A stretch of DNA of 64,000 bases. Origin: a virus. Lineage: Duplodnaviria > Caudoviricetes. The translations under genes were made by a program, and so were the position numbers. Under the pieces are notes generated by a model. The model worked only from the letters and a program-made list of their open reading frames with translations, was not told where the DNA came from and searched no databases. Of this stretch, positions 1-64,000 are shown in pieces. Numbering within the stretch: the first letter of the stretch is position 1; each line of letters starts with the position of its first letter. The stretch covers positions 3,273 to 67,272 of the IMG/VR virus record IMGVR_UViG_3300021387_000301; one strand, 5' to 3'.

Positions 1-50
1 TGACCCTCACGGGCTGTCGGAGGCGCGGTATTAGCCGCGCTCTCCGTAGT

Positions 51-230
51 TCAGCAGGGAATAGCGTTCTCACGGAACTCTCTTAGGAGTCCGAAACGTT
101 TTCCGAGTTTGTAGAAATAATCTCCAATGATTGCCAGACCTTCGTAGCTATACGGATAGTCGCTGTCATTCAACTGCCAGTCAATAGCCTTTTGGCGGGC
201 GGCTTCTTTTCTTTTCTGATAGTTGTTCAT
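51..230 (-). CDS. small early phage protein (59 aa)
   Basis: Hand-translated MNNYQKRKEAARQKAIDWQ...LLREFRENAIPC*; A-rich leader; just below the ORF-track cutoff. Confidence 0.7.
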   Translation of the reverse strand: MNNYQKRKEAARQKAIDWQLNDSDYPYSYEGLAIIGDYFYKLGKRFGLLREFRENAIPC

Positions 231-317
231 AATTGTATGGATTTAAGTGTGGTGTGCTTTCCCCGAAAGTTATTTCAGAGAAAGCGTAGGTGTTAGATGC
301 GCGTCAAGTTTTCGTAC

Positions 318-536
318 TCAGTGGCAAATCCTGTCGGGGAATAGCACAGGCCAAGTTTTCAGTCCATGCACTTTGAGATAGTTTCTCGCAGTGGCCTTGC
401 TGTCGGCCAGCGTGTCGGAACGGCCGTAAATCATATCAACGGGGTTGAAAAGGCTCTTGCCCCAAAGGTAATAGCCGAAAGAACGTGTGTACTCGATTTT
501 GAATCCTTTGTACTCTGTGAATTTCTTAATTTCCAT
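318..536 (-). CDS. hypothetical early protein
   Basis: ORF 318..587, start moved to MEIKKF with ATTATG context; its TGA overlaps the AGTACGAAAA motif. Confidence 0.7.
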   Translation of the reverse strand: MEIKKFTEYKGFKIEYTRSFGYYLWGKSLFNPVDMIYGRSDTLADSKATARNYLKVHGLKTWPVLFPDRICH

Positions 537-593
537 AATTGTTTGTTTTAGGGGTTGTGCGCTGCGCCCCGGAACTGGCCGAGGCACAACAAT

Positions 594-908
594 TCAGCAA
601 TTTTGCAAATTCCAAAGGATGTCGTCAATTTCCTCTTTCGTCGGTTCTTCGCCGATGAATGAGAAATACGGATGGCTGTCCGTTGTGATGTCGAAACCGC
701 TGGCGGGAAAGCTGTTCGTCTGCCAAAAGAGGATTATGTGGTAAGTGTTCAGCCTTTTTTGCAGAAAATAGCCAGTCCAGTCGCCTGCCGAACTCGTTTG
801 CTCGGTGTATTCTACGCGGGCTACGCTCTTGAAACTTTGCAGGAACTCCTGCGGGGCATACCAAGTTCCTTCGACGTGGTATTGCCGATTTGTGAGCAAA
901 TTATTCAT
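594..908 (-). CDS. hypothetical early protein
   Basis: ORF 594..1001, start moved to MNNLLT (ATTATG context). Confidence 0.65.
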   Translation of the reverse strand: MNNLLTNRQYHVEGTWYAPQEFLQSFKSVARVEYTEQTSSAGDWTGYFLQKRLNTYHIILFWQTNSFPASGFDITTDSHPYFSFIGEEPTKEEIDDILWNLQNC

Positions 909-973
909 AATTTTGTTGTTTGGGGGTTGTTTCGTAGATTGGCAGTCTTTACGGCTGCGCAATCTTTGTGCTT

Positions 974-1189
974 TCAAAGGTTTGGGTATCGGCAAAAACA
1001 AGCTGCAACCATCTCTTTGAATGGTCTGTTAGAGAACATTCTTTCAACGGAAATTTTGTAGCCGTGAAGTTTTCTCGCCACCGTTTCAGCTTCTTCTTTT
1101 GTTTCGTAGTACCCGAATCTTTCGGTGTCATGACTCACTTCTGACTTTTGAACGCGAATCATAAAAACTGGGATGTTGTAGTCACACAT
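974..1189 (-). CDS. hypothetical early protein
   Basis: 71-aa ORF; start overlaps the upstream stop (ATGTGTGA). Confidence 0.55.
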   Translation of the reverse strand: MCDYNIPVFMIRVQKSEVSHDTERFGYYETKEEAETVARKLHGYKISVERMFSNRPFKEMVAACFCRYPNL

Positions 1190-1349
1190 AGTTTAGAGAT
1201 TTTTTGTTTAACTGATTCCATACTGCTCGCACATACTGAACGGCCCAAAAGAAATTAGGGAACCGACTGATTGTGTGCGCATCTTCCACGCGATAGACGC
1301 AATTCACGTCTTTGTAATCGTAGATAATAGAAAATCCTTTGTAATCCAT
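1182..1349 (-). CDS. hypothetical early protein (55 aa)
   Basis: Hand-translated MDYKGFSIIYDYKDVNC...; AACCCTAAAA leader; N-terminus resembles the YKGFKI of the 318..536 protein. Confidence 0.6.
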   Translation of the reverse strand: MDYKGFSIIYDYKDVNCVYRVEDAHTISRFPNFFWAVQYVRAVWNQLNKKSLNYV

Positions 1350-1412
1350 ATAATTTGAGTTTTTAGGGTTATTCGTGCAATATTCGTACTTTCGCGCGAA
1401 TATCGCTAAAGA

Positions 1413-1694
1413 TTAGAAGAACTTGTCTGGCTCCGGGTTGACGGTTTTCTGCATAAGGTATAGTCTGTGGCGGAATGATCGGCCGTTTTGGTGTGTCTCT
1501 ATTCCTCCGGCAGCGCGGTTGACTGCGTGGTGGAACCAATCAGGCTTTTTAAGGAATGGATTGAGTGCCAAGCCCATATCGTAGAACTTGTTGGCCGCAG
1601 CTAAATCGGTGAACACTTCCGTTGAGGCGATTGCATCAGTCTCATCGTTACAAATTTCATACCAAAGGTGGGTAACAACATAAATCTTTTCCAT
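1413..1694 (-). CDS. hypothetical early protein
   Basis: 93-aa ORF in the cassette array with ATTATG start. Confidence 0.7.
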   Translation of the reverse strand: MEKIYVVTHLWYEICNDETDAIASTEVFTDLAAANKFYDMGLALNPFLKKPDWFHHAVNRAAGGIETHQNGRSFRHRLYLMQKTVNPEPDKFF

Positions 1695-1812
1695 AATTCA
1701 ATTTTTTAGAGTTAGTAATGTCAATCGTTTGTTCCCTGCTCGGCTTTACGTTGTTCAGGGAATAGTGTTTTCGTACTCGCGGAGGGAGTTGACACACCGC
1801 GAGCATTGAGAA

Positions 1813-2265
1813 TTAGTCGGCCTTGAAAAATTCGTTGATCTTGGAAACGATATCCGTGCGGGAGCCGATGAACCAGAAGCCATCGTTATCGTAGCCGCGA
1901 GAAACGACGAGAACCTTGTCTCCTGCGAGAGCGCCGTAGACAATCTTGCGCGCGCTCTCAATCAGATTCTTGCCCCGTTCCTCATTCGGATTAATTCCTT
2001 CAACGAGAATGTAAGCCTGAAGGATGGTGTCGGCGTCGGCGGGAGTCTTGACTTTGACGAGTTCGACGATGTTGTCTTCGCAGCCAACCGAGAACACGTG
2101 GTATTCGTCGGTAGTCTTCACGACGATTGCTTTGTATTTCGCGAGAACGACGGCCTTCGCGGTCTTCTCGTACTTCTCGCACTCTTCTGCATTCTTGAAC
2201 TCCGTGCCATCGTTGGCAACATAGACGGTCACATAATTCTTTACTTCTTTCTGAATCTTTTTCAT
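1813..2265 (-). CDS. hypothetical early protein
   Basis: 150-aa ORF with ATTATG start. Confidence 0.75.
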   Translation of the reverse strand: MKKIQKEVKNYVTVYVANDGTEFKNAEECEKYEKTAKAVVLAKYKAIVVKTTDEYHVFSVGCEDNIVELVKVKTPADADTILQAYILVEGINPNEERGKNLIESARKIVYGALAGDKVLVVSRGYDNDGFWFIGSRTDIVSKINEFFKAD

Positions 2266-2352
2266 AATTGTAAGTTTTTTTGTGGGTTAATAAATTTAGA
2301 ATTAAAAAATATTCGCGCCACACCTCGGTATTCTCCAAGATGCGGCTTTTTT

Positions 2353-2583
2353 TCAGCAGAAATTAACGTGGTTCAGGATGTGCTTTGCGAGCCTGGGGTA
2401 ATACTCCGTGAGCACGCCCATCATTTCGGCGCGGTCTGCTTTGCGCAGGCGCTTAAAATCGTTGACACTCTGCATATCGCAGGAATTGCAGGCGAGCCAG
2501 TAATCCCAGACTGCTGCAAGTTCGTAAGCGTTGTGCTCTTCGCACTCGTTGGCCTTGGCCAAACCTTTGATCGTGTAAGCCAT
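2353..2583 (-). CDS. hypothetical early protein
   Basis: 76-aa ORF preceded by the cassette motif. Confidence 0.7.
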   Translation of the reverse strand: MAYTIKGLAKANECEEHNAYELAAVWDYWLACNSCDMQSVNDFKRLRKADRAEMMGVLTEYYPRLAKHILNHVNFC

Positions 2584-2660
2584 AATTCAAAATTTGAGGG
2601 TTAGACATTTTTCGTACTCCCGCAGGCATTTAAGGCTGCGGAAGTTTTTTGCGGAGATTT

Positions 2661-3344
2661 TTAGAGATAGTAAGTGTTGCTCACTATATACTCCGTCTTG
2701 AAGAAATCGCGCAGGTGGTAGTTGCTCTTTGCGTAATCTTCTATCACGCTGTACACCTTTGCGGCCATTTTGCGCGTCTTGTCATAGTCGCGGACGGCTT
2801 TCTTCCACATCGTAATCTGGTCGGAGAGAATTTTTTCGGCATTGTCGGCGTAGGAGTCCGTCGTTTCGAATATAACTCTTTCAGCTGGTGATGTGAGGAA
2901 AATTTTCAGTCGGAATGATTCTCTGGCCTGATAGCGCTGGCCGCAGCGGGAGGTGGAAATTTCCAGCCTGCCGACATTTGCTTTCTGTTCGTAATCGTAC
3001 TCTATGTTGAGCGTACAATACATGAAACGGTCTATCTTTTTCAACTCATCGTTGAGAATATTCGACAGACGGCGGTTCAGCACTTTGCCGTCGAACGACT
3101 TGATGATTCCCATCGCAGCTTTGCGGCCTTTGATGAGCATTTTTAATGTCTCAATCTCGGTCTCGGCCTTCTCGGAGAAACGGCCTTTGCGGTCGTTCTC
3201 GATTCGTTCCTGCCGATCACGTTTTTCTTGTTCACGTTTCGCATCCCGCTCGGCAATCATTATTTTCTGCTCTTCGGGTGTTGCGGCATCGAATTTCGCT
3301 TTCCATTCACGATGCTGTGCTAAAATTGCGTTCATTGCTTCCAT
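2661..3344 (-). CDS. hypothetical early protein with coiled-coil N-terminus
   Basis: 227-aa ORF with a charged helical N-terminus. Confidence 0.8.
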   Translation of the reverse strand: MEAMNAILAQHREWKAKFDAATPEEQKIMIAERDAKREQEKRDRQERIENDRKGRFSEKAETEIETLKMLIKGRKAAMGIIKSFDGKVLNRRLSNILNDELKKIDRFMYCTLNIEYDYEQKANVGRLEISTSRCGQRYQARESFRLKIFLTSPAERVIFETTDSYADNAEKILSDQITMWKKAVRDYDKTRKMAAKVYSVIEDYAKSNYHLRDFFKTEYIVSNTYYL

Positions 3345-3411
3345 AATTTTGAGTTTTTAAAGGGTTAAACAATAGTTCGCAGCCGTGGGCGAAACTAATC
3401 GCCCAGGACTT

Positions 3412-3729
3412 TTAGAAATTCACGCGATAGAGCTTGTTCTCGTCGTGATCTTCGTACATGCAGTTGCCGTACTTGTCAAGCCATACGGAAAATTCGTGGT
3501 CTTTGATGGGGTCGCCGTTCTTGTCGTACTCGCGTTTCCACCAGCCGAAAGAATTATTCAGCCAAAAATACTGCGAATCTATCGGCCGCAGAAGGTTGCC
3601 GACAACCTGGAGGAAAAAGCTCTCGAATTGCGTTAAACTTGTGCAGCCAGTGCGGCGTTCAAAACCATTTTTGAACTCATCGTCGATTTGGCGAAGTTCA
3701 AGCTGTTCACGTTCCAAAATCTGAATCAT
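3412..3729 (-). CDS. hypothetical early protein
   Basis: 105-aa ORF preceded by the cassette motif. Confidence 0.75.
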   Translation of the reverse strand: MIQILEREQLELRQIDDEFKNGFERRTGCTSLTQFESFFLQVVGNLLRPIDSQYFWLNNSFGWWKREYDKNGDPIKDHEFSVWLDKYGNCMYEDHDENKLYRVNF

Positions 3730-3799
3730 AATTGTAAATTTTAGGGGTTAGACAATAGGCCGCAGGAAGCCTTTTTCGTACTTCCCGCAGAAAGGCGAT

Positions 3800-4300
3800 T
3801 CAGGCGGCGAAAGATGCAAACTCTTCTGGCGTGTCATGCTCGCGGGCTTCCTCTCCAAACTTTTCGTAGAGATATTCGTTGTAATCATCGCAAAGGGCGC
3901 AGAGGAAATTTTCATCTACACCGAAGGAATTTTCATAGTCTGACAAGTAAAGTGATCCCACCGTGATTTCGGTTCGAAGTGTCATGAGATTTTCGTATGA
4001 CAAATCCGAGATTTCGGCAAAGATTGAAAGGCTTTCAATCTCAGTCCAAAATTGTTCCCCGGAATCGTCCTGAACAAGAATTTCGTACTCGTCAGCGTTG
4101 AACCAGTAATAATCCATTTCTCCCAGAGAACAGAACTTTTTACTTTCCTTTTCGCGCATCACGGCGCTGCAAATAGTTACGATTTCGGATTTCTCCGTGT
4201 AGGGGATGGAACCATAACCTTTGCAGGTGGCGGCGTAGTAATTGTACTCGCGCCATGTGTGGCGTGCTTTCGCGCCGACTTCGATAAAGCTGTAACTCAT
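3800..4300 (-). CDS. hypothetical early protein with acidic C-terminus
   Basis: 166-aa ORF preceded by the cassette motif. Confidence 0.75.
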   Translation of the reverse strand: MSYSFIEVGAKARHTWREYNYYAATCKGYGSIPYTEKSEIVTICSAVMREKESKKFCSLGEMDYYWFNADEYEILVQDDSGEQFWTEIESLSIFAEISDLSYENLMTLRTEITVGSLYLSDYENSFGVDENFLCALCDDYNEYLYEKFGEEAREHDTPEEFASFAA

Positions 4301-4364
4301 AATTGTATTTTTTGAGGGTTAGTAATTCGTACTTCCGGCGGTCGCTAAACCGCCAGAAAGTTTT

Positions 4365-5066
4365 TCATGCAGTCTCTTCGTAGATACCTTTGAACAAAGT
4401 TCCGTCCTCGTAGAAAAGATTGTTTTCGTTCCAGTTTGTAAGTTGTTCCTCGATGGCTGAGTCTGTGTCGCACCAGTATTCGTACTCTTTGTGCCATGCA
4501 CTGAAGAGATTGTCAAGACACGTTTCAACCAAGTCTTTGAGGGAGAAACTTTTGCTGATGGGCTTCGCCAGAGTTTCGGCTATCGGCTGCATAACTTCGT
4601 AGTCGTAGCACACGCCAGTTAGCGGACAGTTGTCCCAACTTTCACGCTGAATCTTTGAGAAACGTTGTTTATTCCAACGGTGTTTCTCTCGGTTGTAGCC
4701 TGCATCGTACTTGTAATACTTCTTTGCTTTAAGTGCATACGGCATAAAGTTGTTGTTGAGCCAACGACGTAGAAGTTTGCCAGTGCATTCTTCGTTAGAA
4801 ATACAATAGTCGGTCCAATAGTTTTCGAAGGCGTAGTCGTTGTGAAAGTCGAACGAGAAATGATAGCTGCAATAGTCAACTTCGTAGCTGACTTTGACAC
4901 CCATCAACTCTGAAAACTTTTCAAGCGTACCTTCGTAGTCGCTTGCGTAACCATCCATAGTTTGGTAGCCAACGTTCCAACGTTCTTTGTCAACGATGGA
5001 CTTTCGTACTTGCTCTGAAAGTTCCTCGAACTTGTAGAGCTTAACTTTTACTTCTTTCATAATCAT
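4365..5066 (-). CDS. hypothetical early protein (aromatic-rich)
   Basis: 233-aa ORF; the N-terminal LYKFEELSE motif recalls a widespread phage family of unverified function. Confidence 0.75.
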   Translation of the reverse strand: MIMKEVKVKLYKFEELSEQVRKSIVDKERWNVGYQTMDGYASDYEGTLEKFSELMGVKVSYEVDYCSYHFSFDFHNDYAFENYWTDYCISNEECTGKLLRRWLNNNFMPYALKAKKYYKYDAGYNREKHRWNKQRFSKIQRESWDNCPLTGVCYDYEVMQPIAETLAKPISKSFSLKDLVETCLDNLFSAWHKEYEYWCDTDSAIEEQLTNWNENNLFYEDGTLFKGIYEETA

Positions 5067-5129
5067 AAAGTTTTAGAGGGTTAATAAATCGTACTCCCCG
5101 CGAAGAATTAACTCCGCAGGGAATTTTTT

Positions 5130-5579
5130 TCAGGCGCTTTCCAGTTCCTTTTCGTAAACTCTCTCGGAGAGATACGACCCGAAATTGTATTGGAACCAAT
5201 ATGTTCCGAAAGCGTAGGTGTACCAGTCAAACGCCCACGTCTGGAATTTTTGCAAATCCTCATCGGAAATCGTTTCGTCGTCGATGGATTTTACAATTTC
5301 CTCGAACTTGCCCCAGGGCGTTATCTCGCTGGGGATGAAGTCGGGCATATCGTTCCAATCCTGCTTAATATTGCAAAAATTCCCATCCATGTGGGTATCT
5401 TTTTTGTGAACATACCGTTTCATGGATTCCAGCGTTTCAAACGCCGCATTTTCGGCGTAGCTCTCACAAATGGACTCTAATTCACATTTTGCAAAATCAT
5501 CTTTGTAATCTTCGGCGACCTCGTTGCAGAGATTGAGAAACGTTTCGTAGACGTTCTCAAAATTCATAAAATCTTTCAT
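5130..5579 (-). CDS. acidic early protein (possible DNA mimic)
   Basis: 149 aa from MKDFMN; about 33 D/E versus 13 K/R by hand count. Confidence 0.7.
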   Translation of the reverse strand: MKDFMNFENVYETFLNLCNEVAEDYKDDFAKCELESICESYAENAAFETLESMKRYVHKKDTHMDGNFCNIKQDWNDMPDFIPSEITPWGKFEEIVKSIDDETISDEDLQKFQTWAFDWYTYAFGTYWFQYNFGSYLSERVYEKELESA

Positions 5580-5647
5580 AACAAAGTTTTTTAAGTTAAA
5601 CATAGCTTTTCGTACTCCCCGCAGGAATTAACCAGCGGAGAGATTTT

Positions 5648-5923
5648 TTAGAACGGAGACGTCCAGGGAAAATCCGAGGGGATGCCCCGGAAATTTTTCA
5701 GCCGTTCAATTTCTTCAAAGAATTGTTCTTTCGTCATTTCTCGCATATTCGGAATGGAACCGCCATGCGGGTATGTGTACACATAACTTGGCTTGCTGTT
5801 GGGATCGTAGAACCCTTTGAAGATTTTCATCACAGGGACGCCGCAGAAATAAATAACATTCTCTGCGCAGTCGGCATAGCAAGTGAAACACGATTTGATT
5901 TGGTCTGCAATAATCTTTTCCAT
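5648..5923 (-). CDS. hypothetical early protein
   Basis: 91-aa ORF preceded by the cassette motif. Confidence 0.7.
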   Translation of the reverse strand: MEKIIADQIKSCFTCYADCAENVIYFCGVPVMKIFKGFYDPNSKPSYVYTYPHGGSIPNMREMTKEQFFEEIERLKNFRGIPSDFPWTSPF

Positions 5924-5989
5924 AATCTTTTGAGTTTAGAGTTGAACATTTTTCGTACTCTGCGCCCGAACTGACGAGCGCGGAGAAAT

Positions 5990-6238
5990 TTATGCGAAGA
6001 TTATTTTCTTGCCACGGCGGCAGCAGTTAGCACCGAGAGCGCGCAGACGGCTCGCCGTTGTGACCGTCGGCCAGCCTGCATCCGTGAAACGTTTCTTGCC
6101 GTTCTTGATCTCGCAAATCATATTGTCGAACAAGAAAACGCGCGTGATTCCGTTCTTCACTTCTACGCGCGTATTGCTTTGGCTGAAATTGCGGCCAGCC
6201 TCTACGGCCTCGACCATCATTTTTTCAATCTTTCTCAT
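5990..6238 (-). CDS. conserved small phage protein
   Basis: MRKIEKMM...DAGWPTVTTASRLRAL resembles a common phage hypothetical family (recalled, not searched). Confidence 0.75.
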   Translation of the reverse strand: MRKIEKMMVEAVEAGRNFSQSNTRVEVKNGITRVFLFDNMICEIKNGKKRFTDAGWPTVTTASRLRALGANCCRRGKKIIFA

Positions 6239-6311
6239 AATTCAGATTTTTTAAATTGTTAGACAAAAGTTTTTCGTACACCCTGCGAGATTTGCCCCGC
6301 AGGGAATTTTT

Positions 6312-6482
6312 TCACGCCTGACAAATTCGGTAGTTCATACCGTTTGCCCGGAAATGTTCGGCCAGCCTGACGGCGGCACCATAGCCGAAACGCTTTGCAG
6401 CTTTCAGCTGCGCATTTTTCGGCGCGTGAACGTCGGAGCAATAAAAGCCCCGGCCGTTTTCGCATTTTAATACGTACTGCAT
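6312..6482 (-). CDS. hypothetical early protein (56 aa)
   Basis: Hand-translated MQYVLKCENGRGFYCSD...; fills the slot between two cassette motifs. Confidence 0.6.
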   Translation of the reverse strand: MQYVLKCENGRGFYCSDVHAPKNAQLKAAKRFGYGAAVRLAEHFRANGMNYRICQA

Positions 6483-6553
6483 AATTCAAAAAGATTTTGG
6501 GAAAAAGTTTTTCGTACTCCAGACGAAATTTAATCCGTCTGGGATTGTGCGCT

Positions 6554-6640
6554 TTATTTCGTGCCGACATACCAGCCACAGAGAATAAGCGCGACGAGCG
6601 GCAAATAAACCGCCAAATTTACGATCATATAAGTTTCCAT
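6554..6640 (-). CDS. 28-aa hydrophobic peptide
   Basis: METYMIVNLAVYLPLVALILCGWYVGTK*; fills the slot between two cassette motifs; one predicted TM helix. Confidence 0.5.
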   Translation of the reverse strand: METYMIVNLAVYLPLVALILCGWYVGTK

Positions 6641-6703
6641 AATCAAAAAGTTTTGAAGTTTTTTGTTGCCGAGGAATAATTTTTCGTACTCCCCGGCATT
6701 TTC

Positions 6704-6919
6704 TTACTGACGGCTGAATTTTGTCAGGCCGAGCATAATAAACAGCTCGACAGCCAAAGCCACGATCACGACGACGGGCACCAGAGCAAAGCACCAAAAG
6801 CCCGAAACATTAAAAACGTCGTGAAGATAGTTTGCAGCGCACGCGCCGCAGTAGATAGATGCCAAAACGACCGCCAGCACAATCGTACCGAACGAAAGCC
6901 AAGAAACTAAATTTTTCAT
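6704..6919 (-). CDS. small membrane protein
   Basis: 71 aa with two hydrophobic segments. Confidence 0.7.
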   Translation of the reverse strand: MKNLVSWLSFGTIVLAVVLASIYCGACAANYLHDVFNVSGFWCFALVPVVVIVALAVELFIMLGLTKFSRQ

Positions 6920-6993
6920 AACGAATTTTATTTAAGAGTTGAACATTTTTCGTACTCCTGGAGCAATTTTCGTACTCCGGGAGATTTTTCGTA

Positions 6994-7107
6994 CTATTCG
7001 AAAAAGGCTTTTAAATCTTTGTCGGAGAGCGCGCCTATAATTTCACACATCTTTTCGTCGCCGTACATGTTGCACAGTGTTTCGGCAAGTTCGAAATAAT
7101 TTTCCAT
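6994..7107 (-). CDS. 37-aa acidic peptide
   Basis: MENYFELAETLCNMYGDEKMCEIIGALSDKDLKAFFE*; its TAG overlaps the motif (TAGTACGAAAA). Confidence 0.55.
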   Translation of the reverse strand: MENYFELAETLCNMYGDEKMCEIIGALSDKDLKAFFE

Positions 7108-7161
7108 AATTCATTAAGTTTTTTAAGGTGAGACAAAAGTTTTTCGTGAAAGCGAGCGCGT

Positions 7162-7455
7162 TTAAACGCTCGCAATCTGGGCAAGATAATAATTTCCGCG
7201 TTCCTCCGGCAGGATGTAGTCCAGTTCAATATCAAAATTGCCGAAAATCTTTCGCACGACATTTTCGTCGTCAACGTCACGCGGCACCCAGGCGAAAAAA
7301 TACTCGCCCGGTTCAAGTTTGGTTTCTTCTAAGAGACCGCCAAAATATTTTGCGGCGTCGCGATCATCGTCGAAAACTTTCACCGTGCCGCAGTCCTCAA
7401 TGAGGAACCAGTCGGCACAAAGCAGCTTAACGACTTTCAAAGCATTTTCTTTCAT
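7162..7455 (-). CDS. hypothetical early protein
   Basis: Start moved to MKENAL (ATTATG context). Confidence 0.7.
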   Translation of the reverse strand: MKENALKVVKLLCADWFLIEDCGTVKVFDDDRDAAKYFGGLLEETKLEPGEYFFAWVPRDVDDENVVRKIFGNFDIELDYILPEERGNYYLAQIASV

Positions 7456-7507
7456 AATCAAAGTTTTTTTAGGGTTGAACAAAAGTTTTTCGTTTCCGCC
7501 GTTCCGA

Positions 7508-7780
7508 TCAAAGAGCGGCGAAATAATAGGTTCGGAATTTCTTGAAATCAATTCCGTTTGCGCTCAGAACCTCTTTCGAGATTCTCAAATCTTTCATGCG
7601 CTCTTTGAGAAATTCAAAGTTCGCAATAATTTCCCCGGCAAGCCAGGAATTTTTGTCTAAACAATTTTCGCCGCCGAGCTTTTCAATCTGGCGGGAAATA
7701 TCATTCAGGCGCACACGAATGATCGTGCAGCACCTCTCCGCTGGCGTTTTTTCAGCCAGCCAGGTAACTGTATCTTTCAT
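7508..7780 (-). CDS. hypothetical early protein, first gene of the array
   Basis: 90-aa ORF. Confidence 0.7.
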   Translation of the reverse strand: MKDTVTWLAEKTPAERCCTIIRVRLNDISRQIEKLGGENCLDKNSWLAGEIIANFEFLKERMKDLRISKEVLSANGIDFKKFRTYYFAAL

Positions 7781-8847
7781 AAATCATTTTGTTTTTCGGT
7801 GAATAAAAAGAGAGCACGCCGTTATTTTTCAAACAGCGCGCCCGGAAAACTCCACGCCGACAAATTTTCTCTGCCCGCGCGAAGTGAAAAACTAAAACTC
7901 AATTATGAATTATTTTTCCAAAAACGAAAATGCAATTTTGAATAACGAATCTTTTCACAAAGATCGCCAGAGCGAAAAGAATAGTTTTTTGTCCGTAAAA
8001 ATTTCTAAAGAGAAAAATTTATGGGCAAAACTTTTTCTTTTCCTAAAAAACTTTTTCGCTTTGGTGTGCAAAACTTGCAACCGCTTTGCACGTCGGGCCG
8101 TGACCCGCTGTCACCGTCGGCACCGCCATAGACCCGCACCACACCGACCGCCAGCAGCACCACCGCCACAGCTCCCAAAGGGAGCAGCGGCAGCAGAGCC
8201 ACAGCAGGCCGGGCAGGGCAGGCAGGCAGCACCGACGGCCGCCACCGCTCAAACATCCACAGCGGCCACCGCTCCAAAGGAGCAGCAGCGCAGGACGCCC
8301 AGCAGGCAGCAGGCAGCAGGCAGCGCACGCGCAACGCCCGACAGCCACCAGCGCCAGCGGTGCCGCCGATCATCTTTCGGCCGCTGTGCCACTCTTACAA
8401 CGAGCAGCAGCAGCGACCCCGGACGAGCAACAGCGCAACCAGGGCAGGCAGCAGGCACACCGCGCGAGGACCACAGCAGGCAGGCAGCAGGCCAGAGGCC
8501 AGCAGCACCCGCCACCGCTTTTGAACTGTGCCCCGCCACTATGGCAGCGCCCCGGACGACCAAACAACGGCCGTTAAATCCAGGGCACCCCACAGCGGCG
8601 GCAGCTCCACCCGCGCAGCGTGCAACGTTAACCACCTTTGGCAGCTCCCAGCCGAGAGGCCGGGCGGGCTGTTTGTTCGGTCTAATCTGCGCTCATATAG
8701 GGCAGCAGTACGGACCGCCGAAAGTAGCCGTTAAAGTGCTTTTAGTGACCTTTGCAGGCCAGGCCCCACCACCGCGACAAGGTAAGCACTTTTGGAGAGG
8801 AAAGCCCCAGCGGGCAGAGCCGCCAGGGCGCGCAGGGCGCGCAGCAG

Positions 8848-9855
8848 TTAGGCAAGTAACGCCTCAGCCGTAGCAATAGCCGAGAGAGCACGACGGCGGC
8901 GGGCGTTAAGTTTAGCCACCTTTGCGGCGTAGGTGGTGCCGTTGTCATCTTTGCGGCCTGTCTGCTGGCGTATGGTTATTACAGCGGCCTCAAGTTCACG
9001 CTCATTTGCGCGCAGGGCAGCAATGTTAGTCCGGAGCTGTTTGCGCTGTTTGCCGTCGGTCGTGTCGGCGTGATTATAGGCAGCGACAGCCTCAGCGGCC
9101 AGCCGCTCCGCGTCCCAACCCAGACGCGCAGCAGCGCGCGCGAAGTTAGCGAGAGAGGCGCGCAGGCTCGCAGCCTCAGCAGAGCGGGCAGCACTAATAG
9201 AGCGCTCAACGTTGACCAGGTGACGAACGGACAGCAGCGCACTAACAAGCGCAGCGGGCGTAGCGTCGGCAGGCACAGCGGCGGCGGTCACATAATCGGC
9301 GGCAGCACTGTTAGCGCGTATGGTGCCCAGTGGCAGCGCTGTTAGTGTATATTGTGTTATTTGCTCAGGCACGGCACACCCGCACACCTTTGTGAATATT
9401 TCAGCGCGAGCAGCAGCGGCGGCCAGCACATCGGCGGCACAGCAGGCGGGCGCTACATTTTCCGGGCGTTTGCTCCACGTCAGGCGGGCAGCGTTTAGCA
9501 TCTTTTCGGAGAGATCGGCAGGCAGCGCAGCCACAGCAGCAGCAACGGCGGCATATTCTTCGGAGTCCTCAAAACGTGGGCCGGAAAATTCAGCCAGTAT
9601 GGCGGCGGCTAATTCGCGCACGTTTGCAGGTTCAGCGGCCATAGTATCTGCCACCATAGCGGCGGCGAGTTGATCGGCGGCGGGCTGGTGTCCGTTTTCT
9701 TTGTGTGCAACCTCAACAGCAACGGCGGCGGCTATTTGCTCTGCGCTGTGCTCGTTGTTCTTGATCTGTTCGGCGGCTACCTTTGTGCCGTTGGCTTTGT
9801 TGCTCTTGTGGGTGCTATTCTTAACAGCTGTCCCGACGTTTTTCTTTGTTGTCAT
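8848..9855 (-). CDS. Ala-rich hypothetical early protein
   Basis: 335-aa ORF with a TTAAACACTTAAACAATTATG leader. Confidence 0.75.
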   Translation of the reverse strand: MTTKKNVGTAVKNSTHKSNKANGTKVAAEQIKNNEHSAEQIAAAVAVEVAHKENGHQPAADQLAAAMVADTMAAEPANVRELAAAILAEFSGPRFEDSEEYAAVAAAVAALPADLSEKMLNAARLTWSKRPENVAPACCAADVLAAAAARAEIFTKVCGCAVPEQITQYTLTALPLGTIRANSAAADYVTAAAVPADATPAALVSALLSVRHLVNVERSISAARSAEAASLRASLANFARAAARLGWDAERLAAEAVAAYNHADTTDGKQRKQLRTNIAALRANERELEAAVITIRQQTGRKDDNGTTYAAKVAKLNARRRRALSAIATAEALLA

Positions 9856-9902
9856 AATTGTTTAAGTGTTTAAGGGTTGTTAATGTGGGTTATTGTGTAT
9901 TA

Positions 9903-10109
9903 TTAATTATTGTGCATAGCGTGATCGAACCAGGCGAAAAGAGCAGGCGCGAAAGCGAATAAACCGCAACCCAATATAGCGGGAATTATTAGCAGCTCAT
10001 TACCGGGCGCGCAGTCGGTTACCATATTATAAGCAAATACGCCAGTTATAGCAATTCCGGCAACGATAGCCAGCGCCATAGAAAAGGAATAAGAAAAGAA
10101 TGTTTTCAT
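9903..10109 (-). CDS. small two-TM membrane protein
   Basis: 68 aa, hydrophobic, directly downstream of the promoter at 10145. Confidence 0.65.
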   Translation of the reverse strand: MKTFFSYSFSMALAIVAGIAITGVFAYNMVTDCAPGNELLIIPAILGCGLFAFAPALFAWFDHAMHNN

Positions 10110-10144
10110 AATTGTAAAATGTTTGTTTGGTTTTAATTCTGCTG

Positions 10145-10197
10145 CAAAGATAGTGCTTTATTTATAGGTATAGCAAATCCCTTTTTGACTACCTTTG
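10145..10197. promoter_or_regulatory. divergent pair of Bacteroidota -7 promoter boxes
   Basis: TATCTTTG on minus (10145-10152) and TACCTTTG on plus (10190-10197) match TAnnTTTG. Confidence 0.65.
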
Positions 10198-10585
10198 CAA
10201 AAAACATCATTTTTACACCCCGGAACACGGCAAAAAAGCAATAAATTTGCAGTTTTAACAAAATTATTTACAAAATTAACAAAGGGAGTGGGGCGATTTT
10301 CAGCGCGTAACTTGCAGAAAGACAGATTTTTAAGCCAAATTTTGGTTACATTATACGGTCTAATGCAACCTTGCATATTTGCTACAAAGTGGGGGTACAC
10401 CCCCTATTTGACAACGACAGGTCGTTACTGACCTCCCCTCGGAATTTTTTACTCATTTTTCAATTTTTTTTATTTTTCATCATCATTTAGGCCGTGTGAT
10501 GCTGTGGTGTTGGTTTGGGTGCTGTAGGGGTGCTGTTTGTTGTCATTGTGTACCAAGTGCTGTATTTTGCCTATGTTTTGGCAGT

Positions 10586-10615
10586 TCGTGGTATTTCGTG
10601 GTAATTTGTGGCAAT
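10586..10615. promoter_or_regulatory. tandem operator-like repeats
   Basis: TCGTGGTATTT / TCGTGGTAATTT / TGTGGCAAT; the middle copy is a 12-bp reverse-complement match to the repeat flanking cI. Confidence 0.55.
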
Positions 10616-10697
10616 CGCGGCTTGTTAAATATGTTAAAACTCGTTATTTTCTAACGTTTAGAATACTGATTTGTGTATGATTTGGCTTAAAACACCC

Positions 10698-10705
10698 TAT
10701 TTTTG
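10698..10705 (+). promoter_or_regulatory. -7 promoter box for the helicase operon
   Basis: TATTTTTG about 100 bp upstream of the ATG at 10807. Confidence 0.5.
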
Positions 10706-10806
10706 TGCAGAAAATGTATGATTGAACACACATATATAATATATTATAATATTTTATTAATATTATTATTATAAGTCTATATATATAATCATTATATTCA
10801 TATAAT

Positions 10807-12282
10807 ATGGCGTTGAAGGAATTTGAAGCTGTCAGTGATGTTTCTGCCTATGCTGAAGGATTGAGTCGTTGTATCTCCCGTGATGCTATGGTGTCGGCTT
10901 ACCAGCAGGCGAGCAGGGGCAGCAGGCTGTTTGCCTATTCGGATATCTTGCTGGGTAGTTGCAGGGAGTATTTCCGTGGCAGGAATGGTGTTGTGTACGT
11001 CCATGACGGCCGTGTATGGAAGCCGATTAGTCAGGATGTGTTCAGGTTGATAGTCCGTGATGCTTTCATCCGTGCGGCTGACAATGGCTCTGACCGCGTG
11101 AAGGGCGACTGGGTGAGTACCGAGAAGAAATTGCTGGACTATGCTTATAGTGGAGCTTGCAGTGTGTTGTTGCCGTTCAATCCTATGTTGGTAGGTTTCG
11201 TGAATGGTGTATGGGATTTCTCGGATGTTGATGAGCCGCGTCACATCAAGTTTTCGGAGCGTCCTCCTGTTGTTGAGTTGTTGCCGTACAAGTATGATGA
11301 GAAGGCTGTATGTCCGGTATGGGATAGTTTCCTGCATACTATGTTGCCTGAGCGTGACATAAGGGTGTTGCAGAAGTTCTTTGGTTTGGGTTGTGTTGAC
11401 AGGAAGTCGATGGCCAATGTTGTTGAGGAATCGTTGTGGCTGGTGGGTGCTGGTGCCAATGGCAAGAGCACTATCGAGAGGGTGTTGATGGGTGTCTTCG
11501 GCAAGTGGAATGTGAGCAACACCTCTTTGGATTCCTTGCTGGATAGGAATGTTGATGCGCGTATGCGTGCTATGGCGAGTGTGGAGGGCAGGATGTTCAA
11601 TATCTGCGAGGAGATAAGCGGTACGGATATTGAGAGGGGGAGTGATATGTTCAAGGGTCTTGTCAGCGGCAGTCCTCAGCCAGCGCGTGGCATAGGCCGT
11701 GATATATGGACGGTGTATGATGTGCCGTTCCTGCTGTTCTCAATGAATCAGATTCCTCAGAACAAGAGGATGGATGATGCTTTCCGTCGCCGTATGGTGG
11801 TGATACGTTTCCGTTCGAGCGTGCGTGCCGAGGATATGGATCGTGGTTTGGCGTCGAAGCTGGTGTCGGAGTATTCGGGCATCAGGAACTGGGCGTTGCG
11901 GGGAGTGTCGTTGCTGGCTGATGATTTGTGGCATCTGGGTGGCGGCGGCAGCGGCCTTGATGATGAGACGGTGGACACTATGTTGCAGAGCGGCCTTACC
12001 GTCGATGTGTGGAAGGAGGCCGTGGGTATCTCCGCCTCGCGCCATGTGGGCCACGATGATGATGAGGTATGTGTCAGCGTGCGTTCGTGCGAGTTGTATT
12101 CCGACTATTCCTCCTACTGCAAGAACCGCCTGCTGTGCGAGCCGTGCACGCAGAACCAGTTCGGCCGTGATATGTCGCGGCTGTTCTTCAAGAGCGTGCG
12201 CAAGTCGTGCGGCAAGTGCTATGAGATATACTGCGATGCCCGCAGCAAGTTCAACAACCAAAAGAACGTCGTCAATGGATAA
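10807..12282 (+). CDS. D5/P4-family SF3 helicase (primase-associated C-terminal type)
   Basis: VGFVNGVWD D5_N-like segment, Walker A GAGANGKST, Walker B ICEE, motif C SMNQ, RRMVVIRF. Confidence 0.85.
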   Translation: MALKEFEAVSDVSAYAEGLSRCISRDAMVSAYQQASRGSRLFAYSDILLGSCREYFRGRNGVVYVHDGRVWKPISQDVFRLIVRDAFIRAADNGSDRVKGDWVSTEKKLLDYAYSGACSVLLPFNPMLVGFVNGVWDFSDVDEPRHIKFSERPPVVELLPYKYDEKAVCPVWDSFLHTMLPERDIRVLQKFFGLGCVDRKSMANVVEESLWLVGAGANGKSTIERVLMGVFGKWNVSNTSLDSLLDRNVDARMRAMASVEGRMFNICEEISGTDIERGSDMFKGLVSGSPQPARGIGRDIWTVYDVPFLLFSMNQIPQNKRMDDAFRRRMVVIRFRSSVRAEDMDRGLASKLVSEYSGIRNWALRGVSLLADDLWHLGGGGSGLDDETVDTMLQSGLTVDVWKEAVGISASRHVGHDDDEVCVSVRSCELYSDYSSYCKNRLLCEPCTQNQFGRDMSRLFFKSVRKSCGKCYEIYCDARSKFNNQKNVVNG

Positions 12283-12526
12283 GTTTGTAAGGCTTGATGT
12301 CGTCAACCGCGTGTCGGGCAGTGTCACGGAGCGCTGGTTCAACATCCGATATATCAAGAGTGTGCAGCCGGGTACCAACAGCGTCCTTATGCACGGTGCC
12401 AACGGCTATTTCTTCGTCACTGCCGAGAGTATGTGGCGGCTGATGGCCGTCTTGGAGCGTGAGAGCGCGTGGGTGCGCCTGTGTTCGTGGTTCTCGCGCA
12501 GTCTGCGGCGTCTGCTGCATCGTTGA
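12275..12526 (+). CDS. hypothetical protein
   Basis: MDKFVRLDVV... starts overlapping the helicase stop. Confidence 0.6.
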   Translation: MDKFVRLDVVNRVSGSVTERWFNIRYIKSVQPGTNSVLMHGANGYFFVTAESMWRLMAVLERESAWVRLCSWFSRSLRRLLHR

Positions 12527-12558
12527 AACTATTGTTTAACCCCTAAAAATAATTTTCT

Positions 12559-12801
12559 ATGGCTATTGTACAAGAAGACAAGGCACGCCAGCTGCCGAAG
12601 GTCACTGCTACCGCCTATGGTGCGGAGTATGTCGAGGCTGGCACGGAGAACGCTCCCAAGGAGGCTGTGAAAGCACCCGCTGAGGCCGTCGAGGTTCCTG
12701 AAATGGCTTTTGAGATTCCCGCCGAGGGCGTCGCTGAGGCCGTCGAGGCTCCCAAGAGTGAGAAGAAACCCAAAGGTCGCACTCCTAAAGGCAAGAAATG
12801 A
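12559..12801 (+). CDS. hypothetical protein, Ala/Glu-rich with basic tail
   Basis: 80 aa with a TAACCCCTAAAA leader. Confidence 0.7.
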   Translation: MAIVQEDKARQLPKVTATAYGAEYVEAGTENAPKEAVKAPAEAVEVPEMAFEIPAEGVAEAVEAPKSEKKPKGRTPKGKK

Positions 12802-13055
12802 TGGACGCCCGCAAGAAGAGGATGCTCAGGGCTTTCGTCGGTTCTCTCACCGAGGCTGAGGCCCGCGATGAGCTGTTCCTCGCCTATGTGATGATGGAGG
12901 ACTGCCTCGCCATTCTCCGTGGCGAAAAGGCTCCGAGACCCGTGGTTATGCGCGACAACGGCCTCTCCAGCGACCTTGAACTGTATTACACCTGCCTGGA
13001 GCGCATGAGCCAGGTCAGGGAACTTAAAAAATCCGACAATGGAAAAGAAGAGTAA
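12798..13055 (+). CDS. hypothetical protein
   Basis: ATGA overlap with the previous gene. Confidence 0.7.
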   Translation: MMDARKKRMLRAFVGSLTEAEARDELFLAYVMMEDCLAILRGEKAPRPVVMRDNGLSSDLELYYTCLERMSQVRELKKSDNGKEE

Positions 13056-13635
13056 CCCCATTCCCTATGTGGGATGCCTGCGCGTGGGCAACTACCGCCT
13101 CTGGCGCAGCAAGATCAACAAAGGCACGAAGAAAGCCGTCGATGCCATCTTTGTAGCCGATGCCGCCAACCAGTGGCAGACGCGCGTTGTGGAGACCTCT
13201 ACGATGTATGCCTCCATTATGGATGCCTGCAATGGTGCCGACGAGGCTGTCCGCGACGGTTTCCTCGAAATGCTGTTCACGAATATGTTCCGCGTATGCA
13301 CTATGGCCTCCGTGCCTCTGCACGATGGTTTCTCGGTGCTGTGCGAAATGCTCACGCTGCCGTATCTCCTGCTGTCCAAGCGCGACATGAAGAAACGTCT
13401 CGTCCGGGGCTTGAAGAAAGCGGGTATGAAACGCAAGGAGCGCAAGGCTCACGTCTCCAAGATGCTCGAATACCGCAAAGACCTCTACAAGGTTATCGAC
13501 GACCGCATCGCAGGCATCGTGGAGGACTACGAGCGCTCTATGGATGAACGCCTCGCCGCCGAGCCGGAGGCTGAGAAAGCCCTCGATCACGACGAGGTGG
13601 CGGAGCAGGCTTTCGCCGTTTTGGAGAAAGAGTAA
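13039..13635 (+). CDS. hypothetical protein
   Basis: 198 aa, followed by a terminator. Confidence 0.75.
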   Translation: MEKKSNPIPYVGCLRVGNYRLWRSKINKGTKKAVDAIFVADAANQWQTRVVETSTMYASIMDACNGADEAVRDGFLEMLFTNMFRVCTMASVPLHDGFSVLCEMLTLPYLLLSKRDMKKRLVRGLKKAGMKRKERKAHVSKMLEYRKDLYKVIDDRIAGIVEDYERSMDERLAAEPEAEKALDHDEVAEQAFAVLEKE

Positions 13636-13636
13636 T

Positions 13637-13675
13637 AAAAAAAGCCCCGCACATCAGAGTGGACATGTGCGGGGC
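13637..13675. terminator. intrinsic terminator hairpin
   Basis: GCCCCGCACAT-loop-ATGTGCGGGGC with an A7 flank, giving a U-tract for minus-strand transcripts. Confidence 0.75.
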
Positions 13676-13748
13676 GAAGGGGTTGTCTCTTGAACTTTTG
13701 GACGGTGAAAGAGACGGCGAACTCCGAAAGAGGGGATGGCGAAGTTTG
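13637..13748 (-). ncRNA. putative small RNA of about 110 nt
   Basis: Full TTTG-N20-TATCTTTG promoter (13754-13785, minus) directly upstream of the terminator with no convincing ORF between. Confidence 0.4.
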
Positions 13749-13954
13749 CGCTGCAAAGATACCGACAATTTTTCATACGCGCAAATTTTTTTCCATTTTT
13801 GTTTATTCTGATGGCGGGTTGGCCTGGGAAGGTCGGCCCGTTTTGTTAATTTATGGCACATTTTTTCTTCATATTACCCACCCTACCCTATTTTTATGTA
13901 ATCCGAAATCTTTTTGTGCCATAAAAAAGCGGACTTTTCAGCCCGCCTTGCTTG

Positions 13955-14551
13955 TCATTGCGGGTTCTCCCACTCCCTGCGCCTCTCCCTGATGTCGGGG
14001 TCGGTCTGCTCTATGATGCTTTGCAGCTCATCCGGGCGCAGCCGCCTATCCCACTGCTCGTAGGGCTTGCCGTTGTTCTTCTTGGCTATGTAGCCGTTGT
14101 AGGCCGTCAGCAGGGGGCATCGCTCGCAGTCTATGGAGAGGAAGAACTGCACGGGGTCCTCATCGTTGCCCGTGGCATCTTTCTTCATCTGCTGTAGGTC
14201 CGCGAGTTTCATCAGGAGTTCGGCTTTCAGCTTGGGGTCTTTGGTCTGGTTGATGAGGCTGTTGAGGTCGCGTGCCACCGTTTCCTTGTCGCGGAGGTCC
14301 ACGGCCTCGGCCGAGAACTTATGCGCCGCAGAGCGTTCCTCGTAGGCGCGCTGGTAGCCCTCGCTGCGCATTTCGCTCTCGCGCTCGGCAATCTTCATCT
14401 TCGCCGAGGTCATGGAGCGCTCGGAGTAGGCTATGTCGAAAGCCTCGGATTCGGTGTAGCCGCTTAGGATGAGATCGGCCATAATGATGTGGTTCTCTTT
14501 GCAGCCTATGCGGCTGGCTTCTTTCTTAAGTCTTGGTGATGGGTTAAGCAT
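13955..14551 (-). CDS. hypothetical protein, possible terminase small subunit
   Basis: Start MLNPSP; helical, LMKLADL and CERCP motifs; last gene of the packaging operon (position-based call). Confidence 0.45.
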   Translation of the reverse strand: MLNPSPRLKKEASRIGCKENHIIMADLILSGYTESEAFDIAYSERSMTSAKMKIAERESEMRSEGYQRAYEERSAAHKFSAEAVDLRDKETVARDLNSLINQTKDPKLKAELLMKLADLQQMKKDATGNDEDPVQFFLSIDCERCPLLTAYNGYIAKKNNGKPYEQWDRRLRPDELQSIIEQTDPDIRERRREWENPQ

Positions 14552-14553
14552 AG

Positions 14554-15420
14554 TCAAATAAGTTGTTGAAGATAAACGGGTACGGGATAGCAGCAGCAGT
14601 GCGAATGGAACGGCGGGAAAGAGTCGGTGTCCTCTATGGTGTGGAAACCCACGTAGGAGTCGCAGAGGGCGCAGGGGAAGTTGCTGCCGCGCAGGACGTA
14701 GTAGCCTGCCACGCCATCTGCCACATAGTCCATAAAGAGGTTGCGCATCCACGTCATTTGCAATGTGGTGCGTCCGAAACGCAGGATATTGACGGCCTCG
14801 GAGGATGAGCTGCCCCTATTGCCGTGTTTTACCCCCATAGAGCGTATGTACGGGCTTCTTGTACGTGCTGCGGCAGCGAAGGCTCTCTGCATTTCCTTGG
14901 AGCTGTAGACGGCCGTTAGATGGCTTTTGATGTGTGCTATCGTCTGCGCCTCGGTCAGCTTGGATAGCTTGCAGGCCACTATCATAGCCTCTATGTCGCG
15001 CAGGAACACCGCGAGGCGCGTGTGTAGTGTCTGTTGCAGGTCGCGGCCGTTCCTGCCGAGCAGTGCAATCCACGCCATAAGCGCCTCGCGCCGTTCCTCT
15101 TCCTTGGTACATAGCGTAGAGTATTCTATCACGGTATCGAGGATGTCGGATTCCGTGACATCCATAATATCCGCTATCTCGCGGAACATATCGGCATTGG
15201 TGTCATAGGATATCTCGAACTGCTCGGCGGGGATATGGTACGAGAGGGCTATGGGGACTATCTCGTCTGCCGCCTCGATGAGCAAGTCCTCTATGCGTGC
15301 GTCGAGAGCCGCCGCGACACGTTCACGCCGCAGGACGTAGTTCTTGGATTTCCTTATGTCTTCCTCCGTGACGGGCTGGTAGCCCGCAGGGAGCGTGATG
15401 TGTATTGTATTGTCAGGCAT
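14554..15420 (-). CDS. minor head morphogenesis protein (SPP1 gp7 / Mu F-like)
   Basis: C-terminal CALC...PPFHSHCCC matches the PP.HP.CRC signature. Confidence 0.75.
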   Translation of the reverse strand: MPDNTIHITLPAGYQPVTEEDIRKSKNYVLRRERVAAALDARIEDLLIEAADEIVPIALSYHIPAEQFEISYDTNADMFREIADIMDVTESDILDTVIEYSTLCTKEEERREALMAWIALLGRNGRDLQQTLHTRLAVFLRDIEAMIVACKLSKLTEAQTIAHIKSHLTAVYSSKEMQRAFAAAARTRSPYIRSMGVKHGNRGSSSSEAVNILRFGRTTLQMTWMRNLFMDYVADGVAGYYVLRGSNFPCALCDSYVGFHTIEDTDSFPPFHSHCCCYPVPVYLQQLI

Positions 15421-15422
15421 TG

Positions 15423-16082
15423 TTATATCCAGTCTAAGATGGTAGGACCTTTATACCCTTTCCTCCAGACCCACCAGGCGTAGGCCACGGCGCTGCCGCC
15501 GTGTGCGCGCATATAGCCGAAATCCGCGTTCTTGGCGCACAGCACGCGCTCCACGCATTGCAGGACAAATTGGGGGGGGGGGGGGATAATTTTGAATATC
15601 TCGTTGTAGCGCGCCTTGCCCTCGGCGAAGGTGGTCTTAAGGAACATACATACGTAGCCGCCTTCGGGTACGAGGTCCAAAGCGTGCAGCACGAACGCCT
15701 TGGCATATTTGTACGGAGGGTTCGTGACGATGGAGAAAGCACCCTCGAAAGGCGGCTCGGTCATATCGAAGAAATTGCACCTCTCGCCGTAGCCCCGGTC
15801 GATGAGGTCGTAACTCTTGACATCGTAGCCGCGCTCCGTAAGGCGCTCAGAGAGACACCCCGTGCCGCAGGCAGGCTCCAAGACCTGCTTGTTGATGCTG
15901 ATTTTCTTAAGGAGCAGGTCGATGGCGGCGGGGTCGGTGGCGTAGAAATCATTTTTCTCGCGCTCTTTGTCGGTGTGGTTGCTCGCACCCATAATCTTGA
16001 AGATGCTGTGGAACGAGCCAGTCCAGTCTTTGTCGGTCATAGTGGTTTTGGGATAGAATGACGGCGGCAGCGTATAGGCCAC
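15423..16082 (-). CDS. N6-adenine (amino) DNA methyltransferase
   Basis: SAM-binding LEPACGTG and catalytic NPPY; start may be MTDKDW at 16040. Confidence 0.85.
   Translation of the reverse strand: MAYTLPPSFYPKTTMTDKDWTGSFHSIFKIMGASNHTDKEREKNDFYATDPAAIDLLLKKISINKQVLEPACGTGCLSERLTERGYDVKSYDLIDRGYGERCNFFDMTEPPFEGAFSIVTNPPYKYAKAFVLHALDLVPEGGYVCMFLKTTFAEGKARYNEIFKIIPPPPQFVLQCVERVLCAKNADFGYMRAHGGSAVAYAWWVWRKGYKGPTILDWI
15572..15585 (-). repeat. C14 homopolymer within the MTase coding sequence
   Basis: ATC CCC CCC CCC CCC CAA encodes IPPPPQ; currently in frame. Confidence 0.9.
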
Positions 16083-16100
16083 TGCCGCCGTGGGTTAGTG

Positions 16101-17864
16101 TCAGTGTGTGCTGTTCCAGCTTTGCCAGTTGTTCTCATTGGCACGGTTGCCCCATTTGTCCGTGCCTACGGTGCGAGGACGCCCGCGACCTCGGCCAGTG
16201 GCCACGTTGCCCTTGCGTGCGCGGACCTTGTTGGCTTCATCGTCGTCGCTGCTCTCTTCGGATGTGCCGTTGTTGACATCGGCCTGAGCCTCGATAACAT
16301 TGATCTGTTGCTCGGTCTGGATGTCCGCAAGCTGCTCCTGGGTCTCCACGGTGTTCTCCTGCTGTATGTCGAGGCGCTGCTCTTCGAGAAGGAGTTCCTG
16401 CATCTTCTCGTCGTGCTGCTCTTTCTCGATGCGTTTCCATTCCTGCGGCGTGGAGAAATAGAACTTCTCCGATGCCGTGCGGCGTGAGCAGAACTTGTTC
16501 TGCACGGCCATAGCGAGGTTCGTGGTGACTTCCTGGTCGTTGACGGGCAGGAAAGGAGTTACGTAGAAACTGATGCGGGTGTTGAGGAAATTGAGCCTGT
16601 TCTGGCTTTCTATGCCGTAGCCCCACTTGAAGATGTCGATAACCTTGCGTATAAACTCATCATACTCCTGTGCTTCGAGCATCGCCTTGTTGTAGGAATC
16701 CGAATACAGCAGCTTGATGGCGGCTGCGGGAGTGTCCCCGGATTTGAGTTCCGGGGCCTTGATGACCATCGACTGCGAGTATATCTTGGCTTCCAGCATA
16801 TCGAGCTCCGTCTTGTAGGCGTTGGAGGCATCCTGTCTGTTCAGGAACTCTGCCTTACCCTCGGCGGGTATGATGAATATCTTGGAGGCATAGGACATAT
16901 TCTTCGTGGAGATTTCCTTTATCTGCTTGCCTGAGCCGTAGAGGCCGAGGATAGGCAGGCCGAAATCGTGGTTGTTCTGCGCCAGACGCGAGAAAGCGGC
17001 CTCGCGGTGTTCTATCGTCTCCTGCGAGGGCGACCATACGGGACCGTCGTTGCGGCGGTGGTATGAGAAAGGAGCGTAAGGCCATCCGTGCGGCTCCATA
17101 TATTCAAGGCCGTAGCCGTCCAGGCTGAACTCTTGAAGAATAGGTGTCTTGTCCTCTTCGACGATATTTTCGCCGCCCGACACGAAACGGTAGTAGTATT
17201 TGTCGTCCCATACATCGACATACTGGTGCGTCTCGCCATCATCGCCGAACTCGCTGTAGGTGCGTGCGAGGACCGAGGGCTTGCCCGTGCGGCGGTCGTA
17301 ATGAGGATAGAGGACATCGCCGTTCTCGTAGGAGAAAACCTTCCACTCGAACTTGCCTTTATCCATATAGCCCACGAAGGCGGTGTCGCCCACGGACATA
17401 GAGGCTTTGGCGGCATAGTGCCAGGCGTTCTCCATACGTTTGTCAGCCCACCCCGCCTTGAAATCGGCATAGATGCGCCAGCTCTCTTCCGAATCATCCT
17501 CTTCGGCGAGGTCGAACTGCACATCGTTGCCCGTGAGGCGCGCGAGGCGATCATCGAGGATTTCCTGCTGGTAGGCGAAGGCATAGCGCGGGAAGTCCTC
17601 TTCGTAGTAGAGGCCGTCCTTGCCCTCGCGGTAGTTGATGTAGACGTTCGGGTCGTTGATGGCGTGGCTGCTGGGGTCGAGTTCACGGAGGAAATCGGCC
17701 TGCGTCACCTCGGTGTAAACAACACCATCAGGCATTAGGGGCTTTTCTCCCACATTATGCAACGCTGCGGCATCAGACCTCGGTGAGGCTTCGGGGGAAA
17801 TGCGGTAGAACGGCTTTTTCGTCAGCAGCCCCCGCTTTCTCTTTTTAACGTTTTGTTGTTCCAT
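16101..17864 (-). CDS. portal protein (SPP1-like)
   Basis: 587 aa next to the terminase; DTPAAAIKLLY segment resembles the SPP1-portal SG.A.. motif. Confidence 0.8.
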   Translation of the reverse strand: MEQQNVKKRKRGLLTKKPFYRISPEASPRSDAAALHNVGEKPLMPDGVVYTEVTQADFLRELDPSSHAINDPNVYINYREGKDGLYYEEDFPRYAFAYQQEILDDRLARLTGNDVQFDLAEEDDSEESWRIYADFKAGWADKRMENAWHYAAKASMSVGDTAFVGYMDKGKFEWKVFSYENGDVLYPHYDRRTGKPSVLARTYSEFGDDGETHQYVDVWDDKYYYRFVSGGENIVEEDKTPILQEFSLDGYGLEYMEPHGWPYAPFSYHRRNDGPVWSPSQETIEHREAAFSRLAQNNHDFGLPILGLYGSGKQIKEISTKNMSYASKIFIIPAEGKAEFLNRQDASNAYKTELDMLEAKIYSQSMVIKAPELKSGDTPAAAIKLLYSDSYNKAMLEAQEYDEFIRKVIDIFKWGYGIESQNRLNFLNTRISFYVTPFLPVNDQEVTTNLAMAVQNKFCSRRTASEKFYFSTPQEWKRIEKEQHDEKMQELLLEEQRLDIQQENTVETQEQLADIQTEQQINVIEAQADVNNGTSEESSDDDEANKVRARKGNVATGRGRGRPRTVGTDKWGNRANENNWQSWNSTH

Positions 17865-17930
17865 AATAAAAAGGGTTTATGGTCGTGGGCTACGGGTCTC
17901 GTGACCGTCTGACCTTGGTTAATAAAAAAA

Positions 17931-20681
17931 CTATGCGAAATCGAATGTCCTCACGTTTGCGATATGACTGCCGAGGAAAGAGGGTATCTCGGAATCCTCT
18001 CCCTTGACCTCGAAAATCTCAAACATAAGCAGTGCCTCTATGAAGTCAGGGGAATGGCCTACGAGGCTCTTGTGCTTCATCTGCTCCTTATGGATGAGAC
18101 ACCATCCCCTATCCTGCTTGCTCATATCCTGCCGTATGGCCTTGCGCTCCGTTTGCAGGATGGTGTAGAGGCGCATCGTTGTCTTGCCGATGATGAACTC
18201 CCTGTCGAGCAACGAAGGCTCGACGCTCCACTCCCCCTGCTGCGTATGCTGCGCGAAGGTGTAGGCGCACTGCGACTTGATGTTGTTGTACAGCTTGCGG
18301 TTCTCGTAGTCGGGAGCCTCTTGGTTGTTGAAAGGCACGGCATTGGGGAAAGCGCCTTTGAACACCTGCCCCATACCTTGAAGGTCGTATGTAAAGTTCT
18401 GCTCCAGCACACCCCACTCTTTCAGCTTGGCTTTGATGAGGGGTATCGTGGAGTAAGGATCGCGGCGGCATACGAAAACATCCTGAACGTGGTTGCCCAC
18501 CTTAAACCATGTCACGCAGTTGTCACCGCCGTCGCCTGCCACGTCGCACGAAGCCCTCTTAACCTTGTCGCCCAGCATCGCGGCATTATGGAAACATTTG
18601 TCGAGGTGGAAAGCCTGGATGAGGTCGTTGCCAGTGCGCACGATGTCCCAGTTGCCTTCAAGTTCGCGCGCCCTTATCTCTGGCGGCTGCTGGTAGAGGT
18701 TCTTGATATAGTCCTCATCGAGGGCCATAAGAGCCTTGTTGTCGAGGAGGTCGGCCTTGGTAAAGCGGAAGGACTTGACGAGGAATGTCTCGCGCGTATG
18801 GCCGAACTGCGCGAGGCTCGGCGACCACGCCTCATCCGCGATGTCCTTGATTTGGAGATAGACCTCGCGTGGTGTGTTGCCCCAAATGGTATTCTCCACG
18901 TTATCGTCGGGAGAATAGAAGTAGCGTGTCTTGCCGCTCCTTTCGGGGATGATGAACCCCTTGCGCTCCGGGTGCAGCTTGCCATCGGCGTATATAGTGT
19001 CGGCTTTGCCTATGTACCAGTCGAGGAAACGCCGCAGCCACGACAAAGGATCGGGGTTGCAGGTAAAGAGGATGCGCGACTTGATATTGTTGGTGTTTCG
19101 GTTCACCGTGGTAAGGAACTTGAACATCTTGAACGACATCTGCGGCACCTCGTCTATGCCTATATATGCGAACTGCTGTCCGCGATAGCGGTCGTCGAAA
19201 TCCTGATAGGCCATATCGAAATAGGAGAGACTGAGTTTGGCCCCGGAATGGAAGTACCAGGTCATATCGTCGCTGCTCCTATTGTACTTGCCGAGAGGTT
19301 CGTACCATTTGCGCGTCTCGCCGATGATGTTCTCAAAGTCACCTTTGTTCTTACGGAAAATGATGCCGTTGAAGTATTTGTTCGTGATGTCGGGCAGCGG
19401 CTTTGTCAGCAACATCGCCGTATTATGATTGATAGTGAAGGCATCGGTGAGATACAGGTGCTCGTTGCCAGTGATAGTGATACAGCGGCAGGGAGACTTG
19501 GCTGCATCTTTCCTTATCCACATAATCTTTTTCGTCAGCACCGTCTCATCGTAGCCTTCGGGGCGTTTCGTAGGCAGCTTGCCGTAGATGTGCGCTCTCG
19601 AAATATACATAGCGTTGGCGGTAAAGAACTTGCGGTCGTCGGGGGCTATGAACATAAGCCGCCAGTAACCGACCTTCGTGGGGTCGTCGTTGACCTCGGC
19701 CACGCGCGCCCAGATACCGAGGGAGCGCGCCAGCTGCGCCACCTGCTCCAGCAGTATCTTGTTGGCCATTTCAATGATCGGATGCTTTCTCCACGAACGG
19801 CCGTTGCGTTTCATCATCCCTGCAAGGAAATCCCAGCGGGCTTTCGGCGAGGCGAGCATATATGAGTCGGGGATGGTGGCGAAACCTTTTTTCCAAAGGT
19901 TGTCGTTGAAGATTTCCCTACGTTGTTTCGGTGATATGCCGCGCAGCCTTCTCGACACTCCGTTGTTGTCAACACCTATTTTCAAGCCTCTGCTGCGGGC
20001 TATTATGTTCAGCGTCCTGTCGGTCTTGGGTATTATGATACCGCCCCTATCGGCTTCCCACGTTCCTTGCCCGAGGATATAGCCGAGGAAGAACGGGTCT
20101 ATCGGCAGTTTCTCATCGGGGACGGAATTAAATTCCACCTCCCCGCAGAGAGGTATCTCAAACATGTGGAGGTGTTTGTTGCGGAGGGAATAGGGGTACG
20201 GCTTGTCAAGACGATAGATATCGAAAATCTCGCGCGCCTCCCACAGCCTGAAACGGTCGCTTTCCGTCTCGCGCCCCCAGAACCTATGATTATCCATACA
20301 CTTAAGCGATGAGCCGTCGTCGAAGAACAGCGTGTAGGTTGTCTGCTCTCCCTGCTCGAAGATGGCCGACACCTGCTGTATGCCTTCGTATGGCGTACAG
20401 ATATAGTCGCCCACCTCCAACTCGCCCATCCTGCGGAAACCGCTGGGTGTGGCTACGAGGGTGTTGTATGTGTTGGCCTTGCCCCCACCACGGTTGCCTC
20501 CTGTGCCATCGACATCGGCACAAGAGTGCTGTACGTGTTCCTGCGCCCCTTTCTGCGAAATGAAAGTCCTTGACGCTACTTTCTTTTTTCTTTTCTCTTC
20601 TTCTACAGAGCGCAGTTCCTCTACACTCTGCTGCGCATAGACGTTCCTTCCGTCTGCTGCGTGTAATATAATGTTGCCCAT
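17931..20681 (-). CDS. terL: terminase large subunit with intein
   Basis: Walker A GGNRGGGK|T split by the intein, Walker B YIGIDE, TCNP coupling motif, RNase H-like CDVAGDG and PDFIEAL. Confidence 0.92.
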   Translation of the reverse strand: MGNIILHAADGRNVYAQQSVEELRSVEEEKRKKKVASRTFISQKGAQEHVQHSCADVDGTGGNRGGGKANTYNTLVATPSGFRRMGELEVGDYICTPYEGIQQVSAIFEQGEQTTYTLFFDDGSSLKCMDNHRFWGRETESDRFRLWEAREIFDIYRLDKPYPYSLRNKHLHMFEIPLCGEVEFNSVPDEKLPIDPFFLGYILGQGTWEADRGGIIIPKTDRTLNIIARSRGLKIGVDNNGVSRRLRGISPKQRREIFNDNLWKKGFATIPDSYMLASPKARWDFLAGMMKRNGRSWRKHPIIEMANKILLEQVAQLARSLGIWARVAEVNDDPTKVGYWRLMFIAPDDRKFFTANAMYISRAHIYGKLPTKRPEGYDETVLTKKIMWIRKDAAKSPCRCITITGNEHLYLTDAFTINHNTAMLLTKPLPDITNKYFNGIIFRKNKGDFENIIGETRKWYEPLGKYNRSSDDMTWYFHSGAKLSLSYFDMAYQDFDDRYRGQQFAYIGIDEVPQMSFKMFKFLTTVNRNTNNIKSRILFTCNPDPLSWLRRFLDWYIGKADTIYADGKLHPERKGFIIPERSGKTRYFYSPDDNVENTIWGNTPREVYLQIKDIADEAWSPSLAQFGHTRETFLVKSFRFTKADLLDNKALMALDEDYIKNLYQQPPEIRARELEGNWDIVRTGNDLIQAFHLDKCFHNAAMLGDKVKRASCDVAGDGGDNCVTWFKVGNHVQDVFVCRRDPYSTIPLIKAKLKEWGVLEQNFTYDLQGMGQVFKGAFPNAVPFNNQEAPDYENRKLYNNIKSQCAYTFAQHTQQGEWSVEPSLLDREFIIGKTTMRLYTILQTERKAIRQDMSKQDRGWCLIHKEQMKHKSLVGHSPDFIEALLMFEIFEVKGEDSEIPSFLGSHIANVRTFDFA
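19422..20477 (-). mobile_element. intein (352 aa, Ala1) with degenerate LAGLIDADG-type endonuclease
   Basis: A-NTYNTLVATPSGFRRMGELEVGD N-terminus, block B NHRFW, block F CRCITI, C-terminal HN|T. Confidence 0.88.
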
Positions 20682-20709
20682 AATTCAGTAATTTCTTTAC
20701 TTTCAAGCG

Positions 20710-20811
20710 CAAAAATAGGTAATTACAAGGGTTTTACGGGGATTTTTAGTTAGAATGTGAAAAATTCTAACAAAATAAATCCACAATAATTAAAAATGGT
20801 GTATATCTTTG
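20710..20811. promoter_or_regulatory. divergent promoters for the packaging and capsid operons
   Basis: TATTTTTG on minus (20710-20717) and TATCTTTG on plus (20804-20811). Confidence 0.65.
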
Positions 20812-20873
20812 CGAAAATATTTTACAAATCTTGCAGAAAAACTGCAAACAACCCACTTCAAAAAAACATCACT

Positions 20874-21665
20874 ATGGAGAAAGAAACCCTTGTCTCTAAT
20901 CTGAAAACGAAGGCCGCAACAGATAACCTGAGCGACCGCAGCTACGAAGAGGTAGCCGAACTGTTCCTTGCTCAGTTCGCCGACGACTCCAAAGTCACCG
21001 ACGAGAGTTGGGATATTCCTGTCAAGATGCTCAAAACGATGTCTGGCCAGCTGCGCCACGACCTTTCGGCTGGAGTCAACGACTACAAGACGAAGTTCGA
21101 GGCCGAGAGCCAGAAAAAGCAGGAGACTGCCATCGCCGATGCCATCGCCGATGCCAAGGCCAAATGGCTCGAAGAGCAGGCTGGCAAGAAAACAACCCCG
21201 ACCGAGGACGTTGACAGCAAGATTGCAAAGTCAGTGGCCGACGCCCTGAGCAGTCTCACTTCGGAGAACGGCGCAATCGGCAAGTTAGGCAAGCAGTTCG
21301 AAACCCTCATGACGCAGATCGCTGCCGAGAAGAAAGCGCAGACGGAAGAAACTTTGCGCGAGGATATCCGGCAATACCTCCTTGGTCGCGGTGTGGATGA
21401 GGAAGACCCTGCCCTCTACTACACGATGAAGGATTTGGTTATCGGCGATAACCCCGACCTCGCCACCTTGAAGAACAAGGCCGAGAAGGACTACGAAAAC
21501 AACTACAAGCGGATTCACCGTGGCGAGGGCGGCAAGCCTTTCGGCGGCGGTTCTGCTGGCGGCAGCGGCGAGGAAACTCAGGCCGCCGAGTGGTTGAAAG
21601 GCCGCACTTCTATCACCAAGATGGAGGCCGAGGCTGCTGAGGCACGCAAGAAGCTGCTGAAATAA
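20874..21665 (+). CDS. capsid scaffolding protein (putative)
   Basis: Start MEKETL; coiled-coil with a Gly-rich C-terminal linker; upstream of the capsid genes. Confidence 0.65.
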   Translation: MEKETLVSNLKTKAATDNLSDRSYEEVAELFLAQFADDSKVTDESWDIPVKMLKTMSGQLRHDLSAGVNDYKTKFEAESQKKQETAIADAIADAKAKWLEEQAGKKTTPTEDVDSKIAKSVADALSSLTSENGAIGKLGKQFETLMTQIAAEKKAQTEETLREDIRQYLLGRGVDEEDPALYYTMKDLVIGDNPDLATLKNKAEKDYENNYKRIHRGEGGKPFGGGSAGGSGEETQAAEWLKGRTSITKMEAEAAEARKKLLK

Positions 21666-21710
21666 GCCCCGCCCCACTCAACCCGATTCTTAACTCTAAC
21701 ACGTCCCACT

Positions 21711-22337
21711 ATGATTGGTACTTTTAATCAGACCGTAAAGGCAAGCACGAACTTCGGCGGTGCCCTGGTTGTGTTCGAGGGCCATCCTGAACTGCTCATC
21801 GGCGGTTTCAACTTCAACCTCGACAACCTCCCTGCTGCTGGCGAGGTTCTGCCTTGTGGTACTCCCGTCTACTGCGACGAGAGCGCACGCACAATCACCC
21901 CTGTTATTACGGCCAAGGTGCTTGCCATCAGCGGCACTACGGTCACTATCGAAGACCACGGCTTCGGCAGTGTTCCCTTCAAGGTCGGTGCTACTGTTGC
22001 CGAACTTCCTGCGGACCTCTCCTCTGCCGCCGAGAACTACGCTACCATCGCATCGAAGGAAGGCAACGTCCTCACCCTCAGCGCAGCCGTCACGGGTCTC
22101 GCCGTTGGCGATGTCCTCGCTGAGGTTGACGCTACTTCCAAGAAGGTAAAGGCCGTTCCCAACGCCCTTCTGCCCTACGATGTCGTCCGCGATCCCTATG
22201 CTATCTCCGTTGACGGCGATGGTATGATTGGCAATGACCGCCCCGTTCTGGAGCGCCGTATGCCTGCCATCAACGATGCCATCAAGGCTGCTATCCAGGC
22301 CAACGGCCACAAGATCACTTTCAGCAACCGCAAGTAA
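21711..22337 (+). CDS. head decoration / capsid accessory protein
   Basis: 208 aa, beta-rich, between scaffold and major capsid genes. Confidence 0.6.
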   Translation: MIGTFNQTVKASTNFGGALVVFEGHPELLIGGFNFNLDNLPAAGEVLPCGTPVYCDESARTITPVITAKVLAISGTTVTIEDHGFGSVPFKVGATVAELPADLSSAAENYATIASKEGNVLTLSAAVTGLAVGDVLAEVDATSKKVKAVPNALLPYDVVRDPYAISVDGDGMIGNDRPVLERRMPAINDAIKAAIQANGHKITFSNRK

Positions 22338-22353
22338 AGAAAGGAGGTAAACT

Positions 22354-23529
22354 ATGGCTACGACACGTAACGCTAACATCTACAACACCTACGATTTCCG
22401 TCGCTATATGACGGACAACGATTTCAAGATTATCGTTGACGCTGCTAACGAGAAGTACAATGGCGCGCAGTGGCGCCGTCTTGGTGCATGGGACACTCCC
22501 AGCGACAGCAAGATTTGGAGCCAGGCTGCTAAGACCGTGCCCATCATGGCTCGCGCCTCCATCCTCTCGACGCACGCTCCCAAGCCCCTGCGCAGCTCCG
22601 CAGGCTGGAAGTTCTACACTGGCTCGACTCCTAAGTTCGGCCACGGCTATCAGTTCGACGAGGATGATATGTTCCTGCTCCGCGATGCCCGCAACAACAC
22701 GGGCCGTTCGCTGCAAGACCTCATCTTCGACGCTCTGTTCACCAACGCCCAGAACATCCTCGGTGGCATCCACAACGAGTTGACCCACATGGTCTATGAA
22801 CTCGCCTCCACTGGTGAGATTCACGATCAAGCTGTGGACGGCGCTCGCTACGATTTCACCTTCGATTTCGAGCAGTCGCAGTTCCAGGTTGTCACTCCCG
22901 CTTGGTTCACCGAGGCCGCAGATGGCACTGTCACTCCGCAGGAGACCTCCGGCGGCAGCACCGTGAATGTTATCAAGGACATTCTCGACCTCCAGCGCCT
23001 GCTCACCGTAGGTCAGAACCGCGAGGTCAACGCTTGGATGGTGAACATCGACACCCTTGCCATGATTGTCGATCATCCCTCTGTGCTGAAAGCATACGTT
23101 GCCAACAAGGATATTACTGCCGCCAATCAGGCAAACTACGTCGCCACACGCGACGAGTTGGTTGCGTTCCTGCACGCCAAGGGTGTATGGCCCATTATGG
23201 CCGTGGATTTCAAGAGCGTACACGAAGAGGACGGCAAACCCGTCGCCGACGCCCCTGCTTTCGACCCGCGCTATATGGTGGCCTTCAATGTCAACGAGAA
23301 CATGTTCGACATCAAGAACACCAACTCTATCTGGAAAGACCGTCAGCAGTACGGCGGCATAGCACGCAACACCATCTACTCCTTCGTAGAGGGTCGCATC
23401 GCTGCCCTGAGCACATGGTCCGAGAACCCGATTCACAACACTGTGGAGTTTGAGCTCTATGCTGGTCCCGTGTTCCGCAACCTGCGTAACTGGGCGCGCG
23501 TCAAGCTCTATTCCCACAATGGTGAGTAA
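22354..23529 (+). CDS. major capsid protein (HK97 fold, gpE-like)
   Basis: 391 aa, strong codon bias, PKFGHGY segment, position in the operon. Confidence 0.75.
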   Translation: MATTRNANIYNTYDFRRYMTDNDFKIIVDAANEKYNGAQWRRLGAWDTPSDSKIWSQAAKTVPIMARASILSTHAPKPLRSSAGWKFYTGSTPKFGHGYQFDEDDMFLLRDARNNTGRSLQDLIFDALFTNAQNILGGIHNELTHMVYELASTGEIHDQAVDGARYDFTFDFEQSQFQVVTPAWFTEAADGTVTPQETSGGSTVNVIKDILDLQRLLTVGQNREVNAWMVNIDTLAMIVDHPSVLKAYVANKDITAANQANYVATRDELVAFLHAKGVWPIMAVDFKSVHEEDGKPVADAPAFDPRYMVAFNVNENMFDIKNTNSIWKDRQQYGGIARNTIYSFVEGRIAALSTWSENPIHNTVEFELYAGPVFRNLRNWARVKLYSHNGE

Positions 23530-23543
23530 CAGCACTACAGGAT

Positions 23544-23936
23544 ATGGCCACATTGACCTTCCAAGAGTATCTGAACGGCAAAGTCAGGGACGTCACTGCC
23601 CCTGACGATGCCATTCGTACCATCTGCGCCGATGCAGGAGTAGAGGCCGACACGGACTATGCTACTGCCACGCAGCGTCAGAAGGACCTCGCCCTTGCAT
23701 ACTACTACGTGTGGATTGCAAGCCCTGTCCTCCAGACGGGTACGGCGCGCGATGCCGATGCCGATTGGGAGCATAGCGAGGGAGGCACACGTTTCTCGGC
23801 CAAAATCCTGGAGCGATATCTTGACATGGCAAACGAAATCTTCGAGGAATACGACCTGCCTTTGGTTGGCGTCGAGACTTGGGGTTTCGTTGGCCGTGGC
23901 TTCGGCAACCCGCTGAAAACACGTTATTCAAGATAG
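23544..23936 (+). CDS. head-tail adaptor (putative)
   Basis: 130 aa following the capsid gene; synteny. Confidence 0.55.
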   Translation: MATLTFQEYLNGKVRDVTAPDDAIRTICADAGVEADTDYATATQRQKDLALAYYYVWIASPVLQTGTARDADADWEHSEGGTRFSAKILERYLDMANEIFEEYDLPLVGVETWGFVGRGFGNPLKTRYSR

Positions 23937-23940
23937 CCCT

Positions 23941-24348
23941 ATGAGAGTCCATAACCCGCGTTTCCCACACACCTGCAAGATATGGAGAGTAGCTACGTCA
24001 AGCCCCCTTGTGGACGAGCCTGCGGACTACGACCCTATGGCAGACGAGGAAGATGTTCTTAGCCCCGAAACGGAAGAGTCGGAGGTTACAATGAACATCA
24101 TCTACGAAGGCGAGTGCAGGGCTTACAGCAAGAACACTACATCGGACAGGGGAGAAGTTATAACCTCGTATCGAGGACTCGCCCTGCCTATCACACAGGA
24201 TGAGTGGACTGCGCTGGGCTTTGCCCCGCAGGAAGGCGACCTTCTATGGGTCGAGCGTAGCGGCTATCGGGAATACGGCAGCGTAATCGACAAGCTCCCC
24301 GCGAATTTCGGAGGTACACACTTGACTTGGAGATATGGACGCGAATAA
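23941..24348 (+). CDS. head closure protein (putative)
   Basis: 135 aa, FPHTC N-terminus; synteny. Confidence 0.55.
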   Translation: MRVHNPRFPHTCKIWRVATSSPLVDEPADYDPMADEEDVLSPETEESEVTMNIIYEGECRAYSKNTTSDRGEVITSYRGLALPITQDEWTALGFAPQEGDLLWVERSGYREYGSVIDKLPANFGGTHLTWRYGRE

Positions 24349-24883
24349 GAAAGCCGTGCGTGACGGCATTAAGGCATTCCGCGACACTGTTATCCTTGAT
24401 GAGGTCGACAAGACCGCAGCTTTCCTTTGCGAACGGCTTATAGCCAACGCCGTTCTTAACAGGCAGAACGCCCCCGGTGCGCACGATTTCACTGGCAACT
24501 TGCTCAACTCCATTGTCACGGGTTACTATCTCGACGGCGAACTCCGGGCTTTTTTCAGAGCCGAGAGCGCAGGCGTCAGACCTTCGAGGTACTACAAGAT
24601 GAGGGCATCACACGGCACTTATTTCTTCAAGTACGACTATCGCGGGCGCAAAAGCTACTACAAGCCCACTATCGAGACGGATGGCGGCAAAGGTGTAGAG
24701 GATGCTGAAATGTTCATCATGACCTACACTCCGCGCATACGCAACGGCTTTGAGATTGTGGTAGCCTACACAACCGAATACGCTACGTGGGTCGAGAACG
24801 AACGCAGGACAACAGGTTTTATGAACACCCTTGCTTGGGCGAAAAAGGCTTGCAGGGTCAATTTTATACCTATTAACGCCTAA
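24335..24883 (+). CDS. neck / tail completion protein (HK97 gp10-like)
   Basis: FTGNLLNSI and EYATWVE motifs. Confidence 0.6.
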   Translation: MDANKKAVRDGIKAFRDTVILDEVDKTAAFLCERLIANAVLNRQNAPGAHDFTGNLLNSIVTGYYLDGELRAFFRAESAGVRPSRYYKMRASHGTYFFKYDYRGRKSYYKPTIETDGGKGVEDAEMFIMTYTPRIRNGFEIVVAYTTEYATWVENERRTTGFMNTLAWAKKACRVNFIPINA

Positions 24884-24888
24884 AAGAC

Positions 24889-25314
24889 ATGGCAGCGACA
24901 TCGACTATAGGAAAGATATACGAGGACTTGGTAGGTCTCGCATCCGAGGCCATCGAAACCAAATATATATTCCCCGGAGAACGTCCGAACACCTCCAAGG
25001 AGGGCACGCCCCTGACGAGTTTTCTTGTGGTGAACTTGCCTACACCGCTGGAGAACCTGATGGTTGGTTACAAGAAGAAAGTGCTCTACACGGATGGCAT
25101 CATTCATGTCTTTGTCAAGGGCAAGAGCAACAACACCCTCAATGTCAATGCGACGGGCAACCTCGTAGACAAGGTGCTGGATGCTTTCCCCTATGTCGGG
25201 AAATGCTGCTCTTGCATAAGACCTGTCGTGCGTATGCGCGGTGCTGATGAATACGGATATCACTACGCTACTATCTCTTTCGATATCGAGACAAAAGTCA
25301 ACGCTTTTTCCTAA
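24889..25314 (+). CDS. tail terminator (putative)
   Basis: 141 aa before the tail tube gene; synteny. Confidence 0.55.
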   Translation: MAATSTIGKIYEDLVGLASEAIETKYIFPGERPNTSKEGTPLTSFLVVNLPTPLENLMVGYKKKVLYTDGIIHVFVKGKSNNTLNVNATGNLVDKVLDAFPYVGKCCSCIRPVVRMRGADEYGYHYATISFDIETKVNAFS

Positions 25315-25345
25315 CACAACACGTTTAACATAAAAAACAACGAAT

Positions 25346-25903
25346 ATGGCAAACGTAAGTAATGCTTCCGGCGTTTTCACTGGCATTAGTGAACTTCACG
25401 TCATTTCCGGCGGTTTCTCCGCAGGATTTACGCTCCCTTCTGGCGGCACTCTCACTGAGATTCCCGTCGCCGAGGACAGCGGTTTCTCATACACTGGCGG
25501 CACTCCCTCGGTGGAGAGCTACCGCATCCACGGCCTCACTACACCTTGGTCAACCCGAATGACCCCCGGTGACTCCGAGGTCAACCTTTTCGTCCCGCAG
25601 GTCACTCAGGAGCTCCTGACCCTCTTCGGTTTCACCGCTACCGCTGTCTCCATCGCCTCTCTCGCAGGTAAGAAGTGGAGCGGCACCAAGTTCAAGGAGA
25701 CTTCCTCGGAGGTCAACCTTGGCATCGCCGCCATCAACAGCGACCAGACCCAGCTGTTCGCCATCAAGAAGGTCAAGCTGCTCGCCACTATCGTCTTCGA
25801 CGATGCTGCCAGCGCCAAGCCCGTCGGCATCCAGCTTACTGGCGCTTCCGTCGCTGGTGGCGATGAGGATGCTATGGCCATCTGCGAGATTGACGCAGCT
25901 TAA
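25346..25903 (+). CDS. major tail tube protein
   Basis: 185 aa, Ser/Thr/Gly-rich, highly biased codons; synteny. Confidence 0.7.
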   Translation: MANVSNASGVFTGISELHVISGGFSAGFTLPSGGTLTEIPVAEDSGFSYTGGTPSVESYRIHGLTTPWSTRMTPGDSEVNLFVPQVTQELLTLFGFTATAVSIASLAGKKWSGTKFKETSSEVNLGIAAINSDQTQLFAIKKVKLLATIVFDDAASAKPVGIQLTGASVAGGDEDAMAICEIDAA

Positions 25904-25995
25904 TCTCTATCTGTCATTTTCTAATCAGTCGGCGCGGCTCAGGGTGATAGCTGATGCCGCGCCGACATCCTTTTTCTAACGGCTAACCAAACAAT

Positions 25996-26538
25996 ATGTC
26001 AAGCAGCGAACCGAAAATCAAGCAGCCGACGGCCGAGGCGCAGCGCACCTACGCCTCCATACGTGACAACGATGCTTCCGTGGTCACTATCCTCGGCACT
26101 AAGAAAACCTACAAGATACGATGGCTAAAGAATGGGCAGGTAGACAGGCTCTCCCGTCTGCTCATCCGCAAGGGCGACACCGACAACGAGGATGTCGATG
26201 GCACGGACCCTTTGGATGCCATTATGGAGGATTCCAAGATAGCCTGCAAGGCTGCTGCCATCATCATCCTTGACGGCTACTGGAAACTGAAATTCCGCTA
26301 TTGGTTTCTTTGGCGCTGGTTCTACTATATCAGGCAGTACGACAACGTGCAGCTACAGCCGATACTCGACGAGGGCAAAAAAAAAATTCCGCTCACGCAG
26401 TTCTTAATGACTACCATGTCCTTGACCGAGGCAAGGGCTACGCTGATGAACATGAGAACGGAAGAAGCCGAGCATATCCTTCAAGAACTCGCTTCGGCGC
26501 AGCAGGAGGAGACGGAAAAGCCCGACAGTGGCTCTTGA
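25996..26538 (+). CDS. tail assembly chaperone (G-like)
   Basis: Between tail tube and tape measure; contains an A10 slippery run. Confidence 0.65.
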   Translation: MSSSEPKIKQPTAEAQRTYASIRDNDASVVTILGTKKTYKIRWLKNGQVDRLSRLLIRKGDTDNEDVDGTDPLDAIMEDSKIACKAAAIIILDGYWKLKFRYWFLWRWFYYIRQYDNVQLQPILDEGKKKIPLTQFLMTTMSLTEARATLMNMRTEEAEHILQELASAQQEETEKPDSGS

Positions 26539-26822
26539 TGCCGCGCGACTATTTCTGCGGCCTTGTCCGTATCCCTCTGTATGACTACTATTGGGGCCTT
26601 ACGGCCGCGCAGGTTGAACTGCTCTCCGTTGACCAGCCTATCGTAGTTTGGAAGAAGGAGAAGGAGAAAGAGAAACCATGGAAGGACGGCAAGGTCGAGG
26701 AAGGCTATGCCGAGCGCCAGTATCGCAAATGGCTGGAGAAAAAGAAACAGCGCGAGAAGAGCGGCAAGAAGATCAATTTCATGGAATACCTCCAAAAAGA
26801 GGTCAAGAAAAACAAGGAATAA
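26538..26822 (+). CDS. second tail chaperone ORF (T-like, possibly reached by -1 frameshift)
   Basis: The -1 frame is open from 26301; TGATG overlap. Confidence 0.55.
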   Translation: MPRDYFCGLVRIPLYDYYWGLTAAQVELLSVDQPIVVWKKEKEKEKPWKDGKVEEGYAERQYRKWLEKKKQREKSGKKINFMEYLQKEVKKNKE

Positions 26823-26824
26823 TG

Positions 26825-26856
26825 AAAAAGCGCAGGTCGTTATGCCTGCGCTTTTC
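26825..26856. terminator. bidirectional intrinsic terminator
   Basis: AAAAGCGCAGG-TCGTTATG-CCTGCGCTTTT between converging genes. Confidence 0.8.
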
Positions 26857-26859
26857 TTC

Positions 26860-27255
26860 TTACTTGATTCTTTTGAATCTCTTGACCTTGCCCCGCTGAG
26901 TGAACGCAAGGCTCTCATCCGTCAGTTCCACGATGCCCACATTGTAAGCCAGGTGCGAGGGGGCGTTACCGCCGTTTTCCACGATGTTATCATCCGTGGC
27001 CTGCACTGCGCCTGTGCGCTGGAAATAAATGGAGTCTGCATCCATCTTGTACGTGCCTTTGAACCACATATCGGTAGTGAAGAAACCCAAATCGGAATGG
27101 AGTTTTTCCTCAAACGTACCGTCGTTGTTGAAAGTGTAGGTGACAGTCGCATACTCGTTGTTCTCGGACGTCCACTGCCCTACAACCTTGCTGCTTTTGG
27201 AACAGGAAATGCAGCATAGCAATGCTGACATTAGAAGAAAAGAAATGCGTTTCAT
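26860..27255 (-). CDS. lipoprotein (lipocalin-like), moron
   Basis: MKRISFLLMSALLCCISC lipoprotein signal, VVGQW motif, own TACCTTTG box at 27282-27289. Confidence 0.75.
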   Translation of the reverse strand: MKRISFLLMSALLCCISCSKSSKVVGQWTSENNEYATVTYTFNNDGTFEEKLHSDLGFFTTDMWFKGTYKMDADSIYFQRTGAVQATDDNIVENGGNAPSHLAYNVGIVELTDESLAFTQRGKVKRFKRIK

Positions 27256-27425
27256 AGTTTGTTGTTTGTTTGGTGTCGAGACAAAGGTACGGCAAAAAGA
27301 GACACTATGGAACACAATAAACGAATTGTTATAATTCTTTAACTAACTGATTTTTACGCCCTGCTGTTATATTGTAAAGATTTTTCATATATCTTTGCGC
27401 AAAGAATTACAAAAACTACGCTACT

Positions 27426-30400
27426 ATGGATAAAGAACTAATGTTCCGCGTCGGCATCGACTGGGGCGAGAAAGGTTTAGCACAGATTCAGAAACAGCTT
27501 GATAGTTTCATTGACAACTACACAAGCAAGATGAAACTCCAGGTCGAAATGAAGGACATGGAGAAATTCGTCAGCCAGCTTAAACGCCTTGGTTCGGGCG
27601 AATATATGCAGCCGTTGCTCAATAAAATCGAGCAGGTGCAGAATCGTATGGATGCTATGGGCATCTATGGCCAAGCCTCCGTAGAGCGTCTGAAAACGGC
27701 CTATAACGAGGCTACGGCGGCTGTAGAGCGATACAATGCGCAGACCCGCGCTATGTCAAAAGACAGGGGCGAGGGCTATGCCGAGCGCCGCCAGTCCAAT
27801 GACATCTACAAAGGTCTTGTGGAGAACCAGCGTGTCGCCGCCGAGAACCTGCGTATGGCTCAGGAAGCCCTCGCCCGGCAGAATAGTCAGGCGGCTACCT
27901 CCAACGATGCCGTAGCACAATCCGAGAAGAATGCCGCGACAGCCGCCAAGGAGCAGGCCGAGGCCATCCGTCAGCTGGGCACGGAACTCTCCAAGGCTTT
28001 TGGTCAGACTGTCAAGGTCACGGGCTTTGAGCAGCTGACCGCCGATGTGCAGGCTCTTGTTCAAAATATTCAAAAACTCGCGCAGACGCAGCAGCAGACG
28101 CAGACATCGGGCGGTATGCTCGACCCGCAGAAGATTACAACACTCTCGGAAGCCCTCGACAAGATAACGGGGCAGGTCAATCTCCTGCGTAGCGCTTTTG
28201 AGAAACTTGGCAAGGATGATGCCCTGAAAGGTCTTACCACCACCATTACGGGGCTTAGGGAAACCTTGGCAGGGCTTAACAACGCTTTCAAGTTCGTCGG
28301 TAACACCGAGGAAATGGCTGCTTATGAGGCCAAGGTACGCTCGCTGCAAGAGCAGATAGTGAGCCTTGAAAATAAAGCCAACGGCCTCGCGGAAACCACG
28401 AAGAAACTCAATACCGAGTTCAAGACCATCGGCGAGGCCAAAGGCTCCGAGGCCACCCTTAACAAGAACCTCGACAAGGTGCAGGCCGCGTTGGAGAAAA
28501 TCACGCAGAGCATCGCAAAAGTCGGTCCAAGCTACGATATATTCAAAGCTGCGGGGTTGAGCGATGAGGGGCTGGAACGCAAATACGAACTGCTGCTTAA
28601 GTTAAGAGAAGCCTTGCAGGCCGCGTTGCAGAACAAAGACCTTATGGCCAAGCCGGGTGCTTTGAGTGCTATCACCATTATGGATGGTGATCGTTCTCTT
28701 ATGGCCCTCGGTGAAATGACCAAGGAGTTGCGGTCTGCCAAGGGTGCCTCCCAACTTGCCGCTGACTTCCAAAAAGCCGCCGCTGCGGCAGAGCAGATGC
28801 GTGCGGGCACACAGCAGACGAATCAGACTGTCGTCACCTTGACGGCCAGTGAGCAGAACCTCGCAGCCGCCTTGGCAAGGGGTTCGGGAGAAATGCGTAA
28901 CCAAAGCCAAGTCCTAAGTGACTTGAAGATGATGGCTATGCAGTATATCTCCGTTTGGGGCGCTCAGTCATTCTTAAACAACATCATCGAGACGGGTGGC
29001 CAGTTGGAGCAGCAACGTATGTCATTGGGCGCTATTCTCGGTGATATGAACAAGGCCACCACTCTATTCAACCAAATCAAGCAGTTGGCCGTCAAGTCGC
29101 CGTTCGGTGTCGTGCAACTCGATCAGATGTCTAAGCAGCTTGCCGCCTATTCGTTTGAATACGAAGAATTGTTTGAATGGACCAAGAGGCTTGCCGACAT
29201 ATCAGCAGCCACGGGAACTGAGGTATCACGCCTCGCCCTCGCCTTGGGTCACGTCCGTTCCGAGGGTGCTCTCTCTGGCTACACCCTCCGTCAGTTCTCT
29301 ATGGCCAACGTCCCTGTGCTGAGGATGCTGTCGGAGAACTTAGGCATTTCAGCCAAGGAGGTACGCGAGCGTGTCCGTGGCAAGGAGATCAGCGCTGAGG
29401 ATGTGCAAGACATCCTGCGTCAGCTTACCGACGACGGTGGTATGTTCGCCAACGCTCAGGAAACGATGTCCGAGGCTCTTAACGCCAAGTTCAAGAACCT
29501 GCGTGACGCCTTTGATATTATGTACGGTGAGATTGCCGAGGGAGGTGTCGGCGATGCGCTGAAAAGTCTTGCATCGACCTTGACCGAGGGCGCTAAACAC
29601 TGGGAGCGGCTTGGCAAGGACATCATCGAGGTGGCCGCAGCGTTCGGCATTGGCCGTGCCGCTATGGTGCTCTACAATAGGGCGCTCGGTTCAAACACCA
29701 TATCAGCATTGCGTAATATCAGCGTAGCCCAGCAGCAGGAGAACGCTCACTACCGCCTGATGCGTGCTGCTGATGCTATGACCGAGGCTGAATATCGCGC
29801 TATGATATTCAATGGCAGGTATTCAGCCAGCGGCATCAAGGTCGCTTTGCTGGAGAATAAGATTACCATTGCGGAACTGCAACGTGCCGTAGCTTTGGGC
29901 AAGGTCAACAAGCAGGTGGCTATGGAGGCTGTCGGCGCGGCAGGGCTAAACACTGCGCTGATAAGCAACATCCGCGTGCTCAAAGGCTGGCGTCTGGCTT
30001 GGTTTCTCGCCGCCGAGGGCATACGCAGCTTAGGTGTCGCCATCAAGGGTCTAATGGCTACGATGTGGCCTATGCTTGCCTTGACGGCCGTCTTTGAACT
30101 ATGGAACCGCCGTTCGGAGCAGAAAGACTTGGCCGCAGACACCGCCAACGCAATGTCGGGATCGGGTCGCGGCAAGGAAGCCTACGACCTCAATTCCATG
30201 CTCGGCGATTCTTCCAAGCTGAGTGACGAGGCTATGCAGGAGAACATCAAGACTATGGAAGATGCTCTCGTAGCCGCCGATGCCTACACCGATGCGCTTA
30301 GGGAGCAGGTCGGCCAGATTGATGATACCGCAGAGAAATACGACCTCTTGAAGAAGAAAGTCGGAGAGGTTGCCGCACAGCATGAGCAGAGCAAAGACAG

Positions 30401-33400
30401 CGAGGCGAAGTTGCTCGAAGAGGCTTGGAACGCTGGCGGTGGTTGGTTCTCCGACAATATGGCCGCTGATGCCAAAGACCATACCGATGCCGTGGCAAAT
30501 TTCTCCAAGCAGCTGACCATCAGCAGCAAGCAGATACGCGAAACCTTGCAGCAGTGGATGCAGTCGAGGGGTTTGTGGGATGATGCCTACGCTAATATGA
30601 CGGGCAAGCAACTCTACGAAAGCCTTTCCTCGCAGAACCAGCAGAGTTTCCTCTCCTGGGGCTGGAGCGCGCAGGGCCTTGATACGGAGACTACCGCAGC
30701 CATACGCAACATCGCTATAGCACGTAACAAGGTGATGAAAGCCTTGAACGAAATGCACGGAGAGCAAGGCGAAGAATTTGCCTCGAAGATTAAGGCCATC
30801 TACGAGGAAGCCTTTGCCGTGGACCTCGACAAAGCCTCCGACGAACAGAAGATTGCCTTTGACAAATGGCTCAAAGATACCATCGGCAGGGCAGAGAACC
30901 TTGCCGAGGACACCAAGAATGCCCTTCGTAATATCGTCATAGACTTCACCATCAAGCTCGTCCCGAAATACGAGGTGGCACAGCTTACCCCGGAGCAGCA
31001 GATCAAGGAGACGTTTGCTGGCAACACTTGGCTCGGCGACCTCTTCAATAAGGAGACCAAGGGCAACAAGGCTCAAAGGTCTCCCGAAACCGCCAAGAAT
31101 TTCCAAAAGCTACTCGGAGATATCACGTTAAGCAACATCGACAACGCATCGAAAAACATCAACAAGCAGCTGGATGAGCGCGAAGAGACGATAAAGAACC
31201 TCAAAAACACTATAGACAAAGGAGGTCTGAGCAAGGGCGACAAGGATAAACTACAAAAACGCCTTGACAAGGCCGAAGAGGAACAAACGTGGCTGGAAGA
31301 TGCTCTCTCTCATGTCGGCGGCACACGTCAGCGCAAAGGCAGCAAGAGTGGCAGCGGCAGGTCTGGCTCTACCGAGGACAAGAACGCCAAGCGTTTGCGT
31401 GAGCGCGTGCGCATCCTCAAAGAGGCAGGAGATTCCTATCAGTATTGGCGCAAGGCTGTAGGCCGTGGCGGTGCTTTCTCCCACGTCAACGATGAGTTCG
31501 GTGTATTGCTTGGTGAGCAGGGATTTAGCGTCGATAATGCCGACAAGCTGCGCGAGACCTTGGAGAACCTGCGCAAGGAATATGAGAAGTTCCCCAAGAC
31601 CAAGGCGATGCTCGAAGCCTTGAAGGAGATAGACAAGGAAATGGCACAGCTTGAACGCAAGGACTTTGAGGAAGCTGTAACGAGTATGACGAGCCAGCTG
31701 TCCTTCGATATCGAGGAACTGACCCGCAAATGGGAAATCTTCAATTCGGTCCTCAGCAGCACGGGCGACAGCGCTTTGGCAAGAAGGCTGACGGGTATCG
31801 CTCCGGGCGCTACGCCTGCCGACCTGAAACGCGCCAACCTTTCCTCTTTCGCGGGCGCTGACATCGACTACAACGCCGTCCTCGGTATGAGCGATGAGCA
31901 GATAGACCGCTATGTCGAAACCCTTGGTGTTTCCGAAACCAAGATCAAGGCCATTCAGAACGGCCTCAAAGACTGGAAGAAATCGCAGCAGGATATCGTC
32001 AAGAGCGACATCGAGCAGTATGCAAGGTGGCTCGCCTCTCTCGTAGACCTCGAATCCATACGCAACCGCAATCAGGAAGAGTACAACGAAACCCTGCGCT
32101 CCACCAACAGGCTTTTGAGTGAGGGGCTGATAACGCAGGAGGAAGCCGCCCGCAGGAATAACGCGGCCCTTGTGACAAAGAACAACAAGGATTGGCAGGC
32201 AACCTCTATGTACACCAATCTCTACAACAATTCGCTCGGTATGGCTCGCACGGAATTTGCTATGGCCTTTGAGTATGAAATGCAGATGTTGAAGTCGCAG
32301 CTGAAAACGGGTGCTATAACCTTGCAGGACTATGCCGATAAGGTAGAAAAGCTCAACCAGATAGCAAGGGAGTTCAGCCAGCAAGGTTTCCTCGGCATAC
32401 GCGGCGGCGTAGGCGCTTTCCTCTCAGGCGGTTCGAGCGGTCTCAGCCAATACTACCGCAACCGTGCAGCGACAGAGCGCACCAATGGCAATGACGAAAA
32501 CGCGGATAAATACACCAAGCGTGCCGACAACCTTGACAAGCAGCAGAAAGCGGGCGAAGAACTCATCAAGACCTTCCAAGACCTCTCTACTGCCGCCGAC
32601 TTGCTCGGCAATATGTTCGATGCCCTCGGTATGCAGGGAGCCGCCAATGCTTTCGGCGATGCAGCAGGTATTCTCGGAGGTATCGCAAGCGGTGCATCCT
32701 CACTCAGTGCTTTAGGCCCCTATGGTATGGCCGCAGGCGCAGCCATCGGTGCCGTGACGAGCATCGCACAGCTCCACGACAAACATCAGCAGCGGCTCAT
32801 CGACGCATTGCAGGACGATGTCGATGCCCTCGAAGCCAACACCAGTATGCTTCAGAATGTCCGCGACAGGGCTTTGGGCTATGACAGCGCACCTTTGCGT
32901 GAGCGGCTGCGCGCGCAATACTATGCCCCCAACAAACAGACATCTTTAGGTTTCTGGTATCGCTCTGCCGCGCAGAGGGCTATGAGCGACTACTACGGAG
33001 TGGGCAGCGGCCGCGACAGCTACGCTCAGGAACTTGCCAACCTCCAACAGCAGCGGCAGGACTATATGGATATGTACGATGCCGAGAACGGCAAAAAGAA
33101 GAAATCTCAGGATTCTCTCCGCGAATATCAGGAGAAGATTGCCGAACTCGACGACCAGATAATGAATTTCTCCGAAGACCTCGCCAACGACCTTTGGGGA
33201 ATGGATTTGAAAAGCTGGGCAGGTGAACTCAGCGACGCCCTCACAACCGCGTGGGAGAATGGTGAGGATGCGGCCAAAGCCTTCGATGATACCGTGGCAG
33301 ACATTATGCGCGATGTCGTAAAGAATATACTCAACCTTTCCCTCGTAGAGCCGATGTTTGAGCAGCTGAGGCAGCAGCTGTTCGGTGAGAACGGCGCTAT

Positions 33401-33884
33401 AAAATGGATTACCGACGCCAACGGCAACAAGATGGGCATAGACTGGCAAGCCTCGCAGGGCAATGTCGCTGCCGTTATCAACGACGCCCTCGGCGAAGGT
33501 GGCTGGATGAGGAACACCCTCGTTAGTGACTACCCCGCTATGATGGATGCTATGCAAGCGGCTATGCCCGACATCGACCTGCGCGGCACATCAAGCAGCA
33601 CGGCTTCCAACTCCATCAAGGGTATCACCGAGGCCACGGCAGACCTTCTCGCGGCATATCTCAACGCCATACGCCTCGATGTGTCGGTTAACAGGGCGCT
33701 GATTTCCGAATATTTCCCCTCGTTCCTCTCTACTATGACCAACGGCAACCAGTCGCTCGCCAATATAGAGCGTCATACGAGCGAGATAGCACGGCTCAGT
33801 GCGAGCATCGACCAAAGCACGGCAGAGACCTACTCTCTCATCCGTGGCTTGAAGAACAAAGCGTGGTCGGTGCCTATCGGTTAA
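27426..33884 (+). CDS. tape measure protein
   Basis: 2152 aa, helical; tape-measure domain QLAVKSPF...LGHVRSEG; promoter TATCTTTG at 27390. Confidence 0.92.
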   Translation: MDKELMFRVGIDWGEKGLAQIQKQLDSFIDNYTSKMKLQVEMKDMEKFVSQLKRLGSGEYMQPLLNKIEQVQNRMDAMGIYGQASVERLKTAYNEATAAVERYNAQTRAMSKDRGEGYAERRQSNDIYKGLVENQRVAAENLRMAQEALARQNSQAATSNDAVAQSEKNAATAAKEQAEAIRQLGTELSKAFGQTVKVTGFEQLTADVQALVQNIQKLAQTQQQTQTSGGMLDPQKITTLSEALDKITGQVNLLRSAFEKLGKDDALKGLTTTITGLRETLAGLNNAFKFVGNTEEMAAYEAKVRSLQEQIVSLENKANGLAETTKKLNTEFKTIGEAKGSEATLNKNLDKVQAALEKITQSIAKVGPSYDIFKAAGLSDEGLERKYELLLKLREALQAALQNKDLMAKPGALSAITIMDGDRSLMALGEMTKELRSAKGASQLAADFQKAAAAAEQMRAGTQQTNQTVVTLTASEQNLAAALARGSGEMRNQSQVLSDLKMMAMQYISVWGAQSFLNNIIETGGQLEQQRMSLGAILGDMNKATTLFNQIKQLAVKSPFGVVQLDQMSKQLAAYSFEYEELFEWTKRLADISAATGTEVSRLALALGHVRSEGALSGYTLRQFSMANVPVLRMLSENLGISAKEVRERVRGKEISAEDVQDILRQLTDDGGMFANAQETMSEALNAKFKNLRDAFDIMYGEIAEGGVGDALKSLASTLTEGAKHWERLGKDIIEVAAAFGIGRAAMVLYNRALGSNTISALRNISVAQQQENAHYRLMRAADAMTEAEYRAMIFNGRYSASGIKVALLENKITIAELQRAVALGKVNKQVAMEAVGAAGLNTALISNIRVLKGWRLAWFLAAEGIRSLGVAIKGLMATMWPMLALTAVFELWNRRSEQKDLAADTANAMSGSGRGKEAYDLNSMLGDSSKLSDEAMQENIKTMEDALVAADAYTDALREQVGQIDDTAEKYDLLKKKVGEVAAQHEQSKDSEAKLLEEAWNAGGGWFSDNMAADAKDHTDAVANFSKQLTISSKQIRETLQQWMQSRGLWDDAYANMTGKQLYESLSSQNQQSFLSWGWSAQGLDTETTAAIRNIAIARNKVMKALNEMHGEQGEEFASKIKAIYEEAFAVDLDKASDEQKIAFDKWLKDTIGRAENLAEDTKNALRNIVIDFTIKLVPKYEVAQLTPEQQIKETFAGNTWLGDLFNKETKGNKAQRSPETAKNFQKLLGDITLSNIDNASKNINKQLDEREETIKNLKNTIDKGGLSKGDKDKLQKRLDKAEEEQTWLEDALSHVGGTRQRKGSKSGSGRSGSTEDKNAKRLRERVRILKEAGDSYQYWRKAVGRGGAFSHVNDEFGVLLGEQGFSVDNADKLRETLENLRKEYEKFPKTKAMLEALKEIDKEMAQLERKDFEEAVTSMTSQLSFDIEELTRKWEIFNSVLSSTGDSALARRLTGIAPGATPADLKRANLSSFAGADIDYNAVLGMSDEQIDRYVETLGVSETKIKAIQNGLKDWKKSQQDIVKSDIEQYARWLASLVDLESIRNRNQEEYNETLRSTNRLLSEGLITQEEAARRNNAALVTKNNKDWQATSMYTNLYNNSLGMARTEFAMAFEYEMQMLKSQLKTGAITLQDYADKVEKLNQIAREFSQQGFLGIRGGVGAFLSGGSSGLSQYYRNRAATERTNGNDENADKYTKRADNLDKQQKAGEELIKTFQDLSTAADLLGNMFDALGMQGAANAFGDAAGILGGIASGASSLSALGPYGMAAGAAIGAVTSIAQLHDKHQQRLIDALQDDVDALEANTSMLQNVRDRALGYDSAPLRERLRAQYYAPNKQTSLGFWYRSAAQRAMSDYYGVGSGRDSYAQELANLQQQRQDYMDMYDAENGKKKKSQDSLREYQEKIAELDDQIMNFSEDLANDLWGMDLKSWAGELSDALTTAWENGEDAAKAFDDTVADIMRDVVKNILNLSLVEPMFEQLRQQLFGENGAIKWITDANGNKMGIDWQASQGNVAAVINDALGEGGWMRNTLVSDYPAMMDAMQAAMPDIDLRGTSSSTASNSIKGITEATADLLAAYLNAIRLDVSVNRALISEYFPSFLSTMTNGNQSLANIERHTSEIARLSASIDQSTAETYSLIRGLKNKAWSVPIG

Positions 33885-33901
33885 GACACCAGCACAAATA
33901 A

Positions 33902-33939
33902 AAGAGGCAGTCTTTCCAAACGCGGTCGGGCTGCCTCTT
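33902..33939. terminator. terminator hairpin between converging genes
   Basis: AAGAGGCAG...CTGCCTCTT. Confidence 0.6.
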
Positions 33940-33957
33940 CGCTATGACAAAGAAAAG

Positions 33958-34467
33958 TTATGGATTGAGAGACGATCTCACTTTAACGGAGCCTTCGGTT
34001 TTGATCTGGGCATATACCGAATGGCGCAGGACGGTCGCGTTGGCGTTATCCTTTGCGGTGACACGGATGTTAGCCTTGTCGTATGCGTGGATGAGCACAA
34101 AAGCGTTACCTTTGACTATGATGTCGGCATAGGAAACATCGGCAACATACACCTCGGAAACATTGCGGGCATTGATGCGCACCTTGCTGTTGCTGCGGCC
34201 TAACACAAGCGTTCTTTTTGGGTTGAGAAAAGAGTATTCGTCGTCGGCAGAAATTCCGACACTGCGGAGCATCGTATGCCCGAACTCACTGACCATAATG
34301 TCGGTGGTTATGAACCTTGTATCAAAATAGAAATCAAGATTCTTAAGGAACACCTGGATAAGTTTGTCCTTCTTCCATACGGTATTCCATTCAGCTGCAA
34401 CCGTTTCGCACATCTTATGCGCTACGGCCAATTCGCGCAGTTTCTTGTTTAAATCTTCTAATTTCAT
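33958..34467 (-). CDS. hypothetical protein with beta-repeat C-terminus
   Basis: MKLEDLNKKL...; TAACTTTG box at 34474-34481 almost abuts the ATG. Confidence 0.7.
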   Translation of the reverse strand: MKLEDLNKKLRELAVAHKMCETVAAEWNTVWKKDKLIQVFLKNLDFYFDTRFITTDIMVSEFGHTMLRSVGISADDEYSFLNPKRTLVLGRSNSKVRINARNVSEVYVADVSYADIIVKGNAFVLIHAYDKANIRVTAKDNANATVLRHSVYAQIKTEGSVKVRSSLNP

Positions 34468-34567
34468 CGGGGGCAAAGTTATATTATTTGCATAATCTAA
34501 CCAAAAAAAAAGCAGAAAATCATAACATTAGCTTTTTATTTCTAACTTTGCGAAAAGTTTTTACAGT

Positions 34568-35155
34568 ATGTACAAGAAATTTCTCATTCAGCAAATTAGA
34601 TACGATGGGGCCACGTATGAATGGCAGGGCGACCCTGTTGACACCCAGACGGCATACAACGTAGTATGCAAGGAGGCTCCGTTCAAATACAACCCTGAGA
34701 CGCGCGAGCCTGCCAAGAGGGTTTGGAACGACGGCCACGGCGAGGATGTATATATCCCTGCGCGCGGCATACGCCTCGAAGCCTATGACCTCGAAGTGAA
34801 ATTTCTTTACTCCTACGGTGACTACTCCGCATACGTCTATTCGGAAGCCCTGCCCACCTATCAGGATTGGCTTGCGGACAAGATGCACAAGGACCTCTGC
34901 GCCTTCACCGACTACATCACTTGCAAGAAGGATGAGGAAGGCAATATCCGCGAGGATAACCTCTCTGGCACTATGCTCGCCATCTACGATGAATACACTG
35001 GCAACGGCATCGTGGGAGTCTATGTGAAAGAGATTTCCTCGGATGCCTATGTCTACAACGAGGTGTCGGAGAAAGCCGTGGCCGAATTTTCCGTGACCTT
35101 TCGTGTCACCGACCCGATTACTCATCTTGACGAAAAACTCATAGAAAACGGTTGA
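34568..35155 (+). CDS. distal tail protein (Dit-like, putative)
   Basis: 195 aa after the tape measure; own TAACTTTG box at 34543. Confidence 0.6.
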   Translation: MYKKFLIQQIRYDGATYEWQGDPVDTQTAYNVVCKEAPFKYNPETREPAKRVWNDGHGEDVYIPARGIRLEAYDLEVKFLYSYGDYSAYVYSEALPTYQDWLADKMHKDLCAFTDYITCKKDEEGNIREDNLSGTMLAIYDEYTGNGIVGVYVKEISSDAYVYNEVSEKAVAEFSVTFRVTDPITHLDEKLIENG

Positions 35156-35156
35156 T

Positions 35157-38100
35157 ATGCAGACAAGGTGGAATATATACAGCAAGGCAGGTGCTCTCAA
35201 AGCTGTCACCGACACCCTCGAACTCCACGATGAATGGATGGGCGAGTGCTATGTCACGCTGACAATAGAAAGCCCCTCTCCTGTCGGCTTTGCCATCGAC
35301 GATTATCTCGACTATCGCGGTGAGCGTTTCATTATAGACTTCGATCCCTCCATCATCAAGGATGCGGAGCGTGACAGCTACGGCAAGGCTTTCGTCTACA
35401 ATGACATCAAGTTCGTACACGAGGCGCACTCCAAGATACTGCGCTGTGACTTTACCGACATAGTGCTGAGTGACAACCAATCGCACTACACCTCCCTGCC
35501 TAAGTTCCCGTTCTTCTGCGGCAGCGTGGATGATTTGCTCGACCGCATACAAGCCAACCTTGAAGAACTCTTCCCCGGAGAGTTTACCATAATCGGCCTG
35601 AACACCGTCCGTAATAGGTCGAGAGCAACCTGCGTCAGCCCTGCGGCCGTGAGCAGACAGGATGCGGAGTACCGCAAGTATGTCGACCCTTCGGGCGCTG
35701 AGAAAACCGATGATTACGGCGTACTGAATGTGGCGTTGACGGTTGATAACATCACCTGCTGGGATGCCCTTGCCAAGGTCAACGAATCCTTTGAACTCAA
35801 TTTCATTCTCCGTGGCTACACCATCATCGTAGGCACTTACGGCTCGTTCACGGCCAACAAGTTCAAGTACGGCAAGGGTAACGGACTGTATGAGATTGAG
35901 CAGGTCGCAGCCGATGGCGCGCAGGTCGTCACGCGCCTTAAAGCCTACGGCAACGAAACCAACCTCCCCCTGCACTACTACGCGCACGTCAAGGAAATGG
36001 GTTATACCACCGTGCGGTCTTACTCTGCTTCGGGCAACGGCTATCTCGTCACGCTCGACTTGATGTATAATCCCGCATATTTCAACGGCATAGGTCATTC
36101 CGATGTCGGTGTGGGATGGAGAGAGTTAGGTGTGCGGATAGGCGCTGTAAGCGGTATGGCGCGAGTGTACATCATCGCTACCGGGCCGCGCAATACTGAT
36201 TTCTATCTCGGCACGGAAGAAAACACCTCCGCCGTGGTGTCTGCCTTCGGCGCGGCCCTCGCAGCAGGCGCAGAGATATACCTTACGAGCGGTGTGGCAA
36301 CAAACCGCCTGCCCTCGGCTAATGTAGTGAGTACGCAGAGCGATACCTCTATTCCGAGCAATATGGCTATCAGCCGCCTTATGCTCCCTGGATTCCCCTC
36401 GCAGTCACTCGCTGATTGGGTAGCGGAAAATCGCCCCGAACTCATTGCGGAAGGCTTCACGTTTTCTACAAATCCCCTGCGGCCTTATATCGACTCCCCC
36501 AATGTGGCGCTGTACGGCATACGGCCGGGTAACATCTATTTTGATGGCAGCAACGAAACCGAGAACGTCTATCCCACCATTACCGAAATGGTAGTGGATG
36601 GTGTGGAGGTTGATGTTATCGCCGAGGCCGAGCAGATAACTGACAATGGTGTTTTTACTACCAATACCGATGTTCCTAATTTCAAGATAACCCTCCCGAA
36701 ACTCGGCTTTGCCCTTGATGCAGTCATAATGAGCGATGCCGCCATCGAAATGAAAGATGGTATGTGCGGAGCGCGCTCGTTCAAGATTGTCAATGTCAAG
36801 CCATTGGAAAATGGCCAGTGGCAGTGCGAGGTCGAGCGTACCGAGGATTCCTCGCTTCACCTTTGGTTCCCCTATGAGGATTTCCAGATACGTACTGGCG
36901 ACCACTACGTGCTGACGGGCATCGAGCTACCAGAGGAATATGTCGAGCAGGCGAGCGTGCGGCTCTTTGACGAGGCCATTCCTGCGCTGCGGGATATCCA
37001 CGCTCCTAAGTTCACTTGGCAACCCAAGATAGACGAGCTCTTTATGGCGCGGCAGAACGAGGCTGCGGAGCATAGTTCGGGTGTTGTTTCCCTGCACGAC
37101 AGCCTTTGTTCGGGCGACCTCTTTCTCTTTGAGGATGCCGACCTCGGCATAGACCTTGCGATGCCTATCGACATTCTCACTATCAAGGAGAATGACAAGG
37201 GCAACGGCATCCCCACCTATGAGATTTCCCTGCGTGAAGAGAAAGCCGTCACGGCCATTCAGCGCCTTACCAACAAGATAGACTCCATAGCCAACGGCAG
37301 CATACCTATCGCAGGCGGCAACGGCTCGGCAGGCGGTTCGGGCGACGGCATATCTATCGCCGTGGCCAAGCAGATGTTCCTCTCCAAGCAGGATGCCGAC
37401 ACAGCCCAAGGCCACATTACCTTTGAGGACGGCCTTACGAGCAACGGCGATGTCGATGTCAACGGGAACACTGAGACCGACACCTTGCAGGTCAATGACG
37501 ATGCAGGCGTGGGCGGGGATTTGAACGTCAGCGGCAACGCCACCATAGGCGGCAACGCTGAGATAAGTGGGAACACCACCCTTGACGGCAGCATCGGCAC
37601 ACGCGACTTCGAGCCTGGGGTGCGTGGCTGGCAGGCAGACAAGAACGGCAACATAGAGGTGGAGAGCCTAACCTCGCGCTCGTTCATTATGACCGAGGCA
37701 ATGCTCATCAACAGGCAACAAGGGCAGGAAGGAGATACCCTCTTCACTGAGAACGACCAAGTAGAGGCCGTGGAGAGTTTCATCGACGAGACTGACGGCT
37801 CCACGCATTATATTCTCACACTCAAAGAGAAATGGGAAGGTTATTTTACAGCCCAGCAGGTAGGTAATATCGTCAAGGGTATCGTCAACACCTTCGCCGC
37901 CAAGGATGCTGGAGTGAGTGACTACACCTCTTCGGCAGACCTCGCCTATCAAGGGCAGGACAACGGCGGCAACTACTACTACACCTCTTGGATGCATGTG
38001 GTGGCCACACACAACACGGCGCAAGGCAGGTTAGGTGTCAATCAGATAGAGGTAGTCTTGTTCGGAGATACCGAAGTGCTAGCAGGCAAGAATTTTCCTC

Positions 38101-39017
38101 CCTGCGAACTTATGACCATCGCACGTAGGGGCTGTGTCCTCAATCCGCAAGACTACCCCGAAGGCTCGGCAGAGAGAGCCAGCATTGAGCGCAGGCAGAC
38201 CCTCTTCGAGATAAGCGTCACCGATGGGCGCATCACCAAGCTGTCTGGTGTTATGACACCCAAACTCGCCAACGGCAATTTCGGTGTGACGATAGGCGAG
38301 CTGCCCAACTTCGTAAAGAACTATCCCGATGTGGCTTCACGCTATAAGGAGGGCGATTATATGTACGCCCAAGGCATCGTGGTGGGAGACTACATCAAGA
38401 TAGACAAAGAGGGCAAGCCCGTGCCGCATCCTATCTACCCGCAGAGGAATTGGGTCAGTGGACAGGCGCTCATAGACGCAGGCGAGACACCCGAACCAGG
38501 CTACGGCATCTACTACGCTAACCACTGGAACGCGGACAATAGGCAGTATGAGACACACTACGTCACGCATAAAGGTGTGCTATGGCAGTGCCTACAGACG
38601 CAGCCCGTAGTAAGTGGTAGCACAGTAACCTACTACGAACCCAAATGGAACAGCGCCTATTGGAGGTTGGTAGATGGCAACGAGAATATCACCATTGAGT
38701 TTGACTCTTCAAGGGGCTATTCCTTCCGACGCGGTGCTGTGAACACTACCATCACGCCGTATCTCTTCTACGGCAACGTAGATATCACTGACGATGTGGA
38801 TGAGGAATACTGGTTGTGGACGAGGGAGAGCGAGAGCGGCAAGACGGAGCAGGATGCCACTTGGGATGCACAGCATACACGGCAGAAAGTTCTCCAACTG
38901 AGCAACACCGATATGCCGCAGGGATGGTCTTCGGCCAACAAAGCTATCTTCACCTGTACCGTGACGGTCAACGATGGCAAGACAACGCGAATAGTAAACA
39001 ATCAGATTATATCATAA
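35157..39017 (+). CDS. baseplate hub / Tal-like tail protein
   Basis: 1286 aa; FKYGKGNGLYEI and VTRLKAYG prophage-tail motifs; beta-helix-like repeats. Confidence 0.75.
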   Translation: MQTRWNIYSKAGALKAVTDTLELHDEWMGECYVTLTIESPSPVGFAIDDYLDYRGERFIIDFDPSIIKDAERDSYGKAFVYNDIKFVHEAHSKILRCDFTDIVLSDNQSHYTSLPKFPFFCGSVDDLLDRIQANLEELFPGEFTIIGLNTVRNRSRATCVSPAAVSRQDAEYRKYVDPSGAEKTDDYGVLNVALTVDNITCWDALAKVNESFELNFILRGYTIIVGTYGSFTANKFKYGKGNGLYEIEQVAADGAQVVTRLKAYGNETNLPLHYYAHVKEMGYTTVRSYSASGNGYLVTLDLMYNPAYFNGIGHSDVGVGWRELGVRIGAVSGMARVYIIATGPRNTDFYLGTEENTSAVVSAFGAALAAGAEIYLTSGVATNRLPSANVVSTQSDTSIPSNMAISRLMLPGFPSQSLADWVAENRPELIAEGFTFSTNPLRPYIDSPNVALYGIRPGNIYFDGSNETENVYPTITEMVVDGVEVDVIAEAEQITDNGVFTTNTDVPNFKITLPKLGFALDAVIMSDAAIEMKDGMCGARSFKIVNVKPLENGQWQCEVERTEDSSLHLWFPYEDFQIRTGDHYVLTGIELPEEYVEQASVRLFDEAIPALRDIHAPKFTWQPKIDELFMARQNEAAEHSSGVVSLHDSLCSGDLFLFEDADLGIDLAMPIDILTIKENDKGNGIPTYEISLREEKAVTAIQRLTNKIDSIANGSIPIAGGNGSAGGSGDGISIAVAKQMFLSKQDADTAQGHITFEDGLTSNGDVDVNGNTETDTLQVNDDAGVGGDLNVSGNATIGGNAEISGNTTLDGSIGTRDFEPGVRGWQADKNGNIEVESLTSRSFIMTEAMLINRQQGQEGDTLFTENDQVEAVESFIDETDGSTHYILTLKEKWEGYFTAQQVGNIVKGIVNTFAAKDAGVSDYTSSADLAYQGQDNGGNYYYTSWMHVVATHNTAQGRLGVNQIEVVLFGDTEVLAGKNFPPCELMTIARRGCVLNPQDYPEGSAERASIERRQTLFEISVTDGRITKLSGVMTPKLANGNFGVTIGELPNFVKNYPDVASRYKEGDYMYAQGIVVGDYIKIDKEGKPVPHPIYPQRNWVSGQALIDAGETPEPGYGIYYANHWNADNRQYETHYVTHKGVLWQCLQTQPVVSGSTVTYYEPKWNSAYWRLVDGNENITIEFDSSRGYSFRRGAVNTTITPYLFYGNVDITDDVDEEYWLWTRESESGKTEQDATWDAQHTRQKVLQLSNTDMPQGWSSANKAIFTCTVTVNDGKTTRIVNNQIIS

Positions 39018-39021
39018 GACT

Positions 39022-41739
39022 ATGGGAAGAAAACTGAATATCTCGACACCTACGGTCATTAACACCGAACTCGTGCCCTTCAACGAATCGTTCTATATCG
39101 AGACTGATGGGCAGACGGAGCAGTGGTACTATGACAATACTGGCGAATATGCTCCTAACAGGCGCGTGACACCTCTCACTCTCACACCGCATATCTCCGT
39201 ATTCGACAAGGACACCAAGACGAGTTACACGCCTTTGTTCTATACTATGCAATGGTATGTCAACGAGTATGACTCCAAGAGCGGTGAGTATGTCGAGCGT
39301 CTTATCACCGACCAAGTGGACGGTGACACCGTGGACTATCTCATCGTAGGTTTCACGCTGAGGGTCAAGGCCAACGTATCACATTCGAGAGGTGTGACGA
39401 TACGCTGTGAGGCTACGTATATCGACCCACGCGATAGCGGTGTCACCTATGCCGTGCAAGGCCAAGTGCTGCTGACTACGAACAGGGATGCCGATGTTGT
39501 CTTCCCCGATGTGGATATTATCTCTCCCTCGGCACGCGCCTACAACCCTTTGGAGGATGCTTCGTCTATCTTCACCTTTGAGGGCGCTGTGACCAATGCG
39601 AGTGACAAGGGAGATAACAGCATCATCGCCAAGTATAATATGGATGGCTACGGCACGGAGCAGATACTTCCCGACAACTCCGATGGCGTGGTGTCATGTT
39701 CCCCAGTAATGGACATCACCTACCCCGAAGGCGAAGATACCGATGTTCAGTTCACTTTCCGACCTACTGCCGCTGGTGAGCGACAGGGTGAGAGTGGCAA
39801 TGCCTTTGTTACGGGGATGAGGGGAAATACGGTTGTGTGGAATCAAGGCTATAATTTCACACCTCCTGTAACGGTAAACCTCGATAACTCCAGTGGAACG
39901 TCAGTCCTTATACGCGGTGTGCTAAATGCCACTATGAGATTAACACCCAATCACAAGTATTATATTGCGAGCGGATATAAAGGCACAGCCAATGTCGCCG
40001 TTTATCCAGCGAATGTAAGTTCCGTGGTATTGGATATTTCCGATACACCCCTGATTATACAGGTCCGAAGTAGTGTTTCATCAAACACAACCACAGGTCT
40101 TTATTATCGCGTTCCTGCTGGTGTGAATTGCAAGAGTACTATCTGTCCGCGAATGTTTGACCTCACTCTCATGTTCGGCTCAGGCAAGGAACCCTCCACC
40201 GTAGCCGAGTTTGAGTCTTGGCTTGCACAGAACGTAGGGCTGCGTGACTACTACCCCTACAACGCAGGGGAGTTGATACCTGTTAAGACAACGGCAATAA
40301 GGACTACGGGGTTCAATCAGTGGGATGAGGAATGGGAGGCAGGCATATATAATAGTACAACGGGCGAAAAGCAAGCACTAAGCGGTGCTATTAGGAATAA
40401 AAATCTTATCGACGTATTCAGTGGAACTGAATATTTCTACAATATGGGAACCGCTCATACTTGGCGGGTCTTGTTCTATGATAGTAATAAAAATTACATA
40501 TCATCTTTCTCCCCTGGCTTGACGAATAAAGGTGGTAGTTTTACAACCCCTTCTGGCTGTAGGTTTTTAGCTTTCTATACTGGCGGTACCTACGGCATCA
40601 CCTACAACCACGACATTTGCATTTCCCTCTCATCCTCTCGCAATGGAGACTACGAAGCCCATTGGAGCAACACGGCATCCCTTGACATCGCATCCATCAC
40701 AGGCAAGCTGAATGGCACGGGAGAGAGTGTTTCAGTCTTCCCCGATGGAATGAAGAGAGCGGGGAATGTGTATGACGAGATAAAGATTGAGGATGGTGTT
40801 GTCAAGGCTGTAAAGAGAGTTGGGAGCGTGGATTTGGGGACGCTGAATTGGGAGAAAACAGGCGGCGGAAAAGTCGGCATTTTTGGGGCAAGTTTAGCAG
40901 ACATTATGCACAATAGAACAAGGCAAAATTATTGCACACCCCCATACGCGGCCTCGCATTATAGCCCCCTTTGGCTTGAACAGGTGGACGATGTTATTAC
41001 AGAAAAAGATGGTATTTCGGGTGCTCCTGGTATTTTTATAAGAGACACCTCTTACGACTCATATTCCACTGCCGCCTTCAAAACCGCAATGTCGGGCATA
41101 ATCCTCTACTACGAACTCGCCACCCCCGAAGAATACGTCCTCGATCCCATCCAAGGCTTTGCCAACTTCGTATGGTACGGCATCCAAGACGACAATGAGG
41201 TGCTAATAGACACACTGCCCTACTACGTCAGCGGCCAGAACACAAAGACACTGACCGTAGATGCTATGTACGGAGACAATATCAGCGTAGTGCTGAGAGC
41301 CAAGAACGGCACGACATCGGAGCTATCTCCCTCCAAGGACTTCGCCAACCTCGTATGGCGCATCCCCGACATAGACTCCACGGTAGTCAGCCGTCATGGG
41401 CAGGCCGTGCGCAGCGACACCAAGGAAATGCTCTTTGAGACGGCCATAAACTCCAATGGTACGGTGCTCACCGATGCCGTAAAGAAAGCGCACCTGCTCC
41501 AAAATTGGAAATACCGCAAGAGCACTACCACTACGGAGAAGGATGCTGGCTACGGACTAAGCACCGTCATAGAGGCTGAGGAACTGAAGAACGTGAAGGC
41601 CACCAGCGGCCCAACGGCCAACACCCTCGTATTCCCCTATATCTACGTCAAAGGTCCTTATGAGGCTGTGACCCTCGACGATGGCACAACCCCCGTCACG
41701 GACAGCGATGGCACGACACCTATCTACGCACGAATCTAA
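39022..41739 (+). CDS. tail structural protein with mosaic inserted domain
   Basis: 905 aa; lower-GC central segment containing FDLTLMFGSGKEP. Confidence 0.7.
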   Translation: MGRKLNISTPTVINTELVPFNESFYIETDGQTEQWYYDNTGEYAPNRRVTPLTLTPHISVFDKDTKTSYTPLFYTMQWYVNEYDSKSGEYVERLITDQVDGDTVDYLIVGFTLRVKANVSHSRGVTIRCEATYIDPRDSGVTYAVQGQVLLTTNRDADVVFPDVDIISPSARAYNPLEDASSIFTFEGAVTNASDKGDNSIIAKYNMDGYGTEQILPDNSDGVVSCSPVMDITYPEGEDTDVQFTFRPTAAGERQGESGNAFVTGMRGNTVVWNQGYNFTPPVTVNLDNSSGTSVLIRGVLNATMRLTPNHKYYIASGYKGTANVAVYPANVSSVVLDISDTPLIIQVRSSVSSNTTTGLYYRVPAGVNCKSTICPRMFDLTLMFGSGKEPSTVAEFESWLAQNVGLRDYYPYNAGELIPVKTTAIRTTGFNQWDEEWEAGIYNSTTGEKQALSGAIRNKNLIDVFSGTEYFYNMGTAHTWRVLFYDSNKNYISSFSPGLTNKGGSFTTPSGCRFLAFYTGGTYGITYNHDICISLSSSRNGDYEAHWSNTASLDIASITGKLNGTGESVSVFPDGMKRAGNVYDEIKIEDGVVKAVKRVGSVDLGTLNWEKTGGGKVGIFGASLADIMHNRTRQNYCTPPYAASHYSPLWLEQVDDVITEKDGISGAPGIFIRDTSYDSYSTAAFKTAMSGIILYYELATPEEYVLDPIQGFANFVWYGIQDDNEVLIDTLPYYVSGQNTKTLTVDAMYGDNISVVLRAKNGTTSELSPSKDFANLVWRIPDIDSTVVSRHGQAVRSDTKEMLFETAINSNGTVLTDAVKKAHLLQNWKYRKSTTTTEKDAGYGLSTVIEAEELKNVKATSGPTANTLVFPYIYVKGPYEAVTLDDGTTPVTDSDGTTPIYARI

Positions 41740-41752
41740 CAACTATACTACA

Positions 41753-41899
41753 ATGAATATCGAAGACGCAATCAAAGCTAAGTTCGCCACTGTTATCACG
41801 GCGGCACAGGTAACGGACACCTTGCACCTCGCGGTATGCGATGGTACTGGCGCTCCTATTGGTAACATCAGCCTTGAAGAGATAGGCAAAATGTCTTAG
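41753..41899 (+). CDS. small hypothetical tail-region protein
   Basis: MNIEDAIKAK..., 48 aa; shares a DGT.P.G motif with the N-terminus of the next gene. Confidence 0.55.
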   Translation: MNIEDAIKAKFATVITAAQVTDTLHLAVCDGTGAPIGNISLEEIGKMS

Positions 41900-41902
41900 T
41901 CT

Positions 41903-43801
41903 ATGGCAACGATAACCGAAGCATTACAAGCCCTTCTGGCGAACCGTCAGAACAGCTACAAGGACAACCCCTCGGATGAGTGCCTTCTTGTCACGCAGGC
42001 CGATGGCACACCCGTGGGCAGACTGCCCCTCACTGAGTTATTCCAATCTAATTGGTGGAACATACAGAAGAACGTAGAGGGTTTCCTGCGTGTGGCAGGC
42101 AGTTCCAATCCTGCCTTGACCTACAAGCACTACCCTCATCGGTCAGACCTCAACCCCGATAAAGGGCCGTTCTCGGTGTTCTACCCTTGCCTTATCGGCA
42201 ACAATTTCACGGGTGGCACAAGCTGCGGCAAGATACTCCATATCCTAAAGAAATTCGGTGCCAAGACCGACTCCTTCGGCAATCCAGCGTGGGAGGGCTT
42301 GGATGGCCAGCTGTACAAGATTGACGGCTCGCAGGGAGAGGTTATGATAACCAATATCCAGTCCTACTATCAGATAGCAGGCCACTACACCATCGCAGAC
42401 CTCGACAACCTCAACCTCGATGTCTTCCTGCGGTCACTGACGCCTTTCACCTTCCACGGCATCGTGGCAGAGGAAATCAAGCCTTTCGGATGGTCGCCCG
42501 ACTACTGCGTAGCCCATAGTGACAGCGATAATGTCACTCGTATGCACTCCGTGTATAACCCCGATTGGGATGGCGATTCCTATTCGCAGATCGGCGATGT
42601 TCACGGAAGATATGTCTGCACAATGTCCTCTACGGGGGAAATCTCCGAGACCTATGATGCCGAGGGCACGATGATGAACGGCAGAGGTGGCTACCATACC
42701 ACATCGTTACAACTCTATACAGGCGAGCAGTATGCGATGAACCTCAATGACGATAAGACCAAGACCTACCCCTATTTTAACCACACCGCGAGAGGTGCTG
42801 AACTTCTGTTCGCAGGTCTTGTGGCCGAGGGCGGTACGTTCGACACTCATAACAAATCCCTCTTCGGAGCGCCCTATTGCATCAATAACACTATGGCTGC
42901 GGCCGATTGGGATGAGTCAGCCACCGACGCTGCCAACGGCATACGCTTTGAGAATGGACAAGGCGGCACTACCTATGCTGGCTTGACATACAGCGGCACT
43001 AACAACCTCGGCAACAACTGCACCTATATGGGCTTTGTCCCCACTGGCGGCTATCGCAACGTATGGAAGATAATGGAAGCCCACCGCGCCGTGTCCTTCG
43101 CCATTCAGAACAAGATAGCCCCCTTGACGTGGTTTGCTTTTGAGGGCAACAAGTACAAGTACCGCGCCGTAGATGGTTTCCTCGGCCCCGAAGATGGCGA
43201 AATGACGTGTGTGGTATGGAAAGTAATGTCGGGCAAGTTCGGCACTGTAGCCCACGATCCAACCGACACCTCTATCTCCCTCGAAGGTAAGCGCTTCGAT
43301 ATGTGCGTCACCCAAGCCCTCTATCACGGTATGGTGCTGTCCGTAAGCCCTGGCTGGTGGACGAGCGGCCTTGTCTTTACGCAGGATGAGAACAGGACAT
43401 ACACCGCCTACATACAGCGCGACCAGACCAAGCTCGTCAAGACACCTACGGGCGAGGTTGCAACAAGCGATAGTTTCTCCTTTGAGTCGGTCTATGATGA
43501 GTTAGGCTTCACCATCGCGGCAGGCAGCGGCTATGCCAAGAACTACAGCAATGACGCCCTGATGATGCCCGACAGCGATGCCAACAAGACTGGCGGCGCG
43601 TTACACACCTATGTCGGTAAGTACAACTACTTTACGGGTGGTGCTGCCTCTGCTGGCAAGAAGGTAGTCCGTGGTTTTCTGCGCGGTAACTACTTCGTCA
43701 GTTCGGTCTTGTCTCCGCTTTGCGTGGTCGCTAACGGTGCCCCTTCGGCCGCGGGTTCGAACACGGCTTTCGGCACCTGTTGTATGATTGCAGACTCCTA
43801 A
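41903..43801 (+). CDS. receptor-binding protein with DGR-target-like (C-type lectin) C-terminus
   Basis: 632 aa ending VRGFLRG...LSPL...N.APS....AFGTCC. Confidence 0.65.
   Translation: MATITEALQALLANRQNSYKDNPSDECLLVTQADGTPVGRLPLTELFQSNWWNIQKNVEGFLRVAGSSNPALTYKHYPHRSDLNPDKGPFSVFYPCLIGNNFTGGTSCGKILHILKKFGAKTDSFGNPAWEGLDGQLYKIDGSQGEVMITNIQSYYQIAGHYTIADLDNLNLDVFLRSLTPFTFHGIVAEEIKPFGWSPDYCVAHSDSDNVTRMHSVYNPDWDGDSYSQIGDVHGRYVCTMSSTGEISETYDAEGTMMNGRGGYHTTSLQLYTGEQYAMNLNDDKTKTYPYFNHTARGAELLFAGLVAEGGTFDTHNKSLFGAPYCINNTMAAADWDESATDAANGIRFENGQGGTTYAGLTYSGTNNLGNNCTYMGFVPTGGYRNVWKIMEAHRAVSFAIQNKIAPLTWFAFEGNKYKYRAVDGFLGPEDGEMTCVVWKVMSGKFGTVAHDPTDTSISLEGKRFDMCVTQALYHGMVLSVSPGWWTSGLVFTQDENRTYTAYIQRDQTKLVKTPTGEVATSDSFSFESVYDELGFTIAAGSGYAKNYSNDALMMPDSDANKTGGALHTYVGKYNYFTGGAASAGKKVVRGFLRGNYFVSSVLSPLCVVANGAPSAAGSNTAFGTCCMIADS
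43669..43785 (+). other. DGR-like variable region
   Basis: About 10 A in about 115 nt; fixed A-free codons alternate with NNC/NNT codons. Confidence 0.55.
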
Positions 43802-43819
43802 CAATAAAACAATACTACT

Positions 43820-44242
43820 ATGGCATTAGACACAGCTTTCTACTTAGTAACGTCCGACATCGCCAAGCGCAGCGGGCTGTACGGCAAACGTTACATCGCC
43901 CCCGACGGGCGTTTCATCCTCGACAACAAAGACCTTTCGCGCGTGCGTTTTACCACCGATGAGTATATCAGCGGCCTTGCTGGTGTGGAGCGTATCGCCT
44001 CGCAGGCAGAGGCTCAGGCTCTCATTGCGGCAGGGGGCTACAATATGACTCCCTCGGACACCTCCCACGACCGTCCTCGCACTGAGTATGACGTGGAAGT
44101 GCCGCAGGAAGACATTATTGAAGATAATGTAGTGTCCGAACCCGAAGGAGAACCCACGGAGAGCGGCGCAGAGGACGATTCCGAGGCCGCTGAGAGCACG
44201 GAAACGGAGAACCCGACCGACACACCCGCCGAGGAAGAATAA
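43820..44242 (+). CDS. hypothetical tail-region protein with acidic tail
   Basis: 140 aa. Confidence 0.7.
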   Translation: MALDTAFYLVTSDIAKRSGLYGKRYIAPDGRFILDNKDLSRVRFTTDEYISGLAGVERIASQAEAQALIAAGGYNMTPSDTSHDRPRTEYDVEVPQEDIIEDNVVSEPEGEPTESGAEDDSEAAESTETENPTDTPAEEE

Positions 44243-44276
44243 CTCAACACAGACAAACTTTTAAACTTTTCCGACT

Positions 44277-45392
44277 ATGAGTTCCATTTCCAATAGATTT
44301 TACGTCACCGCCTTAGAGGACGGCACGACGCTCCACGGCAACCTCGTCAGCGACAAGTCACTCACCCAAAGCTGGAATGATGAGTCCGCAGTACCCGACT
44401 GGACTATAGCCTCTGAACAGCCTACAATCTATCTCACCCTGCTTTCGGGTGGCACCCTCGTAGAGCCGAGCACCGAGTTCACTTGGTACTACAATGACGA
44501 GGCCATCAGCTTCAACGCCAGCGGCATTTCGGCCAACGGCCTTTTCCAGCGTACCACCAAGTCAGTCACTATGGGCACTGTCACGGCCACGATGCCTGCC
44601 TTGAAGATAATCGGCAACCTCGCATCGAGCGATAATGTCGATATGGACCGCATCGCCTTCGTGGGTAACTACACCATCAACGGCACTGGTATCTCCTTCC
44701 GTGCGGAGGCTCAGGTGCGTATCACACGTATGGAGTCCAACGGCTACCTCGGCGTAATCAATTTCAAGGATGGTGTCTCGGACATCACCGAGAAAGGGCA
44801 GTCAATACTGATGTACGGCACGCTCTACGGCAGCGATGGCTCGCCCGTCACGGGCGCTACTACGATGTGGTATCTCAACGGAGCATCCACAGGCACGCCC
44901 GGCGCTACTATCAGCGGCTATTCGCAGGCATACCAAATCACCGAGAGCCAAGTGGTTGACCACGCCGTGATAGCCTGCCGTTTCTATGTGGGCAACGACC
45001 TCAAATACACCTCGTACTGCGCTGTTGATGATATGCAAGACCCAGAGTATATGTATGTGCAGTACAATGGTGCCAACGGCAATGCCGCATCGCTGAGAAG
45101 GGGCGAGGTGGCACGTTTCGACATCTTCGTGGGGACACGTACCGACCCCACACCTATAGGCGGTGTCTCTACCCCCACATACCAAACCTACAAAGTGTTA
45201 CTCCTTGATGGCGATGGCGAGATAATTATGGATAGCAGCCTCACGCAGCAAATCCCCAATCCCGACACCAACGGCTACCGCACGCTGCCTATGGAGGATG
45301 GCAAGGCGTACATCACGCCCGATTATGCCACCGTCAACAGCCACGGCAAGAATCTTACGGGCATCATCATCGCCAGCACATCGGCATCCTAA
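44277..45392 (+). CDS. tail structural protein
   Basis: 371 aa, Ig-like beta-rich, DGTTLHG motif. Confidence 0.65.
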   Translation: MSSISNRFYVTALEDGTTLHGNLVSDKSLTQSWNDESAVPDWTIASEQPTIYLTLLSGGTLVEPSTEFTWYYNDEAISFNASGISANGLFQRTTKSVTMGTVTATMPALKIIGNLASSDNVDMDRIAFVGNYTINGTGISFRAEAQVRITRMESNGYLGVINFKDGVSDITEKGQSILMYGTLYGSDGSPVTGATTMWYLNGASTGTPGATISGYSQAYQITESQVVDHAVIACRFYVGNDLKYTSYCAVDDMQDPEYMYVQYNGANGNAASLRRGEVARFDIFVGTRTDPTPIGGVSTPTYQTYKVLLLDGDGEIIMDSSLTQQIPNPDTNGYRTLPMEDGKAYITPDYATVNSHGKNLTGIIIASTSAS

Positions 45393-45420
45393 CCTATTCA
45401 CTCCTTAAACTCTCCGTACT

Positions 45421-48400
45421 ATGTCTGCTACGAAAACTATATCTAATTCCTTTGTTGTAACCACCGTGGAGGATGGAGTGAGCCAGCCTTACTACATCGA
45501 GACACAGGAAACGTGGAGCAATGTGGCATCAGTAGCCAATTCCTCTACTGAACCCTCGCCCAACGCAGGATGGTTCAACTACACTCCAGCCAAGGGTTCG
45601 TGGACGTACCTTTGGCGCAGATCAAGGACAATGACTCTCAATGAGGAAACGCGGGAATATGTCGCTGGCCCTTGGTCTTATCAGCGCCTTTCGGGCGAGA
45701 ACGGCACAAGTATCAGCGTAAAAGGCACGGTGGCAACCATCAACGACCTGCCTACCACCCACGCTGACGGCGATGCCTATGTTGTAGAGGCAGACCGCCA
45801 CCTCTATATGTGGAGCAGCGAGGCAGGCAGATGGCTCGACATCGGAGAGTTTAAGGGCGAATCGGGAAAGACATACTACACACATATCGCGTGGGCGACC
45901 GATGTCACCATTGGCGGCAACGTACCTTCAAAGCCCACAGGGCAGACAACCACGCCAAACGCATCTTCGGTTACAGGCTTCACCGTTTCTCCTGTTGATG
46001 GTTGCAAATGGATTGGCGTAATGGTCAATGAGACCGTGGCTGACAGCACTACTGGCACTCTCTACACTTGGCAGGAGTCCAAAGGTGAGGATGCCGTGAC
46101 CTATTTCATCACGGCCAACCAATCCAATATGACCATCCTCAGTGATGAGACCTCAGTGACCAACTCCATCACGGCAAGGCTGTGGAGACGCGAGGGCGAG
46201 ACATCAAGCCTATATTCTGCCTACCTCGGCATCTACACGCAGAATGTCAACGGCACGCGCACAAGTGTAGCATCGGCCACGAACTCTTCGATTACCGCCT
46301 CGGTAACGGCCGACACATCGACAAAGTGTGTGGAGGTCTATGCTTGGGAAACAGCCCCCTCAACATCGGAGATAGCCAATCCCTCGACCTATCTCGCAAG
46401 GGTTGAGATAAGCGTTACCAAGCACGGCGACACTGGCCCTATGGGAGAGAGTAACATACAGCTGACCTTGGATAACGTTCAAGATACCGTAGTGATAGAC
46501 ACGCTGGGAACAATGTTAATCCCCGCCAATGTCACTATAGCAAAGCTGTGGGATGGCCATACGCAGATTACCGACACAACCAAGATGTCTTTCGATGCCT
46601 ATCTCAATGGCCGCGATATCATCAATGACACAAGCGGCGCTTTCCGCATCGTCAATAACGGTCCGCAGACATCTGGCGGTGTATATATCGGTAATGAGTT
46701 TGAGTTTGAGAACTTGGAAGCTCTCACCCCAGACTCATACCGCATTGAGATAGGCTGCACCTATAATGGTGTGCGCTATACGGCTATTTGGGGAATAAAC
46801 ATCATTCAAGGCGATGACAAGTACGAGGTTGAAATAACTCCCGACAATGTGGCCTTCAATACATCGGCTGGCACTCCTTCCTCCGTCACGGCATCAGTAA
46901 GGATATACCACATCGACGCAACGCAAGAGCGGACGCAGATAACCTCTCTCCCTGGCTCTCAGTGGAGGTTGCGTTACTACACCTCATCGGCCACTCCAAG
47001 TTATGACCAAGGCGGCAATCTCACCCTTAATAGCGGTGTGTGGACGTTCAACCTCACAGCGTCCAACCTGCGTACCTACAACTACTACCAAGTAGCCTTA
47101 TGGTATGTCGATAGGAATGGCAACTACGCTATTGCCGACATAGACACTATTGAGTTCATCAAGGCCGCTAACGGTGCTGATGGTGTGACCTATGAGATTC
47201 TGCCGAATATAGAGTCTATCACTATTCCGAGCGACCAATCCTCTACTACGGTAGATTTGTCGGCCCAGTTCGTGAAACGGGTATCCGATGGCACAACCAG
47301 CTCGGTAAATCTGAATACCGTTGTGGCATACCGCAACACCGACGGCACATATCCCTCATCCGTTATTCTTAGGGTAAACAACGTCCCTGGCTTTTCTTCC
47401 CCCGGCACGCAAATAACCAATGCTGCACAGGCGGTTGTTATCTTCACCTATCCCTTGAATGTCACTCCTACGGCCAGCAACTACACTACTGTTTGGACTA
47501 ACAAGAGGGAGATACCTGTTATCAGCAACGGAAACACGGGAGGCCAAGGCCCCAAGGGCGACATCGGTCGCGGCTACTACTACGATGGCGAGTATGACAG
47601 CAGCAAGACCTACGAACTCACGGCCACACAAGCGCCTTATGTAAGCTATAACGGCTCATATTGGCTGCGCGTGGGCGAGGATGGCTCAACCACTACCGAT
47701 GTACCCTCCAGCAGTTCCGCTGATTGGTCTATTATGACCAACGATTTCAAGTACCTCATCACCGAGGCTATGTTCACCGACTTCGCCAAGCTGGGCAGTG
47801 CCATCTTCAACAGGGATTGGATGTATTCGCAGTACAGCAACTCTCTTACGTTCATCTATTCGGGCAGCTACACCGCCTCGGCTCAGTCGTGGACGCAGAT
47901 AGGCTCGACCTTTGAGGTTAAGCAGGGCGTCAAATATTCGGTGTTCATCACTTGTAGGTGTACCACCAGCAGCGGTGCTGTATTCCAAGTGTTCTACGGC
48001 AGTTCTTCGGGCGCAGGTCGTTTGCACGCCACTGGTACTACATCATCCATCTACACGCTGAATTTCGTCGGTGAGCAGGATGGCGAGGCCAACATTCGTG
48101 TATATGCCAACGCCAACGTTACGTGCTATGTCACGCGCATAGCCCTTGACATCAACGGCAACTACACCGACATTTCGCCCTCGTTTATGAACAACGATAC
48201 TCTGGTGCTGTATGACAACAGCGTGAATATGACGTCCGTATATAACACCAGCACAAGCACGACATACACCCCTATCGTCAATGCTCCTGTCTATCTTGTC
48301 GCAGGCAAGAGTTACAAGGTCGTTGCAACGGCAAGGAAGAACGCATCCACATCAAGCACTTTGTATGTGCGTATGCGTTGGGTGGGTACGTCCACTAACG

Positions 48401-49248
48401 TAAGTTCCACGTATATGTATTTCAGCACGGTATCTTTTACCACCAAGAACTTTACCGTCACGCCTACCGAGAGCGGCTGGGCATATCCTGTGTGGGGTTT
48501 TGCGTCGAGCAGTTCCAACAACAACGTACACCTTACCTACCTTGCCATAGAACCCGACGAGCCGCATGTGCCTATGGTGGCCGTGGACTGGCTGACAGGC
48601 TATGCTCACTTTGGAGGTGACAGGATTCGTTTCAACCCCGACGGCAGCGGCCACGTAGCTGGAGGAAACCTTAGATGGGATGTCAATGGCAATATGAGAG
48701 TTAAGCATACCTTTGCGTTATGTAAGATAGTAGGCTCTACCGCCACATCATCACCGCAGACGTTGCCGCTTTTGGCCTCTCAGAAAGGCTCTGACTATAC
48801 CACATGCTTTATGGAGAACGTAGCTGCGTCGAGCGGCATTGATGGCGATGTGAGCGACTACCTCCCTTCGCGCATTTCGCTTTACTACCCCTCCAACTAT
48901 TATGGGGCGTCATACTCGCGTGCTACATGCTCAGTAATCTTACCTCCAGCAACAGATTATATCGGCTTGGAGATAGAGATTATGGCGAAAGGCAATGATA
49001 GTGGGTGCTGTGAGTTCTGCATACAGGGTGGTTCAAGCAGTAGTCTTGTGCTGTTAGACCCCAACCTCAACAATCTCCCCTATGGCATAACCATCAATGT
49101 GGATGAGAGAAGCGGACGTTCATCATATACGTATGACGGCAGCGGCTCTTCATTCGTCCGACTCCTTGCCGTTTCGTTTGAGACGGATGGCACGAATTAC
49201 TACGGCTGGATGGTTATGGATTCACATAACGCATATATCGGTTCTTAA
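45421..49248 (+). CDS. long tail fibre protein
   Basis: 1275 aa, Thr/Ser-rich, short collagen-like GxxGxxG hinges. Confidence 0.75.
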   Translation: MSATKTISNSFVVTTVEDGVSQPYYIETQETWSNVASVANSSTEPSPNAGWFNYTPAKGSWTYLWRRSRTMTLNEETREYVAGPWSYQRLSGENGTSISVKGTVATINDLPTTHADGDAYVVEADRHLYMWSSEAGRWLDIGEFKGESGKTYYTHIAWATDVTIGGNVPSKPTGQTTTPNASSVTGFTVSPVDGCKWIGVMVNETVADSTTGTLYTWQESKGEDAVTYFITANQSNMTILSDETSVTNSITARLWRREGETSSLYSAYLGIYTQNVNGTRTSVASATNSSITASVTADTSTKCVEVYAWETAPSTSEIANPSTYLARVEISVTKHGDTGPMGESNIQLTLDNVQDTVVIDTLGTMLIPANVTIAKLWDGHTQITDTTKMSFDAYLNGRDIINDTSGAFRIVNNGPQTSGGVYIGNEFEFENLEALTPDSYRIEIGCTYNGVRYTAIWGINIIQGDDKYEVEITPDNVAFNTSAGTPSSVTASVRIYHIDATQERTQITSLPGSQWRLRYYTSSATPSYDQGGNLTLNSGVWTFNLTASNLRTYNYYQVALWYVDRNGNYAIADIDTIEFIKAANGADGVTYEILPNIESITIPSDQSSTTVDLSAQFVKRVSDGTTSSVNLNTVVAYRNTDGTYPSSVILRVNNVPGFSSPGTQITNAAQAVVIFTYPLNVTPTASNYTTVWTNKREIPVISNGNTGGQGPKGDIGRGYYYDGEYDSSKTYELTATQAPYVSYNGSYWLRVGEDGSTTTDVPSSSSADWSIMTNDFKYLITEAMFTDFAKLGSAIFNRDWMYSQYSNSLTFIYSGSYTASAQSWTQIGSTFEVKQGVKYSVFITCRCTTSSGAVFQVFYGSSSGAGRLHATGTTSSIYTLNFVGEQDGEANIRVYANANVTCYVTRIALDINGNYTDISPSFMNNDTLVLYDNSVNMTSVYNTSTSTTYTPIVNAPVYLVAGKSYKVVATARKNASTSSTLYVRMRWVGTSTNVSSTYMYFSTVSFTTKNFTVTPTESGWAYPVWGFASSSSNNNVHLTYLAIEPDEPHVPMVAVDWLTGYAHFGGDRIRFNPDGSGHVAGGNLRWDVNGNMRVKHTFALCKIVGSTATSSPQTLPLLASQKGSDYTTCFMENVAASSGIDGDVSDYLPSRISLYYPSNYYGASYSRATCSVILPPATDYIGLEIEIMAKGNDSGCCEFCIQGGSSSSLVLLDPNLNNLPYGITINVDERSGRSSYTYDGSGSSFVRLLAVSFETDGTNYYGWMVMDSHNAYIGS

Positions 49249-49259
49249 CAACTACTATT

Positions 49260-49613
49260 ATGAAAACAATCTTCAACAACCTTATTCCCTTCAAGGGCTA
49301 CAAATGCCTTGCCCTATGGCCGTTCATCTTCGTGCGCAAGGACAAGAGCGATGTCTATATGGCCGTCGATGAGCGCCACGAACGCATCCATCATAGGCAG
49401 CAAATCGAAATGCTCTTCCTGCCGTTCTTCCTTTGGTACGGAGTGGAATACCTAATCCGCGCCGCCCTCTACCGCGATTTCAAGGATGCCTACTACAATA
49501 TCTCTTTCGAGCAGGAGGCATACCTAAAGCAGTATGACAAGGAGTATCTGGGCAAAAGGAGGCTTTTCTATTGGATGAAATACCTGACTAAGAGGTCGTT
49601 TTCTAAGCGATAG
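49260..49613 (+). CDS. HExxH-containing membrane-associated protein
   Basis: HERIH motif, hydrophobic segments, FEQEAY. Confidence 0.6.
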   Translation: MKTIFNNLIPFKGYKCLALWPFIFVRKDKSDVYMAVDERHERIHHRQQIEMLFLPFFLWYGVEYLIRAALYRDFKDAYYNISFEQEAYLKQYDKEYLGKRRLFYWMKYLTKRSFSKR

Positions 49614-49685
49614 TCGGGAAAACGCTTGCAGTCTCTTTGACGAATAGCTACCTTTGTGGCAAATATATTAACAAAAACAAAGGAA

Positions 49686-50180
49686 ATGCACGAAATATTC
49701 GATGGTTTAGGTATAATGGCGATGGTCTCCGTCATTGCGATGTTAATAGTAATCGTCGCGATGGCGGTTGATCTCGTCAGCGGCGTTCGCAAGGCCAAGA
49801 TACGCGGCGAAGCGAGAACGAGCTACGGGTTCTCCCGAACGCTTACTAAGTTCCTCGTCTATGAGGGGATACTGATCGTAGCCGTGTGTATCGACGCACT
49901 GCTGCATTTCGGCCTTTGGCAGTTCGGCGCAGGGAACTACGTAGTGCCGTGTACCGAGGTCATTATGGCCGTGGTTCTCTGCGGAGTGGAAATGTGGAGC
50001 GTCCAAGAGAAAGCCGAGGCCAAGGAACGCAGGAGAATGGCCAAGCTGGCCGAGAAAGGTGCCGCCCTGCTCGACAAAGAATCGCTGAGGGGTATTCTGG
50101 CCGATGTCCTGCGCGAATATCTCGTCAAGCGCGACAACAACGAGGTAAGCATCATAGAAGAAAACGTCAATCTTGAATAG
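49686..50180 (+). CDS. holin
   Basis: Three hydrophobic segments, DLVSGVRKA and RTLTKF motifs, charged C-terminus; promoter TACCTTTG at 49649. Confidence 0.8.
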   Translation: MHEIFDGLGIMAMVSVIAMLIVIVAMAVDLVSGVRKAKIRGEARTSYGFSRTLTKFLVYEGILIVAVCIDALLHFGLWQFGAGNYVVPCTEVIMAVVLCGVEMWSVQEKAEAKERRRMAKLAEKGAALLDKESLRGILADVLREYLVKRDNNEVSIIEENVNLE

Positions 50181-50187
50181 TCCCAAT

Positions 50188-50622
50188 ATGAAACTGATGG
50201 TCACTTCCAAAGACGGCCTCGCCCTCATCAAGAAATATGAGGGCCTGCGCCTTAAAGCATATAAATGCCCTGCGGGGGTGTGGACTATAGGCTATGGCCA
50301 CACCAAGGGAGTGAAACCCGGAATGACGATAAGCCAGGAAACGGCTGATTTGTATCTCCGGGCTGATGTGGCTCCGATTGAGAAACTGCTCAACTCCCTA
50401 AAGATAAATTTCCGTCAGGGGCAGTTCGATGCCCTCGTCTCCTGGATATTCAATCTCGGCAGCGGCAACTTCAACAGCAGCACGCTGAAAAAGAGAATCG
50501 TCGCAGGAGCAAAGGACATTGAGATTATCGCCGAGATAAAGAAATGGAACAAGGCAGGCGGCAAGGTGCTTCCGGGTCTCGTCAAACGCCGAGAGGAGGA
50601 GGCTGCGACATGGATGCTTTAG
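50188..50622 (+). CDS. endolysin, GH24 lysozyme
   Basis: IKKYEGLRLKAYKCPAGVWTIGYGHT and GLVKRREEE. Confidence 0.92.
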   Translation: MKLMVTSKDGLALIKKYEGLRLKAYKCPAGVWTIGYGHTKGVKPGMTISQETADLYLRADVAPIEKLLNSLKINFRQGQFDALVSWIFNLGSGNFNSSTLKKRIVAGAKDIEIIAEIKKWNKAGGKVLPGLVKRREEEAATWML

Positions 50623-50747
50623 GCCGCATCGAAGCACGTAACTGCCGCGAGTGCCAGCACAGCCACGAACTGCTCAACGGCACGTACTGCATGTTCCTGA
50701 GTATGTATGTAGAGTATAGCATCGGTAAGCCATGCTGCAACGGATAA
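50610..50747 (+). CDS. small Cys-rich protein
   Basis: 45 aa, CRECQH...C...CC. Confidence 0.5.
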   Translation: MDALGRIEARNCRECQHSHELLNGTYCMFLSMYVEYSIGKPCCNG

Positions 50748-50755
50748 GACATACT

Positions 50756-51163
50756 ATGAGAGAATCCAATGGTTTCGCGGCCGTCTTAGCCGCTATCTTT
50801 ATTGTGCTCCTATCTGTGATTATGTGCGGGTGCAAGAGCACTAAGACCGTGACCATGGAGCGCGTCAGGGTCGACTCGGTGTATATTACCAAGGAGCAAC
50901 GCGACAGCATCTATATGCACGATAGTATATATGTACGCGAGTACGCGCGCGCGGAGAGTGTCTTTATCGAGATTCAGAAACTACACACCGTCTATAGAGA
51001 CCGAACCCGAACGGACACTATCCTGCAAACGCGCATCGACAGCATACCAGTACCATACGAGGTAGTCAAGGAGGTTGCCAAGCCGCTTAGGTGGTGGCAG
51101 AAGACTTTGATGTACCTCGGTGTCATTTCTATAATTGGGTTAATTATATACATAAAAAGGTAG
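50756..51163 (+). CDS. unimolecular spanin candidate
   Basis: N-terminal lipoprotein signal (MCGC) and C-terminal TM helix, in the lysis cassette. Confidence 0.65.
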   Translation: MRESNGFAAVLAAIFIVLLSVIMCGCKSTKTVTMERVRVDSVYITKEQRDSIYMHDSIYVREYARAESVFIEIQKLHTVYRDRTRTDTILQTRIDSIPVPYEVVKEVAKPLRWWQKTLMYLGVISIIGLIIYIKR

Positions 51164-51210
51164 TTTGCATTTTTGCTTGTTTCTTTTTGTTTGGTTCACA
51201 TGGTTATGAT

Positions 51211-52479
51211 TTAGTTTTGGGAATCCGTGGTCTGCGAAGATCGCGGATTTTCTTTGTACCTACCCTCAAACTTGTTAAGGAACTCCACTACCCTATAGAT
51301 GGCGGCATCTATCTTCCGTTGGTCGTGCGAGATATAGCGCGACGTTACCTGCTTGCCTGATGCCCAAGCGTGGCCGAGGCATTTTCCTATCGTGCTTTCC
51401 GATATATCGAGGTCATTGGCCGCTACGCTTGCAAAGGTATATCTCGCGCTGTAGGAGGTTATACAGGGGAAAATAGGGCTTCTCTCTATCTTGCGCAGCT
51501 TGCCCAGCTTGTCGGGAACCAAGCGTGACGGCCCTATCTTCTTCAAGGCCGCGTTCCAATGCTGCATAAAAGTGTGATAGTCCTTCATATTATCCATAAT
51601 ATTCAGCAGATAATTCTCGCCCTTGTACTTGTTGATGATAGCCATAGCCTCCGGGCAGACTGGCAGGCTAATCTTGCGTGATTTCGTGGAGTTCGCCTTG
51701 TCCGTTTTCCTGCGCACGAACACGAAACGCCCTTTCTCCAGACCCTTGCACAGCAGCATATCACCTACATTGACGCCTGCGAGGTATGTGGAAAGGCAGA
51801 ACATATCTATGTATATCTGCTGCCACGGCTCGCAGGGATAGTCGCGCAGATCAGCGAACTCCTGCGCCGAGAGAGCGTTGGGTATCGTTTCTTCCTCATG
51901 AATCTTGTACCCGTCACGCCCCCGGAAAGGATAGTTGTCCGTCAAACCCTGCTCCCTGCACCAGTTGAAAACGGTGCGGATGCAGCGCATTTTCTGCGCG
52001 ATTCCGTTCACTGAAAGACCCCGTTTTTCCCTAAGCCAAACTTCTAATTTACTCAGCCAAGGCTCGCGGGTTGAATCAAGGCACGCTGTCGGGTCGAACT
52101 CGCGCACGCGGTCGCTGGTGTTCCTATATAGAACAGCCGTGCTTTTCTTCAATCCTTCGGCGTATTTCGCGCAGTAGTAAGCAAGAGTGTCGGTCTCGCA
52201 GACGTCGCGCTCCACGCCGTCTATATCTGCTTTTATACTATCTTTCAACTCGTTAAGGGTCACATTGGGTTTTCTGCAACATATACGATCCAGCCTGTCA
52301 ACTATCCATGCGAGCTGCTTTGTTTTGAGCATCTGCTGCTGGCTGACAATGCTGCTTTCTGATGTAAAACCAGTGGCGATTAACATTTTTTTACCGCCAT
52401 TGAGAAGGCGTATCTTTATAGGGTATGAACCGTCCGCCAGAGGGCGTCTTGTATCTATAAAAAGGTCGTATTTTGTCAT
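51211..52479 (-). CDS. int: tyrosine integrase (Bacteroidota type)
   Basis: Arm-binding N-terminus DGSYPIKIR; RKT, YSAR, LGH and catalytic Y in VTSRY. Confidence 0.9.
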   Translation of the reverse strand: MTKYDLFIDTRRPLADGSYPIKIRLLNGGKKMLIATGFTSESSIVSQQQMLKTKQLAWIVDRLDRICCRKPNVTLNELKDSIKADIDGVERDVCETDTLAYYCAKYAEGLKKSTAVLYRNTSDRVREFDPTACLDSTREPWLSKLEVWLREKRGLSVNGIAQKMRCIRTVFNWCREQGLTDNYPFRGRDGYKIHEEETIPNALSAQEFADLRDYPCEPWQQIYIDMFCLSTYLAGVNVGDMLLCKGLEKGRFVFVRRKTDKANSTKSRKISLPVCPEAMAIINKYKGENYLLNIMDNMKDYHTFMQHWNAALKKIGPSRLVPDKLGKLRKIERSPIFPCITSYSARYTFASVAANDLDISESTIGKCLGHAWASGKQVTSRYISHDQRKIDAAIYRVVEFLNKFEGRYKENPRSSQTTDSQN

Positions 52480-52491
52480 AAATCTTTACAA

Positions 52492-52835
52492 TTTTTTGCA
52501 CCAATTTTGCACGCTCATTTCTAAGTTGCTAATTTTGGTAGTTTTACCACGGAAAAATTTGCACCAAATTTGCACCGCTTGCTCAAAATTTGCACAAAAG
52601 CAGCCCAAAAAAGCCTAAAAAAACCCATTTCGAACACTTTTTTTTTAAGACCAAAGTGCTGGAAATGGGGAAAAATTCTCCTGTAAATACTTGACATACA
52701 GGATTTAATAAGTGAGCGATAGACGGGACTCGAACCCGCGACCCTCGGCTTGGGAAGAGGATATTCGCATATTTAACTGCTTGATTATCAGTTATTTGCG
52801 AAGGCCGTTTCATAAATTTGCACCGTTTTTGCATT
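52492..52835. repeat. integrase arm-type site candidates (TTTGCACC)
   Basis: TTTGCAC(C) near 52495, 52506, 52558, 52569, 52589 and 52817, flanking the core. Confidence 0.6.
52714..52757 (-). other. attP core, 3' half of tRNA-Gly(CCC)
   Basis: Minus strand CTTCCCAAGCCGAGGGTCGCGGGTTCGAGTCCCGTCTATCGCTC: anticodon loop CCC, T-arm and acceptor strand, no 5' half. Confidence 0.85.
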
Positions 52836-52872
52836 GTTCTATAATGATTTGCTATTAAATTACCACGAATTA

Positions 52873-53511
52873 TCACACCCTGAGCAAACCGACAACTTTG
52901 TATATTCCGAAAATATCTGACTTCGGAATTAGGAAGTCGGGGTACTCTTCATGGTTGTAGGACACGCACCTGATTTGATTGCCTTCGTCATACAGCCTTT
53001 TGAGTACCGTACCCTCTCTGGCCTCGACGAGGTAGGTCTTGCCCCACTCGACCATACTACTTACTTTCTTGCAGGCGATCTCGTCACCGCCTTCAAACTT
53101 AGGTTCCATTGAGTTGCCCTGCACGATGATTGTAAAGTCATATTCAGGGAAACTCTTCACTACTGGCTGGAATGAGCACTCGGACATCCTCACGCCATGC
53201 ACATACTCTTGGATGGGGCCTGCGGCAGCGGTAATAGGCAGGCGCGGCTTGATGCTGCGGGTTGCCTCTTCATCCTCTTTCCTGCCGTAGTCGCCCTCTC
53301 CAAATTCAAGCCATTCGTAGGGCACATCGAAAGTGTCGCACACCTTCCTGATGTCTGCCAAAGTCCACGGCTGCTTGCCTCGGACTTTCTTCGACAAGTT
53401 GCTCGGAGAGATACCAACCTTCTTGCCGAACGTGGTGAGAGAGATAGACTTCTCAAAAATGAGCTGTTTAATCCTCTCGGCGATTCCTCTTTGGTCAGTT
53501 AGCTGTTTCAT
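52873..53511 (-). CDS. CI-like repressor (HTH + S24 peptidase)
   Basis: HTH N-terminus, GNSMEP catalytic Ser, VLKRL Lys, AG cleavage dipeptide. Confidence 0.9.
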   Translation of the reverse strand: MKQLTDQRGIAERIKQLIFEKSISLTTFGKKVGISPSNLSKKVRGKQPWTLADIRKVCDTFDVPYEWLEFGEGDYGRKEDEEATRSIKPRLPITAAAGPIQEYVHGVRMSECSFQPVVKSFPEYDFTIIVQGNSMEPKFEGGDEIACKKVSSMVEWGKTYLVEAREGTVLKRLYDEGNQIRCVSYNHEEYPDFLIPKSDIFGIYKVVGLLRV

Positions 53512-53515
53512 TTTG

Positions 53516-53684
53516 TTAAATTACCACGATTTTAGTTAATTGCAGTTAAATAATTACCATAAATTACCAACGTTTTGCCATAACCATTACCTTTGCAGCC
53601 GTGTTTTGATGATAAATACAACACATGAGGCAGGCTGGCGCGGAAGTAAAACAACCGCACTTTGAGTGTAGCGACACAAAGATA
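53516..53684. promoter_or_regulatory. lysis/lysogeny control region
   Basis: AATTACCA repeats at 53516-53570; TACCTTTG on plus (53588-53595) faces TATCTTTG on minus (53677-53684). Confidence 0.65.
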
Positions 53685-53751
53685 GGTAAAAGTCTGCGTT
53701 TCAGCCTCCTTTGTGTGTTATAATTAACTATAATTAAGTATAATTAAATTT

Positions 53752-53988
53752 ATGAGAGCCGAAAAGCTAAGTACAAGTGACATAATCGGTATCGGAAGTT
53801 TCGGGAAGTTGGTAGTAGAACTCCCAAGCTATGCTGCTGTGGAGTCGGCCAAGAATCTTGTGACCCGTGCCAAGGCCCGTCACCCCAGAGCCGATGGTCT
53901 CACATACACTACCTCCGTAGACAAGACGACAAACACCATCGTCATTGAGGTGGTCCGCCCGGAAGATGTCAACCGCAAAAATAAGTAA
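53752..53988 (+). CDS. hypothetical early lytic protein
   Basis: 78 aa, first gene of the rightward operon. Confidence 0.65.
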   Translation: MRAEKLSTSDIIGIGSFGKLVVELPSYAAVESAKNLVTRAKARHPRADGLTYTTSVDKTTNTIVIEVVRPEDVNRKNK

Positions 53989-53991
53989 GCA

Positions 53992-54837
53992 ATGGAAAGC
54001 AGCATTCAAATCTTCAAGAACGACCAATTCGGCGAAATCCGAACCGCAGGCACGGCAGACAATCCTATGTTTTGCCTGAGTGATATCTGCAAGGTGCTGG
54101 ACTTGCAGACGAACAAAGTGAAGAATCGTCTAAGCGAGAGGGGTGTGCATTCAATTCCTACCCCTACCCAAAATCAGTATGGAGCTGAGGTTGTGATTGA
54201 TATGCTTTATGTCAATGAGCAGAACCTCTACAAGGTTATTATGCGAAGCGACAAACCGCAGGCAGAGCCGTTCCAAGATTGGGTATGTGGCGAAGTGCTG
54301 CCCAGCATCCGCAGGACTGGCGGCTATATGGTGGGCAGGGTTGATGATACTCCCGAAGAGATTATGGCGCGGGCTATTCTCGTAGCGCAGGACACCATAG
54401 CACGCAGGGACCAACGCATCAAGGAACTGGAGTTGAAAGCCAAAGAAACGAACAGTAAGTTAATAGAGGCCAACAATCAGGTCGAGGCATTGTCTGCTGA
54501 GATTCAGTCGATGAAACCGAAAGTGACATACTACGATATGATACTCAACAACAAGTCCACGGTGCTGACAACCCAAATAGCCCTTGACTACGGCCTCTCG
54601 GCAAAGGCTCTCAATCAAAAGCTCTACGAATTGAGGGTGCAGCACAAGGTCGGCGATCAATGGATTTTGTATGCCCCTTATATCTCCCACGGCTATATGC
54701 ACAGCAAGGCCGTAGAGATAATACGGAGAGACGGCCGTCTGGATGTCAAGTACAACTCCGCTTGGACGCAGAAAGGCAGGCTGTTCCTCTATGACATCTT
54801 GAAGAAATCAGGCATCCTGCCGCTCATAGAACGATAA
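53992..54837 (+). CDS. antirepressor (BRO-N + KilA-C/ANT)
   Basis: FGEIRT...PMFCLSDICKVL, FQDWVCGEVLPSIRRTG, WTQKGRLF. Confidence 0.88.
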   Translation: MESSIQIFKNDQFGEIRTAGTADNPMFCLSDICKVLDLQTNKVKNRLSERGVHSIPTPTQNQYGAEVVIDMLYVNEQNLYKVIMRSDKPQAEPFQDWVCGEVLPSIRRTGGYMVGRVDDTPEEIMARAILVAQDTIARRDQRIKELELKAKETNSKLIEANNQVEALSAEIQSMKPKVTYYDMILNNKSTVLTTQIALDYGLSAKALNQKLYELRVQHKVGDQWILYAPYISHGYMHSKAVEIIRRDGRLDVKYNSAWTQKGRLFLYDILKKSGILPLIER

Positions 54838-54862
54838 CCAACCAACAAAACAACAAACAACA

Positions 54863-55081
54863 ATGACACAAGGAAAGATTATTGAATTGACAAGCCCTTG
54901 GCTGACTACGAAAGGCGTGATGAAATACCTCGGAGTGAGCCGTGATTGGGTTGACGACCGCAGGGAGAGCGGAGAACTCCCCTACTCCATCGTCGGCCAT
55001 ACGGTTTTCGTCAAGGCCGCTGATGTCGATAGGCTGATACAGCAGAACAAAGTTCGCATCCGCAAGAAAATCCGATGTTAA
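54863..55081 (+). CDS. excisionase-like HTH protein
   Basis: WLTTKGVMKYLGVSRDWV...GELPY. Confidence 0.75.
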   Translation: MTQGKIIELTSPWLTTKGVMKYLGVSRDWVDDRRESGELPYSIVGHTVFVKAADVDRLIQQNKVRIRKKIRC

Positions 55082-55084
55082 GCC

Positions 55085-55390
55085 TGAGAATCGGCCATCG
55101 GGTACAAAACAAATAAGGCAGCGGTAAGCCTCAAACCGCGTTCGGGACCGGCCAAGCGAACTGAAACGAAAAGGGCAAGGCAGAGAGCGTAAGCGATAAG
55201 CCGTCCAACTACAAGACGGAGGAAGAGCCGAGGTAGCAGCATATAGCGGGAAGGACATCCGTGAAAGCTGGAGTTAAAAGGAAGTAGCAAGTCTAAATGG
55301 CGACGAGGCTCGTGAGGATAGCACGAGAAGAGCCAACCTTGCAGCCTCAACAAGAAGCCTTAATGCCACCGTTGCACGTCCAAAGTCGTG
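55085..55390 (+). ncRNA. putative structured non-coding RNA
   Basis: Several hairpins in a 300-nt intergenic gap of the early operon. Confidence 0.4.
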
Positions 55391-55397
55391 ATTTAAA

Positions 55398-55586
55398 ATG
55401 CAGATGGGGGCTTCAACTATGACATGGTATGACAAATCGACCGAGATAGCCGCTAATTTGGCCTCTAAGCGCCTCTCCTGTCTAAAAGGCAGCGAGCACT
55501 GGGAGAGGATAATTGACGCGCTCAGGGAGGCTGCGCTTGAAGGCATACGCTATGAGTGCGACTCCTGGGTCTTAAAACGAGTTTAG
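55398..55586 (+). CDS. hypothetical protein
   Basis: 62 aa; start may be MTWY. Confidence 0.55.
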   Translation: MQMGASTMTWYDKSTEIAANLASKRLSCLKGSEHWERIIDALREAALEGIRYECDSWVLKRV

Positions 55587-55589
55587 TAT

Positions 55590-55994
55590 ATGAAACACGA
55601 ACAAGTTATCTACGCACAAATCCCTTCGAAATCCAATCAATACAGGATTATCAACCTTCACGGCCACGGTTCTTTGGCTAAGACCAAGGCTATGAAAGAA
55701 TACGAAGATAAATTCTATCTCCAGTGCGGTGCATATCGGAATAGGAACATACAAGGGTTCTTTGAACTCTATATTGATGTCTATTTCCAAAGCAACCAGC
55801 CCGACCTTGACAACTGCTTAAAGGGAACGCTTGACTGTCTCCAAGGATGCAAGGCTATCAAGAATGACCGCAACTGCGTTAAGATAGTGGCGAACAAGTT
55901 CATCGACAAAACCAACCCTCGCATAGAGTTTACCCTCGTCGAGGTAGGCGGCGTCACCGAAAAGAATACAACGATTCCGACATTGTTTGATTGA
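55590..55994 (+). CDS. rusA: RusA-like Holliday junction resolvase
   Basis: PSKSN and PDLDNCLKGTLDCL signature. Confidence 0.8.
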   Translation: MKHEQVIYAQIPSKSNQYRIINLHGHGSLAKTKAMKEYEDKFYLQCGAYRNRNIQGFFELYIDVYFQSNQPDLDNCLKGTLDCLQGCKAIKNDRNCVKIVANKFIDKTNPRIEFTLVEVGGVTEKNTTIPTLFD

Positions 55995-56178
55995 TTAAAC
56001 TTTACTCATTTGGTTTTTTAGTTAATTGCACTTTCCAATTCTCCTGTTTTCACTGAGCCGTGAGGCACGGTAAAAACACTCACATCATCTTTTTATCTGT
56101 GATCGTGATTCTACCAGCTTGGCCGTGAGGTTAGGCTGGTTTTTCCAGAACATTTTCAACCCTTAAATAACAACAAAA

Positions 56179-56868
56179 ATGGCAAAAACAACAAACAATC
56201 AGCCACAGGGCGACAACCTGCGGTACTACGAGAAATTGCGCGATGTGCCTGCAAACGCTATCAAGCAAATCGGCGCAGGCCGACTGAAAGGTATGTCGGA
56301 CATCAACCCCGTCTGGCGCATTAAGGTTATGACCGAAACTTTCGGCCCCTGCGGCATCGGATGGAAATACGAAATCACCAAGCAGTGGCAGGAAATATTC
56401 GGTCAGGAAGTCAAGGCTTTCACCAATATCAACCTCTACATCAAGGTAGACGGCGAATGGAGCGACCCTATTCCGGGCACTGGCGGCGCAACCATTGTGG
56501 AGATCAACTCCAAGGGCTACGCCTATGTCAACGATGAAGGTTACAAGATGTCCTTGACCGATGCTCTCAGCGTGGCAATGAAATCCCTTGGTGTTGCTGC
56601 CGACATCTATTACAGCAAGGACAAAGGGCAGTTCGACACCAAGTATGAGCAGCAAGCCTATGTGGCACAGCAGCCTGCATCGGCCCCCGCAGCACAGCCA
56701 CAAGCACAAGCCAGCGCGGAGCAGGTCATTGCAGAAATCAATGCTGCGACAACGCTGGAAACTCTCACGGCTATCTATCGCAAGTACCCACAATGGCAGC
56801 GTGACGCCAACTTCACGGGCGCGCTGACTGCGAGGAAAGACCAAATCAAGAACAACGGAAAATCGTAG
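56179..56868 (+). CDS. Rad52/Sak-like single-strand annealing protein
   Basis: SDINPVWRIKVMTETFGPCGIGW and KMSLTDAL. Confidence 0.75.
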   Translation: MAKTTNNQPQGDNLRYYEKLRDVPANAIKQIGAGRLKGMSDINPVWRIKVMTETFGPCGIGWKYEITKQWQEIFGQEVKAFTNINLYIKVDGEWSDPIPGTGGATIVEINSKGYAYVNDEGYKMSLTDALSVAMKSLGVAADIYYSKDKGQFDTKYEQQAYVAQQPASAPAAQPQAQASAEQVIAEINAATTLETLTAIYRKYPQWQRDANFTGALTARKDQIKNNGKS

Positions 56869-56871
56869 GCT

Positions 56872-57792
56872 ATGAAGATACCGACATTGAAACAATCGCC
56901 AGTGACCTTCCGCAGCGAAGACCATACCTACTGGCTCGGCACCAAACAACTGCAAGGTGTGACCTCAACCCTTGTGCGCAGGGCATATCCCAACACCTAC
57001 TCCAAACCCGACGGTTACACCGATGAGGAATGGCAGCAAGTTTTGGCCAATGCAGCCGCTAAGGGCAGCAATATGCACGAAACGATTGAGTTGCACGATG
57101 AACTCGGTATTGAGAGCGACCTGCCCGAACTGCAAAGCTATATCCGCATCAAGAAAGAGCATCAGCTTCAAGTGGTCGCCACTGAATATGTGGTGTCCGA
57201 TGAGCAGCACTATGCCACCGCTGTTGACAAGGTAATGATGAAACCCGATGGTGGCATCATCCTCGTTGATTTCAAGCGAACGTTCAAACTGCATATCGAG
57301 GATGTCACCGTCCAGCAGAGTATCTGCAAGCGTTTCTTTGAAATGCAGAACCCAGGCTTGAAAGTCGATAGCATCTATGTTATGTGGCTGCGCGATGATA
57401 AGAGCAGGTTCGAGGAACTTACACCCTGGGCCGAAGAGGCTCTGGACGCCCTCATATCAGCCGACCTCCATAACGAAACTTTCGACATCACTACAACATA
57501 CGGCGATTTGCCCTCAAAATTTGCCGAGGTTGAGTCGGAAGTCGCTCGCTTGGAGATAGAACTCAAAGTGGCGCAAGAACGCCAGAAAGAGCTTAAAAAG
57601 GGCTTATATGACCTTATGGAGCATAACAGCATAAAGTCTTGGACTGGCAGTAAGATAAAACTGACGAGAGTGTTGCCCACAAAAAAAAGCACATTTGACA
57701 GCAAGACTTTTGAAAAAGAGCATCCCGACCTTTACAAGAAATATTTGAAAGAGAGCACGTCGGCAGGCAGTCTGCGAATAACAATAATATGA
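56872..57792 (+). CDS. PD-(D/E)XK exonuclease
   Basis: GVTS, KGSNMHE, VD...LVDFK; partner of the annealing protein. Confidence 0.75.
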   Translation: MKIPTLKQSPVTFRSEDHTYWLGTKQLQGVTSTLVRRAYPNTYSKPDGYTDEEWQQVLANAAAKGSNMHETIELHDELGIESDLPELQSYIRIKKEHQLQVVATEYVVSDEQHYATAVDKVMMKPDGGIILVDFKRTFKLHIEDVTVQQSICKRFFEMQNPGLKVDSIYVMWLRDDKSRFEELTPWAEEALDALISADLHNETFDITTTYGDLPSKFAEVESEVARLEIELKVAQERQKELKKGLYDLMEHNSIKSWTGSKIKLTRVLPTKKSTFDSKTFEKEHPDLYKKYLKESTSAGSLRITII

Positions 57793-58223
57793 AACTGAGA
57801 GTTGTCAATACGGCTACGGGCTTTGTCCCCGAAACCGATACGGACTATGAGGCCAAGAAGAAGCTGAAACGCGGTGCGGTTTACGAGATCACTATCAAGG
57901 AATGCCGCAACCCAAAGTTCCATCGCCTCTATTTCAGCCTAATCAGTATCGGCTGGGAGTTTTTGAATGAGCAGCAGCAGGCTTTCTTCCGCAATGACAT
58001 CGAAACATTCCGAAAGACAGTCGAGATAGCGGCAGGGCATTATGAGCCAGTCTATTCAATCTCCCGCAGGACGTGGCTTGAAATCCCCAAGTCCATAGCC
58101 TTTGACAAACTCAGCGAGAGCGATTTCCACGACCTTTACGAGAACGTAAAAAGGGTTATCTCCCAAGTCTTCGTCCCAGAGGACGGCAGAGAAGCCTTCG
58201 AATACGAAATAAAGAATTTCTAA
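57789..58223 (+). CDS. DUF1367 / NinB-like protein
   Basis: RNPKFHRLYF and PKSIAFDK. Confidence 0.7.
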   Translation: MKLRVVNTATGFVPETDTDYEAKKKLKRGAVYEITIKECRNPKFHRLYFSLISIGWEFLNEQQQAFFRNDIETFRKTVEIAAGHYEPVYSISRRTWLEIPKSIAFDKLSESDFHDLYENVKRVISQVFVPEDGREAFEYEIKNF

Positions 58224-58249
58224 CACAATCCCATCCAATTCAAACACTT

Positions 58250-58702
58250 ATGAGTGACATTGTAGTTTCGGGCGTCATAGCCCAGGCTCTTCCCGTTCAG
58301 TCGGGCACAAGCCAGCGCGGCAACCAATGGATGCGCGCATCGTATATCATCGAGCACGAACAAGGCCAGTACCCCAAGCGTATGGTCTTTGACGTAATCA
58401 ACGCCAAGATTCAGGAACTCAACCTGCAAGTCGGCGAGAACGTCACCGTGCATCTTAACGTCGATTGCCGCGAGTACCCGCAAGGCTCTGGCAGGTTCTT
58501 CAACTCCATCGAGGCTTGGAAGGTTGAGCGCAGTCAGGCGCTTGGTGCCCAGCCCCAGACACAGCGCGCCCCTCAGCAGCCTATGCAGCCCCAGCAGCGC
58601 GTAGCACCTCAGCAGCCGACATTCCCTCAGTATGCCGCTGCCCCTCAGCAGCCCCAACAGCCCCAGCAGCCACCCACAAACGATAGCGATTTGCCATTCT
58701 GA
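58250..58702 (+). CDS. ssb: single-stranded DNA-binding protein (DUF3127 type)
   Basis: OB-fold body, Gln/Pro linker, DSDLPF tail. Confidence 0.8.
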   Translation: MSDIVVSGVIAQALPVQSGTSQRGNQWMRASYIIEHEQGQYPKRMVFDVINAKIQELNLQVGENVTVHLNVDCREYPQGSGRFFNSIEAWKVERSQALGAQPQTQRAPQQPMQPQQRVAPQQPTFPQYAAAPQQPQQPQQPPTNDSDLPF

Positions 58703-58778
58703 TTCTTTTTGTTTGTTGTTTGTTGTGTCCCCTGCGTGCAGGTCTATCCTGTGCGTGGGGGAACTTTTTTAAGACACT

Positions 58779-59024
58779 ATGGAAAAAAACGATAGTAAGC
58801 TATTTGATGAAGGTAATATTCTTGTGCCGCGAAAGTTGATAAACGACACAAGACTAAGCGACAAGGCAAGGTTTATCTATTGCTATATAGTCGCAAGAAA
58901 AGAGACTTGCATACCCGATACTGCCAAGTTATCAAAGGAACTTGGGTACTCCAGGCGAACCTTACTGAAATACCTCCACGAACTCGCCGCTCATGACTGG
59001 ATTGAACTATTGCGCCATGATTAG
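58779..59024 (+). CDS. small winged-HTH protein
   Basis: LSDKARFIY...LSKELGYSRRT. Confidence 0.65.
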   Translation: MEKNDSKLFDEGNILVPRKLINDTRLSDKARFIYCYIVARKETCIPDTAKLSKELGYSRRTLLKYLHELAAHDWIELLRHD

Positions 59025-59880
59025 AATCCTCCGAGAAAAGAACACTGACTATACGGTAATCAGCAACACCATCCTGCGAGACGCCTCGGTAAGCCTGAAA
59101 GCCAAAGGGCTGATGGCATTGGTAATGTCGCTCCCCGAAAATTGGGATTTCTCCATCAACGGAGTTCTCTCCATAGCCAAGGAGAAAAGAGATTGCATAT
59201 ACTCCATTATCTCCGAACTGAAAGAGAAAGGCTACTGCAAAATGGAAACCATTCGTGATGAGAACGGCAAGATAGCTGGCACCGATTATATCTTCATGGA
59301 ACAACCGATGGAAGTGCCGCAAAGCCAGTCTGCAAGCGATATCTTACCATATACGGAAAAGCCGTATACGGAAAAACCGTATACGGAAAAACCGACACAA
59401 TCAATTAAAGAATTAATAAATTACTTAAATAAATCAAGTAAAGAAAAAAAAGAAATAGAAAAATATAAAAAAGAAAAAGAAAGTTCAGACATGTTATTTG
59501 ATGCCGACTTAGAAACAAGCGAAAAAGCCGAGCAAACAACTCCTGCTAATCCTGCCAACTCTACAACGAAAAACAAGCCCACGATAAATTCGCTTGATCT
59601 CTCTGCAATCCCAGATGAGTTTCTTCCTATTGTCGAAGATTGGTTGTCTTACAAAAAAGAGCGCCACCAAACATACAAGCCGCGAGGTTTTGAAGCATTC
59701 TTCAAGCGGCTGCTTAAACTGAGCGGCAACAACCCAGGGAAAGCAAAGGAGATAGTTGAGCAATCCATTGCCAACAACTATGCTGGCATCTTCCCGATTA
59801 AATCAAGCAAGAGCAACCTTCCTGTAGGTTTCATCCTGCACGAAGAAAACTTAGACCCCGACAAGAAAGCTGAATGGTGA
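59017..59880 (+). CDS. replication initiator (HTH)
   Basis: YTVISNTILRD..LSLKAKGL N-terminus; internal iterons. Confidence 0.8.
   Translation: MIRILREKNTDYTVISNTILRDASVSLKAKGLMALVMSLPENWDFSINGVLSIAKEKRDCIYSIISELKEKGYCKMETIRDENGKIAGTDYIFMEQPMEVPQSQSASDILPYTEKPYTEKPYTEKPTQSIKELINYLNKSSKEKKEIEKYKKEKESSDMLFDADLETSEKAEQTTPANPANSTTKNKPTINSLDLSAIPDEFLPIVEDWLSYKKERHQTYKPRGFEAFFKRLLKLSGNNPGKAKEIVEQSIANNYAGIFPIKSSKSNLPVGFILHEENLDPDKKAEW
59351..59395 (+). repeat. three 15-bp iterons (putative origin)
   Basis: ATACGGAAAA(G/A)CCG(T/A) x3, followed by an A/T-rich tract at 59400-59480. Confidence 0.75.
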
Positions 59881-59881
59881 T

Positions 59882-60466
59882 ATGTTTGACATACGAGATA
59901 TTGCTGAAAAACGCGAGATAATGCAAATAGCGCTCCCCGATGCTCAGAAAGTCCTGCGTAGCGGGATGGAATATTTCATCGGCCCGCATTTCCAATGGCT
60001 CCCCTCCTACGAGAAAGTAGCACGATGGCTGGCAGATAATCAAAAACGCGGCCTAATGCTTTCGGGTGGCAACGGAGTAGGCAAGACGGTGTTCTGCACC
60101 AAAGTCCTTCCGCTGATATTCCGATACTATCTCCACATTGAGGATGTCACAATCATAGATGCCAAATATCTCGGCGACTATTATAAGAACCCCTCCGACT
60201 ACTACAAGATCGTCTATGACAAAAACCCGATCATCATCGACGATGTTGGTGTTGAGGATATCGCCAATGACTATGGCGAGCGCCGCGACATATTTTCCGA
60301 GATAGTTGATGATGCGGAGAAACGCGCAAGACTGATAGTATTTACCACCAACCTATACGCCGACGATATCAAGACCCGCTACGGAATGAGAACCCTTGAC
60401 AGGCTCTACTCCATAGTGCGGTCGATATGTATCGAAGGCCAAAGCATGAGGCTGAAAACGATTTAG
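59882..60466 (+). CDS. DnaC/IstB-like AAA+ helicase loader
   Basis: GGNGVGKT, IIIDDVG, FTTNL, RTLDRL. Confidence 0.8.
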   Translation: MFDIRDIAEKREIMQIALPDAQKVLRSGMEYFIGPHFQWLPSYEKVARWLADNQKRGLMLSGGNGVGKTVFCTKVLPLIFRYYLHIEDVTIIDAKYLGDYYKNPSDYYKIVYDKNPIIIDDVGVEDIANDYGERRDIFSEIVDDAEKRARLIVFTTNLYADDIKTRYGMRTLDRLYSIVRSICIEGQSMRLKTI

Positions 60467-60490
60467 CCTCGCAAGAAACAACGACAAACA

Positions 60491-62575
60491 ATGAACACTG
60501 ACGAAATACGCAAATGGCACCACGTATTCAAGCGCCCCGGAGAACTCTTTGAGATACGCCTGCTGGGCGATAGGACGTGGAGCGGATATTTCTACGATGT
60601 CGAGGATGCCATCGAGCAGTTGCAGCCTTATGACAACCTCAACATCTACTTCACGGTCAACGAGGTCAAGAGCGCCTGCGACAGCCGTTCTCAGTTCGAC
60701 TGCTTCCGACAAGTCAAAGGCACGGCGACGAGCAAGCAGGACATCGAGCATCGTTGGTGGTTGCCTATAGATGTCGATTGTGAGCGGCCGAGCGGCGTCA
60801 GCTCTACCGATGCCGAGAAACAACTGGCGCACGCCAAGGCTGGCGATGTCTTCCGTTTCCTTAAAGCGAACAATTTTCCTGAGCCTGTCGTCTGCGACTC
60901 ATCGAGCGGCTATCACATCTACCTCCCAATAGACATCGGTAACACCCCGGAGGCTGAGGCGGCGGTAAAGCTGTTCCTTGAAACCCTTGGCAACATCTTC
61001 ACCGATGAACACGTCAAGATAGACAACGTGCTCTTCGATGCCAACCGCATCATACGCCTGCCTGGTACTTACGGCAGGAAAGGCAGGAGCACCGAGGACC
61101 GCCCGCACCGTTTGGCCAAGATACTCTCGGTGCCTACTGAGATAGTTAGGGCAGACCTTGCCGCCCTCGATGCTTTCAACAGCCGCTACAAAATCACGGC
61201 AGAGCCAGTCAAGCACCAAAGCTACGGCGGCGGTACTTTCGACATAAGGACTTTCATCCGCGACCACGGCATAGGTGTTGACAAGGAAATTCCTCTTGTA
61301 GGAGGCGGCACCAAGTTCATACTCTCCGAGTGCATCTTCGACTCCGGGCATAAGGCTCCCGATGCTGCCATCTTCGAAATGCCGAACGGCGCGATAGCAT
61401 ACAAATGCTTTCATCAGTCTTGCTCTTCGTATAGCTGGCAGGATGTGCGCAGAAGATTTGAGCCAGACGCCTATAATCGGGAATATCGTGAAATTAGGCC
61501 GAGAAACCCTCTCTCACAGCCTTTCTCCCCTCAGCCTAAGCAACCCACCGCTCCACCTGTAATCGAAGCTGAGAGCGAAGAAAAAGGGCCGATATGGCTT
61601 TCGATGTCCGACATCCAAAAAGTAGACATCGAATCCATGGAGCACGTCAAGACTGGCTATACGGAGTTGGATGAGAAAATCAAAGGACTGTTCATGGGCG
61701 AGGTCACGCTCATATCGGGAAATAACTCATCGGGTAAGTCCACGTTTCTGAATAACCTCATCCTGAACATCATCGATCAAGGTTGGAAGGTGGCCCTTTG
61801 GTCGGGCGAGCTTCTCGACATCAAGCTGAAACGCTGGCTGACGATGCTGGCGGCAGGCAGGAAACACACGTTCACCTCCCCGAAAGGCTACAACTATGTT
61901 CCCGATGATCTTGCAAAGGTAATCGACGAATGGCTGAATGGAAAACTCTTCATCTACAACAACAAGTACGGCAATAGATGGGAGCAAGTCCTGACACAAC
62001 TTAACAAGCTGGTCGAGCAGGGCGTGCGGATATTCTTCCTCGACAACCTTATGGCGATGAACATAAACATCTTCGAGGGAGACAAGAACGAGCGCCAAAA
62101 GCTGTTTGTAAGCCAGCTGACCGATTTTGCCAAGGACAACAATGCTTCCATCGGCCTCGTTGCTCATCCGAGAAAAGCCTCGACGCTCATACGCAAGGTA
62201 GACATCAGCGGCACCTCCGATATTACGAACCTCATCGACAATCTCTTCCTCATCCATCGCAACAACGAGGATTTCAAGAGAGAGGGCAAGGAATATTTCG
62301 GTGCTCCGCTGATGGGTTACATAGCCTCCAAGAACTACGGCAATATTTTGGAGGTGGCCAAAAACCGCTTGGAGGGTGTTCAAGACCTGCTGGTAGGTAT
62401 GTACTACGAGCCAGTCAGCCACCGTATGATGAACGCCCCCGATGAGGAAAAGGAATACGGATGTTTCCGCACCGGGGAGCAGACCTCGATGTTCACTGAG
62501 ACCGCCGAGCAGCAACCTCCCCAGGTGTTCGACCCATTCAGCGCCCCACAGTCCACTGAGGACTGCCCTTTCTGA
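60491..62575 (+). CDS. AEP primase fused to SF4 (DnaB/Twinkle-like) helicase
   Basis: IDVDC and SGYHIY primase motifs; SGNNSSGKST, LDNL, VAHPRK, DISGTSD. Confidence 0.85.
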   Translation: MNTDEIRKWHHVFKRPGELFEIRLLGDRTWSGYFYDVEDAIEQLQPYDNLNIYFTVNEVKSACDSRSQFDCFRQVKGTATSKQDIEHRWWLPIDVDCERPSGVSSTDAEKQLAHAKAGDVFRFLKANNFPEPVVCDSSSGYHIYLPIDIGNTPEAEAAVKLFLETLGNIFTDEHVKIDNVLFDANRIIRLPGTYGRKGRSTEDRPHRLAKILSVPTEIVRADLAALDAFNSRYKITAEPVKHQSYGGGTFDIRTFIRDHGIGVDKEIPLVGGGTKFILSECIFDSGHKAPDAAIFEMPNGAIAYKCFHQSCSSYSWQDVRRRFEPDAYNREYREIRPRNPLSQPFSPQPKQPTAPPVIEAESEEKGPIWLSMSDIQKVDIESMEHVKTGYTELDEKIKGLFMGEVTLISGNNSSGKSTFLNNLILNIIDQGWKVALWSGELLDIKLKRWLTMLAAGRKHTFTSPKGYNYVPDDLAKVIDEWLNGKLFIYNNKYGNRWEQVLTQLNKLVEQGVRIFFLDNLMAMNINIFEGDKNERQKLFVSQLTDFAKDNNASIGLVAHPRKASTLIRKVDISGTSDITNLIDNLFLIHRNNEDFKREGKEYFGAPLMGYIASKNYGNILEVAKNRLEGVQDLLVGMYYEPVSHRMMNAPDEEKEYGCFRTGEQTSMFTETAEQQPPQVFDPFSAPQSTEDCPF

Positions 62576-62601
62576 TAACTTAAAAACAACAATTTGATAT
62601 A

Positions 62602-62836
62602 TTATTCTTGTAATGTCGCCGTAGTTCTTATCCTTAACATCGGGGAATAAAGCATTATGTGCAATGACGGCAGGTTGCTTATCCAACGGGGTCTCGGGCG
62701 TTTCGGGATCGTACTCTGCCCACCCTACAAGTTCAAAGTCAAAAGAGGGGTTTAATGCTTTCAACCTGCGCATCGCCAACCCCTGCGACTCATAGCCGCT
62801 GCATAGCGTTGCAAGTCTTATCTTATTGTTTTCCAT
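62602..62836 (-). CDS. dcm: 5' part of C5 cytosine MTase (motifs I-III), in inverted orientation
   Basis: MENNKIRLATLCSGYESQ...WAEYD...NYGDITRI. Confidence 0.85.
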
Positions 62837-62878
62837 AAGTTTTCAACCATTTATTTAGAGGTTCCATTACAAGAATAA
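62602..62878. mobile_element. invertible segment bounded by 14-bp inverted repeats
   Basis: TTATTCTTGTAATG (62602-62615) and CATTACAAGAATAA (62865-62878). Confidence 0.8.
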
Positions 62879-63438
62879 ACTGGCCTGACTTCCCCGATTG
62901 TGACCTGCTTTTTTACTCGACCCCTTGTCAGAGTGTGTCCCAAGCTGGCCTTCAACACGGCTTTGCAGAGGGCAGCGGAACGCGGTCGAGCATCATTTGG
63001 AACGTCCGCGATGCGGTCATTGCCAAGCGACCCAAGTTCCTATGCCTGGAGAATGTCCGTGCTATGGTTTCGGCCAAGTTCGTCGGTATGTTCAACCTTT
63101 GGCAGCGGGAGTTGGAACGGCTCGGCTATACCAACTACGCTGAAATCCTTAACGCCAAGGATTTCGGTGTTCCGCAAAACCGAGAACGCATCTTCCTTGT
63201 CAGTGTTCGCAACGATGTGGGGCTGAGATACCATTTCCCTAAGCCGTTCAAGCTGACCAAATGCCTTGCCGACATCTTGGAAGAGAATGTCGATGAGAAG
63301 TTCTTCCTGCGCGATGAAATGCTTGCGAGGTTCTGCGAGAAAAGCCTCGAAGAAGAAATCGTTCCGGGAATAGATATAGGAGTCCTTGAAAACGAACGCG
63401 AGGATGGTGATGAATCATTCTTTGGAAACGCCTACTGA
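62865..63438 (+). CDS. dcm: 3' part of C5 cytosine MTase (motifs IV-VIII)
   Basis: ITRINWPDFPDCDLLFYSTPCQ, ENV, QNRERIF; no start codon before the catalytic PC in the current orientation. Confidence 0.85.
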
Positions 63439-63691
63439 GGTTATCATCCTTGGCAGACTTAGCACCTCTCAGGATGCTATAGTCGTCGGAGGGGGGGGGT
63501 ATCGCCATGCCACACCGCAGGACACGGAAATACGCCCAAGGTGGCCGTTATCACGGATTAAGCCGCATAACGTGTGCTATGGCTGTGTTGCCTGCACCTT
63601 GAACACCCGCTACGAGGATGCTGCCATCAAGGACTATATCACGCTAAGGCACTACCCGAAGACAGTCGTAATGGCCATCTATGAAACATAG
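63404..63691 (+). CDS. MTase-associated variable module(s) with G9 tract
   Basis: VVGGGG at G9 (63491-63499); the alternative frame reads VSPCHTAGHGNTPKV. Confidence 0.55.
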   Translation: MVMNHSLETPTEVIILGRLSTSQDAIVVGGGGYRHATPQDTEIRPRWPLSRIKPHNVCYGCVACTLNTRYEDAAIKDYITLRHYPKTVVMAIYET

Positions 63692-63884
63692 TAACGTCAC
63701 ACTAAACATACCGCAGGCTACGGCATTGGGGTACATCCCCTGCCCCGTATGGGGCTGTTTCGATTGGAATTACCCCTCTTCCAAGCTGCGGCGCGGCCGC
63801 GTACAGGGGGGGGGTAAAATTACTCCTGCCCTGACTGGCAACGCCACCACTATCATTGCAATAACAGCCGATGAGACCGATTAA
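63681..63884 (+). CDS. MTase-associated variable module with G9 tract
   Basis: QATALGY...YPSSKLRRGRVQGGGKITPALT, a module seen in phage C5 MTases. Confidence 0.65.
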   Translation: MKHSNVTLNIPQATALGYIPCPVWGCFDWNYPSSKLRRGRVQGGGKITPALTGNATTIIAITADETD

Positions 63885-64000
63885 GGACAAGTCAAGCATC
63901 ATAGGGTTCTATATCAAGCCCAATAGGGCGCATCCGAACAAAGGTGTAGTCTATGATGAGAGATATATCTCCCCCTGTATGACCGCAGGAATGGGGGGGG
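63871..64000 (+). CDS. MTase-associated module, truncated by the window end
   Basis: MRPIKD...ISPCMTAGMGG ending in a run of at least 8 G. Confidence 0.55.
   Translation, partial: MRPIKDKSSIIGFYIKPNRAHPNKGVVYDERYISPCMTAGMGG

Follow-up and report, generated by a model that had tools for sequence, protein, structure and literature searches.

A hairpin and an invariant heptamer punctuate the mosaic small-gene array of Prevotella-type phages

The phage analyzed here is of the Prevotella type, and it carries about 30 small genes that are parted by one repeated joint. The hairpin that follows each stop codon is shown to be under selection for its fold on the sense strand, and it accompanies the upstream ORF. 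At many of the joints, the hairpin leads into the heptamer AGTACGA. For the joint as a whole, sequence comparison and predicted folds lead us to favor, tentatively and with slightly less than even confidence, the reading that it is a composite junction module similar to the PeSL cassettes, which would act on a long polycistronic sense transcript, with the heptamer as a candidate site of RNA docking or processing.

The array occupies the minus strand of positions 1..7780 of the window, that is, of the whole 64-kb stretch of DNA that was analyzed, and the ORF maps show about 21 small same-strand ORFs in this region. The original prediction had confined the array to 309-7495; indeed, no exact copy of GTACGAAAA was found elsewhere in the window, but the array itself runs another 3.2 kb to the left, up to contig position 1, with some further motif copies in this extension and about 30 ORFs in total. 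Nearly all of these are ORFans, and PHROG matches were obtained for 2 of 20 array ORFs. The array-adjacent proteins yielded no family match, and no recombinase gene was found beside the array; the only integrase detected (51211-52479) adjoins cI, 44 kb away. The first gene of the array (7508..7780, minus strand; alignment A1) encodes a 90 aa, neutral three-helix bundle predicted with a pLDDT of 89, for which a fold comparison gave no informative match. It is the only cassette kept at the head of every related array, and its family was used to retrieve 11 related array loci.

On the minus strand, a joint consists of the stop codon, an A-rich stretch, a GC hairpin, (G/A)AGTACGA, a TAACCCT-type leader and AATTATG. 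This bears out the order of stop codon, A-tract, hairpin, motif, leader and AUG that had been proposed from the sequence, and the example given at 2608-2650 was right. In addition to the joints of this design, several have the hairpin and the leader without the motif, namely those before the genes starting at 3344, 2265, 908 and 536.

Within the window, GTACGAAAA occurs in 12 exact copies, which without exception lie on the minus (coding) strand, from 309 to 6994, and neither the plus strand nor, on both strands, the region from 7000 to 64000 contains a single one, whereas the random expectation for a 9-mer is about 0.5 occurrences in 2 x 64 kb. The predicted motif array is thus real. When one mismatch was allowed, there were 30 matches, compared with 13 +/- 3.5 in shuffles. 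However, only the AGTACGA part of the motif is invariant as predicted, whereas the A-run on its 3' side is particular to the present genome and is replaced by (T/A)AA in the relatives. The intergenic density of AGTACGA is 6.4 per kb, as opposed to a random expectation of 0.24 per kb. Its copies are either exact or absent, with decayed variants such as CTACGAT and GTACAAT in distal cassettes, and it is limited to a mostly contiguous, mostly promoter-proximal subset of the joints. In addition, hairpin-free copies form tandem clusters of 2-6, with a spacing of 10-12 nt in genomes G005 and G003, 11 nt in G004 and 15-41 nt elsewhere, and such copies are present upstream of the primase operon as well. 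The boxes at the array head and those upstream of the divergent primase operon point outward on both sides. Because the heptamer is also found without any hairpin, the box alone is probably a recognized unit.

Altogether, we count about 17 units in the window, close to the predicted number of about 18: nine with the motif at the foot of a hairpin, three with the motif in a hairpin loop or arm, one tandem triple, one hairpin-less copy and two degenerate units, all on the minus strand. The hairpin-foot units, for which the scores of the covariance model R1 are given in bits per unit, lie at 6504..6545 (43.7 bits, before the gene starting at 6482), 6266..6307 (41.5 bits, gene at 6238), 5945..5986 (31.7 bits, outside the training set, gene at 5923), 5602..5643 (40.7 bits, loop TTAATT, gene at 5579), 5081..5124 (33.3 bits, loop TTAATT, GTACGATTT, gene at 5060), 4319..4360 (38.5 bits, GTACGAATT, gene at 4300), 2604..2645 (41.2 bits, gene at 2583, the example mentioned above) and 1763..1804 (33.9 bits, gene at 1694). 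The motif scan placed the head cluster at 6942..6996, where three tandem AGTACGAAAA boxes (6946-6996) with minimal stems are spaced by 19-20 nt and a weak hairpin-foot unit is contained in 6942-6984; equivalents of this cluster with 2-6 motif copies are present in all relatives. The variant units, recognized from their folds and R1, have the motif in the hairpin loop at 6676..6719 (16.3 bits), an arrangement that also occurs in L044 and L047, in the loop of a stem with two G·U pairs at 3768..3815, and as GTACGAATA within the hairpin at 1376..1412. The copy at 309..317, found by the motif scan 87 nt ahead of the gene starting at 230, has no adjacent hairpin. Hairpins with the degenerate box ACGAAAAA are located at 7128..7160 (box at 7141-7148), before the small gene starting at 7107, and at 7476..7507 (box at 7487-7494), before the gene starting at 7455. 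Of the joints with hairpin and leader but without AGTACGA, those of the genes starting at 3344 and 2265 lie at 3345..3411 (CTGC...CTATTGTTTAACCC type) and 2266..2352, respectively.

Most array copies of AGTACGA are found at the base of a hairpin whose geometry is constant, with a 12-bp stem and a 6-nt loop that is often TTAATT. The 3' base of the hairpin had been described as running into the motif; the two are indeed adjacent, but the G and T of the motif belong to the stem as its last two pairs, hence its length of 12 bp, with A-Y-U-U / A-A-G-U as the stem base, while ACGA(W)AA on the 3' side stays single-stranded. G0 is paired with C or U in 98% of the units and U+1 with A or G in 84%, whereas pairing of A+2 (35%) is at background level. 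A hairpin in this exact register is present at 57 of 167 sense-strand sites, compared with 0.6% of random positions. The stem sequences differ almost wholly between copies, with double changes at nine of the ten pairs; for units preselected for having a hairpin, 92% of the cells are paired and the covariation score reaches 0.98, whereas shuffles give 56% and 0.26. The stems thus covary around a fixed motif, as expected for the structure-plus-sequence element that had been postulated. When units were chosen in a strand-symmetric manner (at least 7 Watson-Crick pairs of 10), the 57 units contained 58 G·U pairs and only 15 A·C pairs (p = 4e-7), and the sense fold was the more stable one in 28 of 34 units, with a mean difference of 4.1 kcal/mol. 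The covarying stems and the excess of G·U over A·C pairs together show that the hairpin is selected to fold as sense RNA. Motif-less joints have hairpins of the same 12/6 geometry, located equally far from the ATG, and therefore the hairpin has no need of the box. A search with the covariance model gave matches in five genomes (two of them complete, 106-107 kb) that all lie within arrays on the coding strand. A search of positions 1-8000 against Rfam returned two chance-level matches only, with E above 3. REP/RAYT or CRISPR-type repeats were ruled out, as the stem sequences are not conserved between copies.

The hairpin is followed by an unstructured leader of about 29 nt up to the ATG, and motif and ATG are most often 26-36 nt apart; the motif is not accompanied by a further conserved block at constant spacing. 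The leader fits the initiation signals of Bacteroidia, with A at -13/-12, -6 and -3 (PMC6847099), and its sequence is homogenized within genomes, being TAACCCT here and TTCAC in relatives. Host -7 promoters (TAHHTTTG) are nearly absent from the arrays, in agreement with the view that the motif is not the host TAnnTTTG promoter, and in several relatives they precede the first gene by 0.5-1.2 kb. On the primase side, the AGTACGA boxes likewise have minus-strand -7 boxes upstream of them and so can be transcribed; a canonical -7 box of the primase itself follows the AGTACGA boxes at a distance of about 0.5 kb. Neither sigma70 r2/r4 nor a T7-type RNA polymerase nor NusG was detected in the five genomes (two complete), and no nuclease or RNA-binding protein was identified, a point against the RNA-level reading.

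In the 11 related phage arrays, sense-strand AGTACGA clusters follow the same conserved first gene. The heptamer is identical between phages whose portal proteins are only 50% identical, and the neighboring stems have almost fully diverged. The arrays are mosaic among these relatives, and contigs of the clade often end within them. Between close relatives, whole genes have been replaced from junction to junction (L040 versus L042, L038 versus L039, and L019 versus L036), with 93-98% identity over the shared blocks of L040 and L042. This gene-order comparison agrees with the predicted likeness to the PeSL cassettes of RB49; however, a precise recombination joint at the motif, which had also been suggested, is not supported, because the breakpoints in L040/L042 and L038/L039 lie just after the ATG, within the leader, at the hairpin or at ORF 3' ends, without a single fixed base. 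Such scattered breakpoints match PeSL-like shuffling, not integron-like recombination.

The closest known counterparts are the PeSL and PmSL modules of T4-type phages (RB49/phi1, PST and nt-1/KVP40; PMC2839356, PMC4122927), which likewise are repeated composite modules between the small ORFans of a hyperplastic region. In both cases, a stem-loop lies directly upstream of a conserved regulatory word, followed by translation signals and the ATG, the modules delimit the ORF insertions, deletions and replacements that set close relatives apart, and each genome has two module classes, here with and without the box. In contrast to PeSL and PmSL, the present module has no sigma-70 or host-type (-33/-7) promoter, its conserved word being the heptamer, which overlaps the stem by two pairs in fixed register. 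Furthermore, the hairpin is a uniform 12/6 structure with a semi-conserved loop and no U-tract, so that a terminator function is not evident, and the leader, in a Bacteroidales host, lacks a Shine-Dalgarno motif. The signature of an intrinsic terminator is missing from the transcribed strand, the sense tail being ACGA(W)AA instead of a U-tract.

Under the favored reading, the hairpin would shield the upstream message at its 3' end and would prevent pairing between upstream sequence and the next start region, while the exposed heptamer tail might be where a sequence-specific RNA-binding factor docks or cleaves; this factor would be an endoribonuclease or else a regulator that is loaded on nascent RNA. 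Such a factor may mark one co-regulated set, comprising the proximal cassettes and the leader of the divergent primase operon, and the conserved joints might serve also as homology patches for cassette shuffling. A more specific version, possible but rather unlikely, is that hairpin and ACGA(W)AA tail are the site of a phage- or Prevotella-encoded, structure- and sequence-specific RNA factor that punctuates a promoter-less 10-17 kb transcript into individually stabilized messages; the candidates would be endoribonucleases and regulators of processivity or translation. The RNase III sites of the T7 early genes are similar in that hairpins with a conserved stem-foot sequence lie between the genes of a polycistronic phage transcript, and after putative cleavage here the hairpin would remain on the 3' end of the upstream message. 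However, T7 stems are irregular, with at least 20 bp and an internal loop, whereas here a perfect 12-bp stem is joined to a conserved single-stranded tail. The boxB-boxA antitermination sites of rrn leaders and lambda nut share a hairpin of variable sequence beside a conserved single-stranded word, as well as clusters that flank a control region on either side, lie downstream of promoters and point outward. In this case, the differences are that the present word is unlike the boxA-like CGTTCTTTG of Prevotella and Petrimonas rrn leaders, from which GTACGA is absent, that dozens of copies are present here versus one per operon, and that no N-like or NusG-like protein was found.

It is also quite possible, though we consider it doubtful, that AGTACGA(W)AA functions at the DNA level, as a phage-specific promoter element or activator-binding box. 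Host RNA polymerase, redirected via an unrecognized phage factor as at a T4 middle or late promoter, would then transcribe each proximal cassette from a separate promoter immediately after the stem-loop of the upstream gene, as in PeSL and PmSL, which share the order of stem-loop, promoter, start signals and ATG. Repeated motifs ahead of small early phage genes have mostly proved to be promoters (PMC2839356, PMC4122927), which counts against an RNA site, and all seven AGTACGA bases, three of them within the stem, are easier to read in duplex DNA than in RNA. The outward-pointing boxes that stand alone, both in the head clusters of the array and before the primase operon, fit this explanation, as do the exact-or-absent pattern, which is a tendency of phage promoters, the mostly contiguous proximal block, which resembles a temporal class, and the conserved small first gene ahead of the first boxes; a start about 6-10 nt after the box would yield leaders of 15-25 nt. 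However, no TAHHTTTG or other conserved block keeps a constant spacing to the box, sigma, RNA polymerase and NusG remained undetected in the two complete relatives, and not every one of six boxes spaced by about 11 nt can be a promoter. Moreover, a DNA element would not need the strict stem-closing register of G and T, and the primase already has its canonical -7 box downstream of the boxes.

The other explanations are less probable. The heptamer might have no function of its own and mark one junction subtype that was spread and homogenized by duplication and gene conversion, with only hairpin and leader under selection, and indeed box-less junctions are otherwise alike, the leaders reveal concerted evolution within genomes, and distal cassettes contain the decayed forms. 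We regard this as improbable, since the heptamer has stayed identical while adjacent stems diverged, is found again in clusters without hairpins and, on the opposite strand, ahead of the primase, and greatly exceeds its random intergenic density. Integron-like site-specific recombination, with hairpin and core as an attC-like site in single-stranded DNA and the array-head tandem boxes as an attI-like landing site, is very unlikely. As in integrons, the cassettes form a one-way array, and the hairpin at the end of each has a conserved base below a variable stem; direct repeats of the core are present at the array head, gene content is highly variable, and clade contigs often end inside arrays. 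However, the breakpoints do not coincide with one base of the core, which is absent from half of the cassettes and also precedes the primase operon; the R''/R' pair RYYYAAC ... GTTRRRY and extrahelical bases are missing, GTTAGAC-like words occurring only on the other strand of the leader and without a partner; and the only integrase detected is the distant one next to cI. It is more improbable still that the hairpins act as intrinsic terminators of antisense transcription that enters the array on the plus strand, as had been considered in the original prediction. The A-run before many hairpins of this genome does let the plus strand read as a hairpin followed by a T-run, but it is weak in relatives, the 58 G·U pairs tolerated by the sense strand become A·C mismatches on the plus strand, which folds about 4 kcal/mol more weakly on average, and a terminator scan was not above chance.

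Prevotella and other Bacteroidales phages are abundant in gut and rumen, and their expression control is almost unknown. The signal described here is invariant across phages with 50% protein divergence and simple to search for. It is coupled to a hairpin under measurable RNA-level selection, and the gene block that it marks is the most variable one in the genome. Should the signal be a promoter, it would represent a new promoter class and imply an unrecognized factor by which the host polymerase is redirected; should it instead act in RNA, it would represent a new mechanism of mRNA punctuation, for Bacteroidales phages without Shine-Dalgarno-based control. In either case, the joints would explain how ORFans, likely host-takeover or anti-defense genes, can be shuffled without loss of expression, and the covariance model and the first-gene family provide handles for finding such arrays in metagenomes.

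The small genes of the array (window positions 1-7780) all lie on the minus strand, and an alignment of their upstream sequences at the start codon shows one order: a stop codon, an A-rich stretch, a GC hairpin, (G/A)AGTACGA, a TAACCCT-type block, a further A-rich stretch, and AATTATG. This is the design of stop codon, A-tract, hairpin, motif, leader, and ATG that the original prediction had described. Its confinement of the motif to the presumed early-gene region holds as well, given that GTACGAAAA occurs 12 times between 309 and 6994, always on the minus strand, and nowhere else in the window. Three tandem copies of the heptamer AGTACGA (the box) are located at 6946-6996, and at two joints of the array head only ACGAAAAA is present in place of the full motif. 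Joints lacking the heptamer precede the genes starting at 3344, 2265, 908, and 536. The array runs 3.2 kb beyond the window to the contig end; the hairpin and leader persist there, and the heptamer is mostly missing. In many box-less junctions (distal cassettes of the related contigs L038-L046; window 3345-3411) the hairpin is followed by the word CTGC(C/T)-TATTGT(C/T)TAAC or (C)TATTATTCAC, and these may form a second junction class. An excess of GTACGA inside ORFs was discarded as a coding effect, because 38 of 60 occurrences are read as xxG-TAC-GAx, encoding Tyr and then Asp or Glu. No matching family was found in Rfam, the pattern GAGTACGAAAAA...TAACCC gave just seven single matches in viral contigs (chance level), and the literature yielded only unrelated primers for the heptamer word itself and nothing relevant on Bacteroides phage intergenic motifs or Bacteroides terminators.

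Anchored on the motif, the units aligned without gaps, with 10 inner stem pairs and a 6-nt loop. Paired cells accounted for 92%, compared with 56% in shuffled sequences and about 50% when the register was slid; the value of 92% is partly circular, because the units were picked for having a hairpin, whereas the common register is not. Double changes were observed at 9 of the 10 stem pairs and the heptamer is invariant in relatives, bearing out the claim that the stems vary yet pair around a fixed motif. Within the motif, the G has a C/U partner in 98% of the units and the T an A/G partner in 84%, and pairing of the following A is at background level; the element is thus a 12-bp stem with a 6-nt loop and a single-stranded ACGA(W)AA tail. 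By a strand-symmetric criterion, hairpins in the exact register were present at 57 of 167 sense-strand sites, versus 0.6% of random positions. The non-Watson-Crick cells of these 57 units comprised 58 G·U but only 15 A·C (p = 4e-7); the fold is therefore under selection in the sense strand, at the mRNA level. The same excess speaks against the proposed plus-strand (antisense) terminator. Box-less array hairpins share the 12/6 geometry and likewise stand about 23-35 nt before the next ATG. What follows a hairpin is the exact box or else unrelated sequence, and one-mismatch forms are few. Three further readings were rejected by eye: an antisense-strand ECF-type promoter, because its spacing is too short; a tRNA-like minihelix, which neither the loop nor the tail fits; and a Cas6/CRISPR repeat mimic, because the stems are not conserved. 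Complementarity to 16S was likewise considered by eye and dropped. Sigma-70-type and terminator scans were uninformative for this host.

The distance from the motif to the ATG peaks at 26-36 nt, and no second conserved block was found at a fixed distance from the motif. Bacteroidales ribosomes ignore Shine-Dalgarno sequences, and an AGGAGG-type signal is unusual there. In relatives only, a strong signal of this type precedes a conserved 46-aa array gene (MKTFKQISDQIERIERLYY...; L019 20690-20840, L036, L035 6397-6540, L037). A few cassettes have a TAHHTTTG box just 3-7 nt before the ATG (L044 10282; L042 15559), a placement that would result in leaderless or nearly leaderless transcripts. When the leaders are aligned on the ATG, conservation is seen for A at -13/-12, -6, and -3 and for UU at -2/-1; the adenine positions are initiation determinants measured in Flavobacterium johnsoniae (PMC6847099).

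A portal search returned 19 viral contigs, and 11 arrays were recovered with a profile built on the array's conserved first gene (7508-7780, minus strand). As had been anticipated, the motif is conserved in relatives: all 11 arrays contain a sense-strand AGTACGA cluster, beginning 250-500 nt downstream of the start of the first gene. Among the genomes with such a cluster are two, complete or nearly so at 106-107 kb, whose portals are only 50% identical to that of the window. Nothing beyond the heptamer is invariant: relatives have (T/A)AA as the tail and a leader block of the TTCAC or TAAC type, not TAACCCT. In five whole records, all matches to a covariance model of the hairpin-box unit, trained on 49 units, fell within arrays and on the coding strand. 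A first portal scan of species genomes gave no matches, and a later profile scan gave Prevotella and Petrimonas prophages (portals 35-48% identical), in which neither motif clusters nor a first-gene homologue were found. In the LoVEphage-type BI-TP1 (portal 36%), the motif is at background level, without a cluster. Neither blastn of window 1-8000 against GenBank phages nor a search of viral contigs with the primase protein gave a match. Four contigs of the clade (G000, L043, L044, L047) terminate within the small-gene array, suggesting that the repeated joints, or cassette variation between strains, interrupt assembly.

The source contig (67 kb, IMG/VR viral, rated 74% complete), of which the window covers positions 3273-67272, encodes a portal (16101-17864), a large terminase (17931-20681), a tape-measure protein of 2152 aa, an integrase (51211-52479), an S24/HTH cI-type repressor (52873-53511), an antirepressor, RusA, and primase and helicase proteins. 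Shine-Dalgarno sequences are missing before its genes, the Bacteroidota TAnnTTTG box precedes some of them, and the closest prophage relatives by portal profile reside in Prevotella and Petrimonas genomes. Thus, the phage is temperate and siphovirus-like, with a Prevotella-type host. In the terminase ORF of 916 aa, residues 270-329 weakly match a homing endonuclease and the terminase domain begins only at about residue 420; the ORF may contain an intein or a fused N-terminal domain. The predicted fold of the first array gene product (90 aa), a generic three-helix bundle (best Z 7.4), was uninformative as a functional clue, and the adjoining 335-aa protein was poorly modelled, its fold giving no lead. 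The stretch of about 0.9 kb immediately upstream of the array head (7905-8873) is strongly strand-skewed, low-complexity DNA, G/T-rich on the sense strand of the array, with a Pro/Ala/Gln/Arg-rich plus-strand ORF of 322 aa that looks spurious; the skew is kept in the relative L019 (18600-19075).

The canonical -7 box TAHHTTTG is located 4-5 nt from the transcription start (PMC6847099). In several relatives such boxes precede the first array gene by 0.5-1.2 kb, and they also occur before the primase gene; inside the arrays they are almost missing, in line with the claim that the element is not the host TAnnTTTG promoter. Profiles for Sigma70_r2, Sigma70_r4_2, and NusG had no match in five genomes; neither had a T7-type RNA polymerase profile, a weak negative since the RNA-polymerase control also matched nowhere.

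The box also occurs without a hairpin. Near the array head, hairpin-free clusters of 2-6 boxes occur, with spacings of 10-12 nt in G005/G003 and 11 nt in G004. In five relatives, the non-coding DNA that precedes the divergent primase operon holds one to three copies on the other strand, oriented toward the primase. Minus-strand -7 boxes lie upstream of these copies, and the primase's own -7 box follows them at a distance of about 0.5 kb. Tandem spacings of 10-12, 15, 19-22, 26, and 37-42 nt are no clean multiple of 10.5, so that helical phasing is not decisive for DNA binding. A conserved non-coding block upstream of the D5-type primase gene (window 10330-10480; L042 ~7350-7480, L039, L045, L046) combines a palindrome (GTTACATTATA...TATAATGT) with a GGGGTACACCCCC-type hairpin and T-rich repeats, and resembles an origin or operator; the AGTACGA boxes of relatives are located upstream of this block.

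In an all-against-all comparison, only a few cassettes recurred from one array to another, in conserved order. Gene order in two close pairs, L040/L042 (shared blocks 93-98% identical) and L038/L039, revealed replaced or inserted ORFs with four kinds of boundaries: just after the ATG, in the leader directly 3' of the hairpin, before the ATG, and in the last codons before the hairpin. The hairpins travel with the upstream ORF. These boundaries match exchange between conserved modules, as in the PeSLs, promoter/stem-loop cassettes of T4-type phages that recombine between conserved regulatory modules (PMC2839356; PMC4122927). Of the proposed PeSL-like recombination joint, ORF exchange bounded at the joints thus stands, whereas exchange at one fixed base was not seen. 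Site-specific exchange at a single base is not the pattern here, and integron-like recombination is very unlikely.

For the box, we tentatively favor a role at the RNA level, with slightly less than even confidence, because the register is fixed and the stem RNA-selected, the tail is exposed, core promoter elements are missing, and no phage polymerase or sigma factor was detected. That the box acts in DNA, as a promoter or activator box, is a less probable but serious possibility, given the hairpin-free clusters and their outward-facing arrangement, the all-or-none conservation of the box, and the precedent of the PeSL and PmSL cassettes. A box without any function of its own is unlikely, and with the fold selected on the sense strand, an antisense terminator is extremely improbable; a small remainder of probability is assigned to none of these readings. 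The host rrn leaders contain a different boxA-like word, unlike the heptamer. With few internal -7 boxes and no detected sigma-70, T7-type polymerase, or NusG, the simplest reading of the arrays is as long polycistronic units, unless the box itself is an unconventional promoter. Taken together, the hairpin-free clusters and the primase-side copies indicate that the heptamer is a recognized unit in its own right, marking two divergent transcription units.

Follow-up and report, generated by a model that had tools for sequence, protein, structure and literature searches.

In bacteria, bet-hedging through phase-variable methyltransferases has been studied extensively, and in the two-polypeptide C5 methyltransferases M.AquI and M.EcoHK31I separately translated core parts assemble. 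The phasevarions of host-adapted bacteria involve Type I (hsdM/hsdS) and Type III (mod) methyltransferases switched by SSRs (PMC5909438, PMC7383803), and Campylobacter jejuni cj0031 is a poly-G-switched Type IIG enzyme (PMC4889913). The name "epigenetic invertons" has been given to hsdS specificity loci that invert in Type I R-M systems (PMC7672463), and partial intergenic and intragenic invertons have been described in gut bacteria (Chanin et al., PMC10028968), in a text in which the word "methyltransferase" does not occur. Among phages, poly-G phase variation affects the receptor-binding proteins of Campylobacter Fletchervirus (Sorensen et al. 2021, Cell Rep, as cited in PMC11959909, where this case, the only one for a phage in the literature consulted, is termed "exceptional"). 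Multispecific C5 methyltransferases are encoded by the Bacillus phages SPR, phi3T, rho11s and H2 (Trautner et al. 1996, EMBO J, PMC450048, as cited in PMC12707154).

The phage described here has two methyltransferase systems, a small NPPY amino-methyltransferase and a C5 (cytosine) methyltransferase. As in the phasevarions and cj0031, a repeat tract lies inside a DNA-methyltransferase ORF, where random changes of length are predicted to turn methylation on and off. Unlike those systems, which reside on bacterial chromosomes and belong to Types I, III and IIG, the genes are phage-borne; they specify a C5 methylase, whose separate recognition modules carry several of the tracts, and an orphan NPPY methylase. 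Phasevarions control a regulon, a role that for the phage switches is at most a possibility. In common with the hsdS and gut-bacterial invertons, the locus contains a segment flanked by short inverted repeats, and flipping it alters what is encoded; since one arm is non-coding and the other coding, the "partial intergenic" class fits. While the hsdS flip swaps specificity domains, here a C5 catalytic subunit loses its start codon along with motifs I-III, an on/off effect, and in contrast to both bacterial groups the inverton is phage-borne and has no adjacent invertase gene. Like M.AquI and M.EcoHK31I, the C5 enzyme has a core whose parts are translated separately, but those two enzymes have two parts only and neither free target-recognition domain (TRD) peptides nor switches.

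With Fletchervirus the resemblance is that the phage's own genes, and not those of its host, bear hypermutable poly-G tracts, which create phenotypic diversity there and would do so here. The target there is a tail or receptor-binding protein and here the DNA-modification machinery; the host group also differs, and an inversion switch is added to the tracts. With the SPR/phi3T enzymes the C5 system shares a phage-encoded single core with several tandem TRDs between motifs VIII and IX, and presumably also a role in acting against restriction. It departs from these single polypeptides in that each TRD is its own shifted-frame cistron, homopolymer switches sit on the TRDs, and the core comes in two parts, alpha and beta. 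At most, then, the C5 system would work as a multispecific enzyme, outside the single-chain architecture of SPR/phi3T. What is new is that all of these switches lie within one phage, together with a slippery adenine-methylase family; our literature search found no paper on phase-variable phage methylases.

Genome context and distribution of G/C runs

The window, that is, the whole 64,000-nucleotide stretch of DNA analysed, comes from an uncultured temperate phage whose host is probably a rumen or gut Prevotella. A Pfam search identified two temperate-phage genes on the contig, encoding an integrase and a cI-like repressor. The phage contig is approximately 74% complete, with about 26% of the genome missing, and the 67-kb record stops within the C5 methyltransferase locus. 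The anatomy of both loci could be read directly (Table 1).

Table 1. Coordinates of the methyltransferase loci, their putative switches and the integrase within the window
Feature	Position	Strand	Remarks
NPPY amino-methyltransferase	15423..16040	-	205 aa from ATG; 219 aa from upstream GTG at 16082
C14 tract (G14 on + strand)	15572..15585	-	encodes PPPP within I-I-P-P-P-P-Q
Tyrosine integrase	51211..52479	-	Pfam SAM_5 domain; PHROG 1 integrase, 6.6e-19
Left inverted-repeat arm	62602..62615		TTATTCTTGTAATG; in spacer after primase-helicase gene (60491-62575)
Invertible segment, 249 bp	62616..62864	-	C5 methyltransferase 5' exon, pointing away from gene body (OFF); 28-nt leader, ATG at 62836, codons 1-74 with motifs I-III (to 62616)
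Right inverted-repeat arm	62865..62878		doubles as I-T-R-I codons of conserved GDITKI motif
C5 methyltransferase alpha body	62865..63438	+	motifs IV-VIII and start of variable region; stop 63436-63438
TRD mini-gene M1	63404..63691	+	ATG 63404 or 63410; overlaps alpha end
G9 tract in M1	63491..63499	+	at Gly-Gly site of TRD-A
TRD mini-gene M2	63681..63884	+	67 aa; in frame (ON)
G9 tract in M2	63806..63814	+	RVQ-GGG-KITP
TRD mini-gene M3	63871..64000	+	leaves contig within G8+ tract
G8+ tract in M3	63993..64000	+	end of contig

Just four runs of G or C of at least 6 nt occur in the whole window (G14, G9, G9 and G8+, lengths which come from a metagenome assembly, as do those of the relatives, and may contain some error), all of them inside the two methyltransferase loci, against about 17 expected under a first-order model. 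The initial annotation had noticed no comparable runs in other genes, and none was found anywhere else in the 64 kb. This concentration is far beyond chance. GGG, at 9%, is the least used glycine codon. Among 160 related C5 loci, 94 runs of at least 8 nt lie in 262 kb of methyltransferase region, whereas 850 kb of flanking sequence contains 14, which makes a 22-fold excess; for the adenine-methyltransferase family (140 non-identical loci) the excess is 6.3-fold, and the runs fall at several recurrent sites. The proposal that both loci carry a hypermutable feature is borne out by the related phages, between which tract length, reading frame and orientation all differ. The same pairing of methyltransferases was also sought in related phages, as the initial annotation had suggested, but did not turn up a second time; the adenine methyltransferase is missing from G001-G005, which are mostly fragments.

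The NPPY amino-methyltransferase and its C14 tract

The ORF (15423-16082, minus strand) is intact, its frame currently ON, and has as neighbours the portal gene (16101-17864, minus strand) and a 288-aa head-module gene (14554-15420, minus strand). Its product contains the motif EPACGTG about 50 aa ahead of NPPY, that is, motif I before motif IV, and matches PHROG 799 "DNA methyltransferase" (4.4e-56); a Pfam search gave no match. The AF2 model (pLDDT 83) has a class-I SAM fold, and its best DNA-methyltransferase fold match, a moderate one, is M.TaqI (TM 0.53, rmsd 4.4-4.6). On the strength of NPPY, the motif order and the M.TaqI match the enzyme is probably a gamma-class N6-adenine methyltransferase; alternatively it may be specific for N4-cytosine. 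A database protein of 205 aa, P0001, is identical to it.

The C14 tract attributed to this gene is indeed present, inside the intact ORF, at a conserved Pro-Pro site approximately 45 aa past NPPY. The model places the encoded stretch in a loop with a helix on one side and a strand on the other. When the tract is changed in silico to C13 or C15, the last 50 or so residues of the protein are replaced. Tracts at the same codon position in orthologs measure C8 (L001) and C9 (L002), compared with C14 in the window; both relatives share the portal-methyltransferase-288-aa gene order, and the portals are 52-79% identical. Furthermore, four distinct natural proteins (P0108, P0115, P0117 and P0119) are +1C alleles, frameshifted exactly after the prolines, with tails that correspond to the conserved downstream sequence read in the +1C frame. 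The same tails result when one C is inserted into L001 in silico.

The C5 methyltransferase and its invertible segment

For the cytosine methyltransferase the initial annotation had postulated an invertible segment, and we found perfect 14-bp inverted repeats there which bracket the segment exactly. At up to 2 mismatches no further copy of the repeat exists in the window (0.31 expected). In the present orientation the alpha body has no start codon of its own. It matches Pfam PF00145 (positions 51-219, 1.9e-37), and C5 methyltransferase motifs I-VIII, including the PCQ catalytic motif, are all accounted for, with motif I on the inverted exon. Flipping the segment in silico yields a 264-aa ORF reading ...NYGD-ITRI-NWPDF....

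A homologous repeat pair occurs in nine loci, the window included. The segment is direct, or ON, in six (L081, L163, L178, L162, L324 and L326) and inverted, or OFF, in three (the window, L082 and L325), the two orientations being known from comparison between strains; in every case the limits of the segment are exactly the repeats. The repeat arms, one coding and the other non-coding, co-vary between lineages (TTATTCTTG... versus TTATCTTTG...) while matching perfectly within each genome. Four more protein clusters hold body-only gene calls which start directly after the repeat. A serine recombinase was found neither in the contig nor in G001-G005. The tyrosine integrase is the sole recombinase seen in the contig and, though not adjacent to the switch, is a candidate for the inversion enzyme; the complete relative G003 encodes three tyrosine recombinases, none adjacent or tied to the switch.

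Recognition modules

The initial annotation reported three G-runs in the modules which follow the cytosine methyltransferase. Their positions hold, but the modules do not share a single reading frame: the runs sit in separate overlapping mini-genes of about 45-65 codons with one TRD each. These are chained in tandem after alpha, each read in a different frame from its own ATG to its own stop, and successive modules are offset by +1 across a stereotyped junction.

M1 at G9 encodes the first half of TRD-A and then passes into the frame of TRD-B, which has lost its own ATG; at G10 or G7 in silico it specifies a complete TRD-A of 49-50 aa. Homologs of TRD-A are found in L093 (4785-5015) and the first module of L173, and those of TRD-B in L081 (4536-4715) and L093 (4322-4528). 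M2 begins with an ATG situated within the stop region of M1 (...IYET), where the sequence is TATGAAAC. M2 is 53-59% identical to a TRD within the intact single-chain enzymes L089 (579 aa, to whose TRD it aligns), L092 and L101, and is truncated in silico by G8 or G10. An M3-like TRD is present in L084. The G run at the contig end sits where homologous TRDs carry Gly-Gly, and contig L167 likewise stops at a G8 run.

L162 has a regular chain of eight mini-genes plus beta with ATG starts and overlaps of 1-56 nt, most commonly 11 nt. Both L162 and L084 are tract-free alleles. Any further mini-genes and the beta part (motifs IX-X) are absent from the 67-kb, 74%-complete record, which ends within the locus and lacks the C-terminal half of the C5 enzyme. 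Relatives carry these motifs on a separate ORF (L081, 5801-6349; L163, 6342-6917) which matches PF00145 in the motif IX-X part only and in which no TRD is evident by eye.

The mini-genes are under strong purifying selection: M1, M3 and M8, each analysed in the frame it uses, give dN/dS values of 0.03-0.07, as does alpha. Tract polymorphism can be seen directly among natural relatives. Orthologous tracts of L081, L163 and L082 read C8/C10/C10 and G9/G8/G8, with reading frames that change to match, and one tract of L163 is replaced by GGTGGCGG. In the L105-L109 lineage the tract is G8, G9 or G10; G8 gives an intact 628-aa ORF, which G9 splits.

Proposed mechanism

We consider it likely that this phage has two methyltransferase systems with heritable stochastic DNA switches built into both. 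With slippery runs or a flip-switch on each, the phage would probably vary the marking of its own DNA. The poly-C tract of the NPPY methyltransferase would gain and lose bases via slipped-strand mispairing; lengths of 3n+2 (here 14) would keep the frame, and others would replace the C-terminal quarter and turn the enzyme off. The C5 enzyme would be made in pieces, namely alpha (motifs I-VIII), the overlapping TRD mini-genes, and beta (motifs IX-X, seen in relatives only). A 249-bp flip between the 14-bp repeats would be its master on/off switch, OFF here, and G (or C) tracts in individual TRD mini-genes would allow single specificities to be switched independently. Since each G run lies in its own TRD mini-gene, the runs most likely switch individual specificities and not the whole cytosine enzyme; in the record TRD-A is off and M2 on. 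Within one lineage, slippage and inversion would occur at a high rate, and the TRD peptides would work in trans with alpha and beta, a mode of action for which a literature search found no published precedent. The benefit would presumably be a mixed methylome which hedges between restriction of unmethylated and of methylated DNA. As the phage is temperate (integrase, cI-like repressor), a phasevarion in lysogens is possible.

A hierarchical combinatorial switchboard, composed of the inverton, per-TRD tract switches on trans-acting peptides and an independently slipping adenine methylase, is a more tentative proposal, to which we would give somewhat less than even weight. Under it the inverton would set the cytosine-methylase core on or off, free TRD peptides of 5-8 kDa would plug into the alpha/beta core in trans, one tract would toggle between TRD-A (at G10) and TRD-B (at G9), and the adenine methylase would be expressed with the head genes.

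Alternative explanations

Long homopolymers cause transcriptional slippage. RNA-polymerase slippage at G9/C14, or ribosomal frameshifting at the TATGAAAC junctions, might recode the products in any genotype, so that the length of the DNA tract would hardly count and a single multispecific polypeptide would contain all the modules. Such homopolymer-driven slippage is already established (compare PMC6260861), the stereotyped +1 step from module to module would suit it, and in the single-chain relatives L089 and L105 the same modules are fused through an in-frame Met. Against this, every junction retains a start codon for the new frame, mostly ATG and occasionally TTG or GTG, the upstream frame of L083 continues up to 18 codons beyond the ATG, which makes a stop-dependent shift unlikely, and we recognised no known slippery motif at the junctions. 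The DNA tract lengths do differ between relatives, and recoding, which leaves the inverton unexplained, appears improbable. The state of the record itself, with alpha off, TRD-A out of frame and TRD-B deprived of its ATG, might alternatively be that of unneeded methylase genes disrupted by mutation at hot spots and by a single inversion event, and by our judgement about one in two tract-bearing modules of relatives is out of frame. Yet the mini-genes are strongly conserved by selection, out-of-frame alleles are otherwise intact downstream, the tracts are kept across 25-40% sequence divergence using the rarest Gly codon, and the inverted exon retains a full 74-codon ORF, including motif I, between two perfect arms; decay without function is, in our opinion, quite unlikely.

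The data throughout are metagenome assemblies, and G runs evidently trouble assemblers, since the window contig and L167 both end inside such runs. It is nevertheless hardly credible that the homopolymers were miscalled and the 249-bp segment mis-joined at a short repeat. Independent assemblies from different samples show the tracts again at orthologous codon positions, 60 kb of other genes lack them, and even the run at the contig end falls at the Gly-Gly position of homologous TRDs. The 14-bp repeat is shorter than the usual assembly k-mers, its arms co-vary between lineages, and the flipped segment is exactly repeat-bounded in three unrelated assemblies.

Implications

If phages randomly vary their own methylation through stochastic DNA switches, as we favour, then host range and escape from restriction would be properties of a population and not of a genome sequence, methylome-based assignment of phages to hosts would be unreliable, and lysogens may inherit a phage-driven epigenetic switch. 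Should the switchboard be true, many different methylomes would coexist within a single lysate, and the specificity subunits of C5 methyltransferases could be detachable, comparable to HsdS in Type I systems. The per-TRD switches offer a natural test system for whether C5 specificity domains can act as separate subunits, which, if true, would be useful for methylase engineering. Exact-pattern scans for same-species variants found none; the other contig with identical proteins (P0001, P0187) apparently has the same switch states as the window.

Genome setting and G/C runs

The source record is a linear IMG/VR virus entry of 67,272 bp (74% complete by CheckV), of which the window takes bases 3273–67272 and so reaches the contig end. 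An integrase, a cI/LexA-like repressor, a portal and a tape-measure-sized ORF of 2152 aa identify a temperate tailed phage (see table). The closest metagenome matches bear sample names of rumen or gut type, proteins identical to those of the window are also encoded by a 92.6-kb contig, and a C5 methylase 75% identical to ours (database protein P0126) is named as from a Prevotella sp. MAG. BLASTN gave no match to the C5 locus among GenBank phages, and exact-pattern scans of IMG/VR minus near-identical records gave neither a same-species copy with other tract lengths nor the missing 3' end. The contig carries no further PF00145, PF01555 or PF02086 methylase.

Features of the window discussed in the text
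Feature	Position	Strand	Remark
Adenine-type methylase ORF	15423–16082	-	EPACGTG then NPPY, gamma-class order
G14 run	15572–15585		adenine-type methylase
Portal	16101–17864	-	
First ORF of A10 overlap	25996–26538		
Second ORF of A10 overlap	26301–26822		offset -1
A10 run	26377–26386		
A9 run	34503–34511		apparently intergenic
Tyrosine integrase	51211–52479	-	
T9 run	52638–52646		apparently intergenic
cI/LexA-like repressor	52873–53511	-	
Primase-helicase	60491–62575		
C5 methylase codons 1–74	from 62836		runs leftward; motif I, LCSGYES...
Remaining C5 alpha	from 62865		runs rightward; PCQ motif to motif VIII
Mini-gene M1	start 63404 or 63410		
G9 run	63491–63499		C5 locus
Mini-gene M2	63681–63884		
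G9 run	63806–63814		C5 locus
Mini-gene M3	from 63871		
G8 run	63993–64000		C5 locus, contig end

The initial annotation had noticed no comparable C/G runs in other genes, and a homopolymer scan bears this out: only four G/C runs of at least 6 nt occur in the 64 kb, all in the two methylase loci. A first-order model of the window sequence predicts about 17 such runs, and about one of at least 8 nt. Runs of 6 or 7 nt number zero in the 64 kb against some 15 expected, so far below the model that short G/C runs appear to be avoided genome-wide, and slippery G/C runs seem to have been purged from the genome outside the four tracts. In long ORFs, 9% of glycine codons are GGG. Across 160 C5 loci, the density of runs of at least 8 nt is 22-fold higher within the methylase region than in its flanks, and 85 of the 94 in C5 methylase regions are G on the coding strand.

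Adenine-type methylase

The adenine-type methylase, 205 aa long from its likely start at the ATG at 16040 and identical in sequence to P0001 of the database, matches PHROG 799 "DNA methyltransferase" [4.4e-56] and no Pfam family. Its AlphaFold model (30 homologues, mean pLDDT 83) has a class-I SAM fold, the best match among DNA methylases being M.TaqI (TM 0.53). In this model the four prolines specified by the C14 tract lie in a loop joining a helix and a strand, and Pro-Pro at this position is conserved among the homologues.

That the tract is hypermutable, as had been claimed, agrees with its behaviour among relatives. Loci L001 and L002, whose portals are 52% and 79% identical to that of the window, share with it the gene order portal, methylase, 288-aa protein and carry, at exactly the C14 position, in-frame tracts of C8 and C9 respectively. 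Four distinct natural proteins from this clade (P0108, P0115, P0117 and P0119) are normal through Y-P-P-P and then continue into an altered tail of the QGF.../RGFAV...MRQKRGL type. Lengthening the L001 tract in silico by a single C yields this tail, and we therefore regard the four proteins as recent +1C OFF (out-of-frame) alleles whose genes are intact in other respects. A change to C13 or C15 in the window itself would exchange the final ~50 residues of the methylase for others.

The wider NPPY family is predicted to be likewise slippery. A G/C run of at least 7 nt lies within the gene in 37 of 160 loci, at sites which recur yet differ (query positions ~58, 99, 108–112, 165 and 183–193), and runs are 6.3-fold denser than in the flanks. 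Genome contigs scanned with the adenine-type methylase yielded relatives of at most 60% identity, mostly in Clostridia MAGs, with neither a close clade nor a host call. A second instance of its pairing with the C5 system was not seen: the gene is absent from the five related genome records (G001–G005), which are mostly fragments. In two other phages (L087:5933–6511 and L177:3569–4147) a homologue 44–46% identical is found ~1.4 kb downstream of a split C5 methylase; the NPPY and C5 families thus also travel as neighbours.

Invertible start of the C5 methylase

The alpha part of the C5 methylase (motifs I–VIII) is divided between two opposite directions, its rightward piece matching PF00145 (1.9e-37). 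A 249-bp segment is bracketed by perfect 14-bp inverted repeats, of which the window holds no further copies. When the segment is flipped in silico, an ORF of 264 aa results in which the family motif GD-ITRI-NW spans the joint, preceded by an A-rich 28-nt leader; related alpha proteins measure 264–270 aa. Since the body has no start codon in its present state, alpha is OFF in the window. A homologous repeat pair stands at the equivalent place in eight other loci, the segment being direct (ON) in L081, L326, L324, L163, L178 and L162 and inverted (OFF) in L082 and L325, as in the window. The invertible segment attributed to the cytosine MTase is thus repeat-bounded and occurs in both orientations among nine loci. 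By the classification of Chanin et al. (PMC10028968) it is a partial intergenic inverton.

The repeat arms read TTATTCTTGTAATG in the window and TTATCTTTGTAATGT in the L081 group, and within each genome the non-coding upstream arm equals the coding arm (AGA-Arg in the window, AAG-Lys in the L081 group), reflecting either compensatory change or homogenisation by recombination. The more distant L161, L164 and L083–L085 lack the repeat, and all have the segment direct. Four more protein clusters, seen as proteins alone, comprise gene calls starting just past the repeat (MPDFDLL...), which is what an OFF locus would yield.

In L163 an extra N6_N4 methylase (L163:3219–4259; PF01555, 1.5e-56) lies between the primase-helicase and C5 alpha genes, the upstream repeat arm falling after it. 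In two related C5 loci (L175:4101–5000 and L187:1–570) the alpha gene carries, in place of the inverton, a long in-frame insertion that interrupts it shortly ahead of the ITKI/PCQ region and has LAGLIDADG-like motifs (intein or homing endonuclease).

No serine recombinase (Resolvase family) was found in the contig or in the five related records, one of them a complete 105.8-kb genome; the PF00589 scan missed the window's own tyrosine integrase. The complete record, G003 (105,850 bp), is that of L325 with its inverton OFF, and encodes three tyrosine recombinases of 412, 401 and 342 aa, which exceed the needs of integration alone.

TRD mini-genes

Downstream of alpha, which ends with motif VIII and ~70 residues, the frame shifts repeatedly, and comparison with relatives reveals a regular design. 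There follows a row of ORFs of 45–65 codons, mostly with ATG-A(A/G)A starts within the ...V-Y-E-T-x-stop of the preceding ORF (TATGAAAC encodes Y-E-T for the preceding ORF and M-K for the following one). The row closes with the beta ORF (165–191 aa; motifs IX–X, PF00145 positions 270–321), a part absent from our record. In L162, where no tract is long, eight mini-genes and beta overlap by 1–56 nt (most commonly 11 nt); the count of mini-genes in L163 is nine. M2 of the window is 53–59% identical to the stretch between motifs VIII and IX in intact single-chain enzymes, for example the L089 ORF of 579 aa; judged by sequence, the mini-genes are TRDs. No TRD was seen by eye in the beta ORF of L081, L162 or L163, so the TRDs must reach the core another way. 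Presumably they act in trans as separate peptides, the conserved start codons arguing for their separateness.

Tracts lie inside single mini-genes, G runs on Gly-Gly sites and C runs on Pro-Pro sites. Module 2 has C8 in L081 (out of frame) and C10 in L163 and L082 (in frame); module 3 has G9 in L081 (in frame) and G8 in L163 and L082 (out of frame). At a third site L081 has G8, L161 has G9 and L163 has the stable GGTGGCGG. In a separate lineage the 628-aa enzyme is intact with G8 and split with G9. With its G9, M1 of the window encodes the N-terminal half of TRD-A followed by a complete TRD-B, the ATG of which has been lost (ATC); G10 or G7 would give full TRD-A, ending ...VITD. M2 is in frame with G9. 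M3 leaves the contig within its own tract, and L167 likewise terminates at a G8 run. Of the proposal that three G-runs in the modules after the C5 MTase are hypermutable, the variability stands, orthologous tracts differing in length; the modules themselves proved to be separate ORFs.

Mechanism and alternatives

We consider true DNA-level phase variation by two mechanisms, slippage and inversion, the best explanation and a probable one. It would operate at three levels: by slippage in the tract of the adenine-type methylase, by inversion at the alpha start, and again by slippage within individual TRD mini-genes.

Artefact, decay and recoding at the RNA or ribosome level were weighed against it. 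The G8 at the contig end might be a poly-G artefact of two-colour chemistry; this is rejected given its position on the expected TRD Gly-Gly site. A view of the mini-ORFs as relics left by a broken single-chain enzyme is rejected on dN/dS, which is 0.03–0.07 for three mini-genes, each in its own frame, and the same for alpha (the set leaves out L081 module M4, which by reading starts at TTG); such strong purifying selection indicates that the mini-genes are translated and are not debris. Ribosomal +1 frameshifting at the Y-E-T/M-K overlap was set aside because the new frame keeps its ATG and, in L083, upstream frames run on. That tracts are conserved, mini-genes under selection, OFF alleles intact and flips bounded by repeats is more than any one of these alternatives explains.

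By varying its methylation the phage may be hedging between systems that restrict unmethylated DNA and Type IV systems that restrict methylated DNA, which would fit established knowledge of both; effects of the switches on lysogen gene expression are equally a possibility.

Nearest in mechanism are the phasevarions of bacteria, the invertons of Type I hsdS loci and the Type IIG enzyme of C. jejuni with its poly-G tract (PMC5909438, PMC7672463, PMC4889913). Closest in function are the multispecific C5 enzymes of Bacillus phages, which are however single chains. Among phages, poly-G phase variation is described in the receptor-binding proteins of Campylobacter phages, and termed exceptional (PMC11959909). 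Neither phase-variable phage methylases nor stand-alone C5 TRD genes came up in full-text searches or in reviews. New here are the presence of all the switches together in one phage, the census of an alpha-start inverton with co-varying arms, and the homopolymer enrichment, with natural OFF alleles, of the unrelated NPPY methylase family itself.

Other homopolymers

The A10 run lies where two ORFs overlap directly upstream of the tape-measure-sized ORF, and shifting by -1 there would fuse them into a product of 275 aa. It resembles the programmed frameshift usual for tail assembly chaperones rather than a phase switch. Of the A9 and T9 runs, the latter is situated between the integrase and repressor genes.

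Follow-up and report, generated by a model that had tools for sequence, protein, structure and literature searches.

A probable invertible on/off switch in the cytosine methylase gene of a bacteriophage

Short inverted repeats that reverse the DNA between them, and so change what a gene can encode, have been described in bacteria as the partial intergenic and intragenic invertons of gut bacteria (Chanin et al., 10.1101/2023.03.11.532203) and as gene-altering programmed inversions (Milman et al., PMC9881135). The locus described here, from a gut or rumen phage, shares with these a short inverted-repeat pair with one arm inside a coding sequence, a flip that alters coding capacity, both orientations in natural populations, and a gut or rumen Bacteroidota setting. 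It differs in lying on a phage genome, in removing the start codon and motif I of its gene instead of swapping alternative gene ends as a shufflon does, in acting on an orphan split C5 methylase, and in having no identified invertase. No such case was found in the text of either paper.

DNA inversion also changes the methylation capacity of bacterial populations, through the Type I hsdS 'epigenetic invertons' (Huang et al., PMC7672463) and inverton-like epigenetic phase variation in gut bacteria (PMC11741434). Those switches mostly exchange the specificity halves of hsdS, or parts of restriction-modification genes, usually next to a recombinase gene; here the catalytic subunit would be turned on or off in a phage, and specificity appears to be handled separately by mini-genes with poly-G tracts. 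Among phages, the G segment of Mu (Gin) and the C segment of P1 (Cin) produce two kinds of progeny as a bet-hedging strategy, but are several kilobases long, switch tail-fibre genes, and have an adjacent serine invertase with an enhancer, whereas the present segment is 249 nt long, its target is a methylase, and no serine recombinase was found on the contig. The E. coli fimS switch, a segment of about 300 bp between very short inverted repeats giving on/off phase variation, carries a promoter and has its tyrosine recombinase genes (fimB, fimE) adjacent; the present segment carries coding sequence and no promoter box, with no recombinase gene adjacent.

The naturally split C5 methylases M.AquI and M.EcoHK31I and the multispecific methylases of Bacillus phages SPR, phi3T and rho11s provide the nearest enzymological parallels. 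As in M.AquI, motifs I-VIII and IX-X lie on separate polypeptides, and, as in the SPR type, several target-recognition domains (TRDs) serve one catalytic core. However, the TRDs here are free-standing mini-ORFs of 50-70 aa, several with poly-G tracts, which are not part of either subunit and not in tandem in one chain. A literature search for phage methylase invertons found no paper describing an invertible methylase gene in a phage, and a 2026 review of prokaryotic methylases lists none.

Anatomy of the invertible segment

The window, that is, the whole stretch of DNA analysed, comprises the last 64,000 nt of a 67,272-nt IMG/VR phage contig (74% complete by CheckV) and ends at the contig end. 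Its relevant features are as follows.

51211..52479, minus strand: diverged tyrosine recombinase (integrase) of 422 aa next to a cI-like repressor gene, 10.1 kb from the switch.
60491..62575, plus strand: upstream DnaB-like helicase gene (694 aa; PF03796 and PF13481).
62602..62615: left inverted repeat, TTATTCTTGTAATG, non-coding, 26 nt after the stop of the helicase gene and, in the ON state, 28 nt before the ATG.
62616..62864, minus strand: invertible segment, here in the OFF orientation, with the 5' leader, the start codon (62834-62836) and codons 1-73, including motif I (LCSGYESQ).
62865..62878: right inverted repeat, CATTACAAGAATAA, inside the coding sequence at the codons for (D)ITRI(N).
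62865..63438, plus strand: fixed part of the N-subunit gene, from codon 74 to the stop (63436-63438), with motifs IV (TPCQ), VI (ENV) and VIII (QNRER).
63386..64000, plus strand: start of an array of mini-genes, each apparently encoding one TRD, with G9 tracts at 63491-63499 and 63806-63814 and a third tract at 63993-64000, which is G12 in a longer contig; the array continues beyond the window.

The sequence-only reading had proposed that a cytosine methyltransferase gene is split by an invertible 5' segment, currently OFF, and the observation was confirmed. The two repeats are 100% complementary over 14 bp and bracket 249 nt. A search for the 14-mer with up to 2 mismatches recovered only these two copies in 64 kb, so that no second copy of the site, such as an attP core, was found elsewhere in the window; shuffled sequences gave a mean of 0.31 matches, and none of 100 shuffles gave two. 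The start codon and codons 1-73 lie on the minus strand at 62836-62616, and the plus strand from 62866 reads ITRINWPDF onward. Reverse-complementing 62616-62864 in silico joins the two parts in frame into one 264-aa ORF reading ...NYGDITRINWPDFPDCDLLFYSTPCQ..., the product that had been proposed. The plus-strand part matches Pfam PF00145 positions 51-219 at E 1.9e-37, the intact homologue in relative L002 matches PF00145 at 5e-44, and TIGR00675 is matched at 6.8e-42; the large-domain motifs I, IV, VI and VIII of a C5 methylase are all present in the flipped ORF.

In the present orientation the frame of the fixed part is open only from 62839 and has no ATG, the first in-frame start being a GTG downstream of the catalytic Cys; the state here is therefore a true OFF. 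The flipped N-terminus runs instead into a 369-aa open frame antisense to the helicase gene (61727-62836, minus strand). We considered whether this encodes an alternative fusion protein, but in the two other OFF lineages (L083 and L085, below) the equivalent ORF stops after 17-29 codons, so this is probably chance. Otherwise unrelated contigs of 292 and 1,319 nt, from runs X1 and X3 described below and of unidentified origin, match 34 nt of the segment (62824-62857) with 2 mismatches; the stretch is AT-rich and the match may be chance.

The claim that this is a coding inversion and not a promoter flip also holds. No TAnnTTTG (Bacteroidota -7) box lies inside the segment of this window on either strand, none lies on the sense strand in any of the 15 loci compared below, and only 5-29 nt separate the left repeat from the ATG. 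A conserved promoter just outside the left repeat was sought as well: a TTTG lies 13-17 nt upstream in most lineages, but it is absent in three and is partly the last codons of the upstream gene. The methylase is probably co-transcribed with the helicase gene; this is inferred, the same gene order being found in relatives L002 and L133.

Both orientations in near-identical and related phages

The sequence-only reading had named coexistence of the two orientations across the junctions as what would confirm switching, and both were recovered from public data with joints exactly at the 14-bp repeats. Logan contigs of four runs from one study (X1 to X4) were compared with 61500-64000. These contigs are built with k = 31, longer than the repeat, so that the assembler cannot flip the segment at it. 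Run X1, the probable source, has a 19-kb contig at depth 19.7 in the OFF orientation. Run X2, from another sample, has an 882-nt contig that runs from 61906 to 62601 and continues on the opposite strand from 62878 to 62693, which is the ON left junction (62601|62878) with no mismatch. Run X3 has the ON left junction in a 1,437-nt contig with 4 differences from the window, and also the ON right junction (62616|62865). Every joint has 14 letters that fit both sides. The evidence comes from contigs and not from raw reads of a clone, and X1 and X3, although filed under one sample, differ by a few SNPs, so they may be co-existing strains and not one clone flipping. Two ENA assemblies and the Logan contig reproduce the OFF form letter for letter, while a further, independent ENA scaffold (L129) has the ON left junction in a background 99.85% identical over 3.9 kb.

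A comparison with related phages for conserved repeats, likewise proposed in advance, was also favourable. Protein-guided and pattern-guided scans gave 15 loci, making 12 distinct lineages, with the same repeats at the same place in the same gene. Nine lineages are ON and three are OFF, namely this window, L083 and L085; the last two are sisters at 84% nucleotide identity, so the tree needs as few as two inversion events. This window is only about 64% identical in DNA to the rest. All three OFF copies give intact full-length ORFs when flipped, with no stop or frameshift, and show no decay. Exact-protein look-ups for more ON/OFF pairs in the other clade returned only the known contig or nothing. 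Scans of metagenome and genome contigs with the repeat pattern, which would have revealed a general host inverton class with the same repeat, gave 22 non-methylase hits, none of them related. Most are long palindromic elements of about 350 bp with terminal inverted repeats of more than 90 bp, resembling MITEs and retrieved by chance because they share the AT-rich pattern (L095, L098, L100-L102, L104, L107, L108, L112, L113, L115, L116, L118, L119, L122); many copies come from one group of metagenomes, possibly termite gut to judge from the accessions, although this was not checked. The rest are AT-rich chance matches with non-complementary arms.

The two arms are the most constrained part of the gene. 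Among the 11 lineages other than this window, with a mean pairwise difference of 0.21, they are the only 15-nt stretches with zero diversity, although the 60 nt of non-coding DNA before the left arm differ at 0.48. In that clade the right arm reads GAC ATT ACA AAG ATA and is frozen at its synonymous sites, whereas more distant relatives encode GD(M/I)TKI with other codons, lack the left arm, and are all ON. This window has TTCTTG where the others have TCTTTG, in both arms: AGA (Arg) replaces AAG (Lys) in the right arm, with the matching two changes in the non-coding left arm. Both arms are therefore under selection to stay complementary.

A split enzyme with an array of TRD-like cassettes

One correction to the sequence-only reading is that the 264-aa product is not a complete methylase but only the catalytic N-terminal subunit of a split, multi-TRD enzyme, the N ORF stopping after motif VIII. 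In the whole family the N ORF covers PF00145 positions 2-211 and a separate ORF holds motifs IX-X at positions 271-311. Motifs IX and X are thus absent from the N-subunit polypeptide. The NCBIfam model for the N-terminal subunit of M.AquI-type enzymes (NF045953) matches only at E 0.041, 14.6 bits against a cut-off of 93; the enzyme works like a split methylase but is not a member of that subfamily. In more distant relatives (L008, L009, L014, L021, L025) the motif IX-X region lies upstream of motifs I-VIII, apparently fused to them, which suggests circularly permuted forms of the same methylase family.

Longer contigs of this same phage (L125 and L126, identical to the window) show the full locus (L125:12896-15930). 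About 13 overlapping mini-ORFs of 40-85 aa follow the N ORF, each with its own ATG and stop, and are thus not tandem TRDs within one polypeptide as in the SPR/phi3T type. Most end in ...Y(E/D)T(D/E), and the DNA of that ending holds the ATG of the next mini-ORF. A 195-aa motif IX-X subunit comes after the array (L125:15343-15927), 1.8 kb beyond the window end. Six poly-G or poly-C tracts (G9, G9, G12, C8, G9, G9) lie in this 2-kb array, and cassettes 1, 9 and 11 are out of frame at their G9. Only one other G or C run of 7 or more occurs in the 64-kb window, a G14 tract at 15572-15585 that the sequence-only reading places inside an adenine methylase gene; poly-G tracts are confined to the array region in relatives L002-L009 as well. 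The IMG/VR contig stops inside the G12 tract, and several relatives' contigs (L003, L006, L009) also end within 1 kb after motif VIII, suggesting that population heterogeneity or homopolymers in the array break assemblies.

Tract length could not be read from the Logan runs, in which the contigs of X2 and X4 break at or near the tracts. Between 99.3%-identical copies of the cassette region, however, one tract is G7 in the ENA scaffold (L129:4180-4200) against G9 in the window's phage (L125:14958-14966), with a T>A change beside it; G8 would restore the frame of cassette 11, and the difference fits slipped-strand variation. The same scaffold (L129:3875-3965) joins codon 14 of the ON-oriented N-terminus directly to cassette 10 across a shared GCAGCGGCT, lacking 2.6 kb that comprise most of the N-subunit gene and cassettes 1-9, and is either a natural deletion variant or a chimera.

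One 51-aa cassette is kept as an intact ORF in six lineages, with its variation concentrated in one loop. A complex model, built with alignments of our own, places it between motif VIII of the N-subunit and the motif IX strand of the C-subunit, with a score of 0.87 against 0.00 for the best of 3 controls. That mark was reached by 58 of 80 solved complexes and by 2 of 110 mismatched pairs; the pass may nonetheless reflect likeness to solved single-chain C5 methylases. The three runs agree in at least 77% of contacts, and partner pLDDT is at least 78.

Mechanism and interpretation of the inversion

The sequence-only reading was right that no invertase gene is adjacent, and had offered the integrase, a host invertase in trans, or a Rad52/Sak annealing protein as candidates. 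Profile searches with PF00589 and PF00239 found nothing in the whole contig, and the diverged tyrosine recombinase at 51211-52479, with PF13102 at E 3.6e-10 and weak XerD/XerC similarity over residues 109-379, is the only recombinase candidate on it. No library search that we ran recognised a Rad52/Sak protein in the window, the candidate ORFs 56179-56868 and 56872-57792 giving no Pfam or NCBIfam hits. The repeat-bearing relatives have a syntenic integrase 10.5-12 kb upstream, but these share only 28-82% identity with each other and that of this window is not detectable by BLAST against them, which is too diverged to explain nearly invariant arms; moreover, tyrosine recombinases also occur in relatives without the repeats. 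Co-occurrence thus gives no support to the phage integrase either way, and no recombinase has been tied to the sites, a result that leaves the identity of the catalyst undecided. In the larger clade the left site reads ACATTA-TCTTTG-TAATGT, two inverted half-sites around an asymmetric 6-nt centre, which is the layout of a tyrosine-recombinase core, and the two-position covariation falls in that centre; such enzymes need identical central regions in the two partner sites. The half-site consensus of that clade (CACWTTA-N6-TAAWGTG) is, however, poorly kept in this window.

We consider it probable (roughly 0.8) that this is a genuine gene-altering inverton, 'partial intergenic' in the terms of Chanin et al., and the interpretation offered by the sequence-only reading is supported. 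In this view, recombination between one site in the leader and another inside the codons for D-I-T-R-I reverses the 249-nt segment holding the start codon and the SAM-binding motif I. In one orientation a 264-aa subunit with motifs I-VIII would be made; in the other, the state seen here, no start codon or motif I is joined to the catalytic half, and no active subunit could be made. As this subunit would have to combine with the motif IX-X subunit and with one of about 13 free-standing target-recognition mini-proteins, the inverton would act as a master switch for all the specificities of the system. The analysis itself demonstrates the anatomy of the switch, both orientations in near-identical natural phages, the recurrence of both states among related lineages, and strong purifying selection on both arms. 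We infer, without direct demonstration, that the flip is enzyme-catalysed, most likely by a tyrosine recombinase supplied in trans (the phage integrase or a host enzyme); that it is reversible within a lineage, which was not measured here and has only the indirect support of intact OFF copies and conserved arms, no reversal from OFF to ON having been observed; and that it lets the phage population hedge between methylated and unmethylated progeny, against hosts with methylation-sensitive or methylation-dependent restriction. The earlier claim that the phage toggles methylation of its progeny is likewise an inference, as neither methylation nor expression data were examined.

The strongest alternative, though an unlikely one, is that the inversions are recurrent but not programmed, short-homology recombination between the arms flipping the segment from time to time through the phage's own annealing/recombination module, host RecA, or template switching at the replication fork, while the repeat is kept for another reason, possibly as a long-range RNA stem closing the 5' end of the mRNA around the start codon. 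What is conserved between this window and the other clade is indeed the complementarity of the arms and not a strict recombinase half-site; the arms pair as the closing stem of the predicted mRNA fold, and two-sided covariation is also what an RNA helix would show. The relatives carry a RecT / PD-(D/E)XK-type / RusA module, this window has RusA, and no invertase is adjacent. We cannot exclude such homology-driven exchange, nor that the arms are also kept as an mRNA stem. Yet 14 bp is below the usual homology needed for efficient general recombination, while 3 of 12 lineages are OFF and the flip is seen between sequences 99.8-100% identical. If homology alone drove the flip, selection could easily lengthen the non-coding arm, but the repeat keeps sharp boundaries of 13-18 bp in every lineage, and an AU-rich 14-bp stem across 250 nt is a weak regulator.

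It is very unlikely that a single inactivating inversion has left the gene on its way to decay. The contig, its independent re-assemblies and the X1 contig show only OFF, three cassettes of the same phage are out of frame, and a possible 2.6-kb deletion variant of the locus exists; but the ON form occurs in a 100% identical background, the same inversion at the same sites is seen in two other lineages, no OFF copy is disabled, and both arms are under the strongest constraint in the gene. An assembly, scaffolding or amplification chimera is less likely still: although the feature lies 1.1 kb from a contig end that stops in a homopolymer and inverted chimeras occur in amplified viromes, the OFF form is reproduced by Logan and two ENA assemblies, the ON form by separate runs and a separate assembly, the repeat is shorter than the assembly k-mer, and the same two states occur in unrelated metagenomes for diverged relatives.

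A more far-reaching and tentative possibility is that the inverton is the top level of a two-level, combinatorial phase-variation system carried by a temperate phage, in which inversion sets the shared catalytic subunit on or off while slippage in the poly-G tracts does the same for individual TRD mini-proteins. One phage genotype would then release progeny with many different 5mC patterns, including none, the flip being catalysed in trans by a host or phage tyrosine recombinase acting on a minimal core site embedded in codons. This would be a phage-side counterpart of bacterial phasevarions, tuned to hosts that carry both methylation-sensitive and methylation-dependent restriction.

In practical terms, genome annotation pipelines will call such genes truncated or absent, host-range and methylome predictions from a single assembly can be wrong, and assemblies break in the cassette region that follows the switch. 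The system also gives a compact natural example of a three-part C5 methylase, whose specificity modules look exchangeable. Phage methylases are usually read as constitutive anti-restriction tools. A switch that is conserved and under selection, and that turns one off, implies that methylation has a cost for the phage, which could be methylation-dependent restriction or effects on a lysogen, and that phages hedge their epigenetic state much as bacteria phase-vary their restriction-modification systems.
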